Assembly: GCA_902560725.1 (NCBI GenBank)
Contig: CACEMR010000001.1
Location: 134,713 to 198,712 of the forward strand
Direction of reading: 5' to 3'
Source of the DNA: an uncultured Alphaproteobacteria bacterium
GTDB taxonomy: Bacteria > Pseudomonadota > Alphaproteobacteria > HIMB59 > GCA-002718135
Length of the DNA: 64,000 bases
Shown piece after piece: positions 1-64,000 of this stretch (position 1 is its first letter; each line of letters opens with the position of its first letter). The position numbers were made by a program, and so were the translations under genes. The notes under the pieces are model-generated. The model saw only the letters and a list, made by a program, of their open reading frames with translations. It was not told where the DNA came from and did not search any database.

Positions 1-75
1 AATATTTTTTAAGTAAATCTAATGACCACTATGATTTAGACTACAGAATTAAATATTTAGACATAAAAAATAATT

Positions 76-1842
76 CTAAAGAGGTTTGGTAGCTTCCTTT
101 AACCATTCTTGCTCTTTGCTTGATAAACTTTCATACATACAAGTATAAACTTTTGAATGATAATTATTAACCCAATCAATTTCTTTTTGATCTAGTAGGT
201 TTTTTTTAATTAAGTCTTTGTCAATTGGGCACCAAGAAAGGTTTTCAAAATATAAATTATTATTTGAATCTTCTTTAACTAAAATTAAATTTTCTATTCT
301 AATTCCATATTCATTAAGTTTATAATAACCTGGTTCATTTGATAAAATCATTCCTGGAATAAGTTCAACACTTTCAAACATTGATTTTTTTGCTATTCTT
401 TGAGGTGCTTCGTGCACACTTAAAAAACTACCAATACCATGGCCAGTTCCATGATCGTAATCACAATTAATTTCATTTAAACTCTTTCGTGCTAAATAGT
501 CAATATCAGTTCCTTTAGTGCCTTTTTTAAAGACATAACTGGACAGTGCAATATGTCCTTTTAAAACACGAGTAAATCTATCCTTTTGTTCATCACTTGC
601 AGTTCCTATAATTATTGTACGTGTAATATCAGTTGTTCCATCATAATATTGAGCACCGGAATCAACTAAATAAATATTATTCATTTCAAATTTAGTATTA
701 CTGTCTTTGTCTACTCTATAATGTGGTAATGCAGCGTTTTTCCCAAAAGCCGAAATAGTATCAAAAGATAATGAGTGAAAAAGTTTATTATTGACTCTTA
801 AACTTTTTAAATAATTAGAGGCTAAAATTTCATTAGTTGTATTAATATCCATTTCATTTTTTAGCCAATAAATAAAGCGTGTTATACTAACACCATCTCT
901 TAAATTGGCATTACAAGCTCCTGTCTGTTCGACTTGATTTTTGATTGCCTTAGTTAAAATACAGGAATTTGTTATATCTTTATATTTGATATTTTTTTTT
1001 TCTAGAAGACTTAAAAAATAATAAGTTGTAGCTGAAAAATCTAAACCTACAATATCATTATTAATTATATTTGAAAATATATTTTCAATATTATTAATTG
1101 AGCAGATATTAATATTTTTTTCTATTTCAGATTTAAGTTGAATATTAATTTTATCGTCATTGATATATAAAGATGGTTTTTCATTTTGGGAAATTAATAG
1201 ATATGCATAAACAAGTGGAGTATATAAAATATCATCAGCTCTTATATTTAATAACCATGCAATATTATCTAAGCCTGTAACTAAATAATGATCAATATTC
1301 TTTTCTTTAAAAATTTTTTTAAAATTAATTAATTTTTCAACTCTATCAACTCCTGAATATTGAATGGGATGATCAAATATATTTGAGTATTTTATGCTAG
1401 GTTTATTTTTCCATATTGAGTCTATAATATTTGACTCTAAAAATATAATATTTGAAGAGGTGTTTAATATATACTCTTGAATTTTTTGAATTTCCCTTAT
1501 TGAGTGCAGTTTGGGATCGACGGCAATAGTACAACTTTTTTTAGAAACATAAGTTTTTAGATCTTCCCAAAAAGATTTTAAATGTTTTGATTTAATTTCA
1601 TTTTCATTAATTTGTTCTTTAGCTTGAAAAGTATAACGACCATCGACATATAAGTATGCTTCATTTTGAAGAACTATTGCTTTACCTGCGGAGCCTGAAA
1701 AATTGCTAATAAATTGTAATCTTTCAGCATATGGTGAAATATATTCATTTAAAAATTCATCACTTCTATTAACTATCAGAAGATCAATTTTTTTATCTTT
1801 CAACTTTGACTGTAAATTTAATAAATTAGATATTTCACTCAT
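76..1842 (-). CDS. pepP: Xaa-Pro aminopeptidase (M24B family, creatinase/prolidase N-domain)
   Basis: 588 aa ORF. C-terminal pita-bread metal-ligand motifs are present (DSGAQY, HGTGHGIGSFLSVHE, SNEPGYY, IRIEN). Confidence 0.85.
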   Translation of the reverse strand: MSEISNLLNLQSKLKDKKIDLLIVNRSDEFLNEYISPYAERLQFISNFSGSAGKAIVLQNEAYLYVDGRYTFQAKEQINENEIKSKHLKSFWEDLKTYVSKKSCTIAVDPKLHSIREIQKIQEYILNTSSNIIFLESNIIDSIWKNKPSIKYSNIFDHPIQYSGVDRVEKLINFKKIFKEKNIDHYLVTGLDNIAWLLNIRADDILYTPLVYAYLLISQNEKPSLYINDDKINIQLKSEIEKNINICSINNIENIFSNIINNDIVGLDFSATTYYFLSLLEKKNIKYKDITNSCILTKAIKNQVEQTGACNANLRDGVSITRFIYWLKNEMDINTTNEILASNYLKSLRVNNKLFHSLSFDTISAFGKNAALPHYRVDKDSNTKFEMNNIYLVDSGAQYYDGTTDITRTIIIGTASDEQKDRFTRVLKGHIALSSYVFKKGTKGTDIDYLARKSLNEINCDYDHGTGHGIGSFLSVHEAPQRIAKKSMFESVELIPGMILSNEPGYYKLNEYGIRIENLILVKEDSNNNLYFENLSWCPIDKDLIKKNLLDQKEIDWVNNYHSKVYTCMYESLSSKEQEWLKEATKPL

Positions 1843-2801
1843 AAGGAACTAAATAGATCTAAATCAATATTACCACCAGATATCATGACTACAATTTTTT
1901 TATTTTTTACATTAATTTTTTTATTTAATAATGCTGCAACTGCTACGGCTCCACCGGGCTCAACAACTATTTTTAAATGTTCGGATAGAAAAATTATAGT
2001 TTTTTTCACTTCCTCATCAGATACACTAATACCTCCTTCAAGATTTTGTAAATTAATTGGAAATGTAATATCTCCTGGCATTGGTGCAAGTAATGCATCA
2101 CAAATTGATTCTGTTTTTGAGGAATTTTTAATTATTTTTTTATTTTCTAAAGATATTTTCGTATCATCAAAACCTTCAGGCTCAATTGAATATGATTTCA
2201 AATTTGGAAATTCATGTTTAAGGTAAGTTGAGGTTCCTGCAATTAACCCACCACCTCCACAACAACAAAGATATATATCAGGTGTTATAGATAGTTTTTT
2301 CAAATCTTCTGCTATTTCAAAACCAGCTGTACCCTGGCCTGCAATAATATCAATATCATCATAAGGTTTAATTAACGATCTATTCTCTTTTTCTTTTATA
2401 TCATTTCCTATTTGTTCTCTGCTTTCAAAAAATGCATCATACAAAATTACTTCAGCTCCATATTCTTTTGTATTTTCAATTTTTATTTTGGGAGCATTTT
2501 TTGGCATAATTATTTTAGCACTAATATTTTTTTTCATTGCAGCATAGGCAACTGCTTGTGCGTGATTTCCTGAAGAATATGCTACCACTCCATTGTCTAT
2601 TATATCACTGGATAATGTTAATATTTTATGCGTAGCACCTCTTAATTTGAAAGATCCTGTATTTTGTAAATTTTCTAGTTTAAAATAAACTTCTGCATCT
2701 AATAAATTGTTAATATAATCATTACTTACGAGTGGTGTTTTTGTTATAAAGTCTTTAATTTTTTTATAGGCAATTTCTATATCTTTGAAACTTATTGTCA
2801 T
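1839..2801 (-). CDS. PLP-dependent threonine/serine dehydratase family enzyme (short form without ACT regulatory domain)
   Basis: Has the SFKLRGA PLP-lysine motif, a CCCGGGGLIAG glycine loop and the SGGN motif. At 320 aa it matches catabolic-type dehydratases or serine racemase-like enzymes. Confidence 0.8.
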   Translation of the reverse strand: MTISFKDIEIAYKKIKDFITKTPLVSNDYINNLLDAEVYFKLENLQNTGSFKLRGATHKILTLSSDIIDNGVVAYSSGNHAQAVAYAAMKKNISAKIIMPKNAPKIKIENTKEYGAEVILYDAFFESREQIGNDIKEKENRSLIKPYDDIDIIAGQGTAGFEIAEDLKKLSITPDIYLCCCGGGGLIAGTSTYLKHEFPNLKSYSIEPEGFDDTKISLENKKIIKNSSKTESICDALLAPMPGDITFPINLQNLEGGISVSDEEVKKTIIFLSEHLKIVVEPGGAVAVAALLNKKINVKNKKIVVMISGGNIDLDLFSSL

Positions 2802-2818
2802 ATTTTTTTTCTTATTTA

Positions 2819-3127
2819 ATGGAATATATTAAAAAAGAATATATGTATAATGATATGGAACAGGAAAAAGTAACTTCTCCTTGTATAAGCATTTGTAAAA
2901 CAGATCCGTTGTCGGGTTTTTGCTATGGATGTGGTAGAACAAATGAAGAAAAAAATACTTGGAAAAATGAAAATACATCAAATGAATGGAAAATCAAAAA
3001 TCTGGAAGATCTAAAAAATAGACTTTCTGATTGGCAATTAAAAGCTTTTGAAGAGTCTTATAAATCAAAGGTTGAGACTGGTTTGTCATTAATTAAAAAA
3101 AAATTACTAGAAAAAAATAAAAATTGA
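2819..3127 (+). CDS. DUF1289-like small cysteine-motif protein
   Basis: The CISICKTDPLSGFCYGCGRTNEE motif is typical of the DUF1289 family. The start is uncertain: the ORF track gives 2795, and in-frame ATGs occur at 2819, 2843 and 2855. The 2795 start would overlap the divergent neighbour. Confidence 0.55.
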   Translation: MEYIKKEYMYNDMEQEKVTSPCISICKTDPLSGFCYGCGRTNEEKNTWKNENTSNEWKIKNLEDLKNRLSDWQLKAFEESYKSKVETGLSLIKKKLLEKNKN

Positions 3128-3687
3128 AATTTTTTTCAACTATTATTTTATGTATATTTTTTTCTATAAATATTAATGCTAATGATTCAATGATTTTGGA
3201 TGACCTGACTACTCCTGGAATTACAACACAAAAACAAAATTGGGCATTTTTCACAGATGGTGTTATGGGGGGCTTATCACAAGGTAAAGCAATTATTTCA
3301 AATTTAGACGGTGTAGATTGTTATCATATGACAGGTAATGTAACGACAGAAAATAATGGCGGTTTTATTCAGATACGTAATCAACTTAAACCAACAATAT
3401 CTACTAAAGAATATGAGGGCATTTATTTAAAAGTTTTTGGTAATGATGAAGATTATTCAATACATCTAAGAACTTCGTTAACAATGGCTCCTTGGCAATA
3501 TTATAAATTTAGTTTTAAATCTAATAGTCAGTGGAATGAAATTAGAGCTCCGTTTAAAGAGTTTACAAAATCAAATGCTTACCAACCTTCTAATTTAATA
3601 GGTCAAAAAATTAAATCTATTGGTTTAGTTGCAGGTTTTAAAAATTTTACAGCAGACATTTGTTTATCCGAAATAGGATTTTACTAA
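3124..3687 (+). CDS. CIA30 (complex I intermediate-associated protein 30)-like protein with N-terminal signal peptide
   Basis: TTG start and hydrophobic leader MKFFSTIILCIFFSININA. The WAFFTDGVMGGLSQG motif is characteristic of the CIA30/NDUFAF1 family. Confidence 0.65.
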   Translation: MKFFSTIILCIFFSININANDSMILDDLTTPGITTQKQNWAFFTDGVMGGLSQGKAIISNLDGVDCYHMTGNVTTENNGGFIQIRNQLKPTISTKEYEGIYLKVFGNDEDYSIHLRTSLTMAPWQYYKFSFKSNSQWNEIRAPFKEFTKSNAYQPSNLIGQKIKSIGLVAGFKNFTADICLSEIGFY

Positions 3688-4433
3688 TATTCGACTTTTG
3701 TAAGATATAATCCATGCGGAGGTGCTGTAACACCAGCATACTCTCTTTTCTTCAGTGAAATTATTTCTGAAATAGATTTTGAAATTTTACCAAGGCCTAT
3801 ATCTACTAATGTACCAACCATAATTCTAACTTGAGAATGGAGAAAAGATTTAGCTGAAATAATAAAGTTAATTTCTTGTTCATTTTTTTTAACATTAAAT
3901 GAATTAATTGATTTAATTGCAGATTTTGACTGACAATTAATGGAGCGAAAAGATGATAAATCATGTTTACCTAAAAAAAATTGAGATTGTTCAATAACTT
4001 TGTTTATATTAATAGTTTTGTGAACACACCAAACTCTATTATTTTGAAGAGTTAATGGTGCCCTTCTATTAATAACTTTATATTCATACCATCTAAGTTT
4101 GGCTGAAAATCTTGCATTAAAATCAGCATCAATTTTTTCAGTTGATAAAATAGCAACAGGATGAGGACGTAAATGATGATTAAGTCCGTCACGTATTGTA
4201 TCGGTATCAATAAAATTTTCCAATTCAAAACTGGCTACCTGACCTTTCGCATGAACTCCAGCATCTGTTCTTCCTGCTCCAATAATTGTAGTTGTTTTAT
4301 TTGTAAGTTTTTGAATTGATTCTTCAATTAATTGCTGAATTGAAAGACCATTATCTTGTCTTTGCCATCCTACAAAATCTGAACCATCATACTCAATAGT
4401 AATTTTATAATTATGCATTAATAATTGTATCAA
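3684..4433 (-). CDS. truA: tRNA pseudouridine(38-40) synthase
   Basis: GAGRTDAGVHAKGQV catalytic Asp motif and 249 aa length. Confidence 0.9.
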   Translation of the reverse strand: MIQLLMHNYKITIEYDGSDFVGWQRQDNGLSIQQLIEESIQKLTNKTTTIIGAGRTDAGVHAKGQVASFELENFIDTDTIRDGLNHHLRPHPVAILSTEKIDADFNARFSAKLRWYEYKVINRRAPLTLQNNRVWCVHKTININKVIEQSQFFLGKHDLSSFRSINCQSKSAIKSINSFNVKKNEQEINFIISAKSFLHSQVRIMVGTLVDIGLGKISKSISEIISLKKREYAGVTAPPHGLYLTKVEY

Positions 4434-5334
4434 CTTTTAATTTGAAACCTCTAAGAAATTCATCTTTTGTTACAATATTTTTTCCTTCTCTTTGTAAAAT
4501 CAAAGGTTCAACACTTCCATCATTACTAGCAATTTCGAAGTTATTATTCAATATAGTCGAGATCTTTCCTTTTGCTAATCCAGGTTTTGCATCAATTATT
4601 TTAATTCTTTCGTTATTTAAATAAAACCATGCACCAGGTTTTGGAGCGTGTGCTTTTATAAGATTAATTATATTTTTAGTTGATGTATTAAAATTAATTT
4701 TTCTAATTTTTGAAGTTATTTTACTGGCATAAGTTATATTTTCTTTATCTTGGTCTTTCAATGTAATTTCGTTTTTTAGAATTCTAGGAATTGTATCAAT
4801 TAATAATTTTTTTCCTATAGTGGTTAGATGGTCACTTAGTTCTAGTTTATTAAAGTTTGATGGAATAGCTAATTTTTCTTGCGCAATTATAGGTCCTGCA
4901 TCTAATTCCTCAACAAGTTTAATTATTGAAATACCTGTTTCTTTATCTCCATTCATTAAGCAGTATTCTATTGGTGCTGCACCTCTCCATCTCGGCAATA
5001 TTGATAAATGAATATTTATACATCCATTATTCGGTAACTCTAATACTGACTTAGGAAGTATATGCCCGTAAGCCATTACTATAATTAATTCTGGCTCTAT
5101 TTTTTTTATTTGATTAATAATTTCAGTATCAAAAATTATAGGATGAAAAACGTTTATATTGTTTTTAATTGCTAATTCATGAACAGGTGATTTTGTTAAT
5201 TTCATTCCTCTGGATTGTTTCTTTGGAGGTTGTGTAAAAACCGCCTCGACTTTAATGTTATTTTCAATAAGTGTATTTAAATATTCTTTAGCAATGAGTG
5301 GTGTTCCCATAAAGATTATTTTTTTACTATGCAT
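4411..5334 (-). CDS. fmt: methionyl-tRNA formyltransferase
   Basis: HLSILPRWRGAAPIEY motif. The def-fmt gene order is conserved. Confidence 0.9.
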   Translation of the reverse strand: MHSKKIIFMGTPLIAKEYLNTLIENNIKVEAVFTQPPKKQSRGMKLTKSPVHELAIKNNINVFHPIIFDTEIINQIKKIEPELIIVMAYGHILPKSVLELPNNGCINIHLSILPRWRGAAPIEYCLMNGDKETGISIIKLVEELDAGPIIAQEKLAIPSNFNKLELSDHLTTIGKKLLIDTIPRILKNEITLKDQDKENITYASKITSKIRKINFNTSTKNIINLIKAHAPKPGAWFYLNNERIKIIDAKPGLAKGKISTILNNNFEIASNDGSVEPLILQREGKNIVTKDEFLRGFKLKVDTIINA

Positions 5335-5842
5335 TATTTTTTATTTTTAGATATTTTTGTACCTTTTTAATCATAATATTTCTTTTTAGGTGAGAAAGAT
5401 AGTCTACAAATAATTTTCCTGAAAGATGGTCTATTTCATGCTGGAGAATTCTTGCCTCTACTCCATCAACTTCCCTTTCTATTAATTTATTGTGATCATC
5501 TAAATATTGAAGTTTAATTATTTTTGGCCGCTCTATTTCTGCAAATTGTTCAGGAATTGATAAACAGCCCTCCTCCATTATAATTGTTTCTTCGGAATAT
5601 GAAATTATTTGAGGATTAAATAAATTGTATTCTATTTCTTTTTTTGTTTCTTTATCCACATAGAAAATTGTAACAATTTGCTTAAGAATGCCAATTTGAT
5701 TTGCTGCTAAACCTACACCAGGCGCCTTTAACATAATTTCTTTCATTTTTTTTGCTATTTTTAACTCTTCATGGCCAACTATATTTATTTTTTCTGCTTT
5801 TTGACGTAATAATGGATTTGGTACGTATAATAATTTTGTCAT
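5327..5842 (-). CDS. def: peptide deformylase
   Basis: The three deformylase motifs are present: GVGLAANQIG, EGCLS, HEIDHLSG. Confidence 0.92.
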   Translation of the reverse strand: MTKLLYVPNPLLRQKAEKINIVGHEELKIAKKMKEIMLKAPGVGLAANQIGILKQIVTIFYVDKETKKEIEYNLFNPQIISYSEETIIMEEGCLSIPEQFAEIERPKIIKLQYLDDHNKLIEREVDGVEARILQHEIDHLSGKLFVDYLSHLKRNIMIKKVQKYLKIKNNA

Positions 5843-5847
5843 AATTA

Positions 5848-6447
5848 TTATGTAATTTTTTTTCTTGATTGAAATGCAGTGTTTAAAGTATTTTCGTCTA
5901 GATAATGAACTTCTCCACCCATAGGTATTCCTTGAGCTAATCTTGTAACATTTAACTTATCAAATTTTTCTAACTTATCTACAATTACAAAAGAGGTTGT
6001 TTGTCCTTCCATAGTTGTACTTAAAGCTAAAATAATTTCGTTAACTTTATTATTTTTTATTCTAGATAAAAGATTTTCAATTCTTAATTCATCTGTTCCA
6101 ATTCCTTGAATAGCTGATAATGAACCACCTAAAACATGATACAAGCCTCTGTAAAAACCAACTTTTTCTAAAGTCCATAAATCTGAAACATCTTCTATTA
6201 TGCAAATAGTTGATTTATCTCTTGAATCATTACTGCAAATATTACATGGATTTTGCATATCTATATTTCCACAATTACTGCATTCAATTATTTTAGCATA
6301 AGATTGATTTAAGCTTTCTATTAATGGTGATAAATTTTTATCTTTATTTTTTAACAAAAAAAGAGCTATTCTCTGCGCTGAACGTCTTCCTAAACCAGGA
6401 AGTTTAGATATATCATTAATAAGTTTATCAATAGGAGATTGCTCCAT
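5848..6447 (-). CDS. recR: recombination protein RecR
   Basis: C4 zinc finger CSNCGN..CNICSN followed by a Toprim-like region. It sits in ybaB-recR synteny. Confidence 0.9.
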   Translation of the reverse strand: MEQSPIDKLINDISKLPGLGRRSAQRIALFLLKNKDKNLSPLIESLNQSYAKIIECSNCGNIDMQNPCNICSNDSRDKSTICIIEDVSDLWTLEKVGFYRGLYHVLGGSLSAIQGIGTDELRIENLLSRIKNNKVNEIILALSTTMEGQTTSFVIVDKLEKFDKLNVTRLAQGIPMGGEVHYLDENTLNTAFQSRKKIT

Positions 6448-6450
6448 AAA

Positions 6451-6774
6451 TTAAAATGGTAATTTCATTCCAGGAGGTAATGGTAAACCACCAGTTAGTG
6501 ACTTCATTTCTTCCTGGGCGACTGTTTCTCCTTTTTGTTTAGCATCATTAATAGCTGCTATAATCAAATCTTCTAAAATTTCTTTTTCTTCTGTTTTCAA
6601 CATACTATCATCAATAGAAATCCTTTTAAATGTTCCTTTCGCTGTTGAAGTAACTTTGACTAAACCTCCCCCAGATGTCCCTTCTACCTCTATTTCATTA
6701 AGCTTGTCTTGAGCCTCAGCCATTTTTTTCTGTAATTGCTGTGCTTGTTTCATCATATTTCCTAAATTTACCAT
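6451..6774 (-). CDS. ybaB: YbaB/EbfC family nucleoid-associated protein
   Basis: 107 aa, MMKQAQQLQKKM N-terminus, located between dnaX and recR. Confidence 0.85.
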   Translation of the reverse strand: MVNLGNMMKQAQQLQKKMAEAQDKLNEIEVEGTSGGGLVKVTSTAKGTFKRISIDDSMLKTEEKEILEDLIIAAINDAKQKGETVAQEEMKSLTGGLPLPPGMKLPF

Positions 6775-8462
6775 TATTTCTCCTTTTTTATATTTGAATT
6801 TAGTACTTCTTCATCAGTGTTTACTTCAGCTAATTCAGTTATTGAGTGTATTTTACTTTCTGGGAATTCATTTAAGATTTTTTTTACTTCAATATTATTT
6901 TTCATGAGTTCAATTTCTTTTTGCTGGTTAAGTATATCTTCTTCGTAAAGGCTTTTTCCAAGATTACTAGATGATGATTGCACTTGCCAAATTCTTCCTG
7001 TCCATGTTGATATTAATTTAGCTACAGACCTGTTAAATGATTTATCATGTATTCTCTCTGTATTTAAAACAACTTCGCCTTGCTTAAAGGAAATTAATTT
7101 TACTTCATTATACAATTTAGTATGAAGAATTCCTTCTCTATTTTTAAAAAACAATTCTACAAATTGCCTAAAGTTAATAACTTCTAAATAATTATTATTT
7201 ATCTTATTTTTATTTTCGTTTGATAAACCCTTTTTGAAATTCAATAACTTATTTTCATTATTATTTTCAATTGGTTTAGTGATATTTTTTGTATCTATGT
7301 TGATATTTTGATCTTTCTGTTCATATTTTCTTAACAAATCATCTGGATTTGATCCATCAAATAAGTAAATTACTCTTAAGATTAGCATTTCACCATGTTG
7401 ATAAAGATGAAAACCAGTTTGAAGTTCCTGGTAACCTCTAAACAAAATTTGCCATATAATGTTTAAATTATTTAAACTTAATCTTGATGACATATCGATC
7501 CCTCTTGTACGTTCAATTTCAGGAATATAACTATCGTCTTTAAGGCTTGGTGCTATCTTGATCTGGGTTACAAAATGAAGAACATTTATTAATTCATCAA
7601 AAATCATTACTACATCAGCACCAAGGTCATATAAACTTTTATATATATTTAGAGAACCTTTAGAGTCACCCTCAAGAATTTTTTCAAGTAAATCAAATAT
7701 TTTTTCTCTTTCTGCTAAGCCCAACATTTGTGAAACAGCATTTGAGTCAATTTTGGTATTTTGATTCGTAATTGCCTGATCAAGTAAACTTAAACCATCT
7801 CTTATAGAACCATCAGCAGCTCTAACAATTAATGATATTGCATTTAAATCAATATCTATTTTTTCTTTATGTGAAATATCTAATAAATGCTCAGTTAAAA
7901 TTTTATTTTCAATTCTCAATAAATCAAACCTTTGGCATCTCGATAAAACGGTAATTGGTATTTTTTTGACTTCTGTTGTAGCAAATATAAATTTTACATG
8001 TTCAGGAGGTTCTTCTAAAGTTTTTAAAAGTGCGTTAAAAGCACTTTTTGAGAGCATATGAACTTCATCAATAATGAAAATTTTATATTTACTTATTAAT
8101 GGTTTGTATTTTACATTGTCTATAATTTCCCTTACATCGTCTACACCTGTATTTGATGCTGCATCCATTTCTATTACATCTAAATTACTATCAAGCCCTG
8201 TAGATTTGCAAGTATCACAAACTCCACATGGTTCAGCGCTATTTTTATCTCTTTTTTGACAATTTATACTCATAGCAATTAATCTTGCTGTTGTTGTCTT
8301 TCCTACACCTCTCACTCCAGTAAGAACATATGCATGAGCCAATCTGTCATTGGTAATTGCACTTGATAGAATTTTAACAAGAATATTTTGACCTACTAAA
8401 TCTTTGAATTTTTTTGGTCTATATTTTCTTGCTAAAACTTTATATTCACTAATTTTTTCCAT
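6774..8462 (-). CDS. dnaX: DNA polymerase III subunit gamma/tau
   Basis: Walker A GVRGVGKTTTARL, zinc module CGVCDTC, and clamp-loader SRC motif (LSRCQRF). The start is placed at the internal Met (MEKISEYKVLARKYRP) because the 9-codon upstream extension overlaps the SRP RNA. Confidence 0.9.
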   Translation of the reverse strand: MEKISEYKVLARKYRPKKFKDLVGQNILVKILSSAITNDRLAHAYVLTGVRGVGKTTTARLIAMSINCQKRDKNSAEPCGVCDTCKSTGLDSNLDVIEMDAASNTGVDDVREIIDNVKYKPLISKYKIFIIDEVHMLSKSAFNALLKTLEEPPEHVKFIFATTEVKKIPITVLSRCQRFDLLRIENKILTEHLLDISHKEKIDIDLNAISLIVRAADGSIRDGLSLLDQAITNQNTKIDSNAVSQMLGLAEREKIFDLLEKILEGDSKGSLNIYKSLYDLGADVVMIFDELINVLHFVTQIKIAPSLKDDSYIPEIERTRGIDMSSRLSLNNLNIIWQILFRGYQELQTGFHLYQHGEMLILRVIYLFDGSNPDDLLRKYEQKDQNINIDTKNITKPIENNNENKLLNFKKGLSNENKNKINNNYLEVINFRQFVELFFKNREGILHTKLYNEVKLISFKQGEVVLNTERIHDKSFNRSVAKLISTWTGRIWQVQSSSSNLGKSLYEEDILNQQKEIELMKNNIEVKKILNEFPESKIHSITELAEVNTDEEVLNSNIKKEK

Positions 8463-8467
8463 AATTA

Positions 8468-8563
8468 TAAGGAAGGTTTTAAGACCCAAATAACATTGTT
8501 ACAGCTGCTTCTTTTCAGATCTGACTGGATTAGCAACTTATTTGCCCTCAAACCTTCCTCGCC
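8468..8563 (-). ncRNA. ffs: signal recognition particle RNA (small 4.5S-type)
   Basis: The minus-strand reads GAGGAAGGTTTGAGGGCAAATAAGTTGCTAATCCAGTCAGATCTGAAAAGAAGCAGCTGTAACAATGTTATTTGGGTCTTAAAACCTTCC. The closing helix GGAAGGTTT/AAACCTTCC and the domain IV core CCAGTCAGATCTGAAAAGAAGCAGC resemble E. coli CCAGGTCAGGTCCGGAAGGAAGCAGCC (recalled from memory). ffs upstream of dnaX is the usual synteny. Ends are approximate. Confidence 0.75.
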
Positions 8564-8612
8564 TAATATAGCATTAATGTATCAAAAAACTAAACAGACT
8601 TTTAACTAATAA

Positions 8613-9455
8613 CTATTTTTTTCGGAAGAGAGATTTTTCATAGACACCAAGGATTTTTATGTGTTTACAAAAAAATTTCATCTCTTCTAGTGCTAGTTTA
8701 ACTGAAGGGTTGTCAGGATGGCCGTCAAAATCAATATAAAATTGAGCAACATCAAAGCCTTGTGGATGAACATAGCTTTCTAACTTTGTGATATTTACTC
8801 CATTACTGGCAAAACCTCCTAAACACTTATAAAGAGCTGCAGGAATACTTCTAACACTAAAAACTAAAGTTGTTAAAATTTGATTTGAGGATAAATCAAT
8901 ATCTTTAAGTTCTTTTTGCATTATTAAAAACCTTGTTACATTATTAATTGAGTCTTGAAAGTTCTTTTCTAGTATTTGAAGATCATATATGCGAGCCGCT
9001 AATTCTGAAGCAATCGCTGCATCCTCAGGATTATTTAATTCAGAAATCATTTTTGCTGAACCAGCTGTGTCAGCTTCAACAATCATTTCTTTTTTAAGTT
9101 TTATGATTTTATTTCTACATTGGGCAATGCCTTGTTCATGGCTATGAATTCTTTTAATATCTGAAATTTTTGTTCCTTTTATTGCCATTAAGTTATGATT
9201 TATTTCTAAAAAATATTCTGATGTTATTTTTAAATTTGACTCTGGGATAAGTCTTTGAGTATCAGCCACTCTTCCAGCTAATGAGTTTTCTATTGGCACC
9301 ATTGCAGCATCAACATTCCCTATTCTAACTTGTTCAAACATTTCTTCAAAAGTAGCACATGGATAACTAATTGCATCTGGATAAAGTTTTTTTCCAGCGA
9401 GTTCACTATATGCCCCACTCACACCCTGGAAAGAAAAAGAATTAATTTTTTTCAT
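8613..9455 (-). CDS. pheA: prephenate dehydratase
   Basis: PDT domain with TRF motif (NVTRFLIM) and a C-terminal ACT-like domain. 280 aa, monofunctional form. Confidence 0.85.
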   Translation of the reverse strand: MKKINSFSFQGVSGAYSELAGKKLYPDAISYPCATFEEMFEQVRIGNVDAAMVPIENSLAGRVADTQRLIPESNLKITSEYFLEINHNLMAIKGTKISDIKRIHSHEQGIAQCRNKIIKLKKEMIVEADTAGSAKMISELNNPEDAAIASELAARIYDLQILEKNFQDSINNVTRFLIMQKELKDIDLSSNQILTTLVFSVRSIPAALYKCLGGFASNGVNITKLESYVHPQGFDVAQFYIDFDGHPDNPSVKLALEEMKFFCKHIKILGVYEKSLFRKK

Positions 9456-10176
9456 GATTTGCTCTTATAATACTTTCCGCTGTAATCAAATCTTCTTTTG
9501 TATCTATGCTAGGAGGAATATTTTTTTCAAATGTTACACCTATGCTTATTCCAGCATCTATGGCTCTATATTGCTCAAGCTTAAGCAATATTTCATTTTT
9601 AGACTTAGGCAATTTCGCAAAATTAAATAAAGACTCTTTTGTATAACTATATATTCCAACATGATGAAAAGTATTATTATCAATTTTATCTCTTAATCTA
9701 AAAAATTCTTTTGCTTTACCAATTTTGTCATTTTTCCAATCTATTACAACTTTTGTAACATTTGGATTTAGACTTTCATTTTCTAAAAGATCTGTCGCTA
9801 ATGTTCCTATTGAATAATTATTTTTAATGGGTTCTATGACTTTTTTAATTTGATCTGACTTAATAAGAGGCATATCTCCTTGTAAATTAATTACACAATC
9901 AAAATCTATATTATTTTTTTTCTCAGTTACCGCAGAGTATATTCTATCGGTACCAGATGGTAAATTAGGATCTGTAAGAATTGCTCTTCCTCCTAAGCTA
10001 TCTATTAAATTAAATACTTCAATTTCCGAGCATGCCACAATTACATCTCCAATATCTGAATTAATAGCTTGTTGCCACACTCTCTGTATCATTGGAATTC
10101 CATTAATATTTACTAATGGCTTTCCAGGAAAACGAGCGGAATCCATTCTAGAGGGTATAATAATGATTGATTTCAT
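9442..10176 (-). CDS. kdsB: 3-deoxy-manno-octulosonate cytidylyltransferase (CMP-Kdo synthetase)
   Basis: N-terminus IIIPSRMDSARFPGKPL and 244 aa length. Confidence 0.9.
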   Translation of the reverse strand: MKSIIIIPSRMDSARFPGKPLVNINGIPMIQRVWQQAINSDIGDVIVACSEIEVFNLIDSLGGRAILTDPNLPSGTDRIYSAVTEKKNNIDFDCVINLQGDMPLIKSDQIKKVIEPIKNNYSIGTLATDLLENESLNPNVTKVVIDWKNDKIGKAKEFFRLRDKIDNNTFHHVGIYSYTKESLFNFAKLPKSKNEILLKLEQYRAIDAGISIGVTFEKNIPPSIDTKEDLITAESIIRANHEKN

Positions 10177-10266
10177 AATTATGCGACAATTAAACTACAA
10201 GTATTAAATTTACTTATCATTACAAATGTATTCATTCATTAAAAAAATCTGTATATACATTTATAC

Positions 10267-10812
10267 ATGTCTGGTCTGGAAGTTAATAAAATATTAGCAT
10301 CTATAATATTTGCCGTTTTAATCGTTACTTTAATTGGCCATTTTGGTGACTTAGTTATCAATATTGAACATCATGATGAAAAAGAAACCGCTTATAAAAT
10401 TGATGTAGAAGAGACTGAATCAACTAAAGGTAGTATTGCAAAAAAAGAAGAAGTGATTGAACCAATTGCAGCACTTCTAGCTAGTGCGTCTATGGAAAAT
10501 GGTGAAAAATTATTTAAGAAATGTGCAACTTGCCATAATTATGAAAAAGGGGGAGCTAACAAAGTAGGTCCTCAACTTTGGAATCTAATAAATAGACCAA
10601 AAGCAAATGTAGATGGTTTCGCTTATTCAAAAGCATTGGCAGAATTTGGTGGTGAATGGACTTATGAAGAATTGGCTGAATTTTTGTACAAACCAAAAAA
10701 ATATATTAAAGGTACAAAAATGAATTTTGCTGGTATTAAAAAAGTAAAAGATCGAGCAAATATTGTTTATTTTTTAAGAGCTCAATCTGATAATCCTATA
10801 CCACTCCCTTAA
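10267..10812 (+). CDS. membrane-anchored class I (mitochondrial-type) cytochrome c
   Basis: N-terminal TM helix, a CATCH heme-binding motif followed by GGANKVGPQLWN, and a distal Met ligand region (GTKMNFAG). Confidence 0.85.
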   Translation: MSGLEVNKILASIIFAVLIVTLIGHFGDLVINIEHHDEKETAYKIDVEETESTKGSIAKKEEVIEPIAALLASASMENGEKLFKKCATCHNYEKGGANKVGPQLWNLINRPKANVDGFAYSKALAEFGGEWTYEELAEFLYKPKKYIKGTKMNFAGIKKVKDRANIVYFLRAQSDNPIPLP

Positions 10813-10820
10813 ATTACAAA

Positions 10821-11597
10821 ATGTCTCTAAATTTAAATGAGTTTGTTAAATTTGCAAACTTACTAGCAGACTCTGCGTCACAAACATCAATGAAATATTT
10901 TAGAACAAAACTAGAAGTAGATAATAAAGATGATGAAAGCCCTGTCACAATTGCAGATAAAGAAACTGAAAAAATTATACGAGATGAGATTAGAAAAAAT
11001 TTTCCTAATCATGGTATTTTAGGTGAAGAGTATGAAAATGAAAATTTAGAATCAGAATTTATATGGGTAATTGACCCAATAGATGGAACACGAAGTTACA
11101 TTGCTGGTCATAAAGATTTTGGTAATTTAATCTCACTGCTTCATAATAATCAACCTATAATTGGTATCATTAATTGTCCTGCTCACAATGAAAGATGGTT
11201 GGGTATTAAGGATGTTAAAACTACTTGTAATGGTAAGAATGTTTTAACTTCAGGTATAAAAAAAATTGAAAATGCCTATCTTTTTACTTCAGGAGTTTAC
11301 TTTTATGAACCATTTTTTAGAAAAGGATTTGAAACGTTAAAAGGAAAAACAAAATATTTTAGACTTGGGGGGGACTGCTACATGTATGGTATGCTTTCAA
11401 GCGGCCTTATAGATATCGTAATTGAAGATACTCTTAAAGCTCACGATTACATGGCTCTTATTAATGTAGTTGAGGGTGCAGGTGGAAAAATATCAGATAA
11501 ATACGGGAAACCTATTACTTTACAATCAGATGGAAGCCTTATAGCCTCTAGTTCCCCTCAGTTACATAATGAAATTATAAATATAATTAATAATTAA
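10821..11597 (+). CDS. inositol monophosphatase family protein (possibly histidinol-phosphatase HisN type)
   Basis: WVIDPIDGT metal-binding motif and GEE motif. 258 aa. Confidence 0.75.
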   Translation: MSLNLNEFVKFANLLADSASQTSMKYFRTKLEVDNKDDESPVTIADKETEKIIRDEIRKNFPNHGILGEEYENENLESEFIWVIDPIDGTRSYIAGHKDFGNLISLLHNNQPIIGIINCPAHNERWLGIKDVKTTCNGKNVLTSGIKKIENAYLFTSGVYFYEPFFRKGFETLKGKTKYFRLGGDCYMYGMLSSGLIDIVIEDTLKAHDYMALINVVEGAGGKISDKYGKPITLQSDGSLIASSSPQLHNEIINIINN

Positions 11598-11640
11598 AAA
11601 TTTCTTTTTTTTCAAAATAGAATTATATTAAAATTATATT

Positions 11641-13464
11641 ATGATTAAGTTTATTGTTTTATTATTTGTATTATGCACTTCATTTAATAGTTATTCTAAA
11701 ACTAATGTTTCTCATGCTATTGCTATGCATGGTGAGCCTAAATATAATGAAGATTTCTTAAATGTTGAATATATTGATATAAATTCTTTAAAAGGAGGAT
11801 CAATTGTAAGAAGTGCAATTGGAACCTTTGACTCCTTTAATCCTTTTACTCTTAAAGGAACTGCCGCGATAGGTATTGGTGCTTTATATGAAACTTTAAC
11901 TACAGGTTCTAGTGATGAGGCATTTACAGAATACGGATTACTAGCAGAAACAATTGAATGGCCAGATGATAGATCTTGGGTATCATATGATATAAGAAAG
12001 GAGGCCAAATGGCATGATGGAAAAAAAATAACGGCAGACGATGTTGTTTGGACTTTTAATACTCTAATGGAAAAGGGTCATCCTTTTTATAGTTATTACT
12101 ATGGAGATGTAGCTGAAGTAATAAAAGAAAATGAACAAAAAGTTAGATTTAATTTTAAAACAAATACTAATAAAGAATTAGTTTTAATAATTGGACAATT
12201 GCCAGTGCTGCCAAAACATTATTGGGAAGATAGAAATTTTGAAGACACTACTCTAGAGATACCAATAGGAAGTGGCCCTTATAAAATTAAATCATTTGAT
12301 AGTGGTAGATCCATTACTTATGAATTGAATAATGAGTATTGGGGTTTTAAAAATAAAATTCCTATAAAGGTAGGTAAAGATAACTTTGGTACAATAAGAT
12401 ATGATTATTATAAAGACAGAGGAATAGAGAGAGAAGCTTTTAAGTCAGGAGAAATTGATTTTTTTAGTGAAAATTCTTCAAAAGAATGGGCTACATCATA
12501 TAATATTAACTCAATCAAAAACGGTTTAATAATTAAAGAATTAATTCAACACGAAAATCCACAAGGTATGCAAGGTTTTGCATTTAATATACGTAAAGAT
12601 AAATTTAAAGATAGAAGAGTCAGAAAAGCTTTATCATATGCTTTTGATTTTGAATGGTCCAACAAAAATCTATTTTTTGATGCTTATATAAGAACAGATA
12701 GTTTTTTTGAAAATTCAGAACTGGCTTCAAGTGGATTGCCATCTAAAGAGGAGTTAAATTATTTAAATCCATATTTCGACGTACTACCAAAAGAAATTTT
12801 TTCGGAAGAATTTAAAAATCCCGTAACTGATGGCTCAGGTTACATGAGAAATCAATTGCAAGAAGCAAGTATTCTTTTAAAAGATGCTGGTTGGGATCTG
12901 ATCAACGGTCAATTGAAACATTCTTCTACAAATGAAATTTTTGAGTTTGAAATTTTACTACGTTCACCTGCATTCGAAAGAATAGTTTTGCCATTTAGAG
13001 ATAATCTAGAAAAATTAGGAATAAATGTAATAGTCAGAACAATTGATAGTGCGGAATATCAAAAAAAAATAGAAACCTTTGATTTTGATATGATTGTACA
13101 AACATTCTCTCAGTCACTCTCACCAGGAAATGAACAAAGGAGTTTTTGGGGTTCTGATGCAGCTGATACTAATGGATCAAGAAATGTAATTGGTATCAAA
13201 AATTATGCAGTTGACGGATTAGTAGAAAGTTTAATTAATGCAAAAGATAGAGATGAATTAATTACAATTACTAGAGCTTTAGATAGAGTTCTGCTTTGGA
13301 ACTATTATGTTATTCCTCAATGGCATATTTCATCTTATAGGGTTCTTTACTGGGATTTTTTTGATCAGCCTGCCCGTAAACCCAAATACTCACTTGGTTT
13401 TGATACTTGGTGGATTAATCAAAATAAATACAACCAAATTCAATCAAATAGAACTTCAAACTAA
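11641..13464 (+). CDS. ABC transporter periplasmic substrate-binding protein, family 5 (YejA-like peptide/opine binding)
   Basis: 607 aa with a signal peptide. It is followed by two permeases and a fused double ATPase in YejABEF order. Confidence 0.8.
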   Translation: MIKFIVLLFVLCTSFNSYSKTNVSHAIAMHGEPKYNEDFLNVEYIDINSLKGGSIVRSAIGTFDSFNPFTLKGTAAIGIGALYETLTTGSSDEAFTEYGLLAETIEWPDDRSWVSYDIRKEAKWHDGKKITADDVVWTFNTLMEKGHPFYSYYYGDVAEVIKENEQKVRFNFKTNTNKELVLIIGQLPVLPKHYWEDRNFEDTTLEIPIGSGPYKIKSFDSGRSITYELNNEYWGFKNKIPIKVGKDNFGTIRYDYYKDRGIEREAFKSGEIDFFSENSSKEWATSYNINSIKNGLIIKELIQHENPQGMQGFAFNIRKDKFKDRRVRKALSYAFDFEWSNKNLFFDAYIRTDSFFENSELASSGLPSKEELNYLNPYFDVLPKEIFSEEFKNPVTDGSGYMRNQLQEASILLKDAGWDLINGQLKHSSTNEIFEFEILLRSPAFERIVLPFRDNLEKLGINVIVRTIDSAEYQKKIETFDFDMIVQTFSQSLSPGNEQRSFWGSDAADTNGSRNVIGIKNYAVDGLVESLINAKDRDELITITRALDRVLLWNYYVIPQWHISSYRVLYWDFFDQPARKPKYSLGFDTWWINQNKYNQIQSNRTSN

Positions 13465-13504
13465 TTATTAAAGTTTGTCATAAATAATATACAATAATTA
13501 AATT

Positions 13505-14599
13505 ATGGGAGCCTATCTAATAAAAAGACTCTTGCTAATTATTCCGACACTTCTTGGAATTATGTTGATAAATTTTGCAATTGTACAATTTGTTCCAGGA
13601 GGCCCAGTAGAGCAATTAATTGCGCAAATGACTGGAACTGCCGTAGAGTCTACGGCAAGATTTTCCGGAAGTAATGAAGGAGAAGCTCTAGAGTTTGATA
13701 CTAGTAACTCATCATCAAGTAACACATACAGGGGCTCACAAGGTTTAGATCCAGAAATTATTAAAGAAATAGAAAAAATGTATGGCATGGACAAACCAGC
13801 TATTGAAAGATTTGCAAAGATGATGAAAGATTATTTAACGTTCAATTTTGGAGAGAGCTTCTTTAGAGATCAAAAAGTTACAGAATTAGTTCTAGATAAA
13901 ATGCCGGTATCGATTTCACTAGGATTATGGACAACTTTACTGGTTTATTTAATCTCTATTCCTTTAGGAATAAGAAAAGCTATAAAAGATGGAACTAAAT
14001 TTGATATTATATCTAGCTCTATAGTTACAATTGGATATGCAATACCAAATTTTTTATTTGCTGTAATTCTTATAGTTTTTTTTGCTGGAGGAAGATTTTA
14101 TGATATTTTTCCACTTAGAGGTTTATTTTCTGCAAATTTTGAAGATTTATCATTGTTAGAAAAAATAATAGATTATTTTTGGCATCTAGCCCTACCACTT
14201 ACTGCCATGATTGTAAGTGGTTTTGCTGGTTTAGTATTTTTAACTAAAAATTCATTTATTGATCAAATAAATCAACAATATGTAATGACTGCAAAAGCAA
14301 AAGGTTTAACTGATAGAAGTGTATTATATGGACATGTTTTTAGAAATGCTATGTTAATTGTTTTAGCAGGTTTTCCAGCTGCTTTTATTGGAATACTTTT
14401 CACGGGATCATTATTTATAGAGGTTATTTTTTCTTTAGATGGGCTTGGATTATTAGGATATGAAGCAGTTATTATGAGAGACTATCCTGTAATCTTCGCA
14501 ACTCTCTATTTCTTTTCTTTACTTGGTTTGATCATGGGTATCATCAGTGACTTTATGTATTCAATAATTGATCCACGAATTGACTTTGAAGCAAGATGA
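13505..14599 (+). CDS. ABC transporter permease (YejB-like)
   Basis: Polytopic, BPD-transporter type, with a long periplasmic insertion after TM1 as in DppB/YejB. Confidence 0.8.
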   Translation: MGAYLIKRLLLIIPTLLGIMLINFAIVQFVPGGPVEQLIAQMTGTAVESTARFSGSNEGEALEFDTSNSSSSNTYRGSQGLDPEIIKEIEKMYGMDKPAIERFAKMMKDYLTFNFGESFFRDQKVTELVLDKMPVSISLGLWTTLLVYLISIPLGIRKAIKDGTKFDIISSSIVTIGYAIPNFLFAVILIVFFAGGRFYDIFPLRGLFSANFEDLSLLEKIIDYFWHLALPLTAMIVSGFAGLVFLTKNSFIDQINQQYVMTAKAKGLTDRSVLYGHVFRNAMLIVLAGFPAAFIGILFTGSLFIEVIFSLDGLGLLGYEAVIMRDYPVIFATLYFFSLLGLIMGIISDFMYSIIDPRIDFEAR

Positions 14600-15627
14600 A
14601 TATGAAATTAACTAAACTCAATCAAAGAAGACTCGATAATTTTAAATCAAACAAAAGAGGGTATTACTCTTTTTTGATTTTTAGTTTTTTATTTATTGTT
14701 TCTTTGTTTGCAAATTTCATTGCTAATGAAAGACCTTTACTAATAAAATATAATAAGAATTTTTATTATCCAATATTTTCATATTATTCTGAAACAACAT
14801 TCGGTGGAGATTTTGAAACAGAGGCTGATTACAAAGATCCATACGTAAGAAATCTAATTTATGAAAAAGGTTGGATGATTATGCCAATTATACCATATTC
14901 ATATGATACTATTATAAGAGATCTATCTTCACCTGCACCATCTGCACCATCAAAATCTAATTGGCTAGGCACAGATGACCAAGCAAGGGATGTGCTTTCA
15001 AGAGTAATATACGGTTTTCGTATATCTGTTTTATTTGGTTTTACTTTAACTTTTTTTTCAATGATTATAGGAGTTTCAGCTGGTGCAATTCAAGGTTATT
15101 TTGGAGGTAAAATAGATTTATTTTTTCAAAGATTTATGGAAGTTTGGTCAGCTATTCCAACTCTCTATGTTTTAATAATTTTAGCAAGTATGATTCAGCC
15201 TAATTTTTGGTGGTTACTTCTTATCCTATTACTTTTTAGTTGGATGGGCTATGTTGGAGTTGTTCGTGCTGAATTTTTAAGAGCAAGAAATTTTGATTAT
15301 ATAAGAGCAGCAAGAGCATTAGGGGTATCAAACACGACCATTATGTTTAGGCATTTGTTACCAAATGCCACCATTGCTACAATTACATTCCTCCCTTTTA
15401 GTTTAAGTGCTTCAGTGACTGCTTTATCTGGATTAGATTTTTTAGGTTTTGGACTACCACCTGGTTCAGCATCTCTTGGAGAAATGGTAAATCAAGGTCG
15501 AAATAATTTACAAGCTCCATGGCTTGGAATAACCAGCTTTTTAACTTTGGGATTAATGCTTGGCTTATTGGTTTTTGTAGGTGAGGCAATTAGAGACTCA
15601 TTGGATCCTAGGAAAACATTTAAATAA
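14596..15627 (+). CDS. ABC transporter permease (YejE-like)
   Basis: Polytopic with an EAA-like loop (RAARALGVSNTTIMFRHLLPN). The start overlaps the upstream stop (ATGA). Confidence 0.8.
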   Translation: MNMKLTKLNQRRLDNFKSNKRGYYSFLIFSFLFIVSLFANFIANERPLLIKYNKNFYYPIFSYYSETTFGGDFETEADYKDPYVRNLIYEKGWMIMPIIPYSYDTIIRDLSSPAPSAPSKSNWLGTDDQARDVLSRVIYGFRISVLFGFTLTFFSMIIGVSAGAIQGYFGGKIDLFFQRFMEVWSAIPTLYVLIILASMIQPNFWWLLLILLLFSWMGYVGVVRAEFLRARNFDYIRAARALGVSNTTIMFRHLLPNATIATITFLPFSLSASVTALSGLDFLGFGLPPGSASLGEMVNQGRNNLQAPWLGITSFLTLGLMLGLLVFVGEAIRDSLDPRKTFK

Positions 15628-15628
15628 A

Positions 15629-17203
15629 ATGGATAAGATAATATCAATTAAAAATCTTACTATTTCATTTAAAAATAATGAGGTTGTTAAAAACGTTAAT
15701 TTAGAAATTACTAAAGGTAAAACTACAGCAATAGTTGGTGAGTCAGGCTCAGGTAAAACATTAACTGCATTAAGCGTTTTAAAACTACTTCCTAATAGTG
15801 CAAAAATAAAATCAGGAGAGATTTTCTTTAAAAATAAAAATATTTTATCTGAAACTGATAAAATTATTCAAAAAATAAGAGGAAATAAAATTGCAACTAT
15901 TTTTCAGGAACCAATGACTAGTTTGAACCCACTTCATACAATAAATAAACAAATCGAAGAAATAATTTTTACTCACAACAATATAAATTCTAAAAAAGTA
16001 AAAAAAATAACTAGAGATTTATTAAATGAAGTTGGTCTTAAAGATTTATCTGAAAGACCTAAAGTATATCCATATGAGTTGTCAGGGGGGCAAAGACAAA
16101 GAGTAATGATAGCTATGAGCATAGCAAATAACCCTGATGTATTAATAGCTGATGAACCTACAACGGCACTTGATGTAACAATTCAAATACAAATATTAGA
16201 TTTATTATCAAATCTTCAAAAAAAACTTGGAATGACAATGCTTTTTATTAGTCATGATTTATCTGTAGTAAAAAAAATATCAGATTTTGTATATGTTATG
16301 AAGGAGGGGAAAATTATTGAAAGTGGTAATAATGAAAAAATATTTAAAAATCCCGAACATGAATATACAAAAAAATTAATATCTTCTAATAGTAAGAAAA
16401 AAATTAATCTATTTTCACAACAAAAGGAAATTTTAAAGATAGATAATTTAAAGGTTTGGTATCCTATTAAAAAAGGCATATTCAAGAGAACAATTGATCA
16501 CGTTAAAGCAATTAATAATTTAAGTTTTAGTCTCAAAAAGGGTGAAAGTATTGGAATCGTTGGTGAGTCTGGTTCTGGAAAAACGTCTCTAATATTAGCT
16601 ATACTCAAACTAATTAAATCTGAAGGAAAGGTGCTTATTAATAATAGAGATATAAATCAATCTAGTCAAAATGAGCTTTTAAGGATGAGAAAAGAAATTC
16701 AAATAGTTTTCCAAGACCCTTTTTCATCTTTGAGTCCTAGAATGAATATTGAGGAAATAATATTAGAAGGTTTGAATATTCATTATTCTAATATGTCAAA
16801 AGAGGAAGAAATTTCAAAATTAAAAAATGTTTTAGATAATGTTGGTTTAAATTATTTTGAAACTATAGAAAAATATCCCCACGAATTTTCAGGTGGACAG
16901 AGACAAAGAATTGCAATTGCCAGAGCATTAATACTGGAACCAAAAATTTTGGTTTTAGATGAACCTACATCTGCTCTTGATATAACTGTTCAAAATCAAA
17001 TAATAAAATTATTAAATGAATTGCAAAAAAAACTTTCTTTAAGCTATGTTTTTATTAGTCATGATATGAAAGTTATTAGATCTATCGCAGATAAAGTAAT
17101 TGTTCTTAAAAACGGTATTGTTGTTGAAGAAAATAGTAGTGATGAAATTTTTAATAATCCAAAGTCAAAATATACAAAAAATTTAATTAGATCTGTATTA
17201 TAA
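15629..17203 (+). CDS. ABC transporter ATP-binding protein with two fused ATPase domains (YejF-like)
   Basis: Two Walker A motifs (GESGSGKT twice) and two LSGGQRQR signatures. The start is set to ATG 15629 (MDKIISIK), just after the yejE-like stop. The track ORF start at 15581 overlaps the preceding gene. Confidence 0.85.
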   Translation: MDKIISIKNLTISFKNNEVVKNVNLEITKGKTTAIVGESGSGKTLTALSVLKLLPNSAKIKSGEIFFKNKNILSETDKIIQKIRGNKIATIFQEPMTSLNPLHTINKQIEEIIFTHNNINSKKVKKITRDLLNEVGLKDLSERPKVYPYELSGGQRQRVMIAMSIANNPDVLIADEPTTALDVTIQIQILDLLSNLQKKLGMTMLFISHDLSVVKKISDFVYVMKEGKIIESGNNEKIFKNPEHEYTKKLISSNSKKKINLFSQQKEILKIDNLKVWYPIKKGIFKRTIDHVKAINNLSFSLKKGESIGIVGESGSGKTSLILAILKLIKSEGKVLINNRDINQSSQNELLRMRKEIQIVFQDPFSSLSPRMNIEEIILEGLNIHYSNMSKEEEISKLKNVLDNVGLNYFETIEKYPHEFSGGQRQRIAIARALILEPKILVLDEPTSALDITVQNQIIKLLNELQKKLSLSYVFISHDMKVIRSIADKVIVLKNGIVVEENSSDEIFNNPKSKYTKNLIRSVL

Positions 17204-17204
17204 G

Positions 17205-19184
17205 ATGAATTATGAGCCTAAAAAAGAAATAGCTGAAAAATTATTAGAAAGCTTTAATGAAAAACTTTATTTTGATGTAATAAAAAAAATATCAGAATTA
17301 CGTACACAGTATCCAGATTCAATTTTTTTATTAAATGTTTTAGGAGTAACATACAATAAATTAAATAAATACGATGAAGCAATTAAATGCTTTAATGACT
17401 TATTAAAAATTAATAAAAATTTTGCAGATGCATATTTTAATTTAGGTATAATTTATAAAAAAATAAAAGAAGAAAAAAAATCAATTTTTAACTATAATCA
17501 ATGCATAAAAATTAATCCAAAAAAATTTGAGGCATATAATAATCTAGGTAATATTTATAAAGAAAGACAGGAAATAAAAATTGCAATTAAAAAATATTTA
17601 CAATGTCTTGAAATAAATCCAAATTATATAATTGCACTTCAAAATTTTGCTGTTTGTTTACAAAATTTTAAATTTAACAAAACATCTAGCATAGTTGATA
17701 GACACATAATTAATTTGTTAGAGCAAGAAAAAATAGTAAGACCTGTTGATATTATTTTCACAATAATTGATTATCTTTATTTAAATCCAAAACTTAAACT
17801 TATTTTAAAAAATATAGATGATTTAGAAAATAATTTACCTCTAAATGAATTAGTTATGGAAATTTCTAATATTAAAATTTTAATACTATTAATAGAAAAT
17901 ACTCCAATAACTGATTTAAAAATTGAGAAAATTTTAAGATATTTAAGGTCAGAAATTTTATTAAATTTATCAACTTTAGAAAGCAGAAAAGTTGCATTAA
18001 AATTAATGAAATCACTAGCCAAACAATGTTTCATAAACGAATACATATATCCTTTCGGTAAAAAAGAAGAGGGTATTCTGAATAATATTGAAAAAAAAAT
18101 AATTAAAGATTTACAAAAAAATTCTTTTACACAAAACGACTTAGAAATTGCATGCTTGGCTGCTTATAGGCCATTACATATATTAAAATGGTCAAATAAG
18201 ATTAAGCAAATACCAAATCTAAAAGATTTAGTAAAACAGCAAATTAATGAACCACAGGAAGAACTTAATCTAAGAAAAAAATTACTTTCATTAAATATTA
18301 AAAATAAGATTTCATTAAATGTCAAAAATCAATATGAGAATAATCCATATCCTAGATGGAATAAAGTTGCTTTATATAGAATTCCAAAAAAACCTTTGAT
18401 GTTTTTCAAAAATCTTGAACTTAATATAAAAGAAGAAAATATTCAAAAATGGAAAAATATAAATGTATTAGTTGCTGGATGTGGAACTGGACAACACGCT
18501 ATAACAACAGCAACAAAGTATGAAAATTCATTTGTAACAGCTATTGACTTAAGTGCTCAAAGTTTATGCTATGCAAAAAGAAAAGCAGATGAATTTGAAA
18601 TTAAAAATATTGAATTTATTCAAATGGATTTATTGGACTTAAAAAAAATATCAAAAAAATTTGATATCATAGAAAGTGTTGGTGTGCTGCATCATATGGA
18701 TAATCCATTTAAAGGTTGGCAAATATTGAATGAATTTTTAAATCCTAATGGACTCATGATGATAGGTCTTTATAGCAAAATTGCGAGAGAGCATATTTCA
18801 AAAATTCGTAATGAAATAAAAAAAGAAAAAATTAATATTAATGAAGAAAATATAATAAAATATAGAGAAGAAATAATATCTTCTAAAAATTATAATTTTC
18901 ATTTAATAAAACAAAGTAGTGATTTCTTTTCGCTTAGCACTTTAAGAGATTTATTATTCCATGTCCAAGAACATACTTTTACAATTTCACAAATAATTAA
19001 AAATCTTAATCATTTAAAATTAACATTTTCTGGTTTTGAAAATAGAAACTTAATAAATTTATTTAAAAACAAAAACAATGACAAAAAAGATTTATATAAT
19101 CTAAATCTTTGGAAAAAGTTTGAAATTGATAATCCAAGAATTTTTGCAGGTATGTATCAATTTTGGTGTCAAAAAAATTTATAA
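17205..19184 (+). CDS. TPR-repeat protein fused to a class I SAM-dependent methyltransferase domain
   Basis: N-terminal TPR repeats (repeated A..YFNLG / AYNNLGNIY patterns), a central region of about 230 aa of unknown function, then SAM motif I VLVAGCGTGQHA with post-I IDLS and motif II DIIESVGVLHH. Confidence 0.7.
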   Translation: MNYEPKKEIAEKLLESFNEKLYFDVIKKISELRTQYPDSIFLLNVLGVTYNKLNKYDEAIKCFNDLLKINKNFADAYFNLGIIYKKIKEEKKSIFNYNQCIKINPKKFEAYNNLGNIYKERQEIKIAIKKYLQCLEINPNYIIALQNFAVCLQNFKFNKTSSIVDRHIINLLEQEKIVRPVDIIFTIIDYLYLNPKLKLILKNIDDLENNLPLNELVMEISNIKILILLIENTPITDLKIEKILRYLRSEILLNLSTLESRKVALKLMKSLAKQCFINEYIYPFGKKEEGILNNIEKKIIKDLQKNSFTQNDLEIACLAAYRPLHILKWSNKIKQIPNLKDLVKQQINEPQEELNLRKKLLSLNIKNKISLNVKNQYENNPYPRWNKVALYRIPKKPLMFFKNLELNIKEENIQKWKNINVLVAGCGTGQHAITTATKYENSFVTAIDLSAQSLCYAKRKADEFEIKNIEFIQMDLLDLKKISKKFDIIESVGVLHHMDNPFKGWQILNEFLNPNGLMMIGLYSKIAREHISKIRNEIKKEKININEENIIKYREEIISSKNYNFHLIKQSSDFFSLSTLRDLLFHVQEHTFTISQIIKNLNHLKLTFSGFENRNLINLFKNKNNDKKDLYNLNLWKKFEIDNPRIFAGMYQFWCQKNL

Positions 19185-20222
19185 TTTTTTCAAATTATTT
19201 AAATCTTCATCTACCATAATATTTACAAGTTGATTAAAGTTTACCTTTGGCTTCCAACCTAAAAGTTTTTTTATTTTAGTATAGTCTCCTTTTAGATATT
19301 CAACTTCATTTGGCCTAAAGTATATTTTATCAATTTTTACATGAATTTTATTTGTTTTTTTATCATAACCAACTTCTTTTATGCCTTTACCCTTCCAGGC
19401 AATTTTTATACCAACTCTTTTAAATGCTAACTCAATAAAATTTCTTACAGAATGAGTTTTATTTGTAGCTATCACAAAATCTTCTGGTTTTTTATATTGC
19501 ATTATTTTCCACATTGCATCAACATAGTCTACAGCATAACCCCAATCCCTATATGAGTTAAGGTTTCCAACATAAAGTACATCTCTTAATCCTAATGAAA
19601 TTTCTGCTACTGCTTTAGTAGTTTTTTTAGAAATAAAATTCTCTCCCCTAACAGGACTTTCATGGTTAAACATAATACCATTACATGCAAACAGACCATA
19701 TGCTTGTCTGTAAATTTTTGTATTCCAATATGCTAATAGTTTTGCAGATGCGTAAGGACTCACCGGCATAAAATCTGAATTTTCATTTAATGTTTTTTTT
19801 TGATTACCATACATTTCAGAAGTTGAAGCTTGGAAAAATTTGACAGATTTTTTAAACTTTAGCTTTGATATTGCATCTAATAATCTTAAGTTACCAATAC
19901 CATCAACATTTGTTGTATATTCTGGATTAATGAAACTTATAGCTACATGACTTTGAGCACCTAAATTATATATCTCATCAGGTTTAATTTTATTTAATAG
20001 ATCATAAAGAGACAAAGAATCTGTTAGATCCCCATAATGAAGAATAAGTTTTTTTCCCTTCATTTGATGTTCTTGATAAATTGAGTCAATTCTCTTTGTA
20101 TTAAAAGATGAGGCTCTTCTTTTAATTCCATGAACTTCATAGTTTTTATTAAGTAAAAATTTAGCTAACAAAGACCCATCTTGGCCAGTTATTCCAGTTA
20201 TAAATGCTATTTTTCTTTTCAT
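19179..20222 (-). CDS. gmd: GDP-mannose 4,6-dehydratase
   Basis: ITGITGQDGSLLAKFLL Rossmann motif, YASAK catalytic motif, and the NHESPVRGENF motif typical of Gmd. Confidence 0.9.
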   Translation of the reverse strand: MKRKIAFITGITGQDGSLLAKFLLNKNYEVHGIKRRASSFNTKRIDSIYQEHQMKGKKLILHYGDLTDSLSLYDLLNKIKPDEIYNLGAQSHVAISFINPEYTTNVDGIGNLRLLDAISKLKFKKSVKFFQASTSEMYGNQKKTLNENSDFMPVSPYASAKLLAYWNTKIYRQAYGLFACNGIMFNHESPVRGENFISKKTTKAVAEISLGLRDVLYVGNLNSYRDWGYAVDYVDAMWKIMQYKKPEDFVIATNKTHSVRNFIELAFKRVGIKIAWKGKGIKEVGYDKKTNKIHVKIDKIYFRPNEVEYLKGDYTKIKKLLGWKPKVNFNQLVNIMVDEDLNNLKKL

Positions 20223-21037
20223 ATATATTGCAATAAATTATCTCTTGTTTTTATACCAGTAATTTTTATTAATTTATAATTATTACAAATAATTTGACTG
20301 GGTTTTTTTGATTTTAATCTTTTATCAACTTCAATTTTTTTGTTAAATTTATTATAGGCGATTTTTAATGCTAAATCTTCAAGTGTTACACCATTACCAG
20401 ATCCACAATTAATAATACCATTATTTTTTTTAGATATAATGGAGCATAATTGTTTAGTTATATACTCTATTGAAGAGATATCTCTAATATTATTATAATT
20501 TTTTAATTTAATTTTATTACCTTTTAATTTTTTAATCTTATCAATTATTGAGGGTATTAAAAAATCTTTTGATTGCGATGGGGAATAATAGCTAAACAAT
20601 CTAATAATTAAATAATTTGTTAGATATTTCTGTATCTCTTTTTCTGATTTGAGTTTTAATTTTCCATAGTAAGTAAGTGGATTGATTCGAGATACTTCAG
20701 ATATTTTTTTTTTAGAACTTGAATAAACATGTGATGAGGAAATAAAAATTAATTTTTTTCTAGACTTGTAACTTTTCAATTTTTTAGTAAGGAATTTTAC
20801 ACTATTATAATTAACTTTTTCGGCATATTTTTTATTTTTATTTACATCATTTATAGAAGTTACAGCGGCTAAATGGAGAATTATATCAACTTTTTCTATC
20901 CATTTTTCGAAATTTTCTAAATTTAAAACATCAGATTTGTATAATGAGATAGTATATCTATTTTTTTCATATTTTTTTATGTAATTTATGATAGATTTTC
21001 CTAAAATTCCTTTATGACCCGTAATTCCTAAAATCAT
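20219..21037 (-). CDS. short-chain NAD(P)-dependent sugar epimerase/reductase (candidate 4-keto-6-deoxy-sugar reductase)
   Basis: ILGITGHKGILGKS Rossmann start and a YGKLK catalytic Y-x3-K. 272 aa, translationally coupled to gmd. Confidence 0.6.
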   Translation of the reverse strand: MILGITGHKGILGKSIINYIKKYEKNRYTISLYKSDVLNLENFEKWIEKVDIILHLAAVTSINDVNKNKKYAEKVNYNSVKFLTKKLKSYKSRKKLIFISSSHVYSSSKKKISEVSRINPLTYYGKLKLKSEKEIQKYLTNYLIIRLFSYYSPSQSKDFLIPSIIDKIKKLKGNKIKLKNYNNIRDISSIEYITKQLCSIISKKNNGIINCGSGNGVTLEDLALKIAYNKFNKKIEVDKRLKSKKPSQIICNNYKLIKITGIKTRDNLLQYI

Positions 21038-21045
21038 TTTATACC

Positions 21046-21747
21046 ATGAAAATACTTATAATAATTCCTGCATATAATGAAGACCAAAATATTGTTAATT
21101 TAATTAAAATTATTCAAAAAAATTATTTAAACTACGATATTTTAATAATTGATGACTCCAGTAATTCATTAACTAAAGAAATTATAGAAAAAAATAAATT
21201 CAAAAATTTAGAATACATTAAAAGGAATATAAAAATGGGTAGAGGAAATGCAGTCAGATTTGGTTTTGAGTACTCAATAAAAAAATTGTATGACTTTATA
21301 ATTGAAATGGATGCTGATTGTTCTCATGATCCTCATGAAATTAAAAATCTATTGGAAAAAATTACTAAAAATAATTTTGATTTAATTATAGGAAGTAGAT
21401 ATTTAAACAAAAGCAAAATTATAGGATGGCCTTTAAAAAGAAGAATTTTTTCAAAATTGGCAAACTTCTTAGCTAGGTTTTTATTTGGTTTTGATATAAC
21501 AGATTATACTAATGGATTTAGAATTTATAACAGAAAATCAATTATAGAGCTTATGAAATATGATATTAATAATCATGGTTTTATTTATCTAACTGAAACT
21601 TTAGTGATTTTAAAAAAGAAAAATTACCTTGTGGGAGAATGCTCTACAATATTTATAAATAGAAAGCATGGAAATAGTTCATTAAAAATAAATGAAATAA
21701 TAAATTCACTTTTAGGGATTTTTAAAATTAAAATAAGAAAAATATGA
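21046..21747 (+). CDS. family 2 glycosyltransferase, DPM1-like polyprenyl-phosphate sugar synthase type
   Basis: N-terminus ILIIIPAYNE and an EMDADCSHDP motif (DPM1-like DAD..H.P). 233 aa. Confidence 0.75.
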   Translation: MKILIIIPAYNEDQNIVNLIKIIQKNYLNYDILIIDDSSNSLTKEIIEKNKFKNLEYIKRNIKMGRGNAVRFGFEYSIKKLYDFIIEMDADCSHDPHEIKNLLEKITKNNFDLIIGSRYLNKSKIIGWPLKRRIFSKLANFLARFLFGFDITDYTNGFRIYNRKSIIELMKYDINNHGFIYLTETLVILKKKNYLVGECSTIFINRKHGNSSLKINEIINSLLGIFKIKIRKI

Positions 21748-22940
21748 ATTATTTTCCTTTAACAACTAATACTTTAAGCAATGAAGATAAAAAACTAGCG
21801 ATAGATGTTATAAAAAGTGGCAATATAACAAGAGGTAATTATAATAAATTAGTTGAACAATACTTTACTAAAAAATTTAAAAGATATGCATTATTAGTAA
21901 ATTCTGGTTCTTCAGCTAATTTGTTGGCATTTTCATTATTGGTAAATAAAAAAAGAAAATATAATTTAAAAAAAGATGATGAAATAATAATTCCTGCACT
22001 ATGCTGGTCTACATCATTATTTCCAATTATACAAATGGGTTTAAAACCTGTTTTTGTAGATGTTGATATTAAAACCTTAAATATTGATTTAAAAGAATTA
22101 GAAAAGAAAATAACCAAAAAAACAAAGGCTGTTATGTTAGTTCATGCACTAGCTAATTGTACAGATATAAGTTTACTGAAGAAGATTTTAAAGAGATATA
22201 AATTAATTCTGATTGAAGATGCTTGTGAGGCATTGGGCTCTAAATATAAAAATAATTATTTGGGTACGCATGGAGCACTTGCTTCCTTTTCATTTTATTT
22301 TTCTCATCATATTACTTCTGGTGAGGGTGGATTAATTTTATGTAAAAGTTATCAAGATTACAAAATTTTATTATCTTTAAGAGCACATGGGTGGTCAAGA
22401 GAAATTGATAATTTAAAAAGAAAAAAATCTAAAAGGTTTAATAAATTATTTAACTTCATAAATCTTGGATATAACTTAAGACTAACTGATATTCAGGCTG
22501 CATTACTTCTAAATCAGGTTAAAAAAATTGATAAATTTAAAGTTAATAGACTCTATAATTATAATCTAATTTGCAAAATATTTAAAAAAGATAAATTTTT
22601 AGAAAATCATTTAATATTTATAGCCAGTCAAAAAAATGCTGAAGTAAGTTGGTTTAATTTTCCGATTATTCTAAAAAAATTTAAGAATAGAAAAAGAGAT
22701 ATAGTATGTGAAAAACTTAATGAACTCGGAGTTGAGACAAGACCGATAATTAGTGGTGATTTTTCTAAACAAAAAGTGATTCAGGATGACTTTATGGATT
22801 TATCTAAATTACGATTTTCTAATGCTACTAAAATTAACAATTCTGGTTTTATGTTGGGTATTTCTTCTAATAAGTTAGAAAAAAAAATAGTAATAAGATT
22901 AGCAAATGATATCAAAAAAGTAATTAATGCAGTAAAATAA
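21744..22940 (+). CDS. DegT/DnrJ/EryC1-family PLP/PMP enzyme with His in place of the Schiff-base Lys (ColD/E1-like sugar 3-dehydratase candidate)
   Basis: NSGSSANLLA motif. The active-site stretch is SFSFYFSHHITSGEGG, where canonical aminotransferases have FSFH..K.IT.GEGG. It is adjacent to gmd. Confidence 0.65.
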   Translation: MNYFPLTTNTLSNEDKKLAIDVIKSGNITRGNYNKLVEQYFTKKFKRYALLVNSGSSANLLAFSLLVNKKRKYNLKKDDEIIIPALCWSTSLFPIIQMGLKPVFVDVDIKTLNIDLKELEKKITKKTKAVMLVHALANCTDISLLKKILKRYKLILIEDACEALGSKYKNNYLGTHGALASFSFYFSHHITSGEGGLILCKSYQDYKILLSLRAHGWSREIDNLKRKKSKRFNKLFNFINLGYNLRLTDIQAALLLNQVKKIDKFKVNRLYNYNLICKIFKKDKFLENHLIFIASQKNAEVSWFNFPIILKKFKNRKRDIVCEKLNELGVETRPIISGDFSKQKVIQDDFMDLSKLRFSNATKINNSGFMLGISSNKLEKKIVIRLANDIKKVINAVK

Positions 22941-22966
22941 ATATTTAATTATTTTAAATCATTAAG

Positions 22967-24769
22967 ATGAGCTTATTCCTTAGTTTTTATTTTACTGTTC
23001 CGTTAATTCTACTTGGTTATGGTTATATATTTTCTAGAATCATATTAAAAAATAATAATCACAAAATAGATATTGGTTTAATTGGATTACTAGGATTTTT
23101 ATTTCTTTATTTAATTTCAAATATAACACATTTTTTCATAAATTTTGATAACTCATTAATATTTATAATACAAATTTTAGGCATTATATTTTTTCTATAT
23201 TTATTGACTAGTTCTAATATTAAAAAATTTGATTTGTTTAAATTATTATTTCTTAGTATAATTTTTTTACCCATTGCAATTATTACAGAACCTAATGAAG
23301 ATTTTTATCATTATTATTTGCCTTATCTAAAATATTTAGAGTCATCAAAAATTATTTTTGGATTGGTAAATATTAATGACACTTTAGCTTACTCATCAAA
23401 TAGCTTTTATGATATTTTAGTATTATTTAAATATCCTTTCAGTTTTAAAAATTCCTACTCTATTCCTATTTTTTTCTTTTATATTTTTTACTTATTTTTT
23501 ATAATTAATAAAATTCTTAAATATAATGATTTTTTTTATATTTTTATATTTTTATTATCTCTTATTTCGTTCACAAGTTTAAGAGATTTTGGAACAAGTA
23601 TACCTCCACAGTTGGCATTAATAATTTGTGCTTGTTTAATTTATGAATGTTTAATTTACGGTTATAATGAAAATAAGATAACATTTGTTATAGTATTAAT
23701 CACACTAGCTATTATTTTAAGAATCAATAGTATATTGATACTACCATTATTTTTATTATTAATTTATTTTTTTTATAAAAAAATTCCAAATTATATTTAT
23801 AATAATATTATTATAGTTTTTACTATATTGTTAATTGTAATATTTTTTTTAGGAAAAAATCTTATACAATCCTCCTGTTTAGTTTACCCTATTCATAATA
23901 CATGTTTTTCAAATCTTGATTGGTCGACAGATTTAAAAATAGTAAATCAAAAATATAGCAAACTTCAAGCAGACTCTAAGGGATGGTCTTTTTATGCAAA
24001 AGAAAATTTCAATATTAAAGATAAATATGTATGGAAAAATTTGAACAAAGATAACTTTATTGAATATAAAGATTATGCAACAACAACACCTTTTTTTTGG
24101 ACTAAATATTGGATAAAAGATCCTAATTATAAAAAAATATTAAATTTATTTTTATCAGTTATTATTATTTATTTTTTGTTATTAATTAATTCTAAAAAAA
24201 ATTATAATTCACAATTCTTAGACAATAAGAATAATTTTATTTATCTTCTTTCGTTTTCATTTTTTTCATGTCTTGCTTGGTTTTATTTATCTCCTCAAAT
24301 AAGATATGGAGGGGCATTTTGTTTTATTTTTTTTTTCAGTATTTCTATAAAATACATTAATGAAAATTTGAATAGAGATATAAAAATAACAAATTTAATT
24401 TTAATTATATTGATTGTCTTTTCATATGTTGAATATAAAAATTTTAATAGGATTTATAGTAGTTTTCAAAATGAATTATTTGATAATTTTCCTTGGCCGA
24501 ATTTCCATGAATTACAAATAGATAATGATTTTATTATTGAAGAAAAGAATCGAATAAAATTTAATAAAAGGATTTACTCAAATAAGCTATTGTTTGATAA
24601 TAATAACGACTATATTTTAATGTGTGGAAATATTGATTTTCCATGTATTCCTGAAGGTAAAGAAGTGTGTTTAAATAAAGAAAAATCTAAATACGGGTAT
24701 TTATTTTATAGTCATAACAAAGAAAATGATAATTGTTATAATTTTATGAATAAAAATATTCTTTATTAA
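22967..24769 (+). CDS. large polytopic membrane protein of unknown family (GT-C-like candidate), paralog of 32131..33648
   Basis: 600 aa with more than 10 predicted hydrophobic helices. Shares colinear motifs with the 32131 ORF (LGYG, NEDFYHY, LRDFGTSIP, SSCLVYPIHNTCFSNLDW, RYGGAF). A Cys-containing soluble C-terminal region is present. Confidence 0.6.
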   Translation: MSLFLSFYFTVPLILLGYGYIFSRIILKNNNHKIDIGLIGLLGFLFLYLISNITHFFINFDNSLIFIIQILGIIFFLYLLTSSNIKKFDLFKLLFLSIIFLPIAIITEPNEDFYHYYLPYLKYLESSKIIFGLVNINDTLAYSSNSFYDILVLFKYPFSFKNSYSIPIFFFYIFYLFFIINKILKYNDFFYIFIFLLSLISFTSLRDFGTSIPPQLALIICACLIYECLIYGYNENKITFVIVLITLAIILRINSILILPLFLLLIYFFYKKIPNYIYNNIIIVFTILLIVIFFLGKNLIQSSCLVYPIHNTCFSNLDWSTDLKIVNQKYSKLQADSKGWSFYAKENFNIKDKYVWKNLNKDNFIEYKDYATTTPFFWTKYWIKDPNYKKILNLFLSVIIIYFLLLINSKKNYNSQFLDNKNNFIYLLSFSFFSCLAWFYLSPQIRYGGAFCFIFFFSISIKYINENLNRDIKITNLILIILIVFSYVEYKNFNRIYSSFQNELFDNFPWPNFHELQIDNDFIIEEKNRIKFNKRIYSNKLLFDNNNDYILMCGNIDFPCIPEGKEVCLNKEKSKYGYLFYSHNKENDNCYNFMNKNILY

Positions 24770-24775
24770 TTTTTT

Positions 24776-24845
24776 TGGCGGAGTGAGAGGGATTCGAACC
24801 CTCGATAGTGTTGCCACTATACACGCTTTACAAGCGTGCTGATTA
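24776..24845 (-). repeat. truncated tRNA-Ser 3-prime fragment (70 nt, att-like direct repeat, copy 1)
   Basis: Aligns with positions 28135..28204 of the intact tRNA-Ser, from the CCA end through the anticodon arm. It lacks the 5-prime acceptor strand and most of the D arm. It has one acceptor-stem change and one anticodon-loop change. Confidence 0.85.
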
Positions 24846-24905
24846 GGAAAGAATGAAAAGATTATAAAGAGAGTTTACAATTTAATATTAATTTTTGATG
24901 TAGAT

Positions 24906-24934
24906 AGTGTGTCGTATATGTGTCTAACATTTTA
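24906..24934 (+). repeat. imperfect direct repeat, copy A (AGTGTGTCGTATATGTGTCTAACATTTT)
   Basis: Similar to 25715..25748 (AAGTGTGCCGTATGTGTGCCGAAACACAATTTT). Each copy contains an internal GTGTGYC..GTGTGYC duplication. Confidence 0.55.
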
Positions 24935-24974
24935 CATGGTATTTGGATGATATTTCTTATAAGTATTATATCTA

Positions 24975-25658
24975 ATGAATATAATTATTAAAAACCTTAT
25001 TCTTGTTTTTATGCTTTTCTTTTCTAATAACAATATAGCTTATGGAGAAAAATATTTAGAAGTTATAAAATTATATGACTTATATTCTGAAGAAATTTTA
25101 GATATTGACCAACTATATTCTGGTCTTGAAAAAATGAACATAAGTAATGAAAATATTAAAAATTTAATTTCTCTAAGAAAAAGTGATATTCTTTCAGAAG
25201 ATGATTTTGTAAACGGTATAAAGAAAATTTTAGCAGAAGTTTCTAGTTTAGAAAATAAGTCAAAAGAAAATGAAAATGATATCAGTAAACAAAATATAAT
25301 AAAGCATGAGTTTCAAACGGAAATTACAATTATTCACAGTTTTATTATTTCTGATTTTAAATATGGAGAGATTTGGAATCATATGGTTGCACTAGATGGT
25401 GAAAAAATTATTGAAATGTCATTTAAAGATTCAAAAAATAATGATTTAATTAAATTAAGAAAACCTAAATTTAAAAACTTGAAAAATAATAAATTTGCTA
25501 TTCGATCAAGTGCAATTTATTTGCCAGAACCGTCAGTGGGTATTCGATATGATTTCAAAGGAGAATTTGTTAATAATAAAATTGTTGGTGAAGTTGAGAT
25601 TACATACACTGAGAGTGACGAGGCCGGTCTTGTTTTATTAAGAGCTAAAACAAATTAA
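24975..25658 (+). CDS. hypothetical secreted protein (signal peptide, two SHOCT-like short helical repeats, beta-rich C-terminal half)
   Basis: 227 aa with leader MNIIIKNLILVFMLFFSNNNIAYG. The segment LISLRKSDILSEDDFVNGIKKIL resembles the SHOCT consensus. No family was recognised for the C-terminal half. Confidence 0.55.
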   Translation: MNIIIKNLILVFMLFFSNNNIAYGEKYLEVIKLYDLYSEEILDIDQLYSGLEKMNISNENIKNLISLRKSDILSEDDFVNGIKKILAEVSSLENKSKENENDISKQNIIKHEFQTEITIIHSFIISDFKYGEIWNHMVALDGEKIIEMSFKDSKNNDLIKLRKPKFKNLKNNKFAIRSSAIYLPEPSVGIRYDFKGEFVNNKIVGEVEITYTESDEAGLVLLRAKTN

Positions 25659-25714
25659 TTAATTCAAAGTTTTTAAAGTAAAATGTGTGAGAAATTATAA
25701 TTTTTAATATATGT

Positions 25715-25748
25715 AAGTGTGCCGTATGTGTGCCGAAACACAATTTTG
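25715..25748 (+). repeat. imperfect direct repeat, copy B
   Basis: See 24906..24934. It lies 33 nt before tRNA fragment 2. Confidence 0.55.
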
Positions 25749-25780
25749 TTGGAAAATCGTTAAAGAAAAATCTTAATTAA

Positions 25781-25840
25781 TGGCGGAGAGAGAGGGATTC
25801 GAACCCTCGATAGTGTTGCCACTATACACGCTTTCCAAGC
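25781..25840 (-). repeat. truncated tRNA-Ser 3-prime fragment (60 nt, att-like direct repeat, copy 2)
   Basis: Matches 28135..28194 of the intact tRNA-Ser except for 4 substitutions that form two compensatory base-pair swaps in the variable-arm stem. Similarity stops abruptly inside the anticodon stem, exactly where base composition changes. Confidence 0.9.
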
Positions 25841-26039
25841 TATCGCCGTGAACTTTGCGGCTCTCTTCGTGTGCAAACAATCCTTGTTATATGGGATTAT
25901 ATTATACTAAATCACTGCAAGTGAATCGAAAAGTACTGAGTTAAGATATTCGCATATGGTTGGTCTGATAACTGGGGGTCTTTAGATTAACTTATTAAAT
26001 ATACTTGAAATATTTCGTATATATGTTGTAATAGATTAG

Positions 26040-26057
26040 GGAATTTTAGGAATTTTA
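26040..26057 (+). repeat. tandem 9-bp direct repeat GGAATTTTA x2 upstream of the glutaminase start
   Basis: Exact tandem duplication ending 19 nt before ATG 26077. Confidence 0.6.
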
Positions 26058-26076
26058 TCTATTTGAAAAAGAAATT

Positions 26077-28113
26077 ATGGGTGAGGTAAGGCAAATAAAA
26101 AAAGAAAAGTCAATTTCCCAATTGGAAAGGCTAAAAGCGCAAGGTCCACCAAGAGAGGCAAACTTATTTTATTCATTGTGTGAAAATGGCCAAGACAAAA
26201 TTAACAAAACTCAATTTAAACAAGCATTGTTTGATGCAGGATTAAGCTCTCTAGACTATCGTCTAAAAAGCCTCTTTGAGAAACTAGAAAAGCATGGTGA
26301 GCAAATAGATTTTGAAGAATTTATGTCTTTCACAAGAACAGGTGGATTACTCGCTGAAAAAGCTCTTCGCGGAGAACTTGCAGTTCCAGACTTCAGGGAT
26401 TTTTCGAGAAACTTGGATAAAATCTATGACGAAGTTCTTCCAAATAGGTCGGGAGACTTAGCTCGTTATATACCACCGCTTGCAGAGGTTGATCCAGAAC
26501 AATTCGGTATAGCGGTTGTTACTACTGATGGACAAATTTATCAGCGAGGTGATACGAATGTAGACTTCTCAATTCAATCAATGTGTAAACCTTTCAATTA
26601 CTCTTTTGCAATTGAGAATCTTGGATTAGAAAAAGTTAATCGTCATGTAGGTGTGGAACCCTCAGGTCGACAGTTTGATGATTTAACACTTATGGTAAAA
26701 GGCATGGGAGGCAGTAGCTTGTCACCTAACAATAAAGTTCCGTTTAATCCAATGGTAAATGCAGGGGCAATTATGACCACTGGTTTAATCAATCCAAGGG
26801 ATACAACAAATGATCGGCTTCAATATATAAGAGAACAGTTTGGTCGAATAATAGGTTGGAATAAAGAAGAAACTTCTGGTGTTAACTTGCCAAGATTTAA
26901 TAAGACAATGGCTCGCCAAGAAAACTTTAAAGGCTACAATAACATAGCTACAGGTTTCTTACTAATGGCTACAGGTAACATTCCTTACTCAGAGTCTTTA
27001 TTGCCCGATGATATTTACGAAGATAGTCAATATGAATATGATTTTTATGTAGAACCTGCAGTCACAAATGCTTTGAAAGTATACTTTAGTATTTGCTCAT
27101 TAGAAATGACAGGAAAAGATGTTGCCATGGCTGCAGCAACACTAGCCAATGGTGGCGTCTGTCCAATTACTCAAGATCGAGTTATGAGCCAAAAAACTGT
27201 TCGAAACGTACTTCCCGTTGTCCAAACAGCAGGAATGTATAATAGCAGCGGTCAGTTCTTTCAGGAAATAGGCTTACCATCAAAAAGTGGTGTTGGTGGC
27301 GGTATATTACTTATAGTCCCCCAGCTAATGGGAATCTGTATTTTTTCTCCTCGACTAGATTTAGTTGGAAATAGTGTGCGCGGCATTGATGTTGCAAGAA
27401 GAGTTACACAAAAATATCTCGTTCATGCTTTTGATGGTACTATGACTGATACCGATAGAATTGATCCCAAGCTTCCAATTGCAAGATGGCGAGCTAATAG
27501 TTGCGGAGAAGCAATATGGGCTGCAAGTAATGGCGATGTTAGAACTCTTGAACGCCTTGTTAGCCAGCAAAGAGATTTAGAAGCTGGCGATTATGACATA
27601 AGAACACCTCTTCATTTAGCCTCTGCTGAGGGACAATTAGAAGTGGTTAAGTTTTTGTTAAGCCACGGAGTAAAACCAATACCCGATCGATGGGGAGGTT
27701 ATCCAATTTCTGACGCAAGAAATAATAATCATCAAGAAATTATTGATGAATTTAACAAATTAGACATTGAGTATACAGAGCCTGTTCATTTGGTTGAGGA
27801 ACCAGAGGGGTTAACTGACGAAATGGTAACCTTTGATAATGAATTAATGGTAATCGAGTTACTCTTTGCTGCAGCTGAGAACGATGTTAATGGTTTAAGA
27901 CAACTAGTGGCCAAAGGAGTTCCTGTTCATGCTGGAGACTATGACTCTCGAACTTCATTACACCTTGCAGCAGCTGAGGGAAGTTTACAGGCGGTTAAAT
28001 ATTTGGTTTCTCATGGGCACCCTTTAAATGTTCGTGATCGATGGGGATCCACACCGTTAGATGAAGCCAAAAGAGAGAAGCGAGAAGAAGTTATTAAATA
28101 TTTGAGTCAGTAA
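26077..28113 (+). CDS. kidney-type (eukaryote-like) glutaminase: EF-hand-like N-domain + glutaminase core + two ankyrin-repeat modules
   Basis: Serine-beta-lactamase-like glutaminase motifs are present: [11 protein letters not shown] (S-x-x-K), [40 protein letters not shown]. The N-terminal segment [27 protein letters not shown] is colinear with animal GLS (recalled from memory). The C-terminus has GDYD.RT.LHLA.AEG...VK.L.SHG...DRWG..P repeated twice. Confidence 0.9.
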   Translation: [678 protein letters not shown]

Positions 28114-28134
28114 AAATTTCTATTTTATATTAAG

Positions 28135-28224
28135 TGGCGGAGAGAGAGGGATTCGAACCCTCGGTAGTATTGCTACTACACACGCTTTCCAAGCGTGCTG
28201 ATTAAACCGCTCTCACATCTCTCC
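28135..28224 (-). tRNA. tRNA-Ser (anticodon GGA), CCA encoded
   Basis: The minus strand reads GGAGAGATGTGAGAGCGGTTTAATCAGCACGCTTGGAAAGCGTGTGTAGTAGCAATACTACCGAGGGTTCGAATCCCTCTCTCTCCGCCA. It folds by eye: acceptor GGAGAGA/TCTCTCC, anticodon stem CACGC/GCGTG with loop TTGGAAA, long variable arm GTAGTA-GCAA-TACTAC, and T arm GAGGG-TTCGAAT-CCCTC. Confidence 0.92.
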
Positions 28225-28299
28225 TTTTAAAGACAAAGAACATATTTATTTATACATAATAAAATATATAAGTAACATTACAAATTTTAATTATATTTA

Positions 28300-29010
28300 A
28301 TGAATTCAAAACTTCAAAATCTCAGTATTGTTGTACCAGTTTACAACGAAGAAAAAACTTTACTAGAACTTTTAAAAAAAATTGAAGTATTAAAAAGTGG
28401 ATGTAATCTTGAAGTTATAATTATTAATGATGGTTCATCAGATAATTCAAGACAAATTATAGATAATAATAAAGACTTATATAGCAAAGCTATACACTTA
28501 GAAAAAAATTCTGGTAAAGGAAGAGCTGTTATTGAGGGAATAAAAGAATGCAATTATGATTATATTCTAATTCAAGATGCTGATCTAGAATATGACCCTA
28601 ATGATATTTTTATGTTTTTGAAAGAAAATGAAAAATTTAATTATGATTTAATTATGGGGAGTAGATTTATTGGTACTCGAAGATCTGTTCTTCATTTTTG
28701 GCATATGATTGGTAATAAATTCATAACACTATTATTTAACATATTAAATAATACTACTTTTACCGATATTTATTGTTGTTATTGTATGTTTAAAAGAGAT
28801 TTAATTGATGTAAATAATCTCAAATGTAATAATTGGGGTCAACAAGCTGAAATTCTAACTTATATAATTAATAAAGACTCTAAAATATATGAAATAGGAG
28901 TAAGCTACCACGGTAGAAAATATAGTGAAGGTAAAAAAATAAGATATTATGACGTATTTTCAGTTGTATACTGGATAATTTCAACAAAAATTAAAAAGTT
29001 TTTTCCATGA
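28300..29010 (+). CDS. family 2 glycosyltransferase, DPM1-like polyprenyl-phosphate sugar synthase type
   Basis: LSIVVPVYNEE N-terminus, INDGSSD, and an IQDADLEYDP motif. 236 aa. Confidence 0.8.
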   Translation: MNSKLQNLSIVVPVYNEEKTLLELLKKIEVLKSGCNLEVIIINDGSSDNSRQIIDNNKDLYSKAIHLEKNSGKGRAVIEGIKECNYDYILIQDADLEYDPNDIFMFLKENEKFNYDLIMGSRFIGTRRSVLHFWHMIGNKFITLLFNILNNTTFTDIYCCYCMFKRDLIDVNNLKCNNWGQQAEILTYIINKDSKIYEIGVSYHGRKYSEGKKIRYYDVFSVVYWIISTKIKKFFP

Positions 29011-30188
29011 AATGTAAAGTTTGTAACTCTACAAAAATAGTTGAAGTTGTTAATCTTGGAAAACAACCATTAGCAAATAAATATCCTAAAAATAATACTG
29101 AAATTTTAAATGAAAAAAAATTCATATTAAAAATTTTATTTTGTAAAAATTGCAGGGCAGGTCAAATTAAAAAAATAATTAATAGAAATATTTTATTTGA
29201 GGATTATTATTATCTTTCGTCTGTAAATAAAAAACTAAAAGAACACTTTGAAAGATTAGCCATTAAAATAAAAAAATATAATTTTGTAGTAGATATCGGT
29301 TCTAATGATGGTATTTTATTAAAACCTTTAAAAAAATTAAATGTAAAATCAATAGGAATAGACCCTTCGGTAAATGTAGGAAAAATAGCCAACGATAGAG
29401 GCTTAGAAACATATATAGGTTTTTTTGATAAAAATATTATTAAAAAAATACTGAAAAAAAATAATAAACCAGATTTAATCGTTGCATCTAGTGTTGTTAC
29501 ACATCTAGAAAATCCAATAAAGTTTGCTAAAGATATAAAGAGTTTTTTAGAAAAAGATGGAACATTAATTATAGAAATTGAATATCTTCAAAATTTTTTA
29601 AAAAATTTGGAATTTGAAAGATTTTATTTTGATAGACCATTCTATTATTCTGCAAATTCTATAAAAGAACTTTTCAGAAATGTTGGAATGAAATTATATG
29701 ATATTGAAAAAATTGAACCTCATGGTGGATCGTTAAGATGTTTCATTAAAAATTCATTAAATACAAAAATTTCAAATAGATGTAAAAAAATACTAAATAA
29801 TGAAAAACAAAATTTAAATTTAAATGCATTTAAAAAATTCAATAAACAAATTTACAAAAACTCTAAAATTTTAAAAGCCCAGTTAAATTATTTTAATAAA
29901 AAAGGTTATAATATTATTGGTTATGGTGCTCCAGCAAGAGTTTCAACAATTACTAATGTAGCAAAAATTGACTCAAGTTTAATTAAGTATATTATAGATG
30001 ATAGTCCGCTTAAACAGAATAGATTTTCTCCAGGAATGAATATTAAAATTTTACCAAGAAAAAATAATATAAATAAGAACATTGATGTAGTAATTGTATT
30101 TGCTTATGAGTATTTTAAAGATATTAAAAAATTTTTTACCAAAATAAAAGTTCAGTTTTTTAAACCAATTCCATTCGGTAAATTATAA
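29007..30188 (+). CDS. SAM-dependent sugar C-methyltransferase-like protein (N-terminal zinc ribbon + methyltransferase + C-terminal C-MT domain)
   Basis: CKVCNS..(28)..CKNCRAGQ zinc ribbon and VVDIGSNDG SAM motif I. The roughly 390 aa architecture resembles NDP-hexose C-methyltransferases (TylCIII-like). Confidence 0.65.
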   Translation: MKCKVCNSTKIVEVVNLGKQPLANKYPKNNTEILNEKKFILKILFCKNCRAGQIKKIINRNILFEDYYYLSSVNKKLKEHFERLAIKIKKYNFVVDIGSNDGILLKPLKKLNVKSIGIDPSVNVGKIANDRGLETYIGFFDKNIIKKILKKNNKPDLIVASSVVTHLENPIKFAKDIKSFLEKDGTLIIEIEYLQNFLKNLEFERFYFDRPFYYSANSIKELFRNVGMKLYDIEKIEPHGGSLRCFIKNSLNTKISNRCKKILNNEKQNLNLNAFKKFNKQIYKNSKILKAQLNYFNKKGYNIIGYGAPARVSTITNVAKIDSSLIKYIIDDSPLKQNRFSPGMNIKILPRKNNINKNIDVVIVFAYEYFKDIKKFFTKIKVQFFKPIPFGKL

Positions 30189-31228
30189 TGAGTACTTTGT
30201 TGCAATCCGATGTTGATACCATAATTAAAAATACAAAAAAAATATCAAACTATTTTAATGGAAAAAAAATATTAATAACCGGGGGAAATGGATTTTTAGG
30301 AAAATATTTTGTAGAAGTGTTTAAGGAGTATAATAAATATTTAAAAAAACCAGTTCAAATATACATTTATGATAAAACTTTCAAAAAAAATAAATTATTA
30401 AAATCATCTAATTTAAGTTTTATAAAAAAAGATGTTTCAAAAAAATTTTCTAATAGAAAAAAATTTGATGTTGTGATTCACGCAGCAGGAATAGCGAGTC
30501 CATTTTACTATAGAAAACAACCAATCGAAACTCTAGACGTAGCTATAAATGGCACAAGAAACTGTTTAGAAATTGCGAAAAAAAATAATGCGAAATTTAT
30601 TTTTTTTAGTTCTAGCGAAATATACGGTGATCCAGATAAGTATAACGTTCCAACAAAAGAGTCATATAGAGGTAATGTAAGCTCACTTGGACCTAGGGCT
30701 TGTTATGATGAAAGCAAACGATTAGGTGAAACATTGTGTTATATTTACAATAATTATTATAATCTACACACTAACATAATAAGACCTTTTAATATTTATG
30801 GTCCTGGAATGGGTCAAAAAGATTATCGTATATTTCCAAACTTTATTAGTAATATATTAAATAATAAAAAAATTAATATTTATGGATCTGGTAATCAAAC
30901 GAGAACATATTGCTATATTTCAGATGCTGTTGAGGGTTTTATAAGAGTGATATGTTCTGGTAAATCTGGAGAAGCATATAACATTGGAAATGACAAGCCT
31001 GAAGTTTCAGTTAAAGATATTTATAAAATATTTAAAAAAATTCATAATAAAAAAATAGATGCCAAATTTATAAGTCATCCTAAATCATATCCAGATGATG
31101 AACCACAAAGGAGATGTCCAAATATTAGTAAAGCAAAAAAAGATTTAAATTATAAAACAAGAGTTAATTTAGAAAATGGTTTAAAAATTTTTTTAGAGTG
31201 GGCAAAGACTAATTACAAAGTTTTCTAA
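30188..31228 (+). CDS. extended SDR NAD-dependent sugar decarboxylase/dehydratase (UDP-glucuronate decarboxylase/ArnA C-domain-like)
   Basis: ITGGNGFLGKYF Rossmann motif, SSSEIYGDP, and CYDESKRLGE (Y-x3-K), similar to UXS-type enzymes. Confidence 0.75.
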   Translation: MSTLLQSDVDTIIKNTKKISNYFNGKKILITGGNGFLGKYFVEVFKEYNKYLKKPVQIYIYDKTFKKNKLLKSSNLSFIKKDVSKKFSNRKKFDVVIHAAGIASPFYYRKQPIETLDVAINGTRNCLEIAKKNNAKFIFFSSSEIYGDPDKYNVPTKESYRGNVSSLGPRACYDESKRLGETLCYIYNNYYNLHTNIIRPFNIYGPGMGQKDYRIFPNFISNILNNKKINIYGSGNQTRTYCYISDAVEGFIRVICSGKSGEAYNIGNDKPEVSVKDIYKIFKKIHNKKIDAKFISHPKSYPDDEPQRRCPNISKAKKDLNYKTRVNLENGLKIFLEWAKTNYKVF

Positions 31229-31229
31229 T

Positions 31230-32123
31230 ATGATTAATATTGGTATTGTTGGATGTGGTCATTGGGCCTTAAAAATAATCAATGAGATAAATAATAATAA
31301 AAAATTTAATCTAACTTCTATTGTTTGCCGAAATAAAAATAGTAATTTCAAAACATTAAAAGTTTTTGATACTGTTGAAAAAATGATTAATGCAAATATA
31401 ATTGACTGTATATACGTTGCGGCCGAACCAAAATTAAATTTAGAAATTGTGAATCTTATAAAAAATAAAAAAATACCAATAATTTTAGAAAAGCCAGTTA
31501 CAGACACATTAATAAATGCAAAAGAATTAAAAAATATAGCAATAAATAATAATTTAATGATTTATCCAAATTTAACAAATTATTTTTCTGAAACGTTTAA
31601 TGAATTAAAAAATTTAGTGGATAATAATTTTTTAAAAATAAAAGAAATAATCATATATGAGGGAAATTTTGGTCCCTTTAGAAAAAATATTAACCCTATT
31701 TGGGATTGGGGCTACCATTCAATTTCTCTTTTATTTCTTTTATTTGATTATAAGAAATTTTCAGATGTCAAAAAAAAGGAAATTAAATCTAATAATATCT
31801 ATGGAAAAGGTATTGTAACTAAATTTTACTTTAAAATAAATTCAAAAATTAATGTAAAAATAATAACTGGTAATTTATTTAAAAAAAAAATAAGAAAGAT
31901 TAAAATTGTACTTAATAACAATGAAAATATTTTAAATGATATGATTGTTCATGAAATTAAATTTAATAATAAACAAATATTTAAAAATAAAAAATCACCA
32001 ATTTCTTCACTATTAAATACTTTTGAAAAATCAATTAAAATAAATGATTTTGAAATTTCTAACAATTTAATTGACGTATCTTACCACACAACTAAGTTTT
32101 TAGATAAATTTTACAGATGTTAG
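31230..32123 (+). CDS. Gfo/Idh/MocA-family NAD(P)-dependent oxidoreductase
   Basis: IGIVGCGHWA N-terminal Rossmann motif and an ILEKPV motif characteristic of the family. Confidence 0.6.
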   Translation: MINIGIVGCGHWALKIINEINNNKKFNLTSIVCRNKNSNFKTLKVFDTVEKMINANIIDCIYVAAEPKLNLEIVNLIKNKKIPIILEKPVTDTLINAKELKNIAINNNLMIYPNLTNYFSETFNELKNLVDNNFLKIKEIIIYEGNFGPFRKNINPIWDWGYHSISLLFLLFDYKKFSDVKKKEIKSNNIYGKGIVTKFYFKINSKINVKIITGNLFKKKIRKIKIVLNNNENILNDMIVHEIKFNNKQIFKNKKSPISSLLNTFEKSIKINDFEISNNLIDVSYHTTKFLDKFYRC

Positions 32124-32130
32124 TTATTAT

Positions 32131-33648
32131 ATGAGTATAGAATTTTTAAATCTTTTTCTTTATCCAATACTTACTCTAATAATTTTGATAAGTGTTCTGG
32201 GTTATGGAAATTTCTTCAATAATGTCTTCTCTTTAAATAAAATTGAATTAGAACTAAAAAATATAATATTCATCCAAGGATTAGTATTTGTTGGTTTTTT
32301 TTTTATTTTTATAAATTTTTTTATACCAATATCTAATTTTATAAGTTTATTAACAATACTATTAGGAGCATTATTATATTTTTTTTTTATTTATAAAAAA
32401 AAAATAAAGAGAAATGAAGTAATATTTATTTTATCCGTTCTAGTTTTTAGTATTATTTATTCATTTTATGCAGGATTTAATGATGACTTCAATTATCATT
32501 ATGAAACTATTAAAAACTACAAAAATAAAGATTTATTTGAAATTCTTCACCATAGAAGAGTAAGCTATAATTCTCATTGGTTATTTTTAACATCTATTTT
32601 TTCAGTAAGTTTTTTTACAAGTACACTATTCATTCTTTCATCTTTATTTTTTTCAATATCAATTTACGATTTTTTTAATTTATCCAGAAGAGCAATTAGA
32701 AATAAGGAGTACTATTTATCAATTACATCTTTTTTGATTCTCATTTTCTTTTTAGGGGTATTAAATCAACTTAAAGATTTAGGTACTGACATACCTGGTG
32801 TAATAATTAGTATTTATATTATAATTATTATTTTTAATCATTTATTAGATAAAAAAACTGAGTCAATAAATGATATTTTTTTAATTATATTATTACTATC
32901 TTTGTTTGCTTTTATAATTAAAATATCAAATGTTCTTATTTTTCTTTTTTTATTTTTTTTATTATTCAAAATAAAATATAATAAAATTAATTATCGGTGG
33001 TTTTTTTTAATTTGTTTAATTCCAGTTCCATGGTTTTTTCAAAATTATGTAATTAGTAGTTGTATAATTTGGCCAATAACTATTACGTGTATTTCAAATA
33101 CAGATTTAGCTATCAGTGAAATTTATTTAATTGAATCTTTTGCTAAAGGCGATCAAAATACATCTATTGATTTAAATAATCTTAGCTGGATTAAGTTGTG
33201 GCTTACTAATCACTCTTCTAAAATGTTAGAAACTTATTTTATATACTTTATTATACTAATAATACCCTTCATTTATGTTTTTTTTAAAAAAAGAAATAAT
33301 AAAATATTTATAATAAAATATTTAAAAGATAAATACTTAGGCATTAATTATAAATTTTTTATTTTAATTATTTTATTTTGTAATTTAATATGGTTTTTCT
33401 TTGCACCAGCCTATAGGTTTGGTGTATTTTATAATTTATTTTTTATAATCATATTATTGCTTCCATTGTGGTTATTTATGGTAGAAAATAATTATCAATT
33501 CATTTTAAAATATTCTAAAACAGTTTTAATAGTTATTTTTATCTATTTTATATTTGAAAATATTACCAGATTAGATTGGTACATGAAACGTTATGATGTT
33601 TGGCCGCCAATAAGCAAAGGTGAATTATTAGAAAGAAAAAATATTTAA
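32131..33648 (+). CDS. large polytopic membrane protein of unknown family (GT-C-like candidate), paralog of 22967..24769
   Basis: 505 aa and highly hydrophobic. Colinear motifs are shared with the 22967 ORF: [46 protein letters not shown]. Confidence 0.6.
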
Positions 33649-35447
33649 CTATCTTTCATTTTTAGAGCATTTAAAAATGTATTTTGAGGAATATCAACCT
33701 TACCAAACTGCCTCATTCTTTTTTTGCCCTTTTTTTGTTTATCTAAGAGTTTATTCTTTCTAGTTACATCTCCACCATAAAGTTTTTGTGTGACATCTTT
33801 TCTAAACGAGGCTACTGTTTCTCTTGCTATGATTTTTCCGCCAATTGCGGCTTGAATAGCTACTTTAAACTGCTGTCTAGGTATTAAATCTTTAAGCCTT
33901 TCGCACAACGCTCTACCCCTTTGTTCAGATCTATCTTTATGTACTATTAAAGATAGTGCATCGACAGGATCTCCGTTAATTAATATTCCAACCCTAACTA
34001 AATTATTAATTTCATACCCAGTAATCTCATAATCAAAGCTTGCATAACCCTTTGTTATTGATTTAAGTCGATCATAAAAATCAAATACGACTTCATTTAA
34101 TGGAAGCTTATATTCTACAAGAGGTCTATTTCCAGCATAACTCATATTTAATTGTATACCTCTTTTAGATGTACATAATTCCAAAACTGAACCCAGAAAT
34201 TCTTCAGGCACGATAATTGTTGCTCTAATCCAAGGTTCAGAGATATTTTCAACTTTTACAGGATCTGGCATATCTGTTGGATTATGAAGATCAATTGAAT
34301 TTCCATTTTTTAATAAAATTTTATAAACTACAGAAGGTGCAGTTGTTACAAGCTCTAAATTAAATTCTCTTTCAAAACGATCTCGGATTATTTCTAAATG
34401 AAGTAAACCTAAAAAACCACATCGAAAACCATAACCTAAAGCAGGACTAACTTCTGGCTCATAAGAAAAACTAGAATCATTTAATGCTAACTTAGCCATA
34501 CTATCTCGCATATGTTCATAATCATCTGAGTCAACTGGAAACATTCCACAAAAAACAACTGGCTGAGAAGGTTTAAATCCTGGTAATACCTCATCAGTTG
34601 GAATTTTATCATCAGTTATTGTATCTCCAACTTTACAATCAGAAACACTTTTAATACCCGAATTAATAAAGCCAATTTCCCCTGGTCCTAACGATTCTAC
34701 TTCAGTTGCTTTAGGAGAAAATATTCCAACCCTATCTATTGTATATGTTGCACCTGTAGCCATAAATCTAATTTTTTGTCCTTTTTTTAGTTCTCCGTTT
34801 ACAACTCTCACAAGAACGACAACACCGAGATAACTGTCATACCAACTATCAACTAACATACATTTTAATTCCTTATCAATTTGACCAGAAGGTGCTGGTA
34901 GTAGTTTTATAATTTTATTTAATAAGTCATCTATTCCTTCGCCTGTTTTTGCAGAAACAAGAGACGCATTATCAGTTTCAATTCCCAACACTTCTTCAAT
35001 TTGAGAATTTATTTTTTCTGGTTCGGAGGATGGTAAATCAATTTTATTTAAGACAGGTAGTATCTCATGGTTGTTGTTTATTGCTTGATAAGCATTAGCT
35101 AATGTTTGTGCCTCCACACCCTGTGTTGAGTCTACTATTAAAAGTGATCCCTCACAAGCTGCAAGAGATCTGGAGACTTCGTAAGAAAAATCAACGTGAC
35201 CAGGAGTATCCATGATATTTAAAATATATTTTTTCCCATCTTTAGATTTATAAGAAAGTCTTACTGTTTGAGCTTTAATAGTAATACCTCTTTCCCTCTC
35301 TAGATCCATAGAGTCTAGGACTTGTTCTTTCATTTCTCTATCAGTCAGACCACCGCAAAATTGTATAAGTCTATCAGCTAAAGTAGATTTTCCATGATCT
35401 ATATGTGCAACAATAGAAAAATTTCTTATAGAACTAAGTTCTGTCAT
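33645..35447 (-). CDS. lepA: translation elongation factor 4
   Basis: [21 protein letters not shown]1 motif, [12 protein letters not shown], and the conserved LepA C-terminal domain. Confidence 0.95.
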
Positions 35448-37837
35448 TAGTTTCTTATAGAAGCTTCAAATGATTTTGATATTACATCGATAATTTGTTT
35501 AGATAAGTTTTCAATTTCTTGATCACTAAATGTTTTATCTTGAGGCTGCATTAAAACTCTGAAAGCAATACTTTTTTTATTATCAGGTAATTTATCTCCA
35601 TCATATACATCAAATATTGTAACTTTTTGTATTAAGTTCTTATCAACCTTCTTTACTTTTTTTATTATTTCATTTGCTTCAATTTCTCTAGAAAAAAGAA
35701 AGGCAAAGTCTCTTTCAACCATTTGATATGGATTATTGATAAAAGCACCTCTTGATGAAGATTTATTTTCTTGAAATCGAGAAATATTTTCAATGAAAAT
35801 TTCAAAACCAAATACTTTAAAATTAATATCCATATTTTTTAATAAAATTGGATGAATTTCTCCAAAATTGGCAATTATATTTTTTCCCAATCTTAATGAA
35901 GAAGACTTGCCAGGATGATAGATTTGGCCATTTATTTTTTCATATAATAAATTTTCAGTAGGTACATTAAGGCTGATCAAAACTGAAAAGAGATCTGCTT
36001 TAATTGAATACACATCACTATTTTTTTTATTTGATAACCAGTTTGACTCATCAATTAAACCATAAGATATTGATGTAGCAACATTTTCCTGCAAATCAGA
36101 GAGGGATTTAGAGAAATTAGGACCTACCTCAAATATTTTTGCACTGGAATACATGCGAGCTTTATTTTGATTAACTGCTTCTAATAAATTTGGAATGGTA
36201 GATGGCCTCATTGTATTTAAATCACTACTAATTGGATTTTTTAAACCTATTGTTTCATTAGAAATAATTTTAGCCTTATTTTCATCCATAAATGACCAGG
36301 TAACAACTTCTGAATATCCTTTTGATGCAATAATTTTTTTTATTTTATGAAAAGTTTTAATAGAAGTATTTAATATTTCTTTTTTCACTTCTTCATAATT
36401 TATATTTTTTACAGGTATTTTATCAAAACCGTATATTCTTATAATTTCTTCAACTATATCAGCTTCACCAACAATATCAGGTCGAAAGGTGGGGATTTCA
36501 ATTTCAAGATTGGATTTTAATTCTTTAACAATAAAACCTAAAGACTTAAGAATTTTTATCTGGTCTTTAATTTCAACTTCAATACCTCCAAAAGTTTTTA
36601 CCATATTTGTATCAAAAGAAATTATTTTTCTTTTGTCTGTGTCTAAATTTGAAGATACATATTCACTTGCCTCTCCCCCGCATAACTCACTTATCATTTG
36701 ACTTGCGGCGTCCACACCCCAATGAATAGACTCTGCATCTATACCTCTTTCAAATCTGTATCTTGCATCACTTTGTAGATTTAATTTCCTTCCAGTTTTT
36801 GTAACAGAAATTGGATCAAATAAAGCAACCTCTAAAAATACATTCTTTGTGTCCATGCTACATCCACTTTTTAATCCACCCATAACACCACCAATGCCAT
36901 GAAGATTTTTATTATCATCTGAGATAACAATCATCTCTTCATCGCATTTATAATTTAATTCATTTAAAGCCATACATTCTTCTTTATTTTCAGCTAATCG
37001 CATTGTTAAATTTCCTGATACTTTGTCAGCATCATAAACATGAAGAGGGCGGCCAAGATCAAATGTCACATAATTAGTTATGTCTACTAGTGCTGAAATT
37101 GGTCTTAACCCTATAGCTTTAAGTCTTTTTTGAAGCCACTGAGGACTTTCAACATTTTCAACATTTTTAAAATACCTACCAGCTACTCCAGGGCATAATT
37201 TTTTATCTTTAAAATCTTTTTTCCATTTCATTGGACTTTTAAAAGTATCTTTAATTTTTTTAAATTTAAGTTCTTTTAACTTACCAGCACCTGCTGCAGC
37301 TAAATCTCTTGCAATACCTCTAACCGATAAGCAATCTGATCTATTAGGTGTTAAGTTTATTTCTATAATCGGTTCTTCTAATTTAAATATCTTACTAAAT
37401 TGATCACCAACTTTATAATCGCCTTTTACTTCTATAATGCCATCATGTTCATCTGAAATGCCCATTTCTCTCTCTGATACAAGCATACCACATGACTCAA
37501 CACCTCTAATTTTAGTTTTTTTTAAATGTAAATCAGTACCTGGAATATAACTATTTTCTGGTGCAAATATTCCTAACATTCCCTCTGTGGCATTAGGTGC
37601 TCCACATACTACTTGAAACTCACCATTAATTGTCATAACTTTACACACCTTGAGTTTATCAGCATCAGGATGTTTCTCAGCTTTTATTACTTTAGCAACA
37701 GTAAAGTATTTAAAATCTTCAGACTTATCCTCTACACTTTCTATTTCTAATCCAATGTTAGTAAGTGTTTCTGTTATAGTTTTAAGATCCTTTGATGTTT
37801 CCAAATGATCTTTTAGCCAGTCTAGCGTAAACTTCAT
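35447..37837 (-). CDS. pheT: phenylalanine--tRNA ligase beta subunit
   Basis: 796 aa, [13 protein letters not shown]-terminus, and B3/4, B5 and FDX-ACB domain order. Adjacent to pheS. Confidence 0.95.
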
Positions 37838-38896
37838 TTATAAGCCTGATCTTGTTTGACTATCTAAAACACTAAAACCATAGTGCTCTAACCACCTATA
37901 ATTTGGATCAAAAAAACTTCTTAGATCACTAATGCCATATTTAAGCATAGACAATCTTTCAATACCCATGCCAAAAGCAAAACCTTGATATTTTTTTGAG
38001 TCAATATTACAATTTTCAAGTACGATAGGGTTTACCATACCACAACCTAAAATTTCTAACCAATCATCACCTTCACCTATTTTAATTTTATTATTTATTT
38101 TTGTATATGCTACATCCATTTCTGCGCTTGGTTCAGTAAAAGGAAAGTAACTTGGACGAAAACGGTATTGTAAGTTTTTAACCTCAAAGAATTCTTCTAA
38201 AAAAGTGACTAATGTTGATTTTAAGTCTACCATAGTAGAACTTTCGTCTACAACTAAGCCTTCTACCTGATGAAACATAGGAGCATGAGTAGCATCAGAG
38301 TCACTTCTATATGTTCTACCTGGAACAATAATTTTAATTGGAGGTTTTGTATTTAACATTGTTCTAACTTGAACAGGACTAGTATGTGTTCTCAAAACAT
38401 TATTACTCTCATCTCCATTAATATAAAATGTATCTTGCATCTCTCTTGCTGGATGATGCTCAGGAATGTTTAATGCGGTGAAATTATTAAAATCAGTTTC
38501 TATATCAGGTCCTGTTTCAACTACATAATTAAGATTACCAAAAATCTCTATTATGCTGAAAATTGTTTGACTAATAGGGTGTATCTTACCCTGTTCACTT
38601 ATATTAGGAGGTAATGTAACATCAATAGTCTCAGAATTAAGTTTTTTTTCTATTTCTTTGTTTTCAATATTTATTTTTTGATCTTTAATCGTCTCTTCAA
38701 TTAGTTTTTTTATTATATTTAATTCTTGCCCTTTAGATTTTTTTTCTTCAATAGATAAAGATCCCAGTCCTTTTAATGCTTCAGGTATAAGACCTTTTTT
38801 TCCTAAATAATAAAGTCTAATTTTTTCTAAATCATCAAGAGAGACGGCGCTCTTAATTTTATTTAGTATATTGTTTTTGTCTTCAGCCAAAGCCAT
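37838..38896 (-). CDS. pheS: phenylalanine--tRNA ligase alpha subunit
   Basis: Class II motifs are present: FRPSYFPFTEPS and GFAFGMGIERL. Confidence 0.95.
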   Translation of the reverse strand: MALAEDKNNILNKIKSAVSLDDLEKIRLYYLGKKGLIPEALKGLGSLSIEEKKSKGQELNIIKKLIEETIKDQKINIENKEIEKKLNSETIDVTLPPNISEQGKIHPISQTIFSIIEIFGNLNYVVETGPDIETDFNNFTALNIPEHHPAREMQDTFYINGDESNNVLRTHTSPVQVRTMLNTKPPIKIIVPGRTYRSDSDATHAPMFHQVEGLVVDESSTMVDLKSTLVTFLEEFFEVKNLQYRFRPSYFPFTEPSAEMDVAYTKINNKIKIGEGDDWLEILGCGMVNPIVLENCNIDSKKYQGFAFGMGIERLSMLKYGISDLRSFFDPNYRWLEHYGFSVLDSQTRSGL

Positions 38897-38925
38897 TACA
38901 GTCTATTATATTTTAATAATTTAAA

Positions 38926-39279
38926 TTATCTAGAAGATTGAGCTTTATCAACTAATGCTTTGAATGCATCAGGCTGATTCACTGCAAGATCCGCTAAAAT
39001 CTTTCTATCAATTTCAATAGAAGATTTTTTTAAACCAGAAATAAATTGAGAATATGTTAGGCCATGCATTCTAACTCCAGCATTGATTCGCTGTATCCAA
39101 AGACCCCTAAAATCGCTTTTTCTTTTTTTACGATCTCTGTATGCATACTGCATACCTCTCTCCACAGCTTGTACTGCTACTCTGAATACATTTTTTCTTC
39201 TACCATAATAACCTTTAGCTCTTTTAATAACTTTTTTGTGTCTCGCTCTTGCTGTAACACCTCTTGATACTCTTGCCAT
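38926..39279 (-). CDS. rplT: 50S ribosomal protein L20
   Basis: [18 protein letters not shown]-terminus, 117 aa. Confidence 0.95.
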
Positions 39280-39291
39280 AATTAATCTCCC

Positions 39292-39492
39292 CTACTTGTT
39301 GTATGGTAACATGTGATCAATCAAAGCAGAGTCACCAGGTGACATAATTGCTGATCTTTTTGTGTTACGGATAAATTTGTTAGAACGTTTACTCATCCCG
39401 TGTCTTTTTCCAGCAGGTTTAAATTTAATTTTTCCTGTTCCTGTTCTAGAAAATCTTTTTTTTAAACTACTTTTAGTTTTAAGCTTGGGCAT
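39292..39492 (-). CDS. rpmI: 50S ribosomal protein L35
   Basis: [15 protein letters not shown]-terminus, 66 aa. An AAGGAG Shine-Dalgarno lies 6 nt upstream. Confidence 0.95.
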
Positions 39493-39522
39493 TGCAATCT
39501 CCTTTATTTAAGTTTACCGTTA

Positions 39523-39538
39523 GGCTGCCCCGCAGGCC
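39523..39538 (-). promoter_or_regulatory. GC-rich hairpin in the infC-rpmI spacer (possible rpmI-rplT leader/operator element)
   Basis: The minus strand reads GGCCTGCGGGGCAGCC, giving a stem GGC(C)TG/CAGCC with a 5-nt loop, about 30 nt upstream of the rpmI ATG. It is the only GC-rich stretch in a 100-nt AT-rich spacer, and no U-tract follows. Confidence 0.35.
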
Positions 39539-39592
39539 ATAACAAGTTTTTAAGGCTTATACTTATAAATAGATCTTTTGCAATATTTAGAA

Positions 39593-40132
39593 TTATTTAG
39601 CGACTTGAGGGACTAAAATCATCATTATTTGTTTTCCCTCAAATTTTGGAGCCACCTCTACCTTAGCATATTCCTCAACCTCTGTTGTTAGTTTTTTTAA
39701 GAGGTCAAATCCTAAATTTTGATGCTCCATCTCCCTGCCCTTAAAACGCATTGATACCTTAACCTTGTTTCCTCCTCCAATAAATTTTGAAAGAGCTTTA
39801 ACTTTCACATTATAATCGTGTGTATCTATTCCAGGTCTCATTTTAATTTCTTTTACTTCTATTGTTTTTTGCTTCTTTTTTGCCTCTTTTTTACTTTTTT
39901 GTTCTCTATATTTTAATTTTCCATAATCAATAATCTTACAAACTGGTGGATTTGCCTCTGGAGAAACTTCAACCAGATCAAATCCTTCATCTTCAGCTTG
40001 TATAAGAGCTTCACGAATACTCAATATTCCTAACTGTTTTCCATTACTAGATATCAGCCTTACTTCACTTGCAGTGATTTGCTCATTGATTCTTGGACCA
40101 ATATCTTTTTTTGTTTTGAAGTTAATGGCCAA
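39593..40132 (-). CDS. infC: translation initiation factor IF-3 (non-AUG start)
   Basis: GPRINEQITASEVRLI N-domain and the conserved C-domain (EVKEIKMRPGIDTHDY). No in-frame ATG exists near the N-terminus. Candidate starts are TTG 40132 or ATT 40126. Confidence 0.9.
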   Translation of the reverse strand: MAINFKTKKDIGPRINEQITASEVRLISSNGKQLGILSIREALIQAEDEGFDLVEVSPEANPPVCKIIDYGKLKYREQKSKKEAKKKQKTIEVKEIKMRPGIDTHDYNVKVKALSKFIGGGNKVKVSMRFKGREMEHQNLGFDLLKKLTTEVEEYAKVEVAPKFEGKQIMMILVPQVAK

Positions 40133-40289
40133 AATTATATAGGGATTATGTTAAAGCTATTATTTAATAGCATATTAAGAAATTAAGTGTTTTGTCATAT
40201 TTTGTTAGGATATAATCTCAAATGAAATTAAATTCAAGAGCTGATTTTATAAAAAAATTAAATTGTTTTTAAGTTATTAAATAGAAAAT

Positions 40290-41291
40290 ATGAGAATTTG
40301 TTTAGTGAGAATTGATAAAATGGGTGATATGATACTTACCCTTCCAATTATACAAGCATTAAATAGAGATAAGAATGAAATTGATGTTATATGCTCACAA
40401 AGCAATTTTAAAATTTGTAATAAATTAAATATAATTAACAAAATTTATTTACTTCAGAAAAATTTTTCTAAAATTTTAAATACTATTATAAAAATAAGAA
40501 AAGAAAATTATGATTATTTTTTTACATTTAGTCCTGGAATATTAAGTATACTGATTTCTATTTTCTCTGGAAGTAAAACAAAATCATTATTAATTCTTAA
40601 ATCTCGTTATAAAAATAGCTTTTCAAGTAAGATGTTGGAAAAAATACTTGGAAATTTCTTTTATGATTATTACTTAATAGTAGATAGACGACTAAGGTTT
40701 TCAAAAAAAAATTCGATTCACCAAACTGAATTAATGAAAGAATTAGTTATTAAAAGTGGGCTAAAAATAAATGATACTGATGAAATCAAAGAACTATTCC
40801 ATTTAAAAAGATTAGATTATAATCTAAAAAAATTGTGTCTAATTCATCTATCATCAAAATGGATTAATAAATATTTTACAGAAAACAAATTTATAGGCTT
40901 ATTAGAAAAGCTAAAAAACTCAAAAATTAATATAGTGATGACAACTGATGAAACATCAGAAAATGTATTCAAAGAAATATTTAAGAAATATGAAATTATT
41001 AATAATAATCAGTTTAAAAATTTAAAAGACATTAATAAAATTATAATATTAGATAAATTGAACTTCGATAATTGGGTCTCAATAATTAATTCCTCAACAT
41101 TGGTAATTACACCTGAAAGCGGGTGTACCCATATAGCTTCACTATCTGATAACAAGCTTTGTGTTATTTATGATGCAGATAACTTACCAGAAATGATTTC
41201 CAGTGAATATACACCTTGGAAAAAATCATATACAAAACTTTTTTCAAATGATCTTAATTTAATTGAGAAAATAGTGTCATTTACTGATTAA
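40290..41291 (+). CDS. family 9 glycosyltransferase (LPS heptosyltransferase-like)
   Basis: N-terminus ICLVRIDKMGDMILTLPII and C-terminal TPESGCTHIASL (GT9 D/E-S-G-x-x-H-x-A type motif). Confidence 0.65.
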   Translation: MRICLVRIDKMGDMILTLPIIQALNRDKNEIDVICSQSNFKICNKLNIINKIYLLQKNFSKILNTIIKIRKENYDYFFTFSPGILSILISIFSGSKTKSLLILKSRYKNSFSSKMLEKILGNFFYDYYLIVDRRLRFSKKNSIHQTELMKELVIKSGLKINDTDEIKELFHLKRLDYNLKKLCLIHLSSKWINKYFTENKFIGLLEKLKNSKINIVMTTDETSENVFKEIFKKYEIINNNQFKNLKDINKIIILDKLNFDNWVSIINSSTLVITPESGCTHIASLSDNKLCVIYDADNLPEMISSEYTPWKKSYTKLFSNDLNLIEKIVSFTD

Positions 41292-42212
41292 TTTTTTTTC
41301 ATTCAAAAAATCTATAACGGTCTTAATTGATAATTTATCCATTGAGTCAGTAAGTATTTTATATGCATTTTTATACTCTGATAAATTTGATTTTGAGACA
41401 ACATTATCTTTTCCTAAAAAAAGAATTGGTGAATGACTTAAAGCTGCTATGTGACCTGGACCAGTATCATTACTAATAATTAAATCACTAATTTTTGAAA
41501 GTGAGTAAATTATTTCAGGTGGTGATTTACCAGTTAGATTAATAATTTTTTCACAGGATTTAACTATTGGATCTAAAGTTTCTTTATCTGACTCTTGTCC
41601 AACAATGCAAATTTGATAACCTTTTTTTTCTAGAGTTTTTGCGAGCTCGCCAAATTTATTTGGTGACCATTGTTTGTGCTTTCCTGATTTAGAAACACAA
41701 GGTATCATTAATATTATTTTATCACCTTTAATTTCTAAAGTATCAATTGATAACCAATTTATATCTTGCACAAAATTATTAATCCCAATTAATTTTAGCT
41801 GGTTATATAATCCTCTTTGTGGTGACTCTTTACCTTGCAGAGGAATAGTATATTTTATATCAGAGTTAGATCTAGAACCATTAATAGTCACTTTTGAAAT
41901 TAATTTTAATAAAAACCAATAATTGTTTGTACGTTTTGAATTTTGTAAATCTATAATAAGATCATATTTTTTTCGATTTAATTTATAAATAATTTTTAAA
42001 GAACTTAATACTCCCCCTCTGTTATCTTGTATGATATTTGTAAAATGATCTGATTTACTAAGAAAATTCTCATATTTTGCTTCTGTAAGTAAATCAATTT
42101 TTGCATTATAAAACTTTTTCTTAATTGAGGCCATGGCAAGTAGGGAAAAGGCTATATCGCCAAGTGAGCCATGTTTTACAACAAGAATTTTATTATATTG
42201 ATTCTTGTTCAT
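41277..42212 (-). CDS. family 9 glycosyltransferase (LPS heptosyltransferase-like)
   Basis: ILVVKHGSLGDIAFSL N-terminus and NDTGPGHIAAL motif. Confidence 0.75.
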   Translation of the reverse strand: MNKNQYNKILVVKHGSLGDIAFSLLAMASIKKKFYNAKIDLLTEAKYENFLSKSDHFTNIIQDNRGGVLSSLKIIYKLNRKKYDLIIDLQNSKRTNNYWFLLKLISKVTINGSRSNSDIKYTIPLQGKESPQRGLYNQLKLIGINNFVQDINWLSIDTLEIKGDKIILMIPCVSKSGKHKQWSPNKFGELAKTLEKKGYQICIVGQESDKETLDPIVKSCEKIINLTGKSPPEIIYSLSKISDLIISNDTGPGHIAALSHSPILFLGKDNVVSKSNLSEYKNAYKILTDSMDKLSIKTVIDFLNEKKLISK

Positions 42213-43320
42213 ACAAGTTAAAATAATTTTTTACCATTTGAGATTTAGAAAATGATTTTATTATATAATCTCTACTAAAAGATGATACATTTGAAAATTG
42301 CTCTTTGTCTAATTGTATAATATTTTTTAATTTTAAGACAATGTTTTCATATTGATGTTTATTTACTTTATAAATATCATCTAAATTTTCTAACTGATCT
42401 TTTACTCCACCATAGTTAAAAGCTATAATTTTTTTTTTCATAATTAAAGCTTCACTAATAGTTCTTCCAAATCCTTCGGCTTGTAGAGGAAATGATGCAA
42501 CAACTGCAGATAGGTGATAAAAGATTTTTAATTCATCTCTATTTAAATTACCAAAAATTTTGCAATTGTTATTAAGATTTAAATTATGAATTTTATTCTG
42601 CAACTTTGCAGTATATGATTCATTTTTTGTATCGCCCACAAAATATAGTAAAAGTTCACTATTTTGCATCTTATTAAATGTATCAAGAAACTCAAGCTGC
42701 CCTTTCCACTTTGTTAATCTTGCTGGATAAAGAATTATTTTTTTTGATAAATCAATTTTATATTTATTGATTAAAATTTCTTTATCATTATCTGATATTT
42801 TTTTATCAAAGTATTCAACATCAACACCTCTATTAATAACAGTAATTTTATTTGAGTCTAACTTATACTTTTCAATAATTTCATTTTTCACATAATTAGA
42901 AATTGCTACAATTTTATTAACTTTTGATAACTTTTTATTGTAAATTTTTTTTAAATATGAGTTTCCACTATAAACATTATGAAATGTTGAAATTGTTTTA
43001 AAATTTTTATTTTTTATAAAGCTTAAAATCCAAGCTGGTGCTCTGGAACGCACATGAACCAAGTTAATATTATTTCGATCTATTAATTTTTTAAGTTTAT
43101 TTGCAATTAATGGATAATGAAAAAAATTTTTGGAGCCAACTGATAATTTAAAATGTGTTGTATAATTCTTATCTAATTCAGATTCTAAACGCCCACCATG
43201 AGAAATTATATTATTGCTAATTTTTAATTCAGATAAATAGTTAGAAACTTCAATAGTTCCTCTTTCAACACCACCAGAATCTAAAGATGGCAGGATTTGA
43301 GCGACATTAAATGATGACAT
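42193..43320 (-). CDS. family 4 (GT-B, group 1) glycosyltransferase
   Basis: ILPSLDSGGVERG N-terminal motif and the C-terminal E-x7-E region (QAEGFGRTISEAL). The start is placed at MSSFNVAQI. The track ORF extends 9 codons further, to 43347. Confidence 0.75.
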   Translation of the reverse strand: MSSFNVAQILPSLDSGGVERGTIEVSNYLSELKISNNIISHGGRLESELDKNYTTHFKLSVGSKNFFHYPLIANKLKKLIDRNNINLVHVRSRAPAWILSFIKNKNFKTISTFHNVYSGNSYLKKIYNKKLSKVNKIVAISNYVKNEIIEKYKLDSNKITVINRGVDVEYFDKKISDNDKEILINKYKIDLSKKIILYPARLTKWKGQLEFLDTFNKMQNSELLLYFVGDTKNESYTAKLQNKIHNLNLNNNCKIFGNLNRDELKIFYHLSAVVASFPLQAEGFGRTISEALIMKKKIIAFNYGGVKDQLENLDDIYKVNKHQYENIVLKLKNIIQLDKEQFSNVSSFSRDYIIKSFSKSQMVKNYFNLYEQESI

Positions 43321-43349
43321 TTTATTAAAATATAAGTATTTTATCAAAG

Positions 43350-44081
43350 ATGCCTTACTTTATTAATAAGAAAAAAGAAAGAATTCGCTATAAATCTATA
43401 AAAGGTAAGGTTCCTGGTATTATATTTATTCACGGTCTTAACTCAGATATGAGTGGGCAAAAAGCTTTATCTATTGAGAGATTTGCAAGAAAAAATAAGC
43501 TAAGTTTCATTCGTTTTGAATGTCGCGGTCATGGGAAATCAGATGGAAAATTTGAAGATTTTACCATTTCAGATTGGAAAAAAGACTTATTAGACATCAT
43601 AGATAATATTGCTAAAGGGCCCCAAATACTAGTTGGTAGTAGTATGGGTGGGTGGTTAATGTTTTTAGCTGCTAAAGCAAGACCATCGAGAGTCACTGGA
43701 ATGGTTGGACTTGCAGCAGCACCAGACTATATAGATGATTTTTACAATAATCTTCCAGTTAAGAAAAGGAAGGAGTTAAATAATAAAGGATTTATAAAAT
43801 ATTCGTCTTATGGTTTTAGTTATCTTGTTAAAAAGAAATACATTCTTAATGGAAGGGAAAATAAAATTTTAAATAAAGAATTTAAATGGAACAAACCTTT
43901 AATATTAATCCAAGGGCTTAAAGATAATGTGGTAAAACCAAATTTACCAGAAAAAATTATAAAAAAAATAAAAGGAAATCAAATACAAATTAAACTTTTA
44001 AAGAATAGTGATCATCGATTATCAAAACCATTTGATTTGAAGGTAATAAATGAAGCTGTTGACTCTATTTTAAAAAATTAA
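43350..44081 (+). CDS. alpha/beta-fold hydrolase
   Basis: IIFIHGLNSD and the nucleophile elbow GSSMGG. The C-terminal DH (NSDHRL) is consistent with a catalytic triad. Confidence 0.7.
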   Translation: MPYFINKKKERIRYKSIKGKVPGIIFIHGLNSDMSGQKALSIERFARKNKLSFIRFECRGHGKSDGKFEDFTISDWKKDLLDIIDNIAKGPQILVGSSMGGWLMFLAAKARPSRVTGMVGLAAAPDYIDDFYNNLPVKKRKELNNKGFIKYSSYGFSYLVKKKYILNGRENKILNKEFKWNKPLILIQGLKDNVVKPNLPEKIIKKIKGNQIQIKLLKNSDHRLSKPFDLKVINEAVDSILKN

Positions 44082-47000
44082 GCTGATTTTTCTTCTTTAA
44101 TTAAAACTGGTTGATCAAACTTATTAATCATTTCTTTTGGAACGATTTGCCAAAATAATAATTTTTCATTTTTCCAATTATATAAAATATTTTTAGCATA
44201 TTGTGAATTCGTTGCTTTAGTATGTTCTTCTATTTTTTGATATAAAATATTTTCCCAATAACTTGTCATTTGTTGTTGATAGAAAATATCTTCAAGATTA
44301 ATACGCAACGGCAATGTGCCATCTTTGTCGTATACAAATGCCATCCCTCCAGTCATTCCTGCTCCAAAATTATTTCCAACTTCACCTAAAATTACAACAC
44401 TTCCACCTGTCATATATTCACAACCATTATCACCACAACCTTCAATAACTGAATGCGCTCCAGAATTTCTTACAGCAAATCTATCTCCTGCAGTTCCTGC
44501 TGCAAAAAGTTTTCCCCTGGTAGCGCCATATAAAACTGTATTACCTATAATTACATTTTTATTTGTTTGAAGTTGTGAGGAAGAACTTGGTTGTATTATA
44601 ATCTTAGCACCTGATAACCCTTTTGCTACATAGTCATTGGCATCACCAAACACTTTGAGAGTTGTTCCTTGAACACTCCATGCTCCGAATGATTGTCCTG
44701 CAGACCCATGGAAATTAACAGTAAAGAAATCCTCAGGAAGTGAACTCATTCCTTTTGTTGTTGTAATTTCTGATGCAAGTCGCGTACCAATTGCTCTATC
44801 TGTATTTTTGATATTATAATTAAGTTCAATTTTTTGATCAGTTTCAAAAAATGATTTAGCATCATCTATTATTGTAAGATCTAGACTATCGCTGACTTTA
44901 TTAATTGTATTTTTCTTTTTATCAAACTTGCCAACTGATGAGTCAATAGTTTGTATAATTGGATTTAAATCTAAATCATCAAGATCAGAACTTCCTCTAC
45001 TTACTTGGTATAAAAGATCTGATCTTCCAACAACCTCATCAAGAGAAGAAAATCCAAGAGATCCTAGAATTTCTCTTACCTCATCTGCAATAAAACTAAA
45101 TAGATTAATAACTTTTTCAGGAGTGCCAGTAAATTTTTCTCTAAGTTTTTCATCTTGTGAACAAACACCAACGGGACAAGTATTAGAATGGCATTGTCTA
45201 ACCATAATACATCCCATTGCTACTAAACTTGCTGTGCCAATTCCATACTCTTCTGCACCTAGCATTGCTGCAATTACGATATCTTTTCCTGTTTTTAAAC
45301 CACCATCTGTTCTGAGAATAACTTTATCTCTAAGATTGTTTAAAGATAAAACTTGATGAACTTCACTTAAACCAAGTTCCCAAGGAAGACCTGCGTACTT
45401 AATACTTGTTTGGGGACTTGCTCCTGTTCCACCATTATGTCCAGATATAAGAATCGTATCAGCTTTTGCTTTAGCAACTCCTGCAGCAACTGTACCAATA
45501 CCAGATTGAGCGACAAGTTTTACACATACTTTAGCTTTAGGATTTATTTGTTTTAAATCATAAATTAATTGTGCCAAATCTTCGATGGAATAAATATCAT
45601 GATGAGGAGGTGGACTAATAAGTGTAACTCCAACTGTTGAATGTCTTAATTTAGCAATTAATTCCGTAACTTTTCCTCCAGGAAGCTGACCACCTTCACC
45701 AGGCTTAGCTCCTTGTGCAACTTTTATTTCAATTTCTTCACAGTTATTTAAATATTCCGCAGTGACTCCAAATCTTCCACTAGCAATTTGTTTTATTTTA
45801 GATGAAGCGTTATCTCCATTTGGCTTTGGTTTAAATCGTATTGGATCTTCTCCACCTTCACCTGAGTCCGATTTAGCACCGATTCTGTTCATAGCTACAG
45901 ATAGAGTTTCATGTGCTTCTGGACTTAAAGCACCAAGAGATATTCCTGGAGCTATGAGTCTTTTTCTAATTTCTTGAGATGGTTCTACATTGCTTGATTG
46001 ATTTTTAATATCTTTACTCTTTTTAAAATTTAAAAGATCACGAATATTAATTGGATCCATTTCATCAATCATTGATGAATATTTTTTAAACAAAGAGTAA
46101 TTATTTGAAGAAACAGCAGTTTGCAACATATGGATTGATCGAGCTTCAAAAGCATGTTTTTCTCCGCCAAATCTAAAGCGGTAATTTCCACCTATAGGCA
46201 GAGTAATTACATTTTCTTCATAAGCTTCTTTGTGCGCAATCCTTGATCTCCTCTCAATACCACTAATTCCAATTCCTGAAATTTTAGAGCTCATTGATGG
46301 AAAATACTTACTCATTAGGTTTCTACTCAAACCAATAGCTTCAAAGTTGCAACCACCTCTGTATGAATTAATAACTGAAATTCCCATTTTACTCATTGTT
46401 TTAAGTAAACCATTGTTAATAGAGTTAATAAATCTTTCTACACATTCCTCATATGAAAGGTTTTTAAATAATCCTTTTTTATGTCTTTCTGCAATAGCTT
46501 GCTGCGCCATATAAGCATTTACACTTGTTGCACCAACACCAATTAAAACTGCAAAATACTGAACATCTAAACATTCTGCTGATTGTATGTTCAGAGAAAT
46601 AAATGTTCTTAAATTTTTTTTAATTAAATGATGATGAACAGAACTCGTAACCAATATCATCGGTAGCGCTATTCTTGATTTAGACATTTCTTTATCACTT
46701 AATATAATATGAACGTATCCTTCTCTTACCGCTTGCTCAGCTTCGTTATTAATTCTAAATATTTCTTTTTCAAAATTATTTACAGTATTAGTTATATTCA
46801 TAGTGGTATCAATAATTTTTACTGTATCTTTCATATACTTACGCATTGATTTAAATTGCTCTATAGAAAGTACTGGCGAGTTTAATTGTAAATGATCACA
46901 TTGTGTCTCATTTTCATCAAGAATATTACTAAGGTTTCCAATTCTTGTTCTTAGACTCATTACAACTCTCTCTCTTAAAGAGTCGATAGGTGGGTTAGTA

Positions 47001-48598
47001 ACTTGACTAAAATTTTGTCTAAAAAAATGATGAAGGCCTCTGTATTTATTTGAAAGTACAGCAAGTGGTGTATCATCTCCCATTGATCCAGTAGCTTCTT
47101 TTTTGTCTGCAATCATTGGGTGAAGAATTATTTCAATATCTTCAATTGACCAAGCAAAACAAGCCATTCTTTTTCTTAAATCACCTGAGTCTAAATCTCT
47201 AAACTCTTCATCAGTTGATTTTACTAATTTATCAATATAAGTAATTTTTTTAGTCCAATCACCAAATGGTTTAGTGTCAGCCAAATATTTTTTTATTTGA
47301 TCATCTTTATAGAATTTTTTATCTTTAAAATTTATTGCTATTAATTGCCCTGGACCAACTCTTCCTCTTTCAACAATATTACTTTCATCAATAGTGACCA
47401 TGCCAGTTTCTGATCCAGCTATTAAAAGATTTTTAGTAAGAGTATAGCGCATTGGTCTTAATCCATTTCTATCCATCCCTGCTATAGCCCAATCTGCATA
47501 AGCACCACAGATTGCAGCTGGACCATCCCAAGGCTCCATAACAGCACCGCCGTAGGCATAAAGATCTTTAAGTTTTTTTGGAAAGTCCCTTCTATGTGCC
47601 CATGCTTCTGGAATTGTAATAATTTTTGCCATTGGAAGTGAACGATTTGCTTTAACAAGCAATTCAATTGTAGAGTCTAAAGCAGCTGAGTCTGATGCCT
47701 TGGAATCTATTATTGGTTTTAGATCATTTACATTAGTCCCAAAATTTTCATGTTGCATTCTAGGCTCATGTGCACTCATCCAATTTTTATTTCCTTTTAG
47801 TGTATTAATTTCTCCATTATGAGCAATAACTCTAAAAGGTTGTGCTAATGACCAAGTTGGGAAAGTATTAGTTGAGTATCTTTGGTGGTAAACTGCAAAC
47901 TTAGATATAAAATTTTCTTTTTGGATATCAGGATAAAAATTAGATAATTGCTCAGCTAAAAACATTCCTTTGTAGACAATAGACTGACACGAAAGAGAGC
48001 AAATATAAAAATCAGCAATATTTTGTTTTCTAATTTCTTTTTCAATTCTTTTTCTTATTAAATAAAGTTTATTTTCAAATTCTTTTTCTTCTGTGTAGTG
48101 TTCATTACAAATTAAAATTTGTTCAATTTCTGGACGCGTTGCTCTAGCTTTTTCACCTATAATTGATGAATTTATTGGTACATGTCTCCATCCATATATT
48201 TTAAGATCTTCTTTTATAATTTCAGATTCAACAATAGTCCTAGCATTTTCTTGTGCGGAAAAATCAGTTCTAGGTAAAAAAATCATTCCAACAGCAAATG
48301 GAAACTCATTTGGTTGATGGCCTGTTCTTTCTATTTTTTCTCTAAAGAATTTCTTAGGTATTGATAGTTGGATACCCGCACCATCGCCAGTTTTACCATC
48401 TGCATCTACAGCACCTCTATGATATAAAACTTTTAGTGCTTGTACACCAAGTTCGACAATTTCTCTTGTTTCAGAACCATCTAGAGATGCAATTAGACCT
48501 ACACCACAAGATGAGTGTTCATCTAGTTCATTATAAATGTTATTCTCTTCAAGGAATTTTTTATTTTTTTTATATTTTTCAACAAAAGAATTATTCAT
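44078..48598 (-). CDS. gltB: glutamate synthase (NADPH) large subunit
   Basis: 1506 aa. Has the N-terminal Ntn amidotransferase Cys (SSCGVGLIAS), the FMN/3Fe-4S central domain, and a C-terminal GXGXG beta-helix. Confidence 0.95.
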   Translation of the reverse strand: MNNSFVEKYKKNKKFLEENNIYNELDEHSSCGVGLIASLDGSETREIVELGVQALKVLYHRGAVDADGKTGDGAGIQLSIPKKFFREKIERTGHQPNEFPFAVGMIFLPRTDFSAQENARTIVESEIIKEDLKIYGWRHVPINSSIIGEKARATRPEIEQILICNEHYTEEKEFENKLYLIRKRIEKEIRKQNIADFYICSLSCQSIVYKGMFLAEQLSNFYPDIQKENFISKFAVYHQRYSTNTFPTWSLAQPFRVIAHNGEINTLKGNKNWMSAHEPRMQHENFGTNVNDLKPIIDSKASDSAALDSTIELLVKANRSLPMAKIITIPEAWAHRRDFPKKLKDLYAYGGAVMEPWDGPAAICGAYADWAIAGMDRNGLRPMRYTLTKNLLIAGSETGMVTIDESNIVERGRVGPGQLIAINFKDKKFYKDDQIKKYLADTKPFGDWTKKITYIDKLVKSTDEEFRDLDSGDLRKRMACFAWSIEDIEIILHPMIADKKEATGSMGDDTPLAVLSNKYRGLHHFFRQNFSQVTNPPIDSLRERVVMSLRTRIGNLSNILDENETQCDHLQLNSPVLSIEQFKSMRKYMKDTVKIIDTTMNITNTVNNFEKEIFRINNEAEQAVREGYVHIILSDKEMSKSRIALPMILVTSSVHHHLIKKNLRTFISLNIQSAECLDVQYFAVLIGVGATSVNAYMAQQAIAERHKKGLFKNLSYEECVERFINSINNGLLKTMSKMGISVINSYRGGCNFEAIGLSRNLMSKYFPSMSSKISGIGISGIERRSRIAHKEAYEENVITLPIGGNYRFRFGGEKHAFEARSIHMLQTAVSSNNYSLFKKYSSMIDEMDPINIRDLLNFKKSKDIKNQSSNVEPSQEIRKRLIAPGISLGALSPEAHETLSVAMNRIGAKSDSGEGGEDPIRFKPKPNGDNASSKIKQIASGRFGVTAEYLNNCEEIEIKVAQGAKPGEGGQLPGGKVTELIAKLRHSTVGVTLISPPPHHDIYSIEDLAQLIYDLKQINPKAKVCVKLVAQSGIGTVAAGVAKAKADTILISGHNGGTGASPQTSIKYAGLPWELGLSEVHQVLSLNNLRDKVILRTDGGLKTGKDIVIAAMLGAEEYGIGTASLVAMGCIMVRQCHSNTCPVGVCSQDEKLREKFTGTPEKVINLFSFIADEVREILGSLGFSSLDEVVGRSDLLYQVSRGSSDLDDLDLNPIIQTIDSSVGKFDKKKNTINKVSDSLDLTIIDDAKSFFETDQKIELNYNIKNTDRAIGTRLASEITTTKGMSSLPEDFFTVNFHGSAGQSFGAWSVQGTTLKVFGDANDYVAKGLSGAKIIIQPSSSSQLQTNKNVIIGNTVLYGATRGKLFAAGTAGDRFAVRNSGAHSVIEGCGDNGCEYMTGGSVVILGEVGNNFGAGMTGGMAFVYDKDGTLPLRINLEDIFYQQQMTSYWENILYQKIEEHTKATNSQYAKNILYNWKNEKLLFWQIVPKEMINKFDQPVLIKEEKSA

Positions 48599-50036
48599 TG
48601 ATTACTCTTTGCTCAAGATTATTTGCTAATTCAAATTTGTCTTTAATGAATTTATCAATATTGTTTGCTGCGTCTCTTCCATCTTTAATACCCCACACCA
48701 CCAAGCTTGCACCACGAACGATATCACCAGCAGCAAAAACACCATTTAATGAAGTCATCATATTTTTATAATTAATTTTTAGTGTTCCCCAACGAGTTAC
48801 AGTTAGATTTTCGTCATTAAAAAGTTTTGGAAGGTCTTCAGGTTCAAAACCTAGTGCTTCAATAACTAGATCAACTTCTAAGTTTTGTTCTGTTCCTTCT
48901 TTTGGCTCAGGTCTTCTTCTTCCTGTTTCATCAGGTTCACCAAGTTGCATTAGAACTGTTTCTACATTTTTAAGGATGCCATTACCTGAATATTTAGTTG
49001 GTAAAGTTAACCATTTAAAATCAACTCCTTCTTCAATTGCATTATGAACCTCTCTTTGTGAACCTGGCATATTTGCTTTATCTCTTCTGTATAGGCATTT
49101 TACAGACTTTGCTCCTTGTCTAACGGCTGTTCTTACGCAATCCATAGCGGTATCACCACCTCCAATCACAACTATATTTTTTCCATTTGCATTAAGCCTG
49201 CCATTAATAAAATCATCAACTTTATCTTTAAGTCCTGTTTTATTGCTGGCTATTAAAAAATCTAGTGCTGGAACAACATTATTAAAATTAGAATTATTTA
49301 GATTAATGTCTCTAAATTTATAAACACCAGTAGCAATTAATACTGCTTCATGTTTATTTTTAATTTTTTCAAAAGTAATATCGGTTCCAATATTACAATT
49401 TAATTCAAAATTAATACCACTATCTTCAAGCCGTTTTGTTCGTCTGATAACAATATCTTTTTCTAATTTAAAATTTGGTATTCCATATATTAGTAATCCA
49501 CCGGGCCTATCATAACGATCATAAATTGTAATCTGATAACCTTTTTTTCTCAGTTCTTCAGCTGCAGCTAAACCAGCAGGACCTGATCCAATGATTCCAA
49601 CGCTGTAGTTTTTTTCTTCAGATGGGTTAATATTTTTTACCCAACCTTCTTTCCAAGCTGTATCAGTTATATACTTCTCAATTGAGCCAATTGTAACTGT
49701 GCCATGACCAGATTGTTCTATAACACAATTACCCTCACATAATCGATCTTGAGGACATATACGACCACAAATTTCGGGCATATTATTTGTTGCACTTGAA
49801 ATTTCATAGGCTTCTTGCATTCTCTCTTCAGCAGTTAATTTTAGCCAATCAGGAATGTTATTATGCAAAGGGCAATGGACTTGACAAAATGGGACGCCAC
49901 ATTGTGAACACCTTGATGCTTGCTCTTCAGCTTTTTGCGCTGCGTAGTTTGCATATATTTCGTCAAAAGACTTCACTCTTTTTTTGGCTGAAATTTTATC
50001 TGGATTTTCCTGATTAATTTGTGTAAATTTTAACAT
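48591..50036 (-). CDS. gltD: glutamate synthase (NADPH) small subunit
   Basis: Cys clusters CSQCGVPFC and CPLHN..CGRICP..CEGNC, with two dinucleotide-binding motifs (GSGPAGLAAA, VIGGGDTAMD). Confidence 0.95.
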   Translation of the reverse strand: MLKFTQINQENPDKISAKKRVKSFDEIYANYAAQKAEEQASRCSQCGVPFCQVHCPLHNNIPDWLKLTAEERMQEAYEISSATNNMPEICGRICPQDRLCEGNCVIEQSGHGTVTIGSIEKYITDTAWKEGWVKNINPSEEKNYSVGIIGSGPAGLAAAEELRKKGYQITIYDRYDRPGGLLIYGIPNFKLEKDIVIRRTKRLEDSGINFELNCNIGTDITFEKIKNKHEAVLIATGVYKFRDINLNNSNFNNVVPALDFLIASNKTGLKDKVDDFINGRLNANGKNIVVIGGGDTAMDCVRTAVRQGAKSVKCLYRRDKANMPGSQREVHNAIEEGVDFKWLTLPTKYSGNGILKNVETVLMQLGEPDETGRRRPEPKEGTEQNLEVDLVIEALGFEPEDLPKLFNDENLTVTRWGTLKINYKNMMTSLNGVFAAGDIVRGASLVVWGIKDGRDAANNIDKFIKDKFELANNLEQRVINE

Positions 50037-50154
50037 TTAGGTCAATATTGTTTACTTATTTAATAAGATAAACCCAATTACAGATTATAAAAGAAAAAAT
50101 ATAGTTAAAAATGACTATTTTAGTCTCATATTTTTACTAAAAAATAAAAAATCC

Positions 50155-51060
50155 TTAATTTTCAATAATATTTCTTGTTATTTGCAGTGTATCTTGTGGA
50201 TTAATACCAAGATTTTTGAAAGATTTATCAATATTTTCAGAGATGTTGTCTTTTTCAAATAAAAGCAATTGTTCTGAAGTAAGGGGTGAAAAGGGTGTTT
50301 TTTCAGCAATACCTATAAGTGGTTTTATAAAACTTAAAGGGACTGGAGTCAGAACTCTCGTTTTATTTAAACAATTAGAAATATGATTATAAAAATCTTT
50401 GTAAGATATAATTATGGGACCAGCCAACTCATAGATGTTATTTCCCTCAATACTCTCCTCAATAATCCTCTCAACTGCTAAAGATACATCATCAATAAAT
50501 ACTGGTTGAAATCTAATTTTACCGTTTCCAAAAAGAGGAATAAAGAAAGATAACTTAAATATTGGAAGCAATCGTTGAAGAAATACATCTCCTCCTCCTA
50601 TAATTACTCCAGGTCGAATAATAATAGAATTTTTAATATTATTAAAAGCTTCTTTTTCTGATTTAAATACAGCATTACTTCGTGAAGAGTTATTTTCATT
50701 ATTAACTCCAAGCCCAGAAAAGAAAATATATTGTTCTAGTAATGTGTTTGAATTTAAAATATTGATTAATTTTTGGTTAAATTTAAAAATTGTATCCTCA
50801 AAACTTCCATTTTTTTGATCATACGTTGTCTTTAAATTAATGCATATTTGAGATTTTTGTAAAACTGATTTTAATCTTAAGTCATCAATTGATGAAAATC
50901 GAAAAGGTGTTATTTGCCCTGTAACTCCCAAAAGCCTAATTTTAGCCTCTTGTATTGATTTTTGGTAAGGAACAATAATTTTATGACCTTTTTTTGCTAA
51001 TCTTCTTATAAGATGTCTTCCAACAAACCCCGCTCCTCCAAAAATTACTATTGATTTCAT
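50155..51060 (-). CDS. NAD(P)H-binding SDR, complex I NDUFA9-subunit-like family
   Basis: IVIFGGAGFVGRHL Rossmann motif. The roughly 300 aa atypical SDR architecture is common in alphaproteobacteria. Confidence 0.65.
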   Translation of the reverse strand: MKSIVIFGGAGFVGRHLIRRLAKKGHKIIVPYQKSIQEAKIRLLGVTGQITPFRFSSIDDLRLKSVLQKSQICINLKTTYDQKNGSFEDTIFKFNQKLINILNSNTLLEQYIFFSGLGVNNENNSSRSNAVFKSEKEAFNNIKNSIIIRPGVIIGGGDVFLQRLLPIFKLSFFIPLFGNGKIRFQPVFIDDVSLAVERIIEESIEGNNIYELAGPIIISYKDFYNHISNCLNKTRVLTPVPLSFIKPLIGIAEKTPFSPLTSEQLLLFEKDNISENIDKSFKNLGINPQDTLQITRNIIEN

Positions 51061-51121
51061 GACCTTTAATTAAATAAGTGATATAGTTATAAATATACAT
51101 ATTATAAGCGACAATATCAAA

Positions 51122-51727
51122 ATGAAAATTAATCTTTATAACGGTGATCTTCCAGAGAATATAAAAATTAAAAATAGTATTGCTATAGATAGTGAAACTA
51201 TGGGATTAAACCCAAAAAGGGACAAATTATGCTTAGTACAAATATCAAATGGTGATGAAATTTGCCATTTAATAAAAATTGATATTTCTAAAAAGCCAAA
51301 AAATTTGATAAAAATTTTAAAAAATAACAAAATTCAAAAAATATTTCATTTTGCTAGATTTGATGTTGCTGTTTTCAAATTTAATTTCAAAATTAATATA
51401 AAAAATATCTATTGTACTAAAATTGCCTCAAAATTAGTTAGAACCTATACAGATAAACATGGTTACAAGGATCTGTGTAGTGAACTATTAAATAAAAATA
51501 TTTCTAAAGCTGAACAGTCATCAGACTGGGGTGGGGAATTAACAAAAGAACAACAAAAGTATGCAGCTACTGATGTTCTTTATTTACATAAAATAAAAGC
51601 AAAACTTGATAAAATGCTTTTAAGAGAGAAAAGGGTTAAGCTTGCTAAGGCGTGTTTTGATTTCATTGAACATAGAACTGAGCTTGACATACATGGTTGG
51701 CAAGAACAAGATATATTTAAACATTGA
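51122..51727 (+). CDS. 3-prime-5-prime exonuclease domain protein (RNase D-like, single domain)
   Basis: DEDDy motifs are present: IAIDSETMGL, HFARFD, YAATDVLYL. Confidence 0.75.
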   Translation: MKINLYNGDLPENIKIKNSIAIDSETMGLNPKRDKLCLVQISNGDEICHLIKIDISKKPKNLIKILKNNKIQKIFHFARFDVAVFKFNFKINIKNIYCTKIASKLVRTYTDKHGYKDLCSELLNKNISKAEQSSDWGGELTKEQQKYAATDVLYLHKIKAKLDKMLLREKRVKLAKACFDFIEHRTELDIHGWQEQDIFKH

Positions 51728-51728
51728 A

Positions 51729-52688
51729 ATGAATAAAAAAAATAAAATTTTAAAAAGTGCTAAAAAAGCTTTTTCAAAAGAATTAGCAAGCATCAAAACG
51801 TTATCTTCAACATTTAATAATAATTTTTATAAAGCTATTGATACAATTAACAATTTGAAGGGAAGAGTTATTGTTACAGGTGTGGGTAAAAGTGCTCATA
51901 TTGGAAATAAGATATCTGCAACTTTAACATCTACTGGAACTCCTTCCTTTTTTATCCATGCAACAGAAGCAAGCCATGGAGATCTTGGAAATATTCAGAA
52001 AAATGATTGTGTAATTGCTATATCAAATTCAGGTGAAACTTCCGAACTAAATGATATTATTCAATATTCAAAAAGATTTAATATAACTTTAATAAGTATA
52101 ACTAGTAATGTAAAAAGTAGTTTACACAGAAATTCATCTATTGGTATTGTTTATAAAAAACCTAAAGAAGCTTGTCCTTTAAATTTAGCGCCAACTACAT
52201 CTACCTCTATGGCAATGATAATTGGTGATTGTATGGCTATTGCATTACTGGAATTAAAAGGGTTTGAAAGTATGCACTTCAAAAGCATACATCCTGGAGG
52301 TAATTTAGGTAAAGATTTAAAATATGTTAGTGAAATAATGCATATTAAAAATGCTTTGCCCATCTCTAAAGAAAACGAAAAGATGTCAAAAGCTCTAATA
52401 AAAATGACAAAAAAAAGTTTCGGTTGTCTTGGAGTAATTAATAAAAATAATAAAATTGTGGGTATTATTACTGATGGCGATTTAAGAAGAAAAATTAACT
52501 CGAAATTTTTTGATAAAAAAGCTCATGAGATAATGACTAAAAATCCAACTATAGCTCATAAAAAAATGCTTGTAGGAGAAGCAATTAACATAATGAATGA
52601 TAAAAAAATCACAAGTTTATTTATTTGTGAAGATAAAAAACCAATAGGTATTGTACACATTCATGATTTATTAAGGCTGACTAGTTAA
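51729..52688 (+). CDS. kdsD: arabinose-5-phosphate isomerase (KdsD/KpsF; SIS + tandem CBS domains)
   Basis: SIS motif VTGVGKSAHIGNKISATLTSTGTPSFF and two C-terminal CBS repeats. The start is set at ATG 51729, immediately after the upstream stop. The track ORF start at 51642 overlaps the exonuclease gene. Confidence 0.9.
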   Translation: MNKKNKILKSAKKAFSKELASIKTLSSTFNNNFYKAIDTINNLKGRVIVTGVGKSAHIGNKISATLTSTGTPSFFIHATEASHGDLGNIQKNDCVIAISNSGETSELNDIIQYSKRFNITLISITSNVKSSLHRNSSIGIVYKKPKEACPLNLAPTTSTSMAMIIGDCMAIALLELKGFESMHFKSIHPGGNLGKDLKYVSEIMHIKNALPISKENEKMSKALIKMTKKSFGCLGVINKNNKIVGIITDGDLRRKINSKFFDKKAHEIMTKNPTIAHKKMLVGEAINIMNDKKITSLFICEDKKPIGIVHIHDLLRLTS

Positions 52689-52689
52689 G

Positions 52690-53136
52690 TTGAATTTTTT
52701 ATTTTCATTAGATAGAAAATATATTTTATTAGTTATAATAATATTTTTTTTATTATGTTTTATATTTATCTTTTATAAATTTTTTTTTTCAATTGAAAAA
52801 AAATTAATATTGGATAAAGCAATTTCGAAAGTTGATATTACAGATCCAAGATTTTCAATTAATAATTTTGACAGAAAAATACTTATAACAGCTAAAGAAG
52901 GAGATTTTATTAATAAAGATAAAATTTTGTTAAAAAAAAATGTACTATTTAAATCAAATAAATTTAGTATTGAGAGTGATAATGTTATTTTTAATAGAAA
53001 AGATCAAACAGCAGAAAGTTATGAAAATTCCATATTTAGATCTAATAATACAAAAATTTCTTCCGAAGGATTTAATATTTATGATAATGGTAACAAAATT
53101 AAATTTCATGGTAATTCAATAATTATTTTAAAATGA
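52690..53136 (+). CDS. lptC: LPS export system protein LptC-like (single N-terminal TM anchor)
   Basis: 148 aa with one TM helix followed by a beta-rich domain. It occupies the position between kdsD and lptA. Sequence similarity was not assessable by eye. Confidence 0.55.
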   Translation: MNFLFSLDRKYILLVIIIFFLLCFIFIFYKFFFSIEKKLILDKAISKVDITDPRFSINNFDRKILITAKEGDFINKDKILLKKNVLFKSNKFSIESDNVIFNRKDQTAESYENSIFRSNNTKISSEGFNIYDNGNKIKFHGNSIIILK

Positions 53137-53897
53137 AGATTTTTTTAGTTATTTTAAGTTTCATCATTTTGTCAAACTCTTTATTTGCTCGTGAGATTGG
53201 TGAAACTGAAATTACTGCTGAAGAAGGAATTGAAGTTTTTCAGGATGAAAAATATTACCTTCTTAAAAAAAATGTAAAAATAGAGTCAGATAATTTTACA
53301 TTAATTGGAGATACTGTAAAAATATTTTTTGACAAAGATTTATATGATGTGACAATAATTGATGCTAGAGGGAACGTTAATTTGGAGTCGAGTCAGTATA
53401 ATATAAAAGCTGATGGTGAAAATTTGTATTTTATTTTAAAAAATGAAGAAATTCGTATTGAGGGTAAAAATTCATTATTAATAACTAGTGATACTAAAAT
53501 GTATTCAGACGGTAAAATTAAAGTGGAGAATTTAGATGGAAAATTTGACTTAAATGGTCCTAATTCAATTCTTGAGTCTCAAAATATACTTATAGAGGGG
53601 GAAAATATAGATGGAATTTTTTCAACAAATGCAGATGTTAAGGAAATTAGTTTATTAAATGTATATGATAAAAATATTGCTTATATAAATAACGGAACAA
53701 CAGAAATGTTTGGGAAAAAAATAAAATACAATGAAGAAACTTCTCTGATTGAATTAGAGGATGATGTTAAAATTATTAGAGATGGTGAAATAATCACTGG
53801 AGATTACGGTACACTTGATACAAATACTAATTCTTATAAAATTAAGTCTAAAGATGCAAAAAAAGTTATTGCAATTATAAAAAATAAAGATGAATAA
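53133..53897 (+). CDS. lptA: LPS transport periplasmic protein LptA (OstA N-terminal-like domain)
   Basis: Signal peptide and beta-jellyroll-like repetitive beta sequence. Located directly upstream of lptB. Confidence 0.7.
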   Translation: MKIFLVILSFIILSNSLFAREIGETEITAEEGIEVFQDEKYYLLKKNVKIESDNFTLIGDTVKIFFDKDLYDVTIIDARGNVNLESSQYNIKADGENLYFILKNEEIRIEGKNSLLITSDTKMYSDGKIKVENLDGKFDLNGPNSILESQNILIEGENIDGIFSTNADVKEISLLNVYDKNIAYINNGTTEMFGKKIKYNEETSLIELEDDVKIIRDGEIITGDYGTLDTNTNSYKIKSKDAKKVIAIIKNKDE

Positions 53898-54633
53898 ATT
53901 TAAAATATTAGATGATGGACTAGTCATTGATAAAATTTCAAAATCATACGGTAATAAGGAAGTTGTAAGAAATATCAGTCTATCAATAAAAAGAGGTGAG
54001 ATTGTTGGTCTACTTGGTCCCAATGGAGCAGGTAAGACAACAAGCTTTTATATTATAGTTGGTTTGGTAAAACAGGATCGCGGTTCTATTTTTCTAGATA
54101 AATTAGAAATTTCTAATATCCCAATCTACAAAAGAGGAGTTATGGGTATAAGTTATTTACCTCAAGAAGCATCAATATTTAGAGGAATGAATGTTGAAGA
54201 TAATTTACTTTCTATTATTGAAATTACTGAAAAAGATAAAAGTAAACAAGAAATTATTTTAAATAATCTTCTAAATGAATTTGATATTAATCATGTTCGA
54301 AAATCAAAATCTATTGTTTTGTCTGGAGGTGAGAGAAGAAGGTTAGAAATTGCTCGAACATTGGCTTCAAATCCAAAATATTTATTACTTGATGAGCCTC
54401 TAACTGGGATAGACCCAGTTTCAATTGAAGAAATCAAAATAATTATCAAAAAACTTAAAAAGAAAAATATTGGTATTTTAATTACAGATCACAATGTTAG
54501 AGAAACTCTTAAAATTGTAGATAAAGTATGCATTGTAAATGAGGGTGCTATTTTTTTTGAAGGTAATCCTGAGGATGCAGTAAAAGATGAAAAAATCAAA
54601 AAATTTTACCTCGGTTCAGAATTCAAACTTTAA
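53890..54633 (+). CDS. lptB: LPS export ABC transporter ATP-binding protein
   Basis: Walker A GPNGAGKTT, signature LSGGERRRLEIARTL, and Walker B LLLDEP. Confidence 0.9.
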   Translation: MNKFKILDDGLVIDKISKSYGNKEVVRNISLSIKRGEIVGLLGPNGAGKTTSFYIIVGLVKQDRGSIFLDKLEISNIPIYKRGVMGISYLPQEASIFRGMNVEDNLLSIIEITEKDKSKQEIILNNLLNEFDINHVRKSKSIVLSGGERRRLEIARTLASNPKYLLLDEPLTGIDPVSIEEIKIIIKKLKKKNIGILITDHNVRETLKIVDKVCIVNEGAIFFEGNPEDAVKDEKIKKFYLGSEFKL

Positions 54634-55932
54634 ATGATTAGTTTTAAAATTGATAATGGATTAAAAGGAAATCCAAAAATTCCGGGTGACAAATCGATTT
54701 CTCATAGATCTATTATAATCCCTTCAATCTCAAATGGTATTTGTGAGGTTAAAAATTATTTAGAATCTGAAGATGTAATTAATACTTTAGAAACTTTTAT
54801 TTCTATGGGAGTAAAAATTATTAAAAATGATAAAAAATTAATAATAGAAGGAAAGGGTCTTAATTCTTTAAAAAAACCAAATAAAGATATTTACTTGGGA
54901 AATTCTGGAACTAGTGCTCGATTATTAACTGGTTTATTGTGTTCACAAAAATTTGACTCAATTTTAACAGGTGATTCATCATTGTCTTCAAGGCCTATGA
55001 GCAGAATAGCAGAGCCTTTAAAAAAGATGGAAGCTAATATTGTTACTAACAATGGTAAAATGCCCTTAATTATTAAAGGTTGCAATCTTGTAAATGCAGA
55101 AATTGATATCAAAATACCCTCAGCTCAAATTAAATCTGGTGTCATTCTTGCTGCTTTGAATACAGAAGGAATAACAAAAATTATTGAACATAATATCTCA
55201 AGAGACCATACTGAAATAATGCTTGAAGCATTTCAGGCTGATATCAAAATTACTAGAGAAGATAAAAAAAAGATCATTGCTATTAATGGCAAAAAAGAGC
55301 TTCAGTCTAAAAATATTGATGTACCTAGCGATCTTTCAAGTAGTGCTTTTTTTATAGTAGCGTCCTTAATAAATAAAAATTCACATTTAAAATTAAAAAA
55401 TATAAACATTAATCCCACTAGAAATGGAATTTTAATAGCTCTTGAAAAAATGGGTGCAAACATTTTATATTCAAATCAAAGAACTATTAATAATGAAAAA
55501 ATTTGTGACATTGAAGTTTATACTTCTGATCTTAAAGGATGTGATCTACACGCAGATGTTGCAAATTTAATGATAGACGAATACCCAATTCTTTCAATTG
55601 CAGCATCATTTGCAAACTCACCAAGTGTTTTTAGAGGATTGGGTGAATTGAAGGTTAAAGAAAGTGATAGATTAAAACTTATAAATATTAATTTACTTAA
55701 TTGTGGAGTTGATTGTAAAATAATTGATGACGATTTACATATTTTTCCAAGTAAAAAATTTGAAATTAAAAATAATACTATTAAAACAGATTTTGATCAT
55801 AGAATTGCTATGGCTTTTGCTGTAATGGGTTCAAAAATAGGTCCATTAAATATTAAAGAATCTAATTCAATTAATACTAGCTTTCCTTCTTTTGTTAATG
55901 AGTTCAATACCATTGGCGGTAAAATTTCTTGA
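54634..55932 (+). CDS. aroA: 3-phosphoshikimate 1-carboxyvinyltransferase (EPSP synthase)
   Basis: PGDKSISHRS and LGNSGTSARLL motifs, plus the C-terminal DHRIAMAFAV. Confidence 0.92.
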   Translation: MISFKIDNGLKGNPKIPGDKSISHRSIIIPSISNGICEVKNYLESEDVINTLETFISMGVKIIKNDKKLIIEGKGLNSLKKPNKDIYLGNSGTSARLLTGLLCSQKFDSILTGDSSLSSRPMSRIAEPLKKMEANIVTNNGKMPLIIKGCNLVNAEIDIKIPSAQIKSGVILAALNTEGITKIIEHNISRDHTEIMLEAFQADIKITREDKKKIIAINGKKELQSKNIDVPSDLSSSAFFIVASLINKNSHLKLKNININPTRNGILIALEKMGANILYSNQRTINNEKICDIEVYTSDLKGCDLHADVANLMIDEYPILSIAASFANSPSVFRGLGELKVKESDRLKLININLLNCGVDCKIIDDDLHIFPSKKFEIKNNTIKTDFDHRIAMAFAVMGSKIGPLNIKESNSINTSFPSFVNEFNTIGGKIS

Positions 55933-56564
55933 AAAAAATAATAATTACTGTTGACGGTCCAGCTGCCTCAGGAAAAGGCAAGATTTCAAAATACATAAGT
56001 AGAAAATGGAATTATAAGCATCTTGACTCAGGAATTTTGTATAGGAATTTAGCCTATATATTCTTACAAAATGGTATTAATTTGAATTCTACAAAGGAAA
56101 TCAAAAAAATAATTAATAAGAAAAATACAATCTCTTATAGAAAGTCAAAAAAACTAAGAACTGAAAAAATTAGTAAAATAGCTTCAAAAATAGCTGTTCA
56201 TCAATTTGTTAGGAATTTTATCAATAAATTCCAGAGAAAATTCATTAAATCCAATTTAAAAAATAGACATTTCGTGATTGACGGAAGAGATATAGGATCA
56301 GTTGTTTTTAAAAATGCTAATCTTAAACTATATATTGATGTTTCAGAAAAAAATAGAGCAAAAAGGAGATATAAACAGTTGATTGATAATGGTGAAAAGT
56401 CTATATACCCTCAAATTTTGAAAGATATTAAATTGAGAGATAAAAAAGATAAAGCAAGAAAAAACTCGCCTTTAGTTATTCCTAAAGGTGCATTTATAAT
56501 AGATAACAATAGTTCATTTCGAAATACATCATTACAGATCAATAAACTAATAAAGAAAATTTAA
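55929..56564 (+). CDS. cmk: cytidylate kinase
   Basis: TTG start overlapping the aroA stop. P-loop ITVDGPAASGKG. Sits in cmk-rpsA synteny. Confidence 0.85.
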   Translation: MKKIIITVDGPAASGKGKISKYISRKWNYKHLDSGILYRNLAYIFLQNGINLNSTKEIKKIINKKNTISYRKSKKLRTEKISKIASKIAVHQFVRNFINKFQRKFIKSNLKNRHFVIDGRDIGSVVFKNANLKLYIDVSEKNRAKRRYKQLIDNGEKSIYPQILKDIKLRDKKDKARKNSPLVIPKGAFIIDNNSSFRNTSLQINKLIKKI

Positions 56565-56565
56565 T

Positions 56566-58264
56566 ATGGTTAGTAACACAAACAAAATTTCGAATTCTGA
56601 ATATGATGATTTATTATCAAATGCCTTCAAAGATACAAATATTAAGGAAAAAAGTATTATTTCAGGAACTATAGTTTCAATTGAAAATGATATTGTGACC
56701 ATTGATGTTGGTTTAAAAAGTGAAGGACGTATTCCAATAAATGAATTTTCTAGACCAGGGCACAAAGCTGAAATTAATGTTGGAGATAAAACTGAAGTTT
56801 ACATAGAAAATCTTGATAATTCAAATGGAGAGACAAGTTTATCAAGAGAAAAAGCAGTTAAACAAAAAGCATGGCACGAATTACAAGAAAGCTTTACAAA
56901 TAATGCTGTTGTAACCGGTACACCTTTTAACAGAGTAAAAGGAGGTATGAGTGTAGATTTAAATGGCGTAACTGCATTTCTTCCGGGAAGCCAGATTGAC
57001 TCGAGACAAGTTGTTAAAGATACAAAAGAGTTACTTAATAAGCCTATTGAGTTAATTATTTTGAAAATGGATAAATTTAGAGGCAATATTGTAGTATCAA
57101 GAAAAGCAATTACTGAAAATGAGTTAAAAGAGCAAAGAAAAGAATTATTAGATAAAATTGAAGAAGGATCAATAATTGAAGGTAAAGTTAAAAATCTAAC
57201 AGATTATGGAGCTTTTATTGACCTTGGTGGTATAGATGGTTTAGTTCATGTAACAGACATATCCTGGACTAAAATTAATAATCCAAGTGAAATATTGGAG
57301 TTAAATCAAAACATTAAAGTAAAGGTTCTAAAATTTGATGAAGAACTATCTAGGTTAAGTTTAGGTATTAAACAGCTAACAACAAATCCTTGGGATTCTG
57401 TAAATGAAGATATAAAAGTAAACGAGGTAATACAGGCAAAAATTTCAAATATCAGCGATAATCAAGTTAATGTTATTATTAAAGAGTCTTATGATGGTAC
57501 AATTTCGCTTAACGAACTAACTTGGCTTAAAAAGCCTCCTCATCCATCAAAGATAATAAATTTAAATGATTTAATTGAAGTCAAAGTTTTAGAAATAGAT
57601 GATGATAGAAAAAAAATTATATGTAGTTTGAGACAAATGAGAGATAATCCTTGGATAAAGCTTAATGATACCTATAAAATTAATGATTCTTTTGAAACTG
57701 AAATAGTCAACATAGTTGATTTTGGTATATTTGTAAAAGTTCAAGATGAAATTGACGGAATGGTACATGTATCTGATTTAAGTTGGGATGAAAAAGAGTG
57801 CTCGACTATGCTTAAAAATTTCAAAAAAAATGACAAAATAAAAGTTAAAATATTAGATATTAATGTTGATAAAGAAAGAATAAGCTTGGGTATTAAACAT
57901 TTAAACAGTGATCCCGTACAAGACTTTCTTGATAAAAACCCTATAAAATCAAAAGTTACAGGTAAAATTTCAGAAGTTGATGAAAAAGGAATAAAAGTCG
58001 AAATAGATAAATCAAAAAAAATATATGGATACATCAAGAAAATTAATCTTTCTAAGGATAAAAACGAACAAAAAACAGATAGGTTTGCAATAGATGAAAA
58101 TGTTGACTCAGTTATTGTTTCTATAGATTTAAAAAACAAGAATTTTAAATCTATCTATAAAAGAACTTGAAATTCAAGATGAAAAAGAAGCTTTATCAAA
58201 ATATGGCTCAAGTGCCTCAGGAGCGTCTTTGGGAGACATACTGGGTTCGGTTCTAAAAAAATAG
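56566..58264 (+). CDS. rpsA: 30S ribosomal protein S1, reading frame interrupted by one extra A in the A6 run at 58131..58136
   Basis: Six S1-domain repeats. The track ORF stops at 58170. The next frame from 58136 encodes TRILNLSIKELEIQDEKEALSKYGSSASGASLGDILGSVLKK-stop (58264), a typical S1 C-terminus. Confidence 0.9.
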
Positions 58265-58269
58265 AACTA

Positions 58270-58569
58270 ATGTTAAAATCTCAAATATTAGAAAAACTTC
58301 ATAGTAAGTACAATAATTTTAAATATGAAGATATTGAAAATCTATTTGAAATTTTTATAAAAAAAATAACTCATTCATTAAAAGAGGGAAATAATATTGA
58401 AATTAGAGGTTTTGGAACTTTAAGTCGAAAACTTAATAAAGAAAAATTCGTTAGAAACCCAAAAACTAATGAAAGGTTATATAAAAATAAATCATATAAA
58501 GTTCATTTTAAGATTGGAAAAATACTACATAGTAGAATAAATTCTAAAACTGTTAATGAAAGCGAATAA
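58270..58569 (+). CDS. ihfB: integration host factor subunit beta (HU/IHF family)
   Basis: IEIRGFGTLSRK...RNPKTNE beta-arm motif, 99 aa, in the alphaproteobacterial rpsA-ihfB position. Confidence 0.85.
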   Translation: MLKSQILEKLHSKYNNFKYEDIENLFEIFIKKITHSLKEGNNIEIRGFGTLSRKLNKEKFVRNPKTNERLYKNKSYKVHFKIGKILHSRINSKTVNESE

Positions 58570-59243
58570 AGTTATAGTTGCTTTAGATACAAGTAATATC
58601 AAAAAAGTAAAAGAAATTGTTCAGAAGTTAAAATCAGAAGTTTATGCTTTTAAAATAGGATATGAGTTTTTTCTAAACCATGGAATTAAAGGTTATAATA
58701 CTGTAAGAAAAATTTGTCCTAGAATTTTTTTAGACTTAAAATTACACGACATTCCTAATACTACAAAAAAAAGGTATTGAAGCTATAAATAAATTAAAAC
58801 CTTTACTTACCACAATACATATTTCAGGTGGTGATGAAATGATGAAAGCCAGTTTGATTAATAGAAAGCATACAAAAATTCTCGGTGTATCAATTTTAAC
58901 AAGTCTTGATAATACACAAACCAAGAAATATTATAATGAAAAAAAAATTGAAAATTTAGTAAAAAAATTTGTCAAGCAAGCAAAAAAAAATAAATTAGAC
59001 GGAGTGATTTGCAGTCCAAAAGAAATAAAATATATTCGTAAAGAAGTAGGTAAAAATTTTCTTATAATAACACCTGGTATAAGAATAAATAATTCAAACA
59101 AAATTAAGGATGATCAAAAAAGGGTTCTTACTCCAGCAGAAGCAATAAGTTTAGGAGCAAATTTTTTAGTGATAGGAAGGCCAATATTACAATCAAAAAA
59201 TCCTCTAAATACAATAAGAGAAATTAATAAAACTATAAATTAA
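58556..59243 (+). CDS. pyrF: orotidine 5-prime-phosphate decarboxylase, reading frame interrupted by one extra A in the A8 run at 58765..58772
   Basis: The N-terminal ORF (VIVALDT, FKIGYEFF, DLKLHDIPNT) and the C-terminal ORF (ILTS, ITPGIR, LVIGRPI) are the two halves of PyrF. The downstream frame stays open back to the A-run (GIEAINKLKPLLTTIHISGGDEMM...). Confidence 0.85.
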
Positions 59244-59244
59244 A

Positions 59245-59874
59245 ATGATTATAAAAATTTGTGGAATTAAAAATCAAGACACACTTAGTTTTTGTGAAAA
59301 AAATAATGTAAATTATTTTGGAATGATATTTTATAAAAATAGTCCAAGAAATATTTCGTTTGAGTCTGCAAAAGAACTACAAAACATGTCAAAAAAATTT
59401 AAAATTAACGGTGTAGGTGTCTTTGTTAATGAAAGTGTTAATAATCTAAAACAATATATTAATTATCTCGGATTAAAGTTTATACAACTTCATGGTGAGG
59501 AAGATAATAATTACATTAAAGAAATTAAAAAATTAAATCTTAAAGTTATAAAGAAAATTTCAATCAATGATGAAAAAGATATTGATAATATAGATAATTT
59601 TAATGATGCTGATTTTTTTTTATTTGATTATAAACCCAAAAAAGGTGAATTGCCTGGAGGAAATGCAAAAAGCTTTAACTGGAATATTATTAAAAATATC
59701 AAGATAAATAAACCCTGGTTTGTCTCAGGAGGAATTAATTTAGATAATATTCATTTTTTAAAAACAAATATTAAACCATTTGGTATTGATTTATCATCAG
59801 GAGTTGAAAAAGAGCTTGGCATTAAAGATAATCAGATTATAAATAATTTTATTGATAAAGTAAAAAATGCTTAA
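59245..59874 (+). CDS. trpF: phosphoribosylanthranilate isomerase
   Basis: MIIKICGI N-terminus, QLHG motif, and trpF-trpB-trpA order. Confidence 0.85.
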
Positions 59875-61075
59875 AAATTCATATAAAAACTATCCTAATG
59901 AAAAAGGATATTTTGGCCAATTTGGTGGTAGATATGTTTCTGAAACATTAATGCCTTTAATTCTAGAGGTTGAAAAAGAGTATGAAAAAATAAAGAATGA
60001 TAGAAACTTCATTAAAGAATTTAACTATTATTTAGAAACATATATTGGAAGGCCTAGTCCACTTTTTTTTGCAGAAAGAATAACCAAAGATTTAAATGGT
60101 CCAAAAATTTATTTTAAGAGAGATGAATTAAATCATACTGGTGCTCACAAAATAAATAATTGCATGGGTCAAATTTTACTTGCAAAAAAAATGGGAAAAA
60201 CAAGAATTATAGCTGAAACAGGAGCCGGTCAACATGGGGTTGCAACAGCTACGGTATGTGCTTTATTTGGTCTTCCCTGTATTGTTTACATGGGTGAAAA
60301 AGATATAGAAAGACAATCTCCTAATGTATTTAGAATGAAACTCCTTGGAGCTGAAATTAGAAGTGTTTCTACAGGTTCAAAATCACTAAAAGATGCTATG
60401 AATGAAGCACTAAGAGATTGGGTTACTAATGTAAAGGATACTTTTTATATTATTGGCACAGCAGCTGGACCACATCCATATCCTGCTATGGTTAGAGATT
60501 TTCAATCAGTAATTGGAAAAGAAGTAAGACAGCAACTAAAGGATATTGAGGGCAAATCACCAGATTTATTGATGGCGTGTATAGGTGGAGGTTCAAATGC
60601 TTTAGGGTTATTTTATGAATTCCTTGATGACAGCAATGTTGAAATGATTGCAGTAGAAGCTGCAGGGCATGGAATAAACACAGACAAACATGCTGCAAGT
60701 TTAACGGGGGGTAAACCTGGTGTTTTACATGGAAATAAAACTTATCTTTTACAATCAAATACTGGACAAATTCAAGAAGCACACTCAATATCAGCTGGAT
60801 TAGATTATCCTGGCATTGGTCCTGAACATTCATTTTTATTTGAAGAAAAGAGAGTAAAGTATATGTCTGCTACTGATAAAGAAGCCTTAGATGCATTTAA
60901 ATATTGTTGCAAACTTGAAGGTATTATTCCAGCATTAGAACCTGCGCATGCTTTGTCTGTTTTAAGAAAAATAGCAAAAAATTATAATAAAGATAAAATA
61001 ATTGTAATGAATATGTGTGGCAGAGGAGACAAAGATATATTTACAATTGCTGAAGAACTTAAAATAAAAATTTGA
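59867..61075 (+). CDS. trpB: tryptophan synthase beta chain
   Basis: [14 protein letters not shown]-lysine motif, [10 protein letters not shown], and GGGSNA. Confidence 0.95.
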
Positions 61076-61869
61076 TGACTGATTTAATTAGTCACTGCTT
61101 CAAAGATAAAAATAAAAAATTAGTAACTTTTGTAACAGGTGGGGATCCTGATTTTGAAACAAGTAAAAAAATCATTGAAACTATTATAAATAATAATATC
61201 GATATTATTGAAATTGGTATGCCTTTTTCAGATCCAATGGCAGATGGTCCAACTATTCAACTATCTAGCAACAGAGCAATAAGTAAAAAAATTAATTTAA
61301 ATCATATTTTTAAATTAACTGCACATGCTAAAAAAATTAATAGTAAAGTACCAATAATTTTAATGGGTTACTACAATTTGATATTACACTTCGGTATTAA
61401 GGAATTTGTTAATAATTGCGTTGATTTTGGAGTTGATGGTTTAATAATAGTAGATCTTCAACCTGAAGAAGATAACGAACTAATAAAAGAATTAAATAAA
61501 AAAAATATTAATTTAATTAGATTAATCACTCCAACGACTGATGAAAGCAGATTGAAGTTAATCTTAAAAAATGCAAGTGGATTTTTATACTACGTGAGTG
61601 TAATGGGAACTACAGGTCAAAAATCTGCAAACATTAGTGAACTTAAGCAGTCAATTATGAAGATAAGAAATGTTACTGATTTGCCAATAATACCAGGATT
61701 TGGAATAAAAGATTCAACAGATGTAAAAAATATTTGTAAAATTTCTGATGGAGCAGTAGTGGGCTCTAGTATTATCAAAATAATTGAAGAAAATTTAAAT
61801 AATGAAGACATGATGTTAAGAAAAATTAGTCAATTTACAAAAGATCTTAAAACTGGAACAGAAATATGA
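61072..61869 (+). CDS. trpA: tryptophan synthase alpha chain
   Basis: [18 protein letters not shown] motif and GFGI near the C-terminus. The start is TTG 61072 or ATG 61075. Confidence 0.9.
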
Positions 61870-62708
61870 ACTGGTTAACTAATTTTGTAAAACCAAGATT
61901 ATCATCTTTAGTAAAAAGGAGAGATGTTCCAGAAAAATTATGGAATAACTGTGTTTCTTGTGGAAACATGATACACCATAAAGATCTTAAAGAAAATTTA
62001 AGAGTTTGCATGAATTGCAATTATCATTTTAGAATGTCAGCTGAGGATAGAATAAAATTATTTTTTAAAGATAATGAATATACAGAAATTGATTTGGATA
62101 AAATTTCAGATGACCCACTAAAATTTTCTGATAAGAAAAAATATAAAGATAGACTTAAGGAATATAGAAATAAAACAAATAGAGAAGATGCATTCATTCT
62201 AGTTCATGGAAAAATAAAAGATAAAGAAATAATTTCAGGAATGATGAATTTTGAATTTATGGGTGGTTCAATGGGACGCGCTGTGGGAGGCGCTATAGTA
62301 AAGGGAGCTAAAATAGCATTAGAAAAAAAACTCCCCTATGTTATTGTTACTTCTTCAGGAGGTGCAAGAATGCAAGAGGGTATAATAAGTTTAATGCAAA
62401 TGCCAAGAACTATTGCAGCTGTTGATCTTTTAAATGAAAATAAAATTCCATATATTGTGATTTTAACTGAGCCAACAACTGGGGGTGTTACAGCATCTTT
62501 TGCAATGTTAGGAGATATAACTATTGCAGAACAAGGAGCTACTATAGGTTTTGCTGGAAAAAGAGTAATTCAAGATACAATTAGAGAAGAACTTCCAATT
62601 GATTTTCAAAAAGCAGAGTATCTTAAAGATCATGGTATGGTCGATATTGTTTCTCATAGAAAAGATTTAAAAGAGACACTGTACAAAGTATTAAAACATA
62701 TAAATTAA
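61866..62708 (+). CDS. accD: acetyl-CoA carboxylase carboxyltransferase beta subunit
   Basis: N-terminal zinc ribbon CVSCGN..CMNCNYH and carboxyltransferase motifs GGSMG and SGGARMQEG. Confidence 0.95.
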   Translation: MNWLTNFVKPRLSSLVKRRDVPEKLWNNCVSCGNMIHHKDLKENLRVCMNCNYHFRMSAEDRIKLFFKDNEYTEIDLDKISDDPLKFSDKKKYKDRLKEYRNKTNREDAFILVHGKIKDKEIISGMMNFEFMGGSMGRAVGGAIVKGAKIALEKKLPYVIVTSSGGARMQEGIISLMQMPRTIAAVDLLNENKIPYIVILTEPTTGGVTASFAMLGDITIAEQGATIGFAGKRVIQDTIREELPIDFQKAEYLKDHGMVDIVSHRKDLKETLYKVLKHIN

Positions 62709-62711
62709 CAA

Positions 62712-63971
62712 GTGAAATCTAAAACTGATCAGTTATTAGATGAACTAATTAAACTTCATCCTAAATATATAGATTTATCACTAGAAAGAGTAAAAAAACT
62801 ACTCTATAAATTGGGAGATCCTCATCTGGACCTCCCTAATACTATTCATATTGCTGGAACAAATGGGAAAGGTTCGGTTCATAGTTTTATAAGAAATATT
62901 TTAGTATCAAATGGATATTCATGTGATGCATATATATCTCCACATTTAACGAAATTTAATGAGCGAATTATCTTAAACAATAAAGAGGTCAGCACTAATA
63001 AGTTATATAAAACATTAAAATTTGTCAAAAAAATAAATAATGATAATCCCATTACATTTTTTGAAATAACTACTGTTGCTGCATTTGTATTGTTTCAAAG
63101 AACAAAATCTGATTTTTTAATTCTTGAAACTGGGCTCGGAGGAAGATTAGATGCAACTAATATAATTCCTAAAAAAAAATTCAGTATCATAACTCCAATT
63201 AGTTATGATCATGAAGAATTTTTAGGTAATACAATTCATAAAATCACCAGGGAAAAATTAGGTATCATAAAAAATACTAAATTTGTTTTAATAAGTAAAC
63301 AAAAAAAAGAGGTAGAAAAATTTATTAAAAAAAAATTATTAAAAAGAAAAAATGTTTATTTTTATGGAAAAAATTTCAAAATTAATAAAATAAGTAAAAT
63401 GAAATTTGAATTTCAATTTAATAAAAAGAAAATGGTATTAAATAAACCTAAATTAAATGGTCATCATCAATTAGAAAATGCTTCAGTTGCTTTAGCTTTC
63501 TCAAAAATTATGCATGAAGAAAATTTAAACATAGATTTTAAAAAAATAAATCATGCAATAAAGAAAACTTCATGGCCAGGTAGATTAGAAATATTAAATT
63601 ATAATAGCAAAAAAATAATTTTAGATGGTTCTCATAATATTGATGGAGCTAAAAAATTAAAAGATTTCTTAAAAATAGAAAAGATGAAACCTGTTGTTTT
63701 GTTTGGGATGCTTAATAATAAAAAAATAGACATTTTTTTAAACTTAATTAAAAAACAAATTAAAACTATTCTAGCAATTAAAATTCCAGATGAAAAAAAT
63801 GCATTTACGGCAAATAAAATAAGTGAAATTTGTTCATTACTTTCAATAAATTGTTTAAAAGTTAAAAATGTTAATGAAGTTTTAAAATATATAAAAAAAT
63901 CAGATCAAAAAGTTTTTTTAATAACTGGATCTTTATATTTGGTTGGAAAAGTTAGATCTAAATTTTTATAA
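62712..63971 (+). CDS. folC: bifunctional folylpolyglutamate synthase/dihydrofolate synthase
   Basis: GTG start. Mur-ligase P-loop HIAGTNGKGS, and accD-folC synteny. Confidence 0.85.
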   Translation: MKSKTDQLLDELIKLHPKYIDLSLERVKKLLYKLGDPHLDLPNTIHIAGTNGKGSVHSFIRNILVSNGYSCDAYISPHLTKFNERIILNNKEVSTNKLYKTLKFVKKINNDNPITFFEITTVAAFVLFQRTKSDFLILETGLGGRLDATNIIPKKKFSIITPISYDHEEFLGNTIHKITREKLGIIKNTKFVLISKQKKEVEKFIKKKLLKRKNVYFYGKNFKINKISKMKFEFQFNKKKMVLNKPKLNGHHQLENASVALAFSKIMHEENLNIDFKKINHAIKKTSWPGRLEILNYNSKKIILDGSHNIDGAKKLKDFLKIEKMKPVVLFGMLNNKKIDIFLNLIKKQIKTILAIKIPDEKNAFTANKISEICSLLSINCLKVKNVNEVLKYIKKSDQKVFLITGSLYLVGKVRSKFL

Positions 63972-64000
63972 GCTAGTTTTAATCCAAGTTTCAATAGCAG

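Follow-up and report, generated by a model that had tools for sequence, protein, structure and literature searches.

For each of the two gene modules described here, the best explanation is a self-contained unit for lipid-carrier glycosylation of the Gtr/Arn, or three-component, type, a reading to which we give a probability of roughly 0.6. They lie in a window of 64,000 nt (the whole stretch of DNA that was analyzed) from an uncultured Alphaproteobacteria bacterium (HIMB59; GCA-002718135), which corresponds to positions 134,713 to 198,712 of the forward strand of contig CACEMR010000001.1 in assembly GCA_902560725.1. Within the framework of the three-component periplasmic glycosylation system (PMC11127046), we propose that a peripheral GT2 without transmembrane (TM) helices would load a sugar onto undecaprenyl phosphate at the inner membrane face, as its homology to DPMS, ArnC, PpgS, and AglJ suggests. 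The lipid-linked sugar would then be flipped by a protein encoded elsewhere, and a large polytopic DUF8201 protein, with its invariant motifs facing the periplasm, would hand the sugar to an envelope acceptor. This Arn/Gtr-style reading, already put forward in the preliminary description, draws support from the class of the GT2s, their constant pairing with DUF8201, a GtrA/DPMS fusion, and an SMR locus; weighing against it are the unproven GT-C identity of the membrane proteins and the lack of a flippase gene in the window.

All ten module genes were found at the coordinates given for them previously, with exact agreement of the ORFs, and the close gene coupling was borne out, with starts and stops that overlap or nearly abut. 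The GT2 (forward strand) and SDR (reverse strand) genes of module A diverge with 8 bp between them. In module B, neighboring genes overlap by 4 nt and 1 nt at the first two junctions and are separated by 1 nt and 7 nt at the last two. A tRNA-Ser(gga) gene detected by ARAGORN (28135-28224, reverse strand) serves as a landmark between the modules. Apart from two ABC permeases and the DUF8201 pair, the window encodes no polytopic protein of at least 100 aa, and there is no free-standing small polytopic ORF within the 64 kb; the earlier statement that the window lacks Wzx, Wzy, a ligase, Wzm, and a PGT therefore holds, and an ABC exporter is likewise absent from it. Genes for LPS core and transport are located 7 to 20 kb downstream.

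The closest characterized relatives of the two small GT2s, aligned over the whole catalytic domain, are polyprenyl-phosphate sugar synthases (DPMS, ArnC, PpgS, AglJ, and GtrB). GT2-A (233 aa; 21046-21747, forward strand) matched the NCBIfam model for PpgS first (80 bits), followed by AglJ and ArnC, and its best PDB match was P. furiosus DPMS (5mlz; 5e-25, residues 1-228), with ArnC and GtrB next. For GT2-B (236 aa; 28300-29010, forward strand), the first NCBIfam matches were AglJ (93 bits) and ArnC (79 bits), and the PDB matches were ArnC (3e-16), DPMS (8e-16), and GtrB (7e-11). Both proteins have a DAD motif (D89-A90-D91 and D93-A94-D95, respectively). These top matches to characterized synthases agree with the claim that the GT2s are DPM1-like, polyprenyl-phosphate enzymes, and they appear not to belong to the ordinary chain-extending class; other GT2s of related clusters are TuaG/WcaA-like, unlike this class. 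All NCBIfam matches fell below the equivalog cut-offs, and neither protein has a TM helix, whereas GtrB, ArnC, and Pyrococcus DPMS do. PpgS has no membrane helices either, and it supplies a large GT-C. The PpgS (Rv3631)/Rv3779 galactosamine pathway thus shares with module A the layout of a short GT2 and a large polytopic transferase, and the PpgS profile (~226 positions) is the top NCBIfam match of GT2-A. GT2-A is not a PpgS ortholog, since its 80 bits fall short of the cut-off of 370; the sugar also differs, and the module A transferase is not a recognized GT-C.

The large membrane proteins belong to Pfam DUF8201, the NCBIfam "LIC_10190 family membrane protein", which comprises ~6,900 clusters at 50% identity and for which we found no published function or characterized member. 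DUF8201-A (22967-24769, forward strand) has 600 aa, ~14 TM helices, and a C-terminal periplasmic beta-rich domain, and it matched NF047510 at 102 bits (cut-off 100). The polytopic DUF8201-B (32131-33648, forward strand; 505 aa) lacks this domain and also matched NF047510, as did every one of the 48 members sampled from the two types; homologs of each protein carry PF26626. The two had been described as paralogs, and this was confirmed as a distant relationship: BLASTP alone aligned them poorly (26% across 220 aa, E 1e-3), but family alignment with hhalign gave a probability of 100% (E 4.8e-45, 483 columns, ~20% identity). Both are candidate GT-C enzymes. Two confident AF2 models (pLDDT 87.6 and 87.0 for DUF8201-A and -B, respectively; pTM 0.91 for both) independently gave stand-out Foldseek matches to GT-C enzymes only. 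EmbB and EmbC led for DUF8201-A (probability 0.72 and 0.66), with ArnT (0.16) and ALG3 lower in the list, and PglB (probability 0.97, TMq 0.38) and Pmt4 led for DUF8201-B. On the other side, no match of either model was significant (best E 0.13 and 0.36, all TM <0.4), PDB profile searches and weak-level Pfam scans gave no link between DUF8201 and GT-C, and an hhalign alignment with GT22/PMT_2 reached a probability of 2%. The outcomes named beforehand as contrary to the proposal were a Wzy, ligase, or transporter match and ordinary processive or soluble-acceptor GT2s without a polyprenyl-phosphate link, and neither was observed.

The pairing of DUF8201 with a small GT2 recurs among relatives. 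A GT2 of the polyprenyl-phosphate-synthase class adjoins DUF8201 or lies in the same operon across three subfamilies and ~10 arrangements, and this class accompanies DUF8201 in about 8 to 9 of 10 distinct gene arrangements. Among metagenome loci of a 560-aa subfamily, such a GT2 was within 400 nt in 26 of 44 and within 3.5 kb in 35 of 44, whereas an ordinary GT2 was that close in only 4 of the 44; ~20% of the loci had no DPM-like GT2 within 3.5 kb. Members of this subfamily lie inside large polysaccharide clusters that hold a WecA-like PGT, GT4s, and TuaG-like GT2s and in which Pfam recognizes no polymerase or ligase. This setting suits an alternative that we consider unlikely, in which DUF8201 works as a polymerase like Wzy or a ligase like WaaL on undecaprenyl-diphosphate-linked glycans and the small GT2 is an ordinary cytoplasmic transferase. 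Wzy proteins are very diverse and frequently have no Pfam match, and a conserved periplasmic Arg (R446) could bind diphosphate. However, each module of the window and of loci L001 and L002 has just one GT, without a PGT, a flippase, or additional GTs, and there is therefore no repeat unit to polymerize. In addition, the partner GT2 is of the Pren-P synthase class and is in one case fused to GtrA_DPMS_TM, no Wzy_C or ligase match was obtained, no WaaL structure was among the Foldseek matches, and in locus L003 a separate unannotated protein (414 aa, roughly 10 TM) could be the polymerase instead.

The predicted topology bears on a second alternative. Loops predicted to be inside carry more K+R per residue than those predicted to be outside (0.21 versus 0.09), and this positive-inside pattern places the family-invariant residues (D112, G209, C304, C313, and P443 in DUF8201-A), including the Cys304/Cys313 pair, in the predicted periplasm. 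This side is also where the predictions place a GTD motif, a P..RYG motif, the Cys pair, and the invariant Asp, which is D112 in A and D118/D119 in B, and it has loops of 60 to 80 residues. A point against the main reading is that the putative catalytic loop comes after TM4, with the N terminus outside; in classical GT-C enzymes, it comes after TM1, with the N terminus inside. DUF8201 could instead be the flippase or transporter of the GT2-made lipid-linked sugar, with the transferase encoded elsewhere, given that the modules hold no other flippase candidate, that the GT2 pairing is constant, and that the GT-C fold matches are subthreshold. We find this improbable: the invariant residues, disulfide-type Cys pair, long loops, and type A beta domain all lie outside, unlike in 4-TM GtrA/SMR or MATE proteins, and Foldseek TM scores were 0.07 to 0.16 for transporters versus 0.31 to 0.38 for GT-C enzymes. 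Relatives also have a separate flippase-type partner next to DUF8201. In loci L010 and L011, which encode a 49%-identical DUF8201-A ortholog, the partner GT2 carries a fused GtrA_DPMS_TM domain of Pfam (43.9 bits; cut-off 26.1), and in L004 and L005 an SMR-family gene precedes DUF8201. Least probable of all is mere operon packing of unrelated envelope genes, with GT2s that use a nonlipid acceptor and a DUF8201 protein outside glycosylation (a membrane anchor or an acyl- or phosphotransferase), which would fit the sub-cut-off, helix-free GT2s and the uncharacterized family, but the pairing survives at least three deeply diverged subfamilies (20 to 30% identity) in varied gene orders and orientations, and each module brings its own nucleotide-sugar tailoring genes.

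The lipid-carrier reading can be set beside two known systems. As in Gtr (GtrA flippase, GtrB Und-P-glucose synthase, and a GtrC-type GT-C), the modules pair a small DPM1/GtrB-class GT2 with a large polytopic protein that has conserved periplasmic residues, are self-contained and apart from the main glycan cluster, and have relatives that carry either an SMR gene or a fused GtrA domain. Unlike Gtr, they have no flippase gene in the window, their GT2s lack TM helices, DUF8201 matches no known Gtr or GT-C family significantly in sequence or fold, they carry tailoring genes where Gtr uses UDP-Glc, and no phage copies were found. With ArnA/B/C/T, which adds aminoarabinose to lipid A, they share an ArnC-like GT2 (GT2-B), a UXS/ArnA-like decarboxylase at the start of module B tailoring, a DegT-family enzyme in module A, and, as proposed for DUF8201, a polytopic periplasmic transferase as the last step. 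They differ in lacking a formyltransferase, a deformylase, and ArnE/F, in that the DegT enzyme is a ColD dehydratase rather than an aminotransferase, in the extra C-methyltransferase of module B, and in the subthreshold fold match to ArnT.

Both sugars had been called unknown, which can now be amended. Module A encodes Gmd (19179-20222, reverse strand; TIGR01472 514 bits, cut-off 415; Pfam GDP_Man_Dehyd 5.6e-134), a 272-aa SDR (20219-21037, reverse strand; Pfam Epimerase and RmlD_sub_bind), and a true ColD-type, PMP-dependent GDP-4-keto-6-deoxymannose 3-dehydratase of the DegT family (21744-22940, forward strand). The last aligned with PDB ColD (2gms/3gr9) at 8e-73 over 371 residues, and its FSHHI motif keeps the catalytic His where aminotransferases have Lys. 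The top PDB matches of the SDR were dTDP-4-dehydrorhamnose reductases (1e-15) and GDP-6-deoxy-D-lyxo-4-hexulose reductase (2pk3), and it is likely a 4-ketoreductase for GDP-4-keto-(3,)6-deoxyhexose. By homology, Gmd would form GDP-4-keto-6-deoxymannose, the ColD-type enzyme would remove the 3-OH, and the SDR would reduce C4, so that the likely product is a GDP-3,6-dideoxyhexose of the colitose/tyvelose class. Gmd and ColD are shared with the colitose pathway (Gmd, ColD, and ColC), but the third enzyme is RmlD/Rmd-like and not a clear ColC (an Fcl-like epimerase-reductase), so that a 3,6-dideoxyhexose of the D series is a possible product. Colitose is placed in the O-unit by a Leloir transferase, whereas delivery in module A would use a lipid-phosphate carrier.

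The module B sugar, less certain than that of module A, is likely C-methyl branched. Its genes encode an NDP-sugar 3-C-methyltransferase of the TylC3/TcaB9 type (29007-30188; Pfam Methyltransf_13, _23, and _14; D-mycarose 3-C-methyltransferase 4rv9, 1e-50; TcaB9, 4e-48), a UXS-like SDR (30188-31228; human UXS1 2b69, 1e-52; ArnA C-domain, ~1e-19; NCBIfam matches below equivalog cut-offs), and a Gfo/Idh/MocA oxidoreductase (31230-32123; Pfam GFO_IDH_MocA 5e-13, weak PDB matches), all on the forward strand. The SDR resembles a UDP-glucuronate decarboxylase or 4-keto-sugar-forming enzyme, and the oxidoreductase is a possible sugar ketoreductase. Tentatively, the SDR would yield a UDP-4-keto sugar, the methyltransferase would add a C-methyl beside the keto group, and the oxidoreductase or the SDR itself would reduce the product.

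The region had also been called strain variable, which applies to the module A slot and to two small islets inserted at the tRNA-Ser(gga) site, where three direct copies of the 3' part of the gene occur. It does not apply to module B, which is a conserved five-gene block adjoining lepA in ~15 related genomes, constant in gene content and fast diverging in sequence. The lepA-adjacent slot that in L004 and L005 has the SMR gene and DUF8201 also holds a small GT2 between two Pfam-recognized GT-C genes (GT22/PMT_2), which counts in favor of the lipid-carrier reading.

In summary, the host is a SAR11-type marine bacterium with two small gene modules, each apparently for decoration with an unusual sugar. 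Our first guess for the acceptor is the LPS core or O-chain, noted together with a third DUF8201 subfamily that lies in polysaccharide clusters with a WecA-like initiating enzyme. The two DUF8201 proteins most likely attach these sugars to the cell surface from outside.

Both modules probably encode a Gtr/Arn-style periplasmic glycosylation mechanism, a reading to which we assign a probability of about 0.6. The gene coordinates of the preliminary description were all reproduced by our ORF list. Module A comprises two minus-strand genes, gmd (19179-20222; TIGR01472, 514 bits, over its cut-off) and a gene for a 272-aa RmlD/Rmd-like SDR (20219-21037), and, divergent from the SDR with 8 bp between, plus-strand genes for a 233-aa GT2 (GT2-A, 21046-21747), a DegT-family ColD homolog (21744-22940), and a 600-aa polytopic protein (DUF8201-A, 22967-24769). 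Module B lies on the plus strand, its genes overlapping by as much as 4 nt or standing at most 7 nt apart, and encodes a 236-aa GT2 (GT2-B, 28300-29010), a sugar 3-C-methyltransferase (29007-30188; TylC3/TcaB9, 1e-50), a UXS-like SDR (30188-31228; human UXS1, 1e-52), a Gfo/Idh/MocA oxidoreductase (31230-32123), and a 505-aa polytopic protein (DUF8201-B, 32131-33648). A tRNA-Ser(gga) gene (28135-28224, minus strand) stands between the modules. A hydropathy screen of ORFs of at least 100 aa found four polytopic proteins in the window, two ABC permeases and the two DUF8201 proteins, and no free-standing small polytopic ORF; the window is therefore without Wzx, Wzy, WaaL, Wzm, a membrane PGT, GtrA, or SMR, and the absence of Wzx, Wzy, ligase, Wzm, and PGT genes noted at first sight holds. 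Overall G+C in the window is 27%, and a promoter and terminator scan was uninformative given that its counts matched the shuffled expectation for such AT-rich DNA.

Each module appears, at the level of homology, to encode a polyprenyl-phosphate sugar synthase of the GtrB/ArnC/DPM1 class. The best NCBIfam matches of GT2-A were PpgS (polyprenyl-phospho-GalNAc synthase), AglJ, and ArnC, and its best PDB match was the Pyrococcus dolichol-phosphate mannose synthase (DPMS; 5e-25, residues 1-228); next came three ArnC structures and GtrB. GT2-B best matched AglJ, ArnC (3e-16), DPMS (8e-16), and GtrB. A D-A-D motif is present in both, and the best-matching synthases (DPMS, ArnC, PpgS, AglJ, and GtrB) align over the whole GT2 catalytic domain, which by homology favors the DPM1-like class first proposed. 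Because all scores were far under the equivalog cut-offs, we assigned the class and not the substrate. The GT2 is anchored by C-terminal transmembrane helices in GtrB, ArnC, and archaeal DPMS, whereas hydropathy revealed no transmembrane segment in either GT2-A or GT2-B; we take both to resemble the short, peripheral, TM-less form represented by PpgS and human DPM1.

The two large membrane proteins are members of NF047510 ("LIC_10190 family membrane protein") and PF26626 (DUF8201). DUF8201-A scored 102.2 bits against NF047510 (cut-off, 100), which was matched by 48/48 sampled A- and B-type members (best, 3.5e-41), and PF26626 is precomputed on all database homologs of both proteins. A Pfam scan with a model set lacking PF26626 left the 600-aa protein unmatched and matched the 505-aa protein weakly to DUF6056. 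BLASTP between the two was marginal (26% over 220 aa, E 1e-3), and an hhalign comparison of their homolog alignments (A1 for DUF8201-A, A2 for DUF8201-B) gave a probability of 100% (E 4.8e-45, 483 columns); they are therefore distant paralogs of about 20% identity, in agreement with their original description as paralogs. In its AF2 model, type A has in addition a beta-rich domain of some 90 residues at the C terminus, in which cysteines are conserved. The family is large, given that a profile of both types retrieved 6,919 clusters at E ≤1e-3 (about 6,900 at 50% identity) among 1.84 billion representatives and 1,377 representative clusters at 1e-30. It is already catalogued in databases without an assigned function, and literature searches for LIC_10190 and DUF8201 found no paper. 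Pattern-based scans of viral contigs found no phage-borne relatives of either paralog.

The AF2 models of DUF8201-A and DUF8201-B were confident (pLDDT 87.6 and 87.0, respectively; pTM 0.91 each). In Foldseek searches of the PDB, the DUF8201-B model matched PglB (probability 0.97 and 0.91, TMq 0.37-0.38, E 0.13) and also Pmt4, and the DUF8201-A model matched EmbB/EmbC (probability 0.72 and 0.66, TMq 0.31), then ArnT and ALG3. The GT-C relationship expected from the preliminary description was borne out to the extent that the stand-out matches were all GT-C, none of them significant (E 0.13-0.36, TM 0.31-0.38), but it gained no sequence or profile link. PDB profile searches with A1 and A2 returned only noise, and permissive Pfam scans of alignment members (E up to 1) found PMT_2 in 1/37 at 0.003 and DUF6056 in 3/31. 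Comparison of the DUF8201 profiles by hhalign with single GT22/PMT_2 proteins, and with a 17-sequence GT22/PMT_2 alignment built from a neighboring locus, gave probabilities of ≤2%; GT22 may be the wrong GT-C class for this comparison, given that the Foldseek matches were mostly PglB, PMT, and Emb. A heuristic in which AF2 model helices were taken as membrane segments and loop charge was compared across 48 sequences predicted 14 TM segments with both termini outside, with K+R per residue at 0.21 in the short loops assigned as cytoplasmic versus 0.09 in the opposite loops. The family-invariant D112 (DUF8201-A numbering; motif E/D-D-F-x-Y-H), in a 60-residue loop with short helices after TM4, is predicted to be periplasmic, as are G209 (G-T-D-x-P), the invariant C304/C313 pair, P443 and R446 (P-x-x-R-Y-G), and the C-terminal domain of DUF8201-A. 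The acidic loop follows TM1 in classical GT-C enzymes, whereas in DUF8201 it follows TM4. Our reading is that DUF8201 would be GT-C-like in logic and weakly so in fold, with putative GT-C membership.

The foremost alternative, that DUF8201 serves as a Wzy polymerase or ligase, we consider improbable. The SEDS protein FtsW did appear with the DUF8201-A model, at a Foldseek probability of only 0.14; WaaL and Wzy entries were absent among the Foldseek matches of both models, and Pfam found no Wzy_C/O-antigen ligase domain in either membrane protein or in the alignment members. A flippase role for DUF8201 seems very unlikely to us. No dedicated flippase gene (GtrA, SMR, or MATE) is present in the window, whose only polytopic products are the ABC permeases and the DUF8201 proteins; transporters in the same Foldseek lists reached a probability of ≤0.06 and a TM of 0.07-0.16, and the conserved residues, if they face the periplasm as modeled, have the look of an outward-facing enzyme and not of a transporter. 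Neither Wzy_C/WaaL nor transporter matches thus displaced the glycosyltransferase proposed in the preliminary description. Separately, we rejected the idea that DUF8201 carries a fused GtrA-like flippase in its four N-terminal helices, as hhalign against the GtrA domain from comparison locus L010 found nothing. A BFVD fold search with the 505-aa model gave no Gtr-type match; its sole match, and the best viral structural one, was A0A514K2W1, an uncharacterized 326-aa protein of a Nitrosopumilus spindle-shaped virus (probability 0.99, TMt 0.55, E 0.19).

We examined the co-occurrence of GT2 and DUF8201 in the contexts of diverse DUF8201 members, 19 species-representative genomes, and 80 metagenome contigs (loci in other genomes and contigs carry L numbers). 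Ten small GT2s were checked against NCBIfam, by which the DUF8201-adjacent GT2s were AglJ/PgfS/Dol-P-hexose/ArnC-like and the other GT2s of the same clusters TuaG/WcaA/EpsE-like. Two small HMMs were built from these two sets as a DPM-like versus TuaG-like classifier, partly trained on DUF8201 neighbors; the GT2s of L009, L010, and L022, outside the training set, also scored DPM-like. The order gmd-SDR divergent from GT2-ColD-DUF8201 occurs in the window, L001, and L028, and GT2-C-methyltransferase-UXS-Gfo/Idh/MocA-DUF8201 in about 15 genomes. Elsewhere we found SDR-MT21 divergent from GT2-DUF8201, as a four-gene island among tig-clpP-clpX-lon (L002); GT2 divergent from DUF8201-MT21-epimerases, in large glycan clusters with a WecA-like PGT (L003 and L008); epimerase-unknown-GT2 divergent from DUF8201 (L009, L017, and L018); GT2-SDR divergent from DUF8201 (L022); DUF8201 convergent with a GT2 fused to Pfam GtrA_DPMS_TM (L010 and L011; 43.9 bits, cut-off 26.1); and, in the corresponding lepA-pheT-adjacent slot of a MarineAlpha5 genome, an SMR gene beside DUF8201 with a small GT2 between two GT-C genes recognized by Pfam (GT22/PMT_2; L004 and L005). 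A direct connection between the partner GT2 and systems of the DPMS/GtrB kind is given by the GtrA-domain fusion, and a second one by the SMR neighbor. Among 44 metagenome loci of the 560-aa subfamily, a third DUF8201 subfamily, with at least 1 kb on both sides, a DPM-like GT2 was divergently transcribed ≤400 nt from DUF8201 in 26 and lay ≤3.5 kb away in 35; a TuaG-like GT2 lay ≤400 nt away in only 4. The pairing therefore survives across three subfamilies (20-30% identity) and in varied orders and orientations, and the co-occurrence check suggested at the outset came out in favor of a DPM-like GT2 kept beside DUF8201. The sole adjacent GT2 of L006 is TuaG-like, and L007 is riddled with frameshifts. 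We consider it very unlikely that GT2 and DUF8201 have unrelated functions.

Other observations were made in these neighborhoods. L004 (7559-13684, GCA_002938205.1), where the GT2 flanked by GT-C genes is DPM-like, is one neighborhood common to DUF8201 and classical GT-C genes. In L003 (12363-15543), a second AglJ-like GT2 (227 aa) has as neighbors a DegT gene and a gene for a 414-aa protein that lacks annotation and has about 10 TM segments; this may be another GT2-plus-polytopic pair, or the polymerase of the cluster. A 4-kb contig binned as "Marinoscillum sp." (L020, CAZYIL010000145.1; 20% G+C) carries the Gfo/Idh/MocA gene and a 45%-identical DUF8201-B; misbinning of a SAR11 contig is the likeliest explanation.

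The framework for the Gtr/Arn-style reading is that of three-component periplasmic glycosylation systems, which include Gtr, Arn, and PpgS/Rv3779 (PMC11127046). The modules match the logic of these systems but differ in that the GT2 is TM-less, the sugar-tailoring genes are built in, and no flippase is encoded in cis, whereas relatives have the GtrA_DPMS_TM fusion (L010) or the SMR gene (L004). They also differ in their transferase family, which sequence does not place in GT-C and fold places only weakly. We leave a small chance that none of the four readings (Gtr/Arn, Wzy/ligase, flippase, or unrelated functions) is correct.

Both sugars were initially called unknown; the tailoring genes point to likely classes, a 3,6-dideoxyhexose for module A and a C-methyl-branched sugar for module B. 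The module A DegT protein matched ColD (2gms) at 8e-73, with FSHHI opposite YSHHI of ColD, a site that reads YSNHI in the ColD H188N mutant entry 3b8x. Judging from this alignment, it is a true ColD homolog, in which the catalytic His replaces the aminotransferase Lys. Gmd, the ColD-type enzyme, and the 4-reductase-like SDR would most likely yield a GDP-3,6-dideoxyhexose, colitose or a D-series isomer depending on whether the SDR also epimerizes. Enzymes of the TylC3/TcaB9 type add a C-methyl group at the position beside a 4-keto group. In module B, the UXS-like enzyme would generate a 4-keto intermediate, the TylC3/TcaB9-type enzyme would then C-methylate it, and the Gfo/Idh/MocA enzyme may reduce the methylated product; we infer, with low certainty, a C-methyl-branched pentose or 6-deoxyhexose. 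Our first guess for the acceptor, by inference only, is LPS core or O-chain. The 560-aa DUF8201 subfamily sits in O-antigen-like clusters, and LPS-related genes at 40290-43347 and 51642-53897, 7-20 kb downstream of the modules, may supply the acceptor (two genes of the GT9 heptosyltransferase family, a GT4 gene, kpsF for a KpsF-like SIS+CBS isomerase, and an LptA-like gene, lptA).

The region had been described as strain variable, which applies to the slot of module A but not to the gene content of module B. In the 19 species representatives, module B keeps its five genes as an invariant block next to lepA, and the slot between a TPR-methyltransferase gene and tRNA-Ser varies, holding module A, a different DUF8201 module, unrelated genes (GDSL lipase, radical SAM/MORN), or nothing. 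The L028 genome, 99.1-99.4% identical over 21.5 kb, has both modules with tRNA-Ser alone between them. The more distant L001 keeps the whole synteny, with LepA 94% and PheT 79% identical and the module proteins 46-74% identical (DUF8201-A, 62%; DUF8201-B, 46%), except Gmd at 89%. The G+C content of both modules is 22%, versus 31% for lepA-pheT. The main hypervariable region of SAR11 is a different one, placed by a recent preprint between tRNA-Phe/His and tRNA-Arg (10.64898/2026.04.03.716430).

Always just upstream of the variable slot is the gene for the 659-aa TPR-repeat and SAM-methyltransferase protein (17205-19184, plus strand), which overlaps gmd convergently by 6 nt at its 3' end. At 43-58% identity where LepA is 94%, it is among the fastest-diverging genes of the region, and may itself be part of the same region of surface modification. 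The tRNA-Ser 3' part occurs in three direct copies within 24777-28224 (partial at 24777-24845 and 25782-25838, and the intact gene at 28135-28224), which bracket two tandem islets, and no integrase is present; L028 lacks exactly a 3,265-nt insertion, 24846-28110. The first islet holds a 227-aa ORF (24975-25658, plus strand) with no Pfam or NCBIfam match. The second holds a 678-aa glutaminase (26077-28113, plus strand) of animal kidney-type architecture, with N-terminal EF-hand_14 and C-terminal ankyrin repeats (human KGA 8gwr_B, E 1e-96, residues 24-568). Its G+C content is 39% versus 22-25% around it, and an exact-sequence look-up found it on record nowhere else; it has the appearance of a eukaryote-type gene that entered a SAR11-type genome recently.

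Taken more broadly, we propose, with confidence evenly poised between yes and no, that DUF8201/LIC_10190 is an unrecognized, very large family of periplasm-facing glycosyltransferases that follow a GT-C-like logic yet fit none of the known GT-C families, fed Und-P-linked rare sugars by TM-less DPM1-like GT2s. Interchangeable SAR11 modules that lie outside the main hypervariable region, one lepA adjacent and conserved and one in the variable tRNA-Ser slot, would then decorate the envelope and give strain-level surface variation. If true, this would provide a function and a donor-acceptor logic for a large membrane-protein family known only as a DUF, as well as a new transferase family for lipid-phosphate-sugar ("three-component") glycosylation systems. 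SAR11 are the most abundant marine bacteria, and their recognition by phages and grazers is believed to be governed by surface glycans; to our knowledge, almost nothing is known of the chemistry of these glycans. The proposal would place a 3,6-dideoxyhexose and a C-methyl-branched sugar on the SAR11 cell surface and would extend SAR11 surface variation beyond the well-known hypervariable region.

Follow-up and report, generated by a model that had tools for sequence, protein, structure and literature searches.

The animal mitochondrial glutaminases KGA (GLS) and GLS2 (PDB 5uqe, 8gwr, and 8szl) combine an EF-hand-like four-helix N-terminal domain, a serine-dependent glutaminase core, and C-terminal ankyrin (ANK) repeats. 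The short bacterial GlsA enzymes (YbaS and YbgJ; TIGR03814) are, by contrast, single-domain proteins of about 310 residues that lack both the N-terminal helical domain and the ANK repeats. Long-form bacterial glutaminases are also present in the literature, and in 2017 Pasquali et al. reportedly traced the multidomain architecture back to bacterial ancestors. The present analysis located one such enzyme, annotated as "glutaminase A" (637 aa), in the complete genome of Synechococcus sp. RSCCF101. A literature search found no account of the marine SAR11/Prochlorococcus/Coxiellaceae clade described below, its synteny with glnA, or its mobile cassette form. With regard to small mobile units, cis-mobilizable elements (CIMEs) are att-flanked and carry no recombinase of their own. 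In tycheposons, successive integrations at a tRNA gene leave partial tRNA copies behind (Hackl et al., bioRxiv 10.1101/2020.12.28.424599).

The 64,000-nucleotide stretch of DNA analyzed here (the window), from a marine SAR11 bacterium, contains a glutaminase gene, GLS, that shares the family and architecture of the long-form bacterial enzymes. Taken as a whole, the locus is probably best explained as a long-form bacterial glutaminase that was acquired horizontally as a tRNA-Ser cassette. The gene and its domains are arranged as follows.

26077 to 28113, + strand: multidomain glutaminase (GLS), 678 aa, an open reading frame with an ATG start
26158 to 26388, + strand: N-terminal EF-hand_14-like helical domain (aa 28-104), from the Pfam match, KGA alignment, and structure model
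26452 to 27432, + strand: glutaminase catalytic domain (aa 126-452), from the Pfam match and residue alignment
27523 to 27780, + strand: ANK module 1 (aa 483-568), which aligns colinearly with the KGA and GLS2 ANK regions
27844 to 28107, + strand: ANK module 2 (aa 590-677), a tandemly duplicated copy that vertebrate GLS lacks

The reading frame was as quoted in the initial annotation, and every peptide string cited there was found in the translation. Pfam searches matched the Glutaminase family (PF04960) at aa 126-452 over profile positions 1-286 of 286 (E 2.2e-88; 296.6 bits, cut-off 27), EF-hand_14 (PF17959) at aa 28-104 (29.6 bits against 23.7), and several Ank families in two blocks, which, together with alignments to KGA and GLS2, bears out the KGA-type domain order that had been proposed. 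The top PDB sequence match was human KGA (8gwr_B; E 1.1e-96), aligned near full length in one stretch (GLS residues 24-568 to 8gwr_B residues 137-648); GLS2 (8szl) gave E 2.5e-90 and Escherichia coli YbaS only 7.7e-43. The human KGA strings that the initial annotation had cited are present in these alignments, and, as it had claimed, the homology extends from the helical N-terminal domain through to the ANK repeats. The N-terminal domain aligns contiguously with KGA residues 137-237 and is modeled as helices (pLDDT 72-92). Direct reading of its loop residues revealed no canonical Ca-binding EF-hand loops, and EF-hand_7 was below threshold. ANK module 1 is 47% identical to the KGA ANK region (E 1e-22), and module 2 is 45% identical to module 1 and 43% identical to KGA ANK. 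The ANK match to KGA is real, but the string originally quoted for it belongs to module 2, whereas the colinear match is to module 1.

GLS differs from KGA and GLS2 in its overall identity of 37-39%, in lacking a mitochondrial transit peptide, and in the duplication of the ANK module. Two clade-specific insertions are present in the catalytic domain at about aa 206-217 and 304-325, corresponding to an insertion of ∼10 aa in the activation loop and one of ∼22 aa that follows the position aligned with KGA residue 400. With short GlsA, the protein shares the catalytic domain and predicted chemistry, at 34.5% identity over the core. It also passes the NCBIfam equivalog model for bacterial glutaminase A, TIGR03814 (266.2 bits against a cut-off of 255.4), but at 678 aa with four extra modules it does not have the single-domain size of that type (about 300-330 aa). 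Its domains and phylogeny show a long-form bacterial lineage rather than an ordinary GlsA bearing unrelated terminal domains.

All nine catalytic and substrate-binding residues of KGA (Tyr-249, Ser-286, Lys-289, Asn-335, Glu-381, Asn-388, Tyr-414, Tyr-466, and Val-484) are identical in GLS, where they correspond to Tyr-131, Ser-168, Lys-171, Asn-228, Glu-282, Asn-289, Tyr-336, Tyr-388, and Val-406. GLS would thus be expected to act as a functional cytosolic long-form glutaminase, converting glutamine and water to glutamate and ammonium, with catalysis likely to proceed via the Ser-168/Lys-171 pair of the β-lactamase-like glutaminase fold; both the activity and the physiological role are predicted from sequence. 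The dN/dS values among mobile GLS copies (0.03-0.09) indicate purifying selection. By contrast, the positions that govern phosphate and BPTES regulation in KGA are altered (K320D, F322T, Y394L, and D386Y), with KGA Lys-320, Phe-322, and Tyr-394 replaced by Asp-202, Thr-204, and Leu-295. Given these changes, KGA-like phosphate activation is not to be assumed for GLS.

The AlphaFold model of GLS has pLDDT values below 50 for aa 165-408, within the catalytic core, because only relatives of at least 58% identity were eligible for the underlying alignment. A Foldseek search with this model ranked KGA and GLS2 first (TM 0.36-0.44), a fold comparison that is supportive at most given the poor catalytic core.

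A neighbor-joining tree of glutaminases (309 columns, 100 bootstrap replicates), with short bacterial GlsA as the outgroup, did not join GLS to eukaryotic GLS but placed it inside an all-bacterial clade, clade B (97/100), whose members include SAR11 and Prochlorococcus as well as marine Coxiellaceae and further Proteobacteria. Within this clade, the window sequence and those of loci L003, L004, L005, and L047 grouped with a support of 100, which was 97 on inclusion of Prochlorococcus and 99 on further inclusion of two alphaproteobacterial single-cell genomes (SAGs). Members of clade B range down to 47-55% identity with GLS, and their gene composition matches that of their hosts across GC contents of 0.32-0.70. 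Clade A, which holds the eukaryotic sequences, was supported at only 66% and also contains metagenomic proteins whose source is unassigned. A recent transfer of an animal or protist GLS into a bacterium, a form of the inter-domain transfer that the initial annotation had entertained, would fit the finding that, among solved structures, human KGA and GLS2 match best and score far higher than bacterial GlsA, as well as the shared domain order (ANK included) and the foreign composition of the gene in its present host. Such a transfer is nevertheless very improbable. Identity is only 38.9% to human KGA and 30-37% to other eukaryotes, the gene nests among bacterial sequences that are compositionally at home in their hosts, glnA synteny is conserved in 33 genomes, and the clade has a second ANK module and two insertions, all missing in vertebrate GLS; the foreign composition, moreover, indicates a higher-GC SAR11 donor. 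The other origin suggested initially, a rare bacterial lineage, did not hold either, given that long-form GLS is present in about 45 Pelagibacteraceae species genomes, mostly in a suf-GLS-glnA arrangement, and also in Prochlorococcus, Coxiellaceae, and others. The KGA-type long glutaminase is an old, common bacterial family of ocean plankton and is not animal-derived.

The ANK repeats also raise the possibility of a secreted host-interaction effector or toxin in place of a metabolic enzyme. GLS relatives do occur in Coxiellaceae metagenome-assembled genomes (MAGs), and the NCBIfam models register a weak ANK similarity to Legionella Dot/Icm Ank effectors, but at 50.7 bits against cut-offs of at least 500 this reflects generic ANK similarity, whereas the ANK modules are specifically homologous to those of KGA. 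No signal peptide was found on direct reading of the GLS sequence, and both SAR11 and Prochlorococcus, the hosts, are free-living. The gene next door is glnA or, at a single locus, one for an ammonium transporter, and an effector role is scarcely credible. Carriage by phages or viruses was likewise rejected: no full-length match was present among 50,697 phage records, IMG/VR yielded neither a close relative nor the arm motif described below, and a profile search returned only glutaminases at 26-37% identity, several of them in giant-virus MAGs.

In most SAR11, the clade member is a resident gene lying tail-to-tail with glutamine synthetase. GLS was convergent with glnA at 33 of 56 loci from species-level genomes, and at 29 of these suf was also found upstream. 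This resident suf-glnA site lies outside the window; gltB and gltD, which the initial annotation had placed within it, were confirmed there. A resident GLS could plausibly set the glutamine/glutamate balance and allow imported glutamine to serve as a nitrogen and carbon source, and its pairing with glnA suggests a role in glutamine homeostasis where the usual nitrogen regulators are missing.

The window copy occupies a different setting, an islet at tRNA-Ser whose parts are listed below.

28135 to 28224, - strand: intact tRNA-Ser(gga) (Rfam), the insertion hot spot, with its 3' end toward the cassette
25956 to 26076, + strand: 5' leader of about 120 nt, which travels with GLS and is conserved across loci
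25841 to 25955, unstranded: conserved cassette-end "arm" common to several loci
25781 to 25840, - strand: partial copy of the tRNA-Ser 3' end (60 nt, 93% identical), the att-like boundary of the GLS cassette
24846 to 25780, + strand: older cassette with one low-GC ORF (24975-25658, 227 aa)
24776 to 24845, - strand: older partial copy of the tRNA-Ser(gga) 3' end (70 nt, 91% identical), the distal boundary of the second cassette
33645 to 37837, - strand: lepA and pheT (context), conserved chromosomal neighbors of tRNA-Ser in SAR11

The GLS cassette thus consists of arm, leader, and gene, amounting to about 2.35 kb. Between the 60-nt tRNA-Ser copy and the intact gene (25841 to 28134), GLS is the sole ORF of at least 50 aa except for a 69-aa antisense ORF inside it, in agreement with the earlier description of GLS as the only cargo of a tRNA islet. 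The third tRNA-Ser fragment, at 24776-24845, shows that two cassettes stand in tandem. The 227-aa ORF of the older cassette has a signal-peptide-like N terminus and no Pfam match, and is unrelated to the similarly sized ORFs adjoining the cassette in L081. The fragment at 25781-25840 is extended by a degenerate 5' part, still tRNA-like, that reaches about 25868, and it differs from the intact tRNA-Ser by compensatory changes in the variable arm. Changes of this kind in the fragments imply that they originated from genuine tRNA-Ser genes of a different type. The pseudo-tRNA/arm of the GLS cassette is ACGCTTTCCAAGCTATCGCC-type. In the window, lepA and pheT are separated from tRNA-Ser by 5.4 kb of low-GC sugar-modification genes.

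The 5' leader presumably holds a putative promoter and the translation start region; promoter and terminator scans scored no better than shuffles. A regulatory RNA upstream of GLS, such as a glutamine riboswitch, was considered and rejected, since Rfam searches at permissive and gathering thresholds returned nothing but tRNA, tRNA fragments, and antisense "Plastid-psbl-rps4" matches, the last being tRNA-Ser fragments read backwards.

The window copy of GLS belongs to a mobile subclade, and the same cassette, about 2.4 kb long, turns up at tRNA-Ser in other, independently obtained single-cell genomes and metagenomes. Contiguous alignments span both of its junctions in L003 (96%) and L081 (86.5%); in L075, L076, L077, and L078 they cross the junction on the tRNA side. 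The 5' leader is conserved in the window, L003, L004, L005, and L070-L073. Whereas the GLS cassette is first in its array in the window, in L074 it comes second, behind a trypsin-like cassette. The arm is common to L003 and L081, which carry the same cassette; it is found as well in L072 and, in diverged form, in L082 and L083, where the adjoining cargo differs and in L083 includes a 10.7-kb glycosylation cluster. In five Prochlorococcus SAGs, a sister form of GLS is bracketed by partial tRNA-Pro(tgg) repeats. A recurrent 323-aa ORF in these Prochlorococcus loci was considered as an integrase and rejected, its sequence being PstS-like.

An abrupt GC step at both junctions, together with the boundary repeats, might be taken as the mark of an assembly chimera or contaminant. 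The same junctions, however, are found in independent single-cell and metagenome assemblies (L003, L074, L075, L076, and L081), the whole lepA/sugar genes/tRNA-Ser/GLS layout is repeated in L081 and L074, and every window protein that was tested could be assigned to a single 202.7-kb contig. Given that independent assemblies span both junctions, a chimeric or contaminant origin, which the initial annotation had raised as a concern, is excluded for all practical purposes.

The composition of the window copy is foreign to its surroundings. The GC content of GLS is 0.39, whereas that of the directly adjoining sequence is about 0.20 and that of the whole window 0.274. The GC3 of GLS, 0.261, exceeds that of the other 51 window ORFs (0.152 ± 0.023; maximum 0.233; z = 4.7). 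In every other locus examined, the composition of GLS matches that of its host, the window being the exception. Between the window and L004, a SAR11 lineage, GLS is 97% identical, as against 64% for lepA and 45% for pheT. The window copy was acquired horizontally from another bacterium, for which its composition suggests a SAR11 of higher GC (L004/L005). The source would be another SAR11 lineage in which GLS lies beside the same tRNA with host-like composition.

No recombinase ORF was found in the islet, in the window region examined, or in any arm-sharing cassette, nor in the contigs of P0001, P0014, P0061, P0354, and P0355 or the arm-bearing loci L080-L083. The integrase of L002 has no homolog in the window or the other loci, the search of the listed loci and contigs for an intact parent element gave no recombinase-bearing candidate, and neither an excised or circular form nor an empty site of the cassette was found. 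The cassette most likely entered at the 3' end of tRNA-Ser(gga) by the action of a tRNA-targeting site-specific recombinase supplied in trans, and it would be the more recent of two successive insertions.

The lack of a recombinase anywhere nearby would also fit arrival or exchange of the cassette by ordinary homologous recombination, with no dedicated enzyme; the tRNA-Ser repeats and the conserved flanks (the lepA side and the pseudo-tRNA/arm side) would then serve as anchors, much like those of flexible "replacement/additive" genomic islands. The islet sits inside a glycosylation island, a type of region that is exchanged by recombination in SAR11, and the pseudo-tRNA/arm borders very different content, including the 10.7-kb cluster of L083, so that the arm could mark a hypervariable region and not the end of an element. 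This route is judged unlikely. Tandem partial 3' tRNA copies in the same orientation, with the rank of the cassette varying, are the classic outcome of repeated site-specific integration; the left flanks beyond the fragment are non-homologous between loci; and the same gene lies between tRNA-Pro fragments in a different phylum.

Site-specific insertion at tRNA-Ser, the preferred reading, is close to the pattern of tycheposons. As in those elements, the GLS unit sits at a tRNA 3' end, is flanked by full and partial tRNA copies with older units pushed outward, and carries a nutrient-metabolism gene; the Prochlorococcus GLS lies in exactly such a tRNA-Pro array. Tycheposons, however, carry a tRNA-specific recombinase of the tyrosine (or large serine) type that faces inward, which the unit lacks. 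The replication module that is optional in tycheposons (primase, helicase, or polymerase) is missing as well, there being no room for it in a unit of 2.35 kb with a single cargo gene. The unit can thus be no more than a non-autonomous cassette or a remnant. With CIMEs it shares direct att-like repeats, the absence of integration genes, and a conserved end common to units of other cargo, but no partner element or integrase was identified for it, and mobilization in trans is only putative.

A broader, speculative proposal, which we rate as rather doubtful, is that the GLS unit belongs to a family of very small recombinase-less cassettes with a conserved pseudo-tRNA/arm end that are shuttled in trans into hot spots at tRNA genes in marine bacteria with streamlined genomes. 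The same cargo would have moved between deep SAR11 lineages (tRNA-Ser and tRNA-Glu) and into Prochlorococcus (tRNA-Pro), and the GLS-glnA pair might constitute an unrecognized control of the glutamine pool in SAR11, which lack PII/NtrBC, through a regulated glutaminase whose allosteric loop is unlike that of the animal enzyme.

The tempting interpretation of an animal gene in a bacterium is thereby corrected: the most numerous bacteria of the ocean possess the KGA-type architecture natively and in abundance. These proteins are tractable bacterial homologs of a cancer-relevant enzyme, and their altered activation loop and doubled ANK module help to probe the roles of its domains. The gene is at the same time a nitrogen-metabolism function that forms mobile cargo common to SAR11 and Prochlorococcus at tRNA hot spots, and its cassette bears on the exchange of niche-adaptive genes in streamlined plankton without plasmids or prophages.

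The initial annotation had described a 678-residue ORF with an EF-hand-like, glutaminase and ankyrin domain order as the sole cargo of a tRNA islet. This ORF (GLS) is intact at 26077-28113 on the plus strand, and Pfam searches and alignments to PDB sequences bore out the domain order, with ankyrin families detected by Pfam in two C-terminal blocks.

Domains of the GLS protein
aa 28-104: EF-hand_14 domain (Pfam, 29.6 bits, cut-off 23.7)
aa 126-452: Glutaminase domain (Pfam, E 2.2e-88)
aa 483-568: ANK module 1
aa 590-677: ANK module 2

The NCBIfam glutaminase A model was passed only narrowly (266.2 versus 255.4 bits). A search of all PDB sequences returned near-full-length human KGA and GLS2, the animal mitochondrial glutaminases, as top matches. 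KGA (8gwr_B) aligned in a single stretch (query 24-568, chain 137-648, E 1.1e-96); the E values for GLS2 (8szl) and for YbaS, the short single-domain enzyme of E. coli, were 2.5e-90 and 7.7e-43. All of the human peptide strings cited in the initial annotation were found in the KGA and GLS2 alignments. At each of the nine KGA positions that act in catalysis or substrate binding, the aligned window protein has the identical residue (Y131, S168, K171, N228, E282, N289, Y336, Y388 and V406 in window numbering). Residues of KGA involved in phosphate activation and BPTES binding are changed (K320D, F322T, Y394L and D386Y), and insertions of ∼10 residues in the activation loop and ∼22 residues further on are common to the whole bacterial clade. 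Direct reading of the sequence revealed no canonical acidic ligands in either EF-hand-like loop, and EF-hand_7 fell under threshold in the Pfam scan; no basis is seen for predicting Ca2+ binding by the N-terminal domain. In an AlphaFold model based on an alignment of 30 relatives, the N-terminal helical domain and the two ANK modules were modelled with good confidence, the catalytic core with poor confidence. The top Foldseek matches were the multidomain enzymes KGA and GLS2 (E about 1e-23, TM 0.36-0.44), a ranking that, given the poor core model, would only back the likeness to these enzymes. The dN/dS values of 0.03-0.09 among close GLS copies indicate strong purifying selection.

The two ANK modules are 45% identical to each other (E 8e-24) and differ little in their similarity to the single module of KGA (47 and 43% for modules 1 and 2, respectively). 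The ankyrin string cited as colinear with KGA lies in module 2, the KGA and GLS2 alignments being colinear with module 1. By alignment, the second module is present throughout the bacterial clade (clade B), in a Synechococcus protein and in Palpitomonas, and is absent from vertebrates.

The origin of the protein was addressed by searching 1.84 billion cluster representatives exhaustively with HMMER, which retrieved 1635 clusters at E ≤ 1e-30. Clustering at 50% collapsed the whole marine clade to one cluster; the nearest clusters outside it were 55 and 48% identical, and the remainder about 40% or less. Sampled clusters included Synechococcus sp. RSCCF101 (complete genome, 637 aa, both ANK modules), salmonid and lizard GLS/GLS2, Caenorhabditis, Sphaerothecum, Mataza and Palpitomonas. 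A neighbor-joining tree was computed from 309 well-aligned catalytic-region columns with 100 bootstraps and rooted on three short GlsA sequences.

Groups in the glutaminase tree, with bootstrap values
Window protein with L003, L004, L005 and L047 (relatives' loci): 100
The window group with Prochlorococcus: 97
These with two unclassified alphaproteobacterial SAGs whose GLS also adjoins glnA: 99
Marine clade: 83
All-bacterial clade B: 97
Separate clade of eukaryotes, the Synechococcus protein and unnamed metagenomic proteins: 66 (weak)

This placement, together with identities of 38.9% to KGA and 34.5% to YbaS, indicates that the window protein is a long-form bacterial glutaminase that forms a sister lineage, rather than a descendant, of the eukaryotic enzymes, contrary to the eukaryotic origin first proposed. 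The multidomain architecture has reportedly been traced to bacterial ancestors by Pasquali et al., in agreement with the present placement.

Nor is the lineage a rare bacterial one, as had been offered alternatively. Among the candidates scored in a 90%-clustered protein database, 4016 relatives were found at E ≤ 1e-20, and the best 120 of these are full-length with the same Pfam architecture, some being named Pelagibacterales glutaminase. Scanning prokaryotes with one genome for each species yielded 60 loci.

GLS loci by host, with identity where given
Pelagibacteraceae: about 45 single-cell genomes or MAGs
Five Prochlorococcus SAGs: 80-84% (best segment)
Marine Coxiellaceae: 70-72%
Other Proteobacteria: 61%
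Rhodospirillaceae, Filomicrobium and Desulfobulbaceae MAGs: 54-57%
One genome of GC 0.70: 50%

A convergent glutamine synthetase gene follows GLS in 33 of 56 loci, 29 of which also have the suf operon before GLS; in SAR11, this placement is conserved and core-like. In L067 (5841-10245), a relative of 72% identity, an ammonium transporter lies two genes from GLS; it and a Gcw_chp protein are directly upstream. Glutamine synthetase again adjoins GLS in L010, which with L012 (uncultured, possibly HIMB59-like alphaproteobacterial SAGs AG-325-J07 and AG-325-G13) forms the sister lineage of the mobile subclade. Putatively giant-virus IMG/VR contigs labelled GVMAG (L085, L087, L088 and others) encode glutaminases 26-37% identical, some of them multidomain (query residues 29-678 matched), and P0171 (VVU95304.1), from a 340-kb "seawater metagenome" contig, has the N-domain, core and one ANK module.

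The tRNA islet was likewise confirmed, GLS being the only substantial ORF between the intact tRNA and its 60-nt copy.

tRNA-Ser segments of the islet
28135-28224, minus strand: intact tRNA-Ser(gga)
25781-25840: 60-nt copy of the tRNA-Ser 3' end
24776-24845: third tRNA-Ser 3' fragment

Because of the third fragment, the region is a tandem array of intact tRNA, GLS cassette, fragment, second cassette (one 227-aa ORF) and another fragment. Both fragments are set apart from the intact tRNA by compensatory variable-arm changes (ATAGTG..CACTAT versus GTAGTA..TACTAC) and are therefore parts of authentic tRNA-Ser genes with a different sequence type. Sub-threshold Rfam matches to "Plastid-psbl-rps4 3UTR" on the plus strand (24779-24831, 25784-25826 and 28138-28179) were rejected as an artefact, being the antisense of the tRNA-Ser 3' segment, although they did flag the third fragment. 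The 227-aa ORF of the older cassette (24975-25658) has a signal-peptide-like N terminus, no Pfam match and a 90% cluster of only 4 members. The islets are enclosed by a very low-GC (0.17-0.24) sugar-modification island (19000-33650) with GT2 glycosyltransferases, a DegT aminotransferase, a C-methyltransferase, an epimerase and large membrane proteins without a Pfam match; in L074 and L081, the sugar genes between tRNA-Ser and lepA differ from those of the window. A bacterial small SRP RNA (Rfam RF00169, 55.5 bits) lies at 8466-8560 on the minus strand.

The GLS cassette recurs elsewhere. L003, from a different SAG, matches window 25789-28228 contiguously at 96%, spanning partial tRNA, gene and intact tRNA, and L081, a 52-kb metagenome contig, matches 25778-28228 at 86.5% in the same layout (pheS-pheT-lepA, sugar-modification genes, tRNA-Ser, GLS, pseudo-tRNA and more sugar genes). 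The tRNA-side junction was found again in L075, L076, L077 and L078. In SAG L074, the GLS cassette lies between two partial fragments and is separated from the intact tRNA by a trypsin-like peptidase cassette, as would result from the outward displacement of older insertions by newer ones. GLS abuts tRNA-Glu beside recJ in L047, L002, L017 and L057, and partial tRNA-Pro(tgg) copies of 44-51 nt lie on either side of it in five Prochlorococcus SAGs, inside arrays of such fragments. Together, these arrangements indicate that the cassette is a discrete, recurrent unit that moves horizontally. Judged from sequence, the Prochlorococcus arrays (L006 1265-4545; L009 1463-4743 and 10211-11182) also carry PstS-like phosphate-binding proteins, duplicated in L009, together with a GAPDH-like gene and an MFS gene pair.

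The GC content of GLS is 0.39, against about 0.20 in its flanks and 0.274 in the window. Its GC3 of 0.261 stands apart from the other 51 window ORFs (0.152 ± 0.023, z 4.7); in the other loci of the species scan, GLS is host-like in GC3. The window and L004 proteins are 97% identical, whereas the neighboring lepA and pheT are 64 and 45% identical. The GC3 and identity contrasts are evidence for a recent lateral arrival of GLS in the window genome, that of a Pelagibacteraceae bacterium. A plausible donor is the lineage of L004, L005 and L070-L073, since there GLS has ordinary chromosomal genes on one side and the same tRNA-Ser on the other, is host-like in GC3 and shares a leader of ∼120 nt with the window; tRNA-adjacent DNA was perhaps captured from such a lineage.

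The partial tRNA at 25781-25840 runs on into a degenerate tRNA-like 5' part, and a conserved segment of ∼100 nt, the arm (25841-25955), lies next to this pseudo-tRNA. The pseudo-tRNA/arm module is common to the window, L003 and L081, and in L072 it follows a GLS-methyltransferase unit, starting a different cassette. When JGI metagenome contigs were scanned for the invariant motif at the junction of the cassette end, four genuine instances emerged.

Cargo beside the shared end
L082: 812-aa NHL-repeat/cytochrome c protein
L083: 10.7-kb glycosylation cluster
L080: dioxygenase-containing stretch

No recombinase is present in the window unit or in any other unit bearing the shared end. In L002 (9724-21802, SAG-MED29), GLS and sugar-modification genes come after tRNA-Glu, and a Phage_integrase gene that faces inward, with no homolog in the window or other loci, lies 9 kb further along; this may be an intact larger element, whose far att repeat would lie beyond the DNA covered. 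The GLS cassette has the anatomy of tRNA-targeted site-specific integration known from the tycheposons of Prochlorococcus (bioRxiv 10.1101/2020.12.28.424599) but, unlike a tycheposon, has no recombinase. The most fitting description is a remnant or a non-autonomous cassette flanked by att-like repeats. Homologous recombination anchored in the tRNA repeats is a less probable but credible alternative route of exchange.

The enzyme family that GLS joins is a known one, as is the type of tRNA-linked islet that carries it. A literature search found no mention of GLS as mobile cargo in SAR11 or Prochlorococcus, of shared-end cassettes or of GLS-glnA synteny; what may be new is GLS as mobile cargo common to deep SAR11 lineages and Prochlorococcus, the recombinase-less cassettes with a common conserved end, and the synteny. 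From the complete catalytic set and purifying selection, the most likely function of GLS is cytosolic hydrolysis of glutamine, giving glutamate and ammonium; with the activation loop altered, phosphate activation of the KGA type cannot be taken for granted. The tail-to-tail pairing with glnA in SAR11, gltBD nearby in the window, as originally annotated, and the amt neighbor in one relative point to a role in nitrogen and glutamine homeostasis, and use of imported glutamine is plausible.
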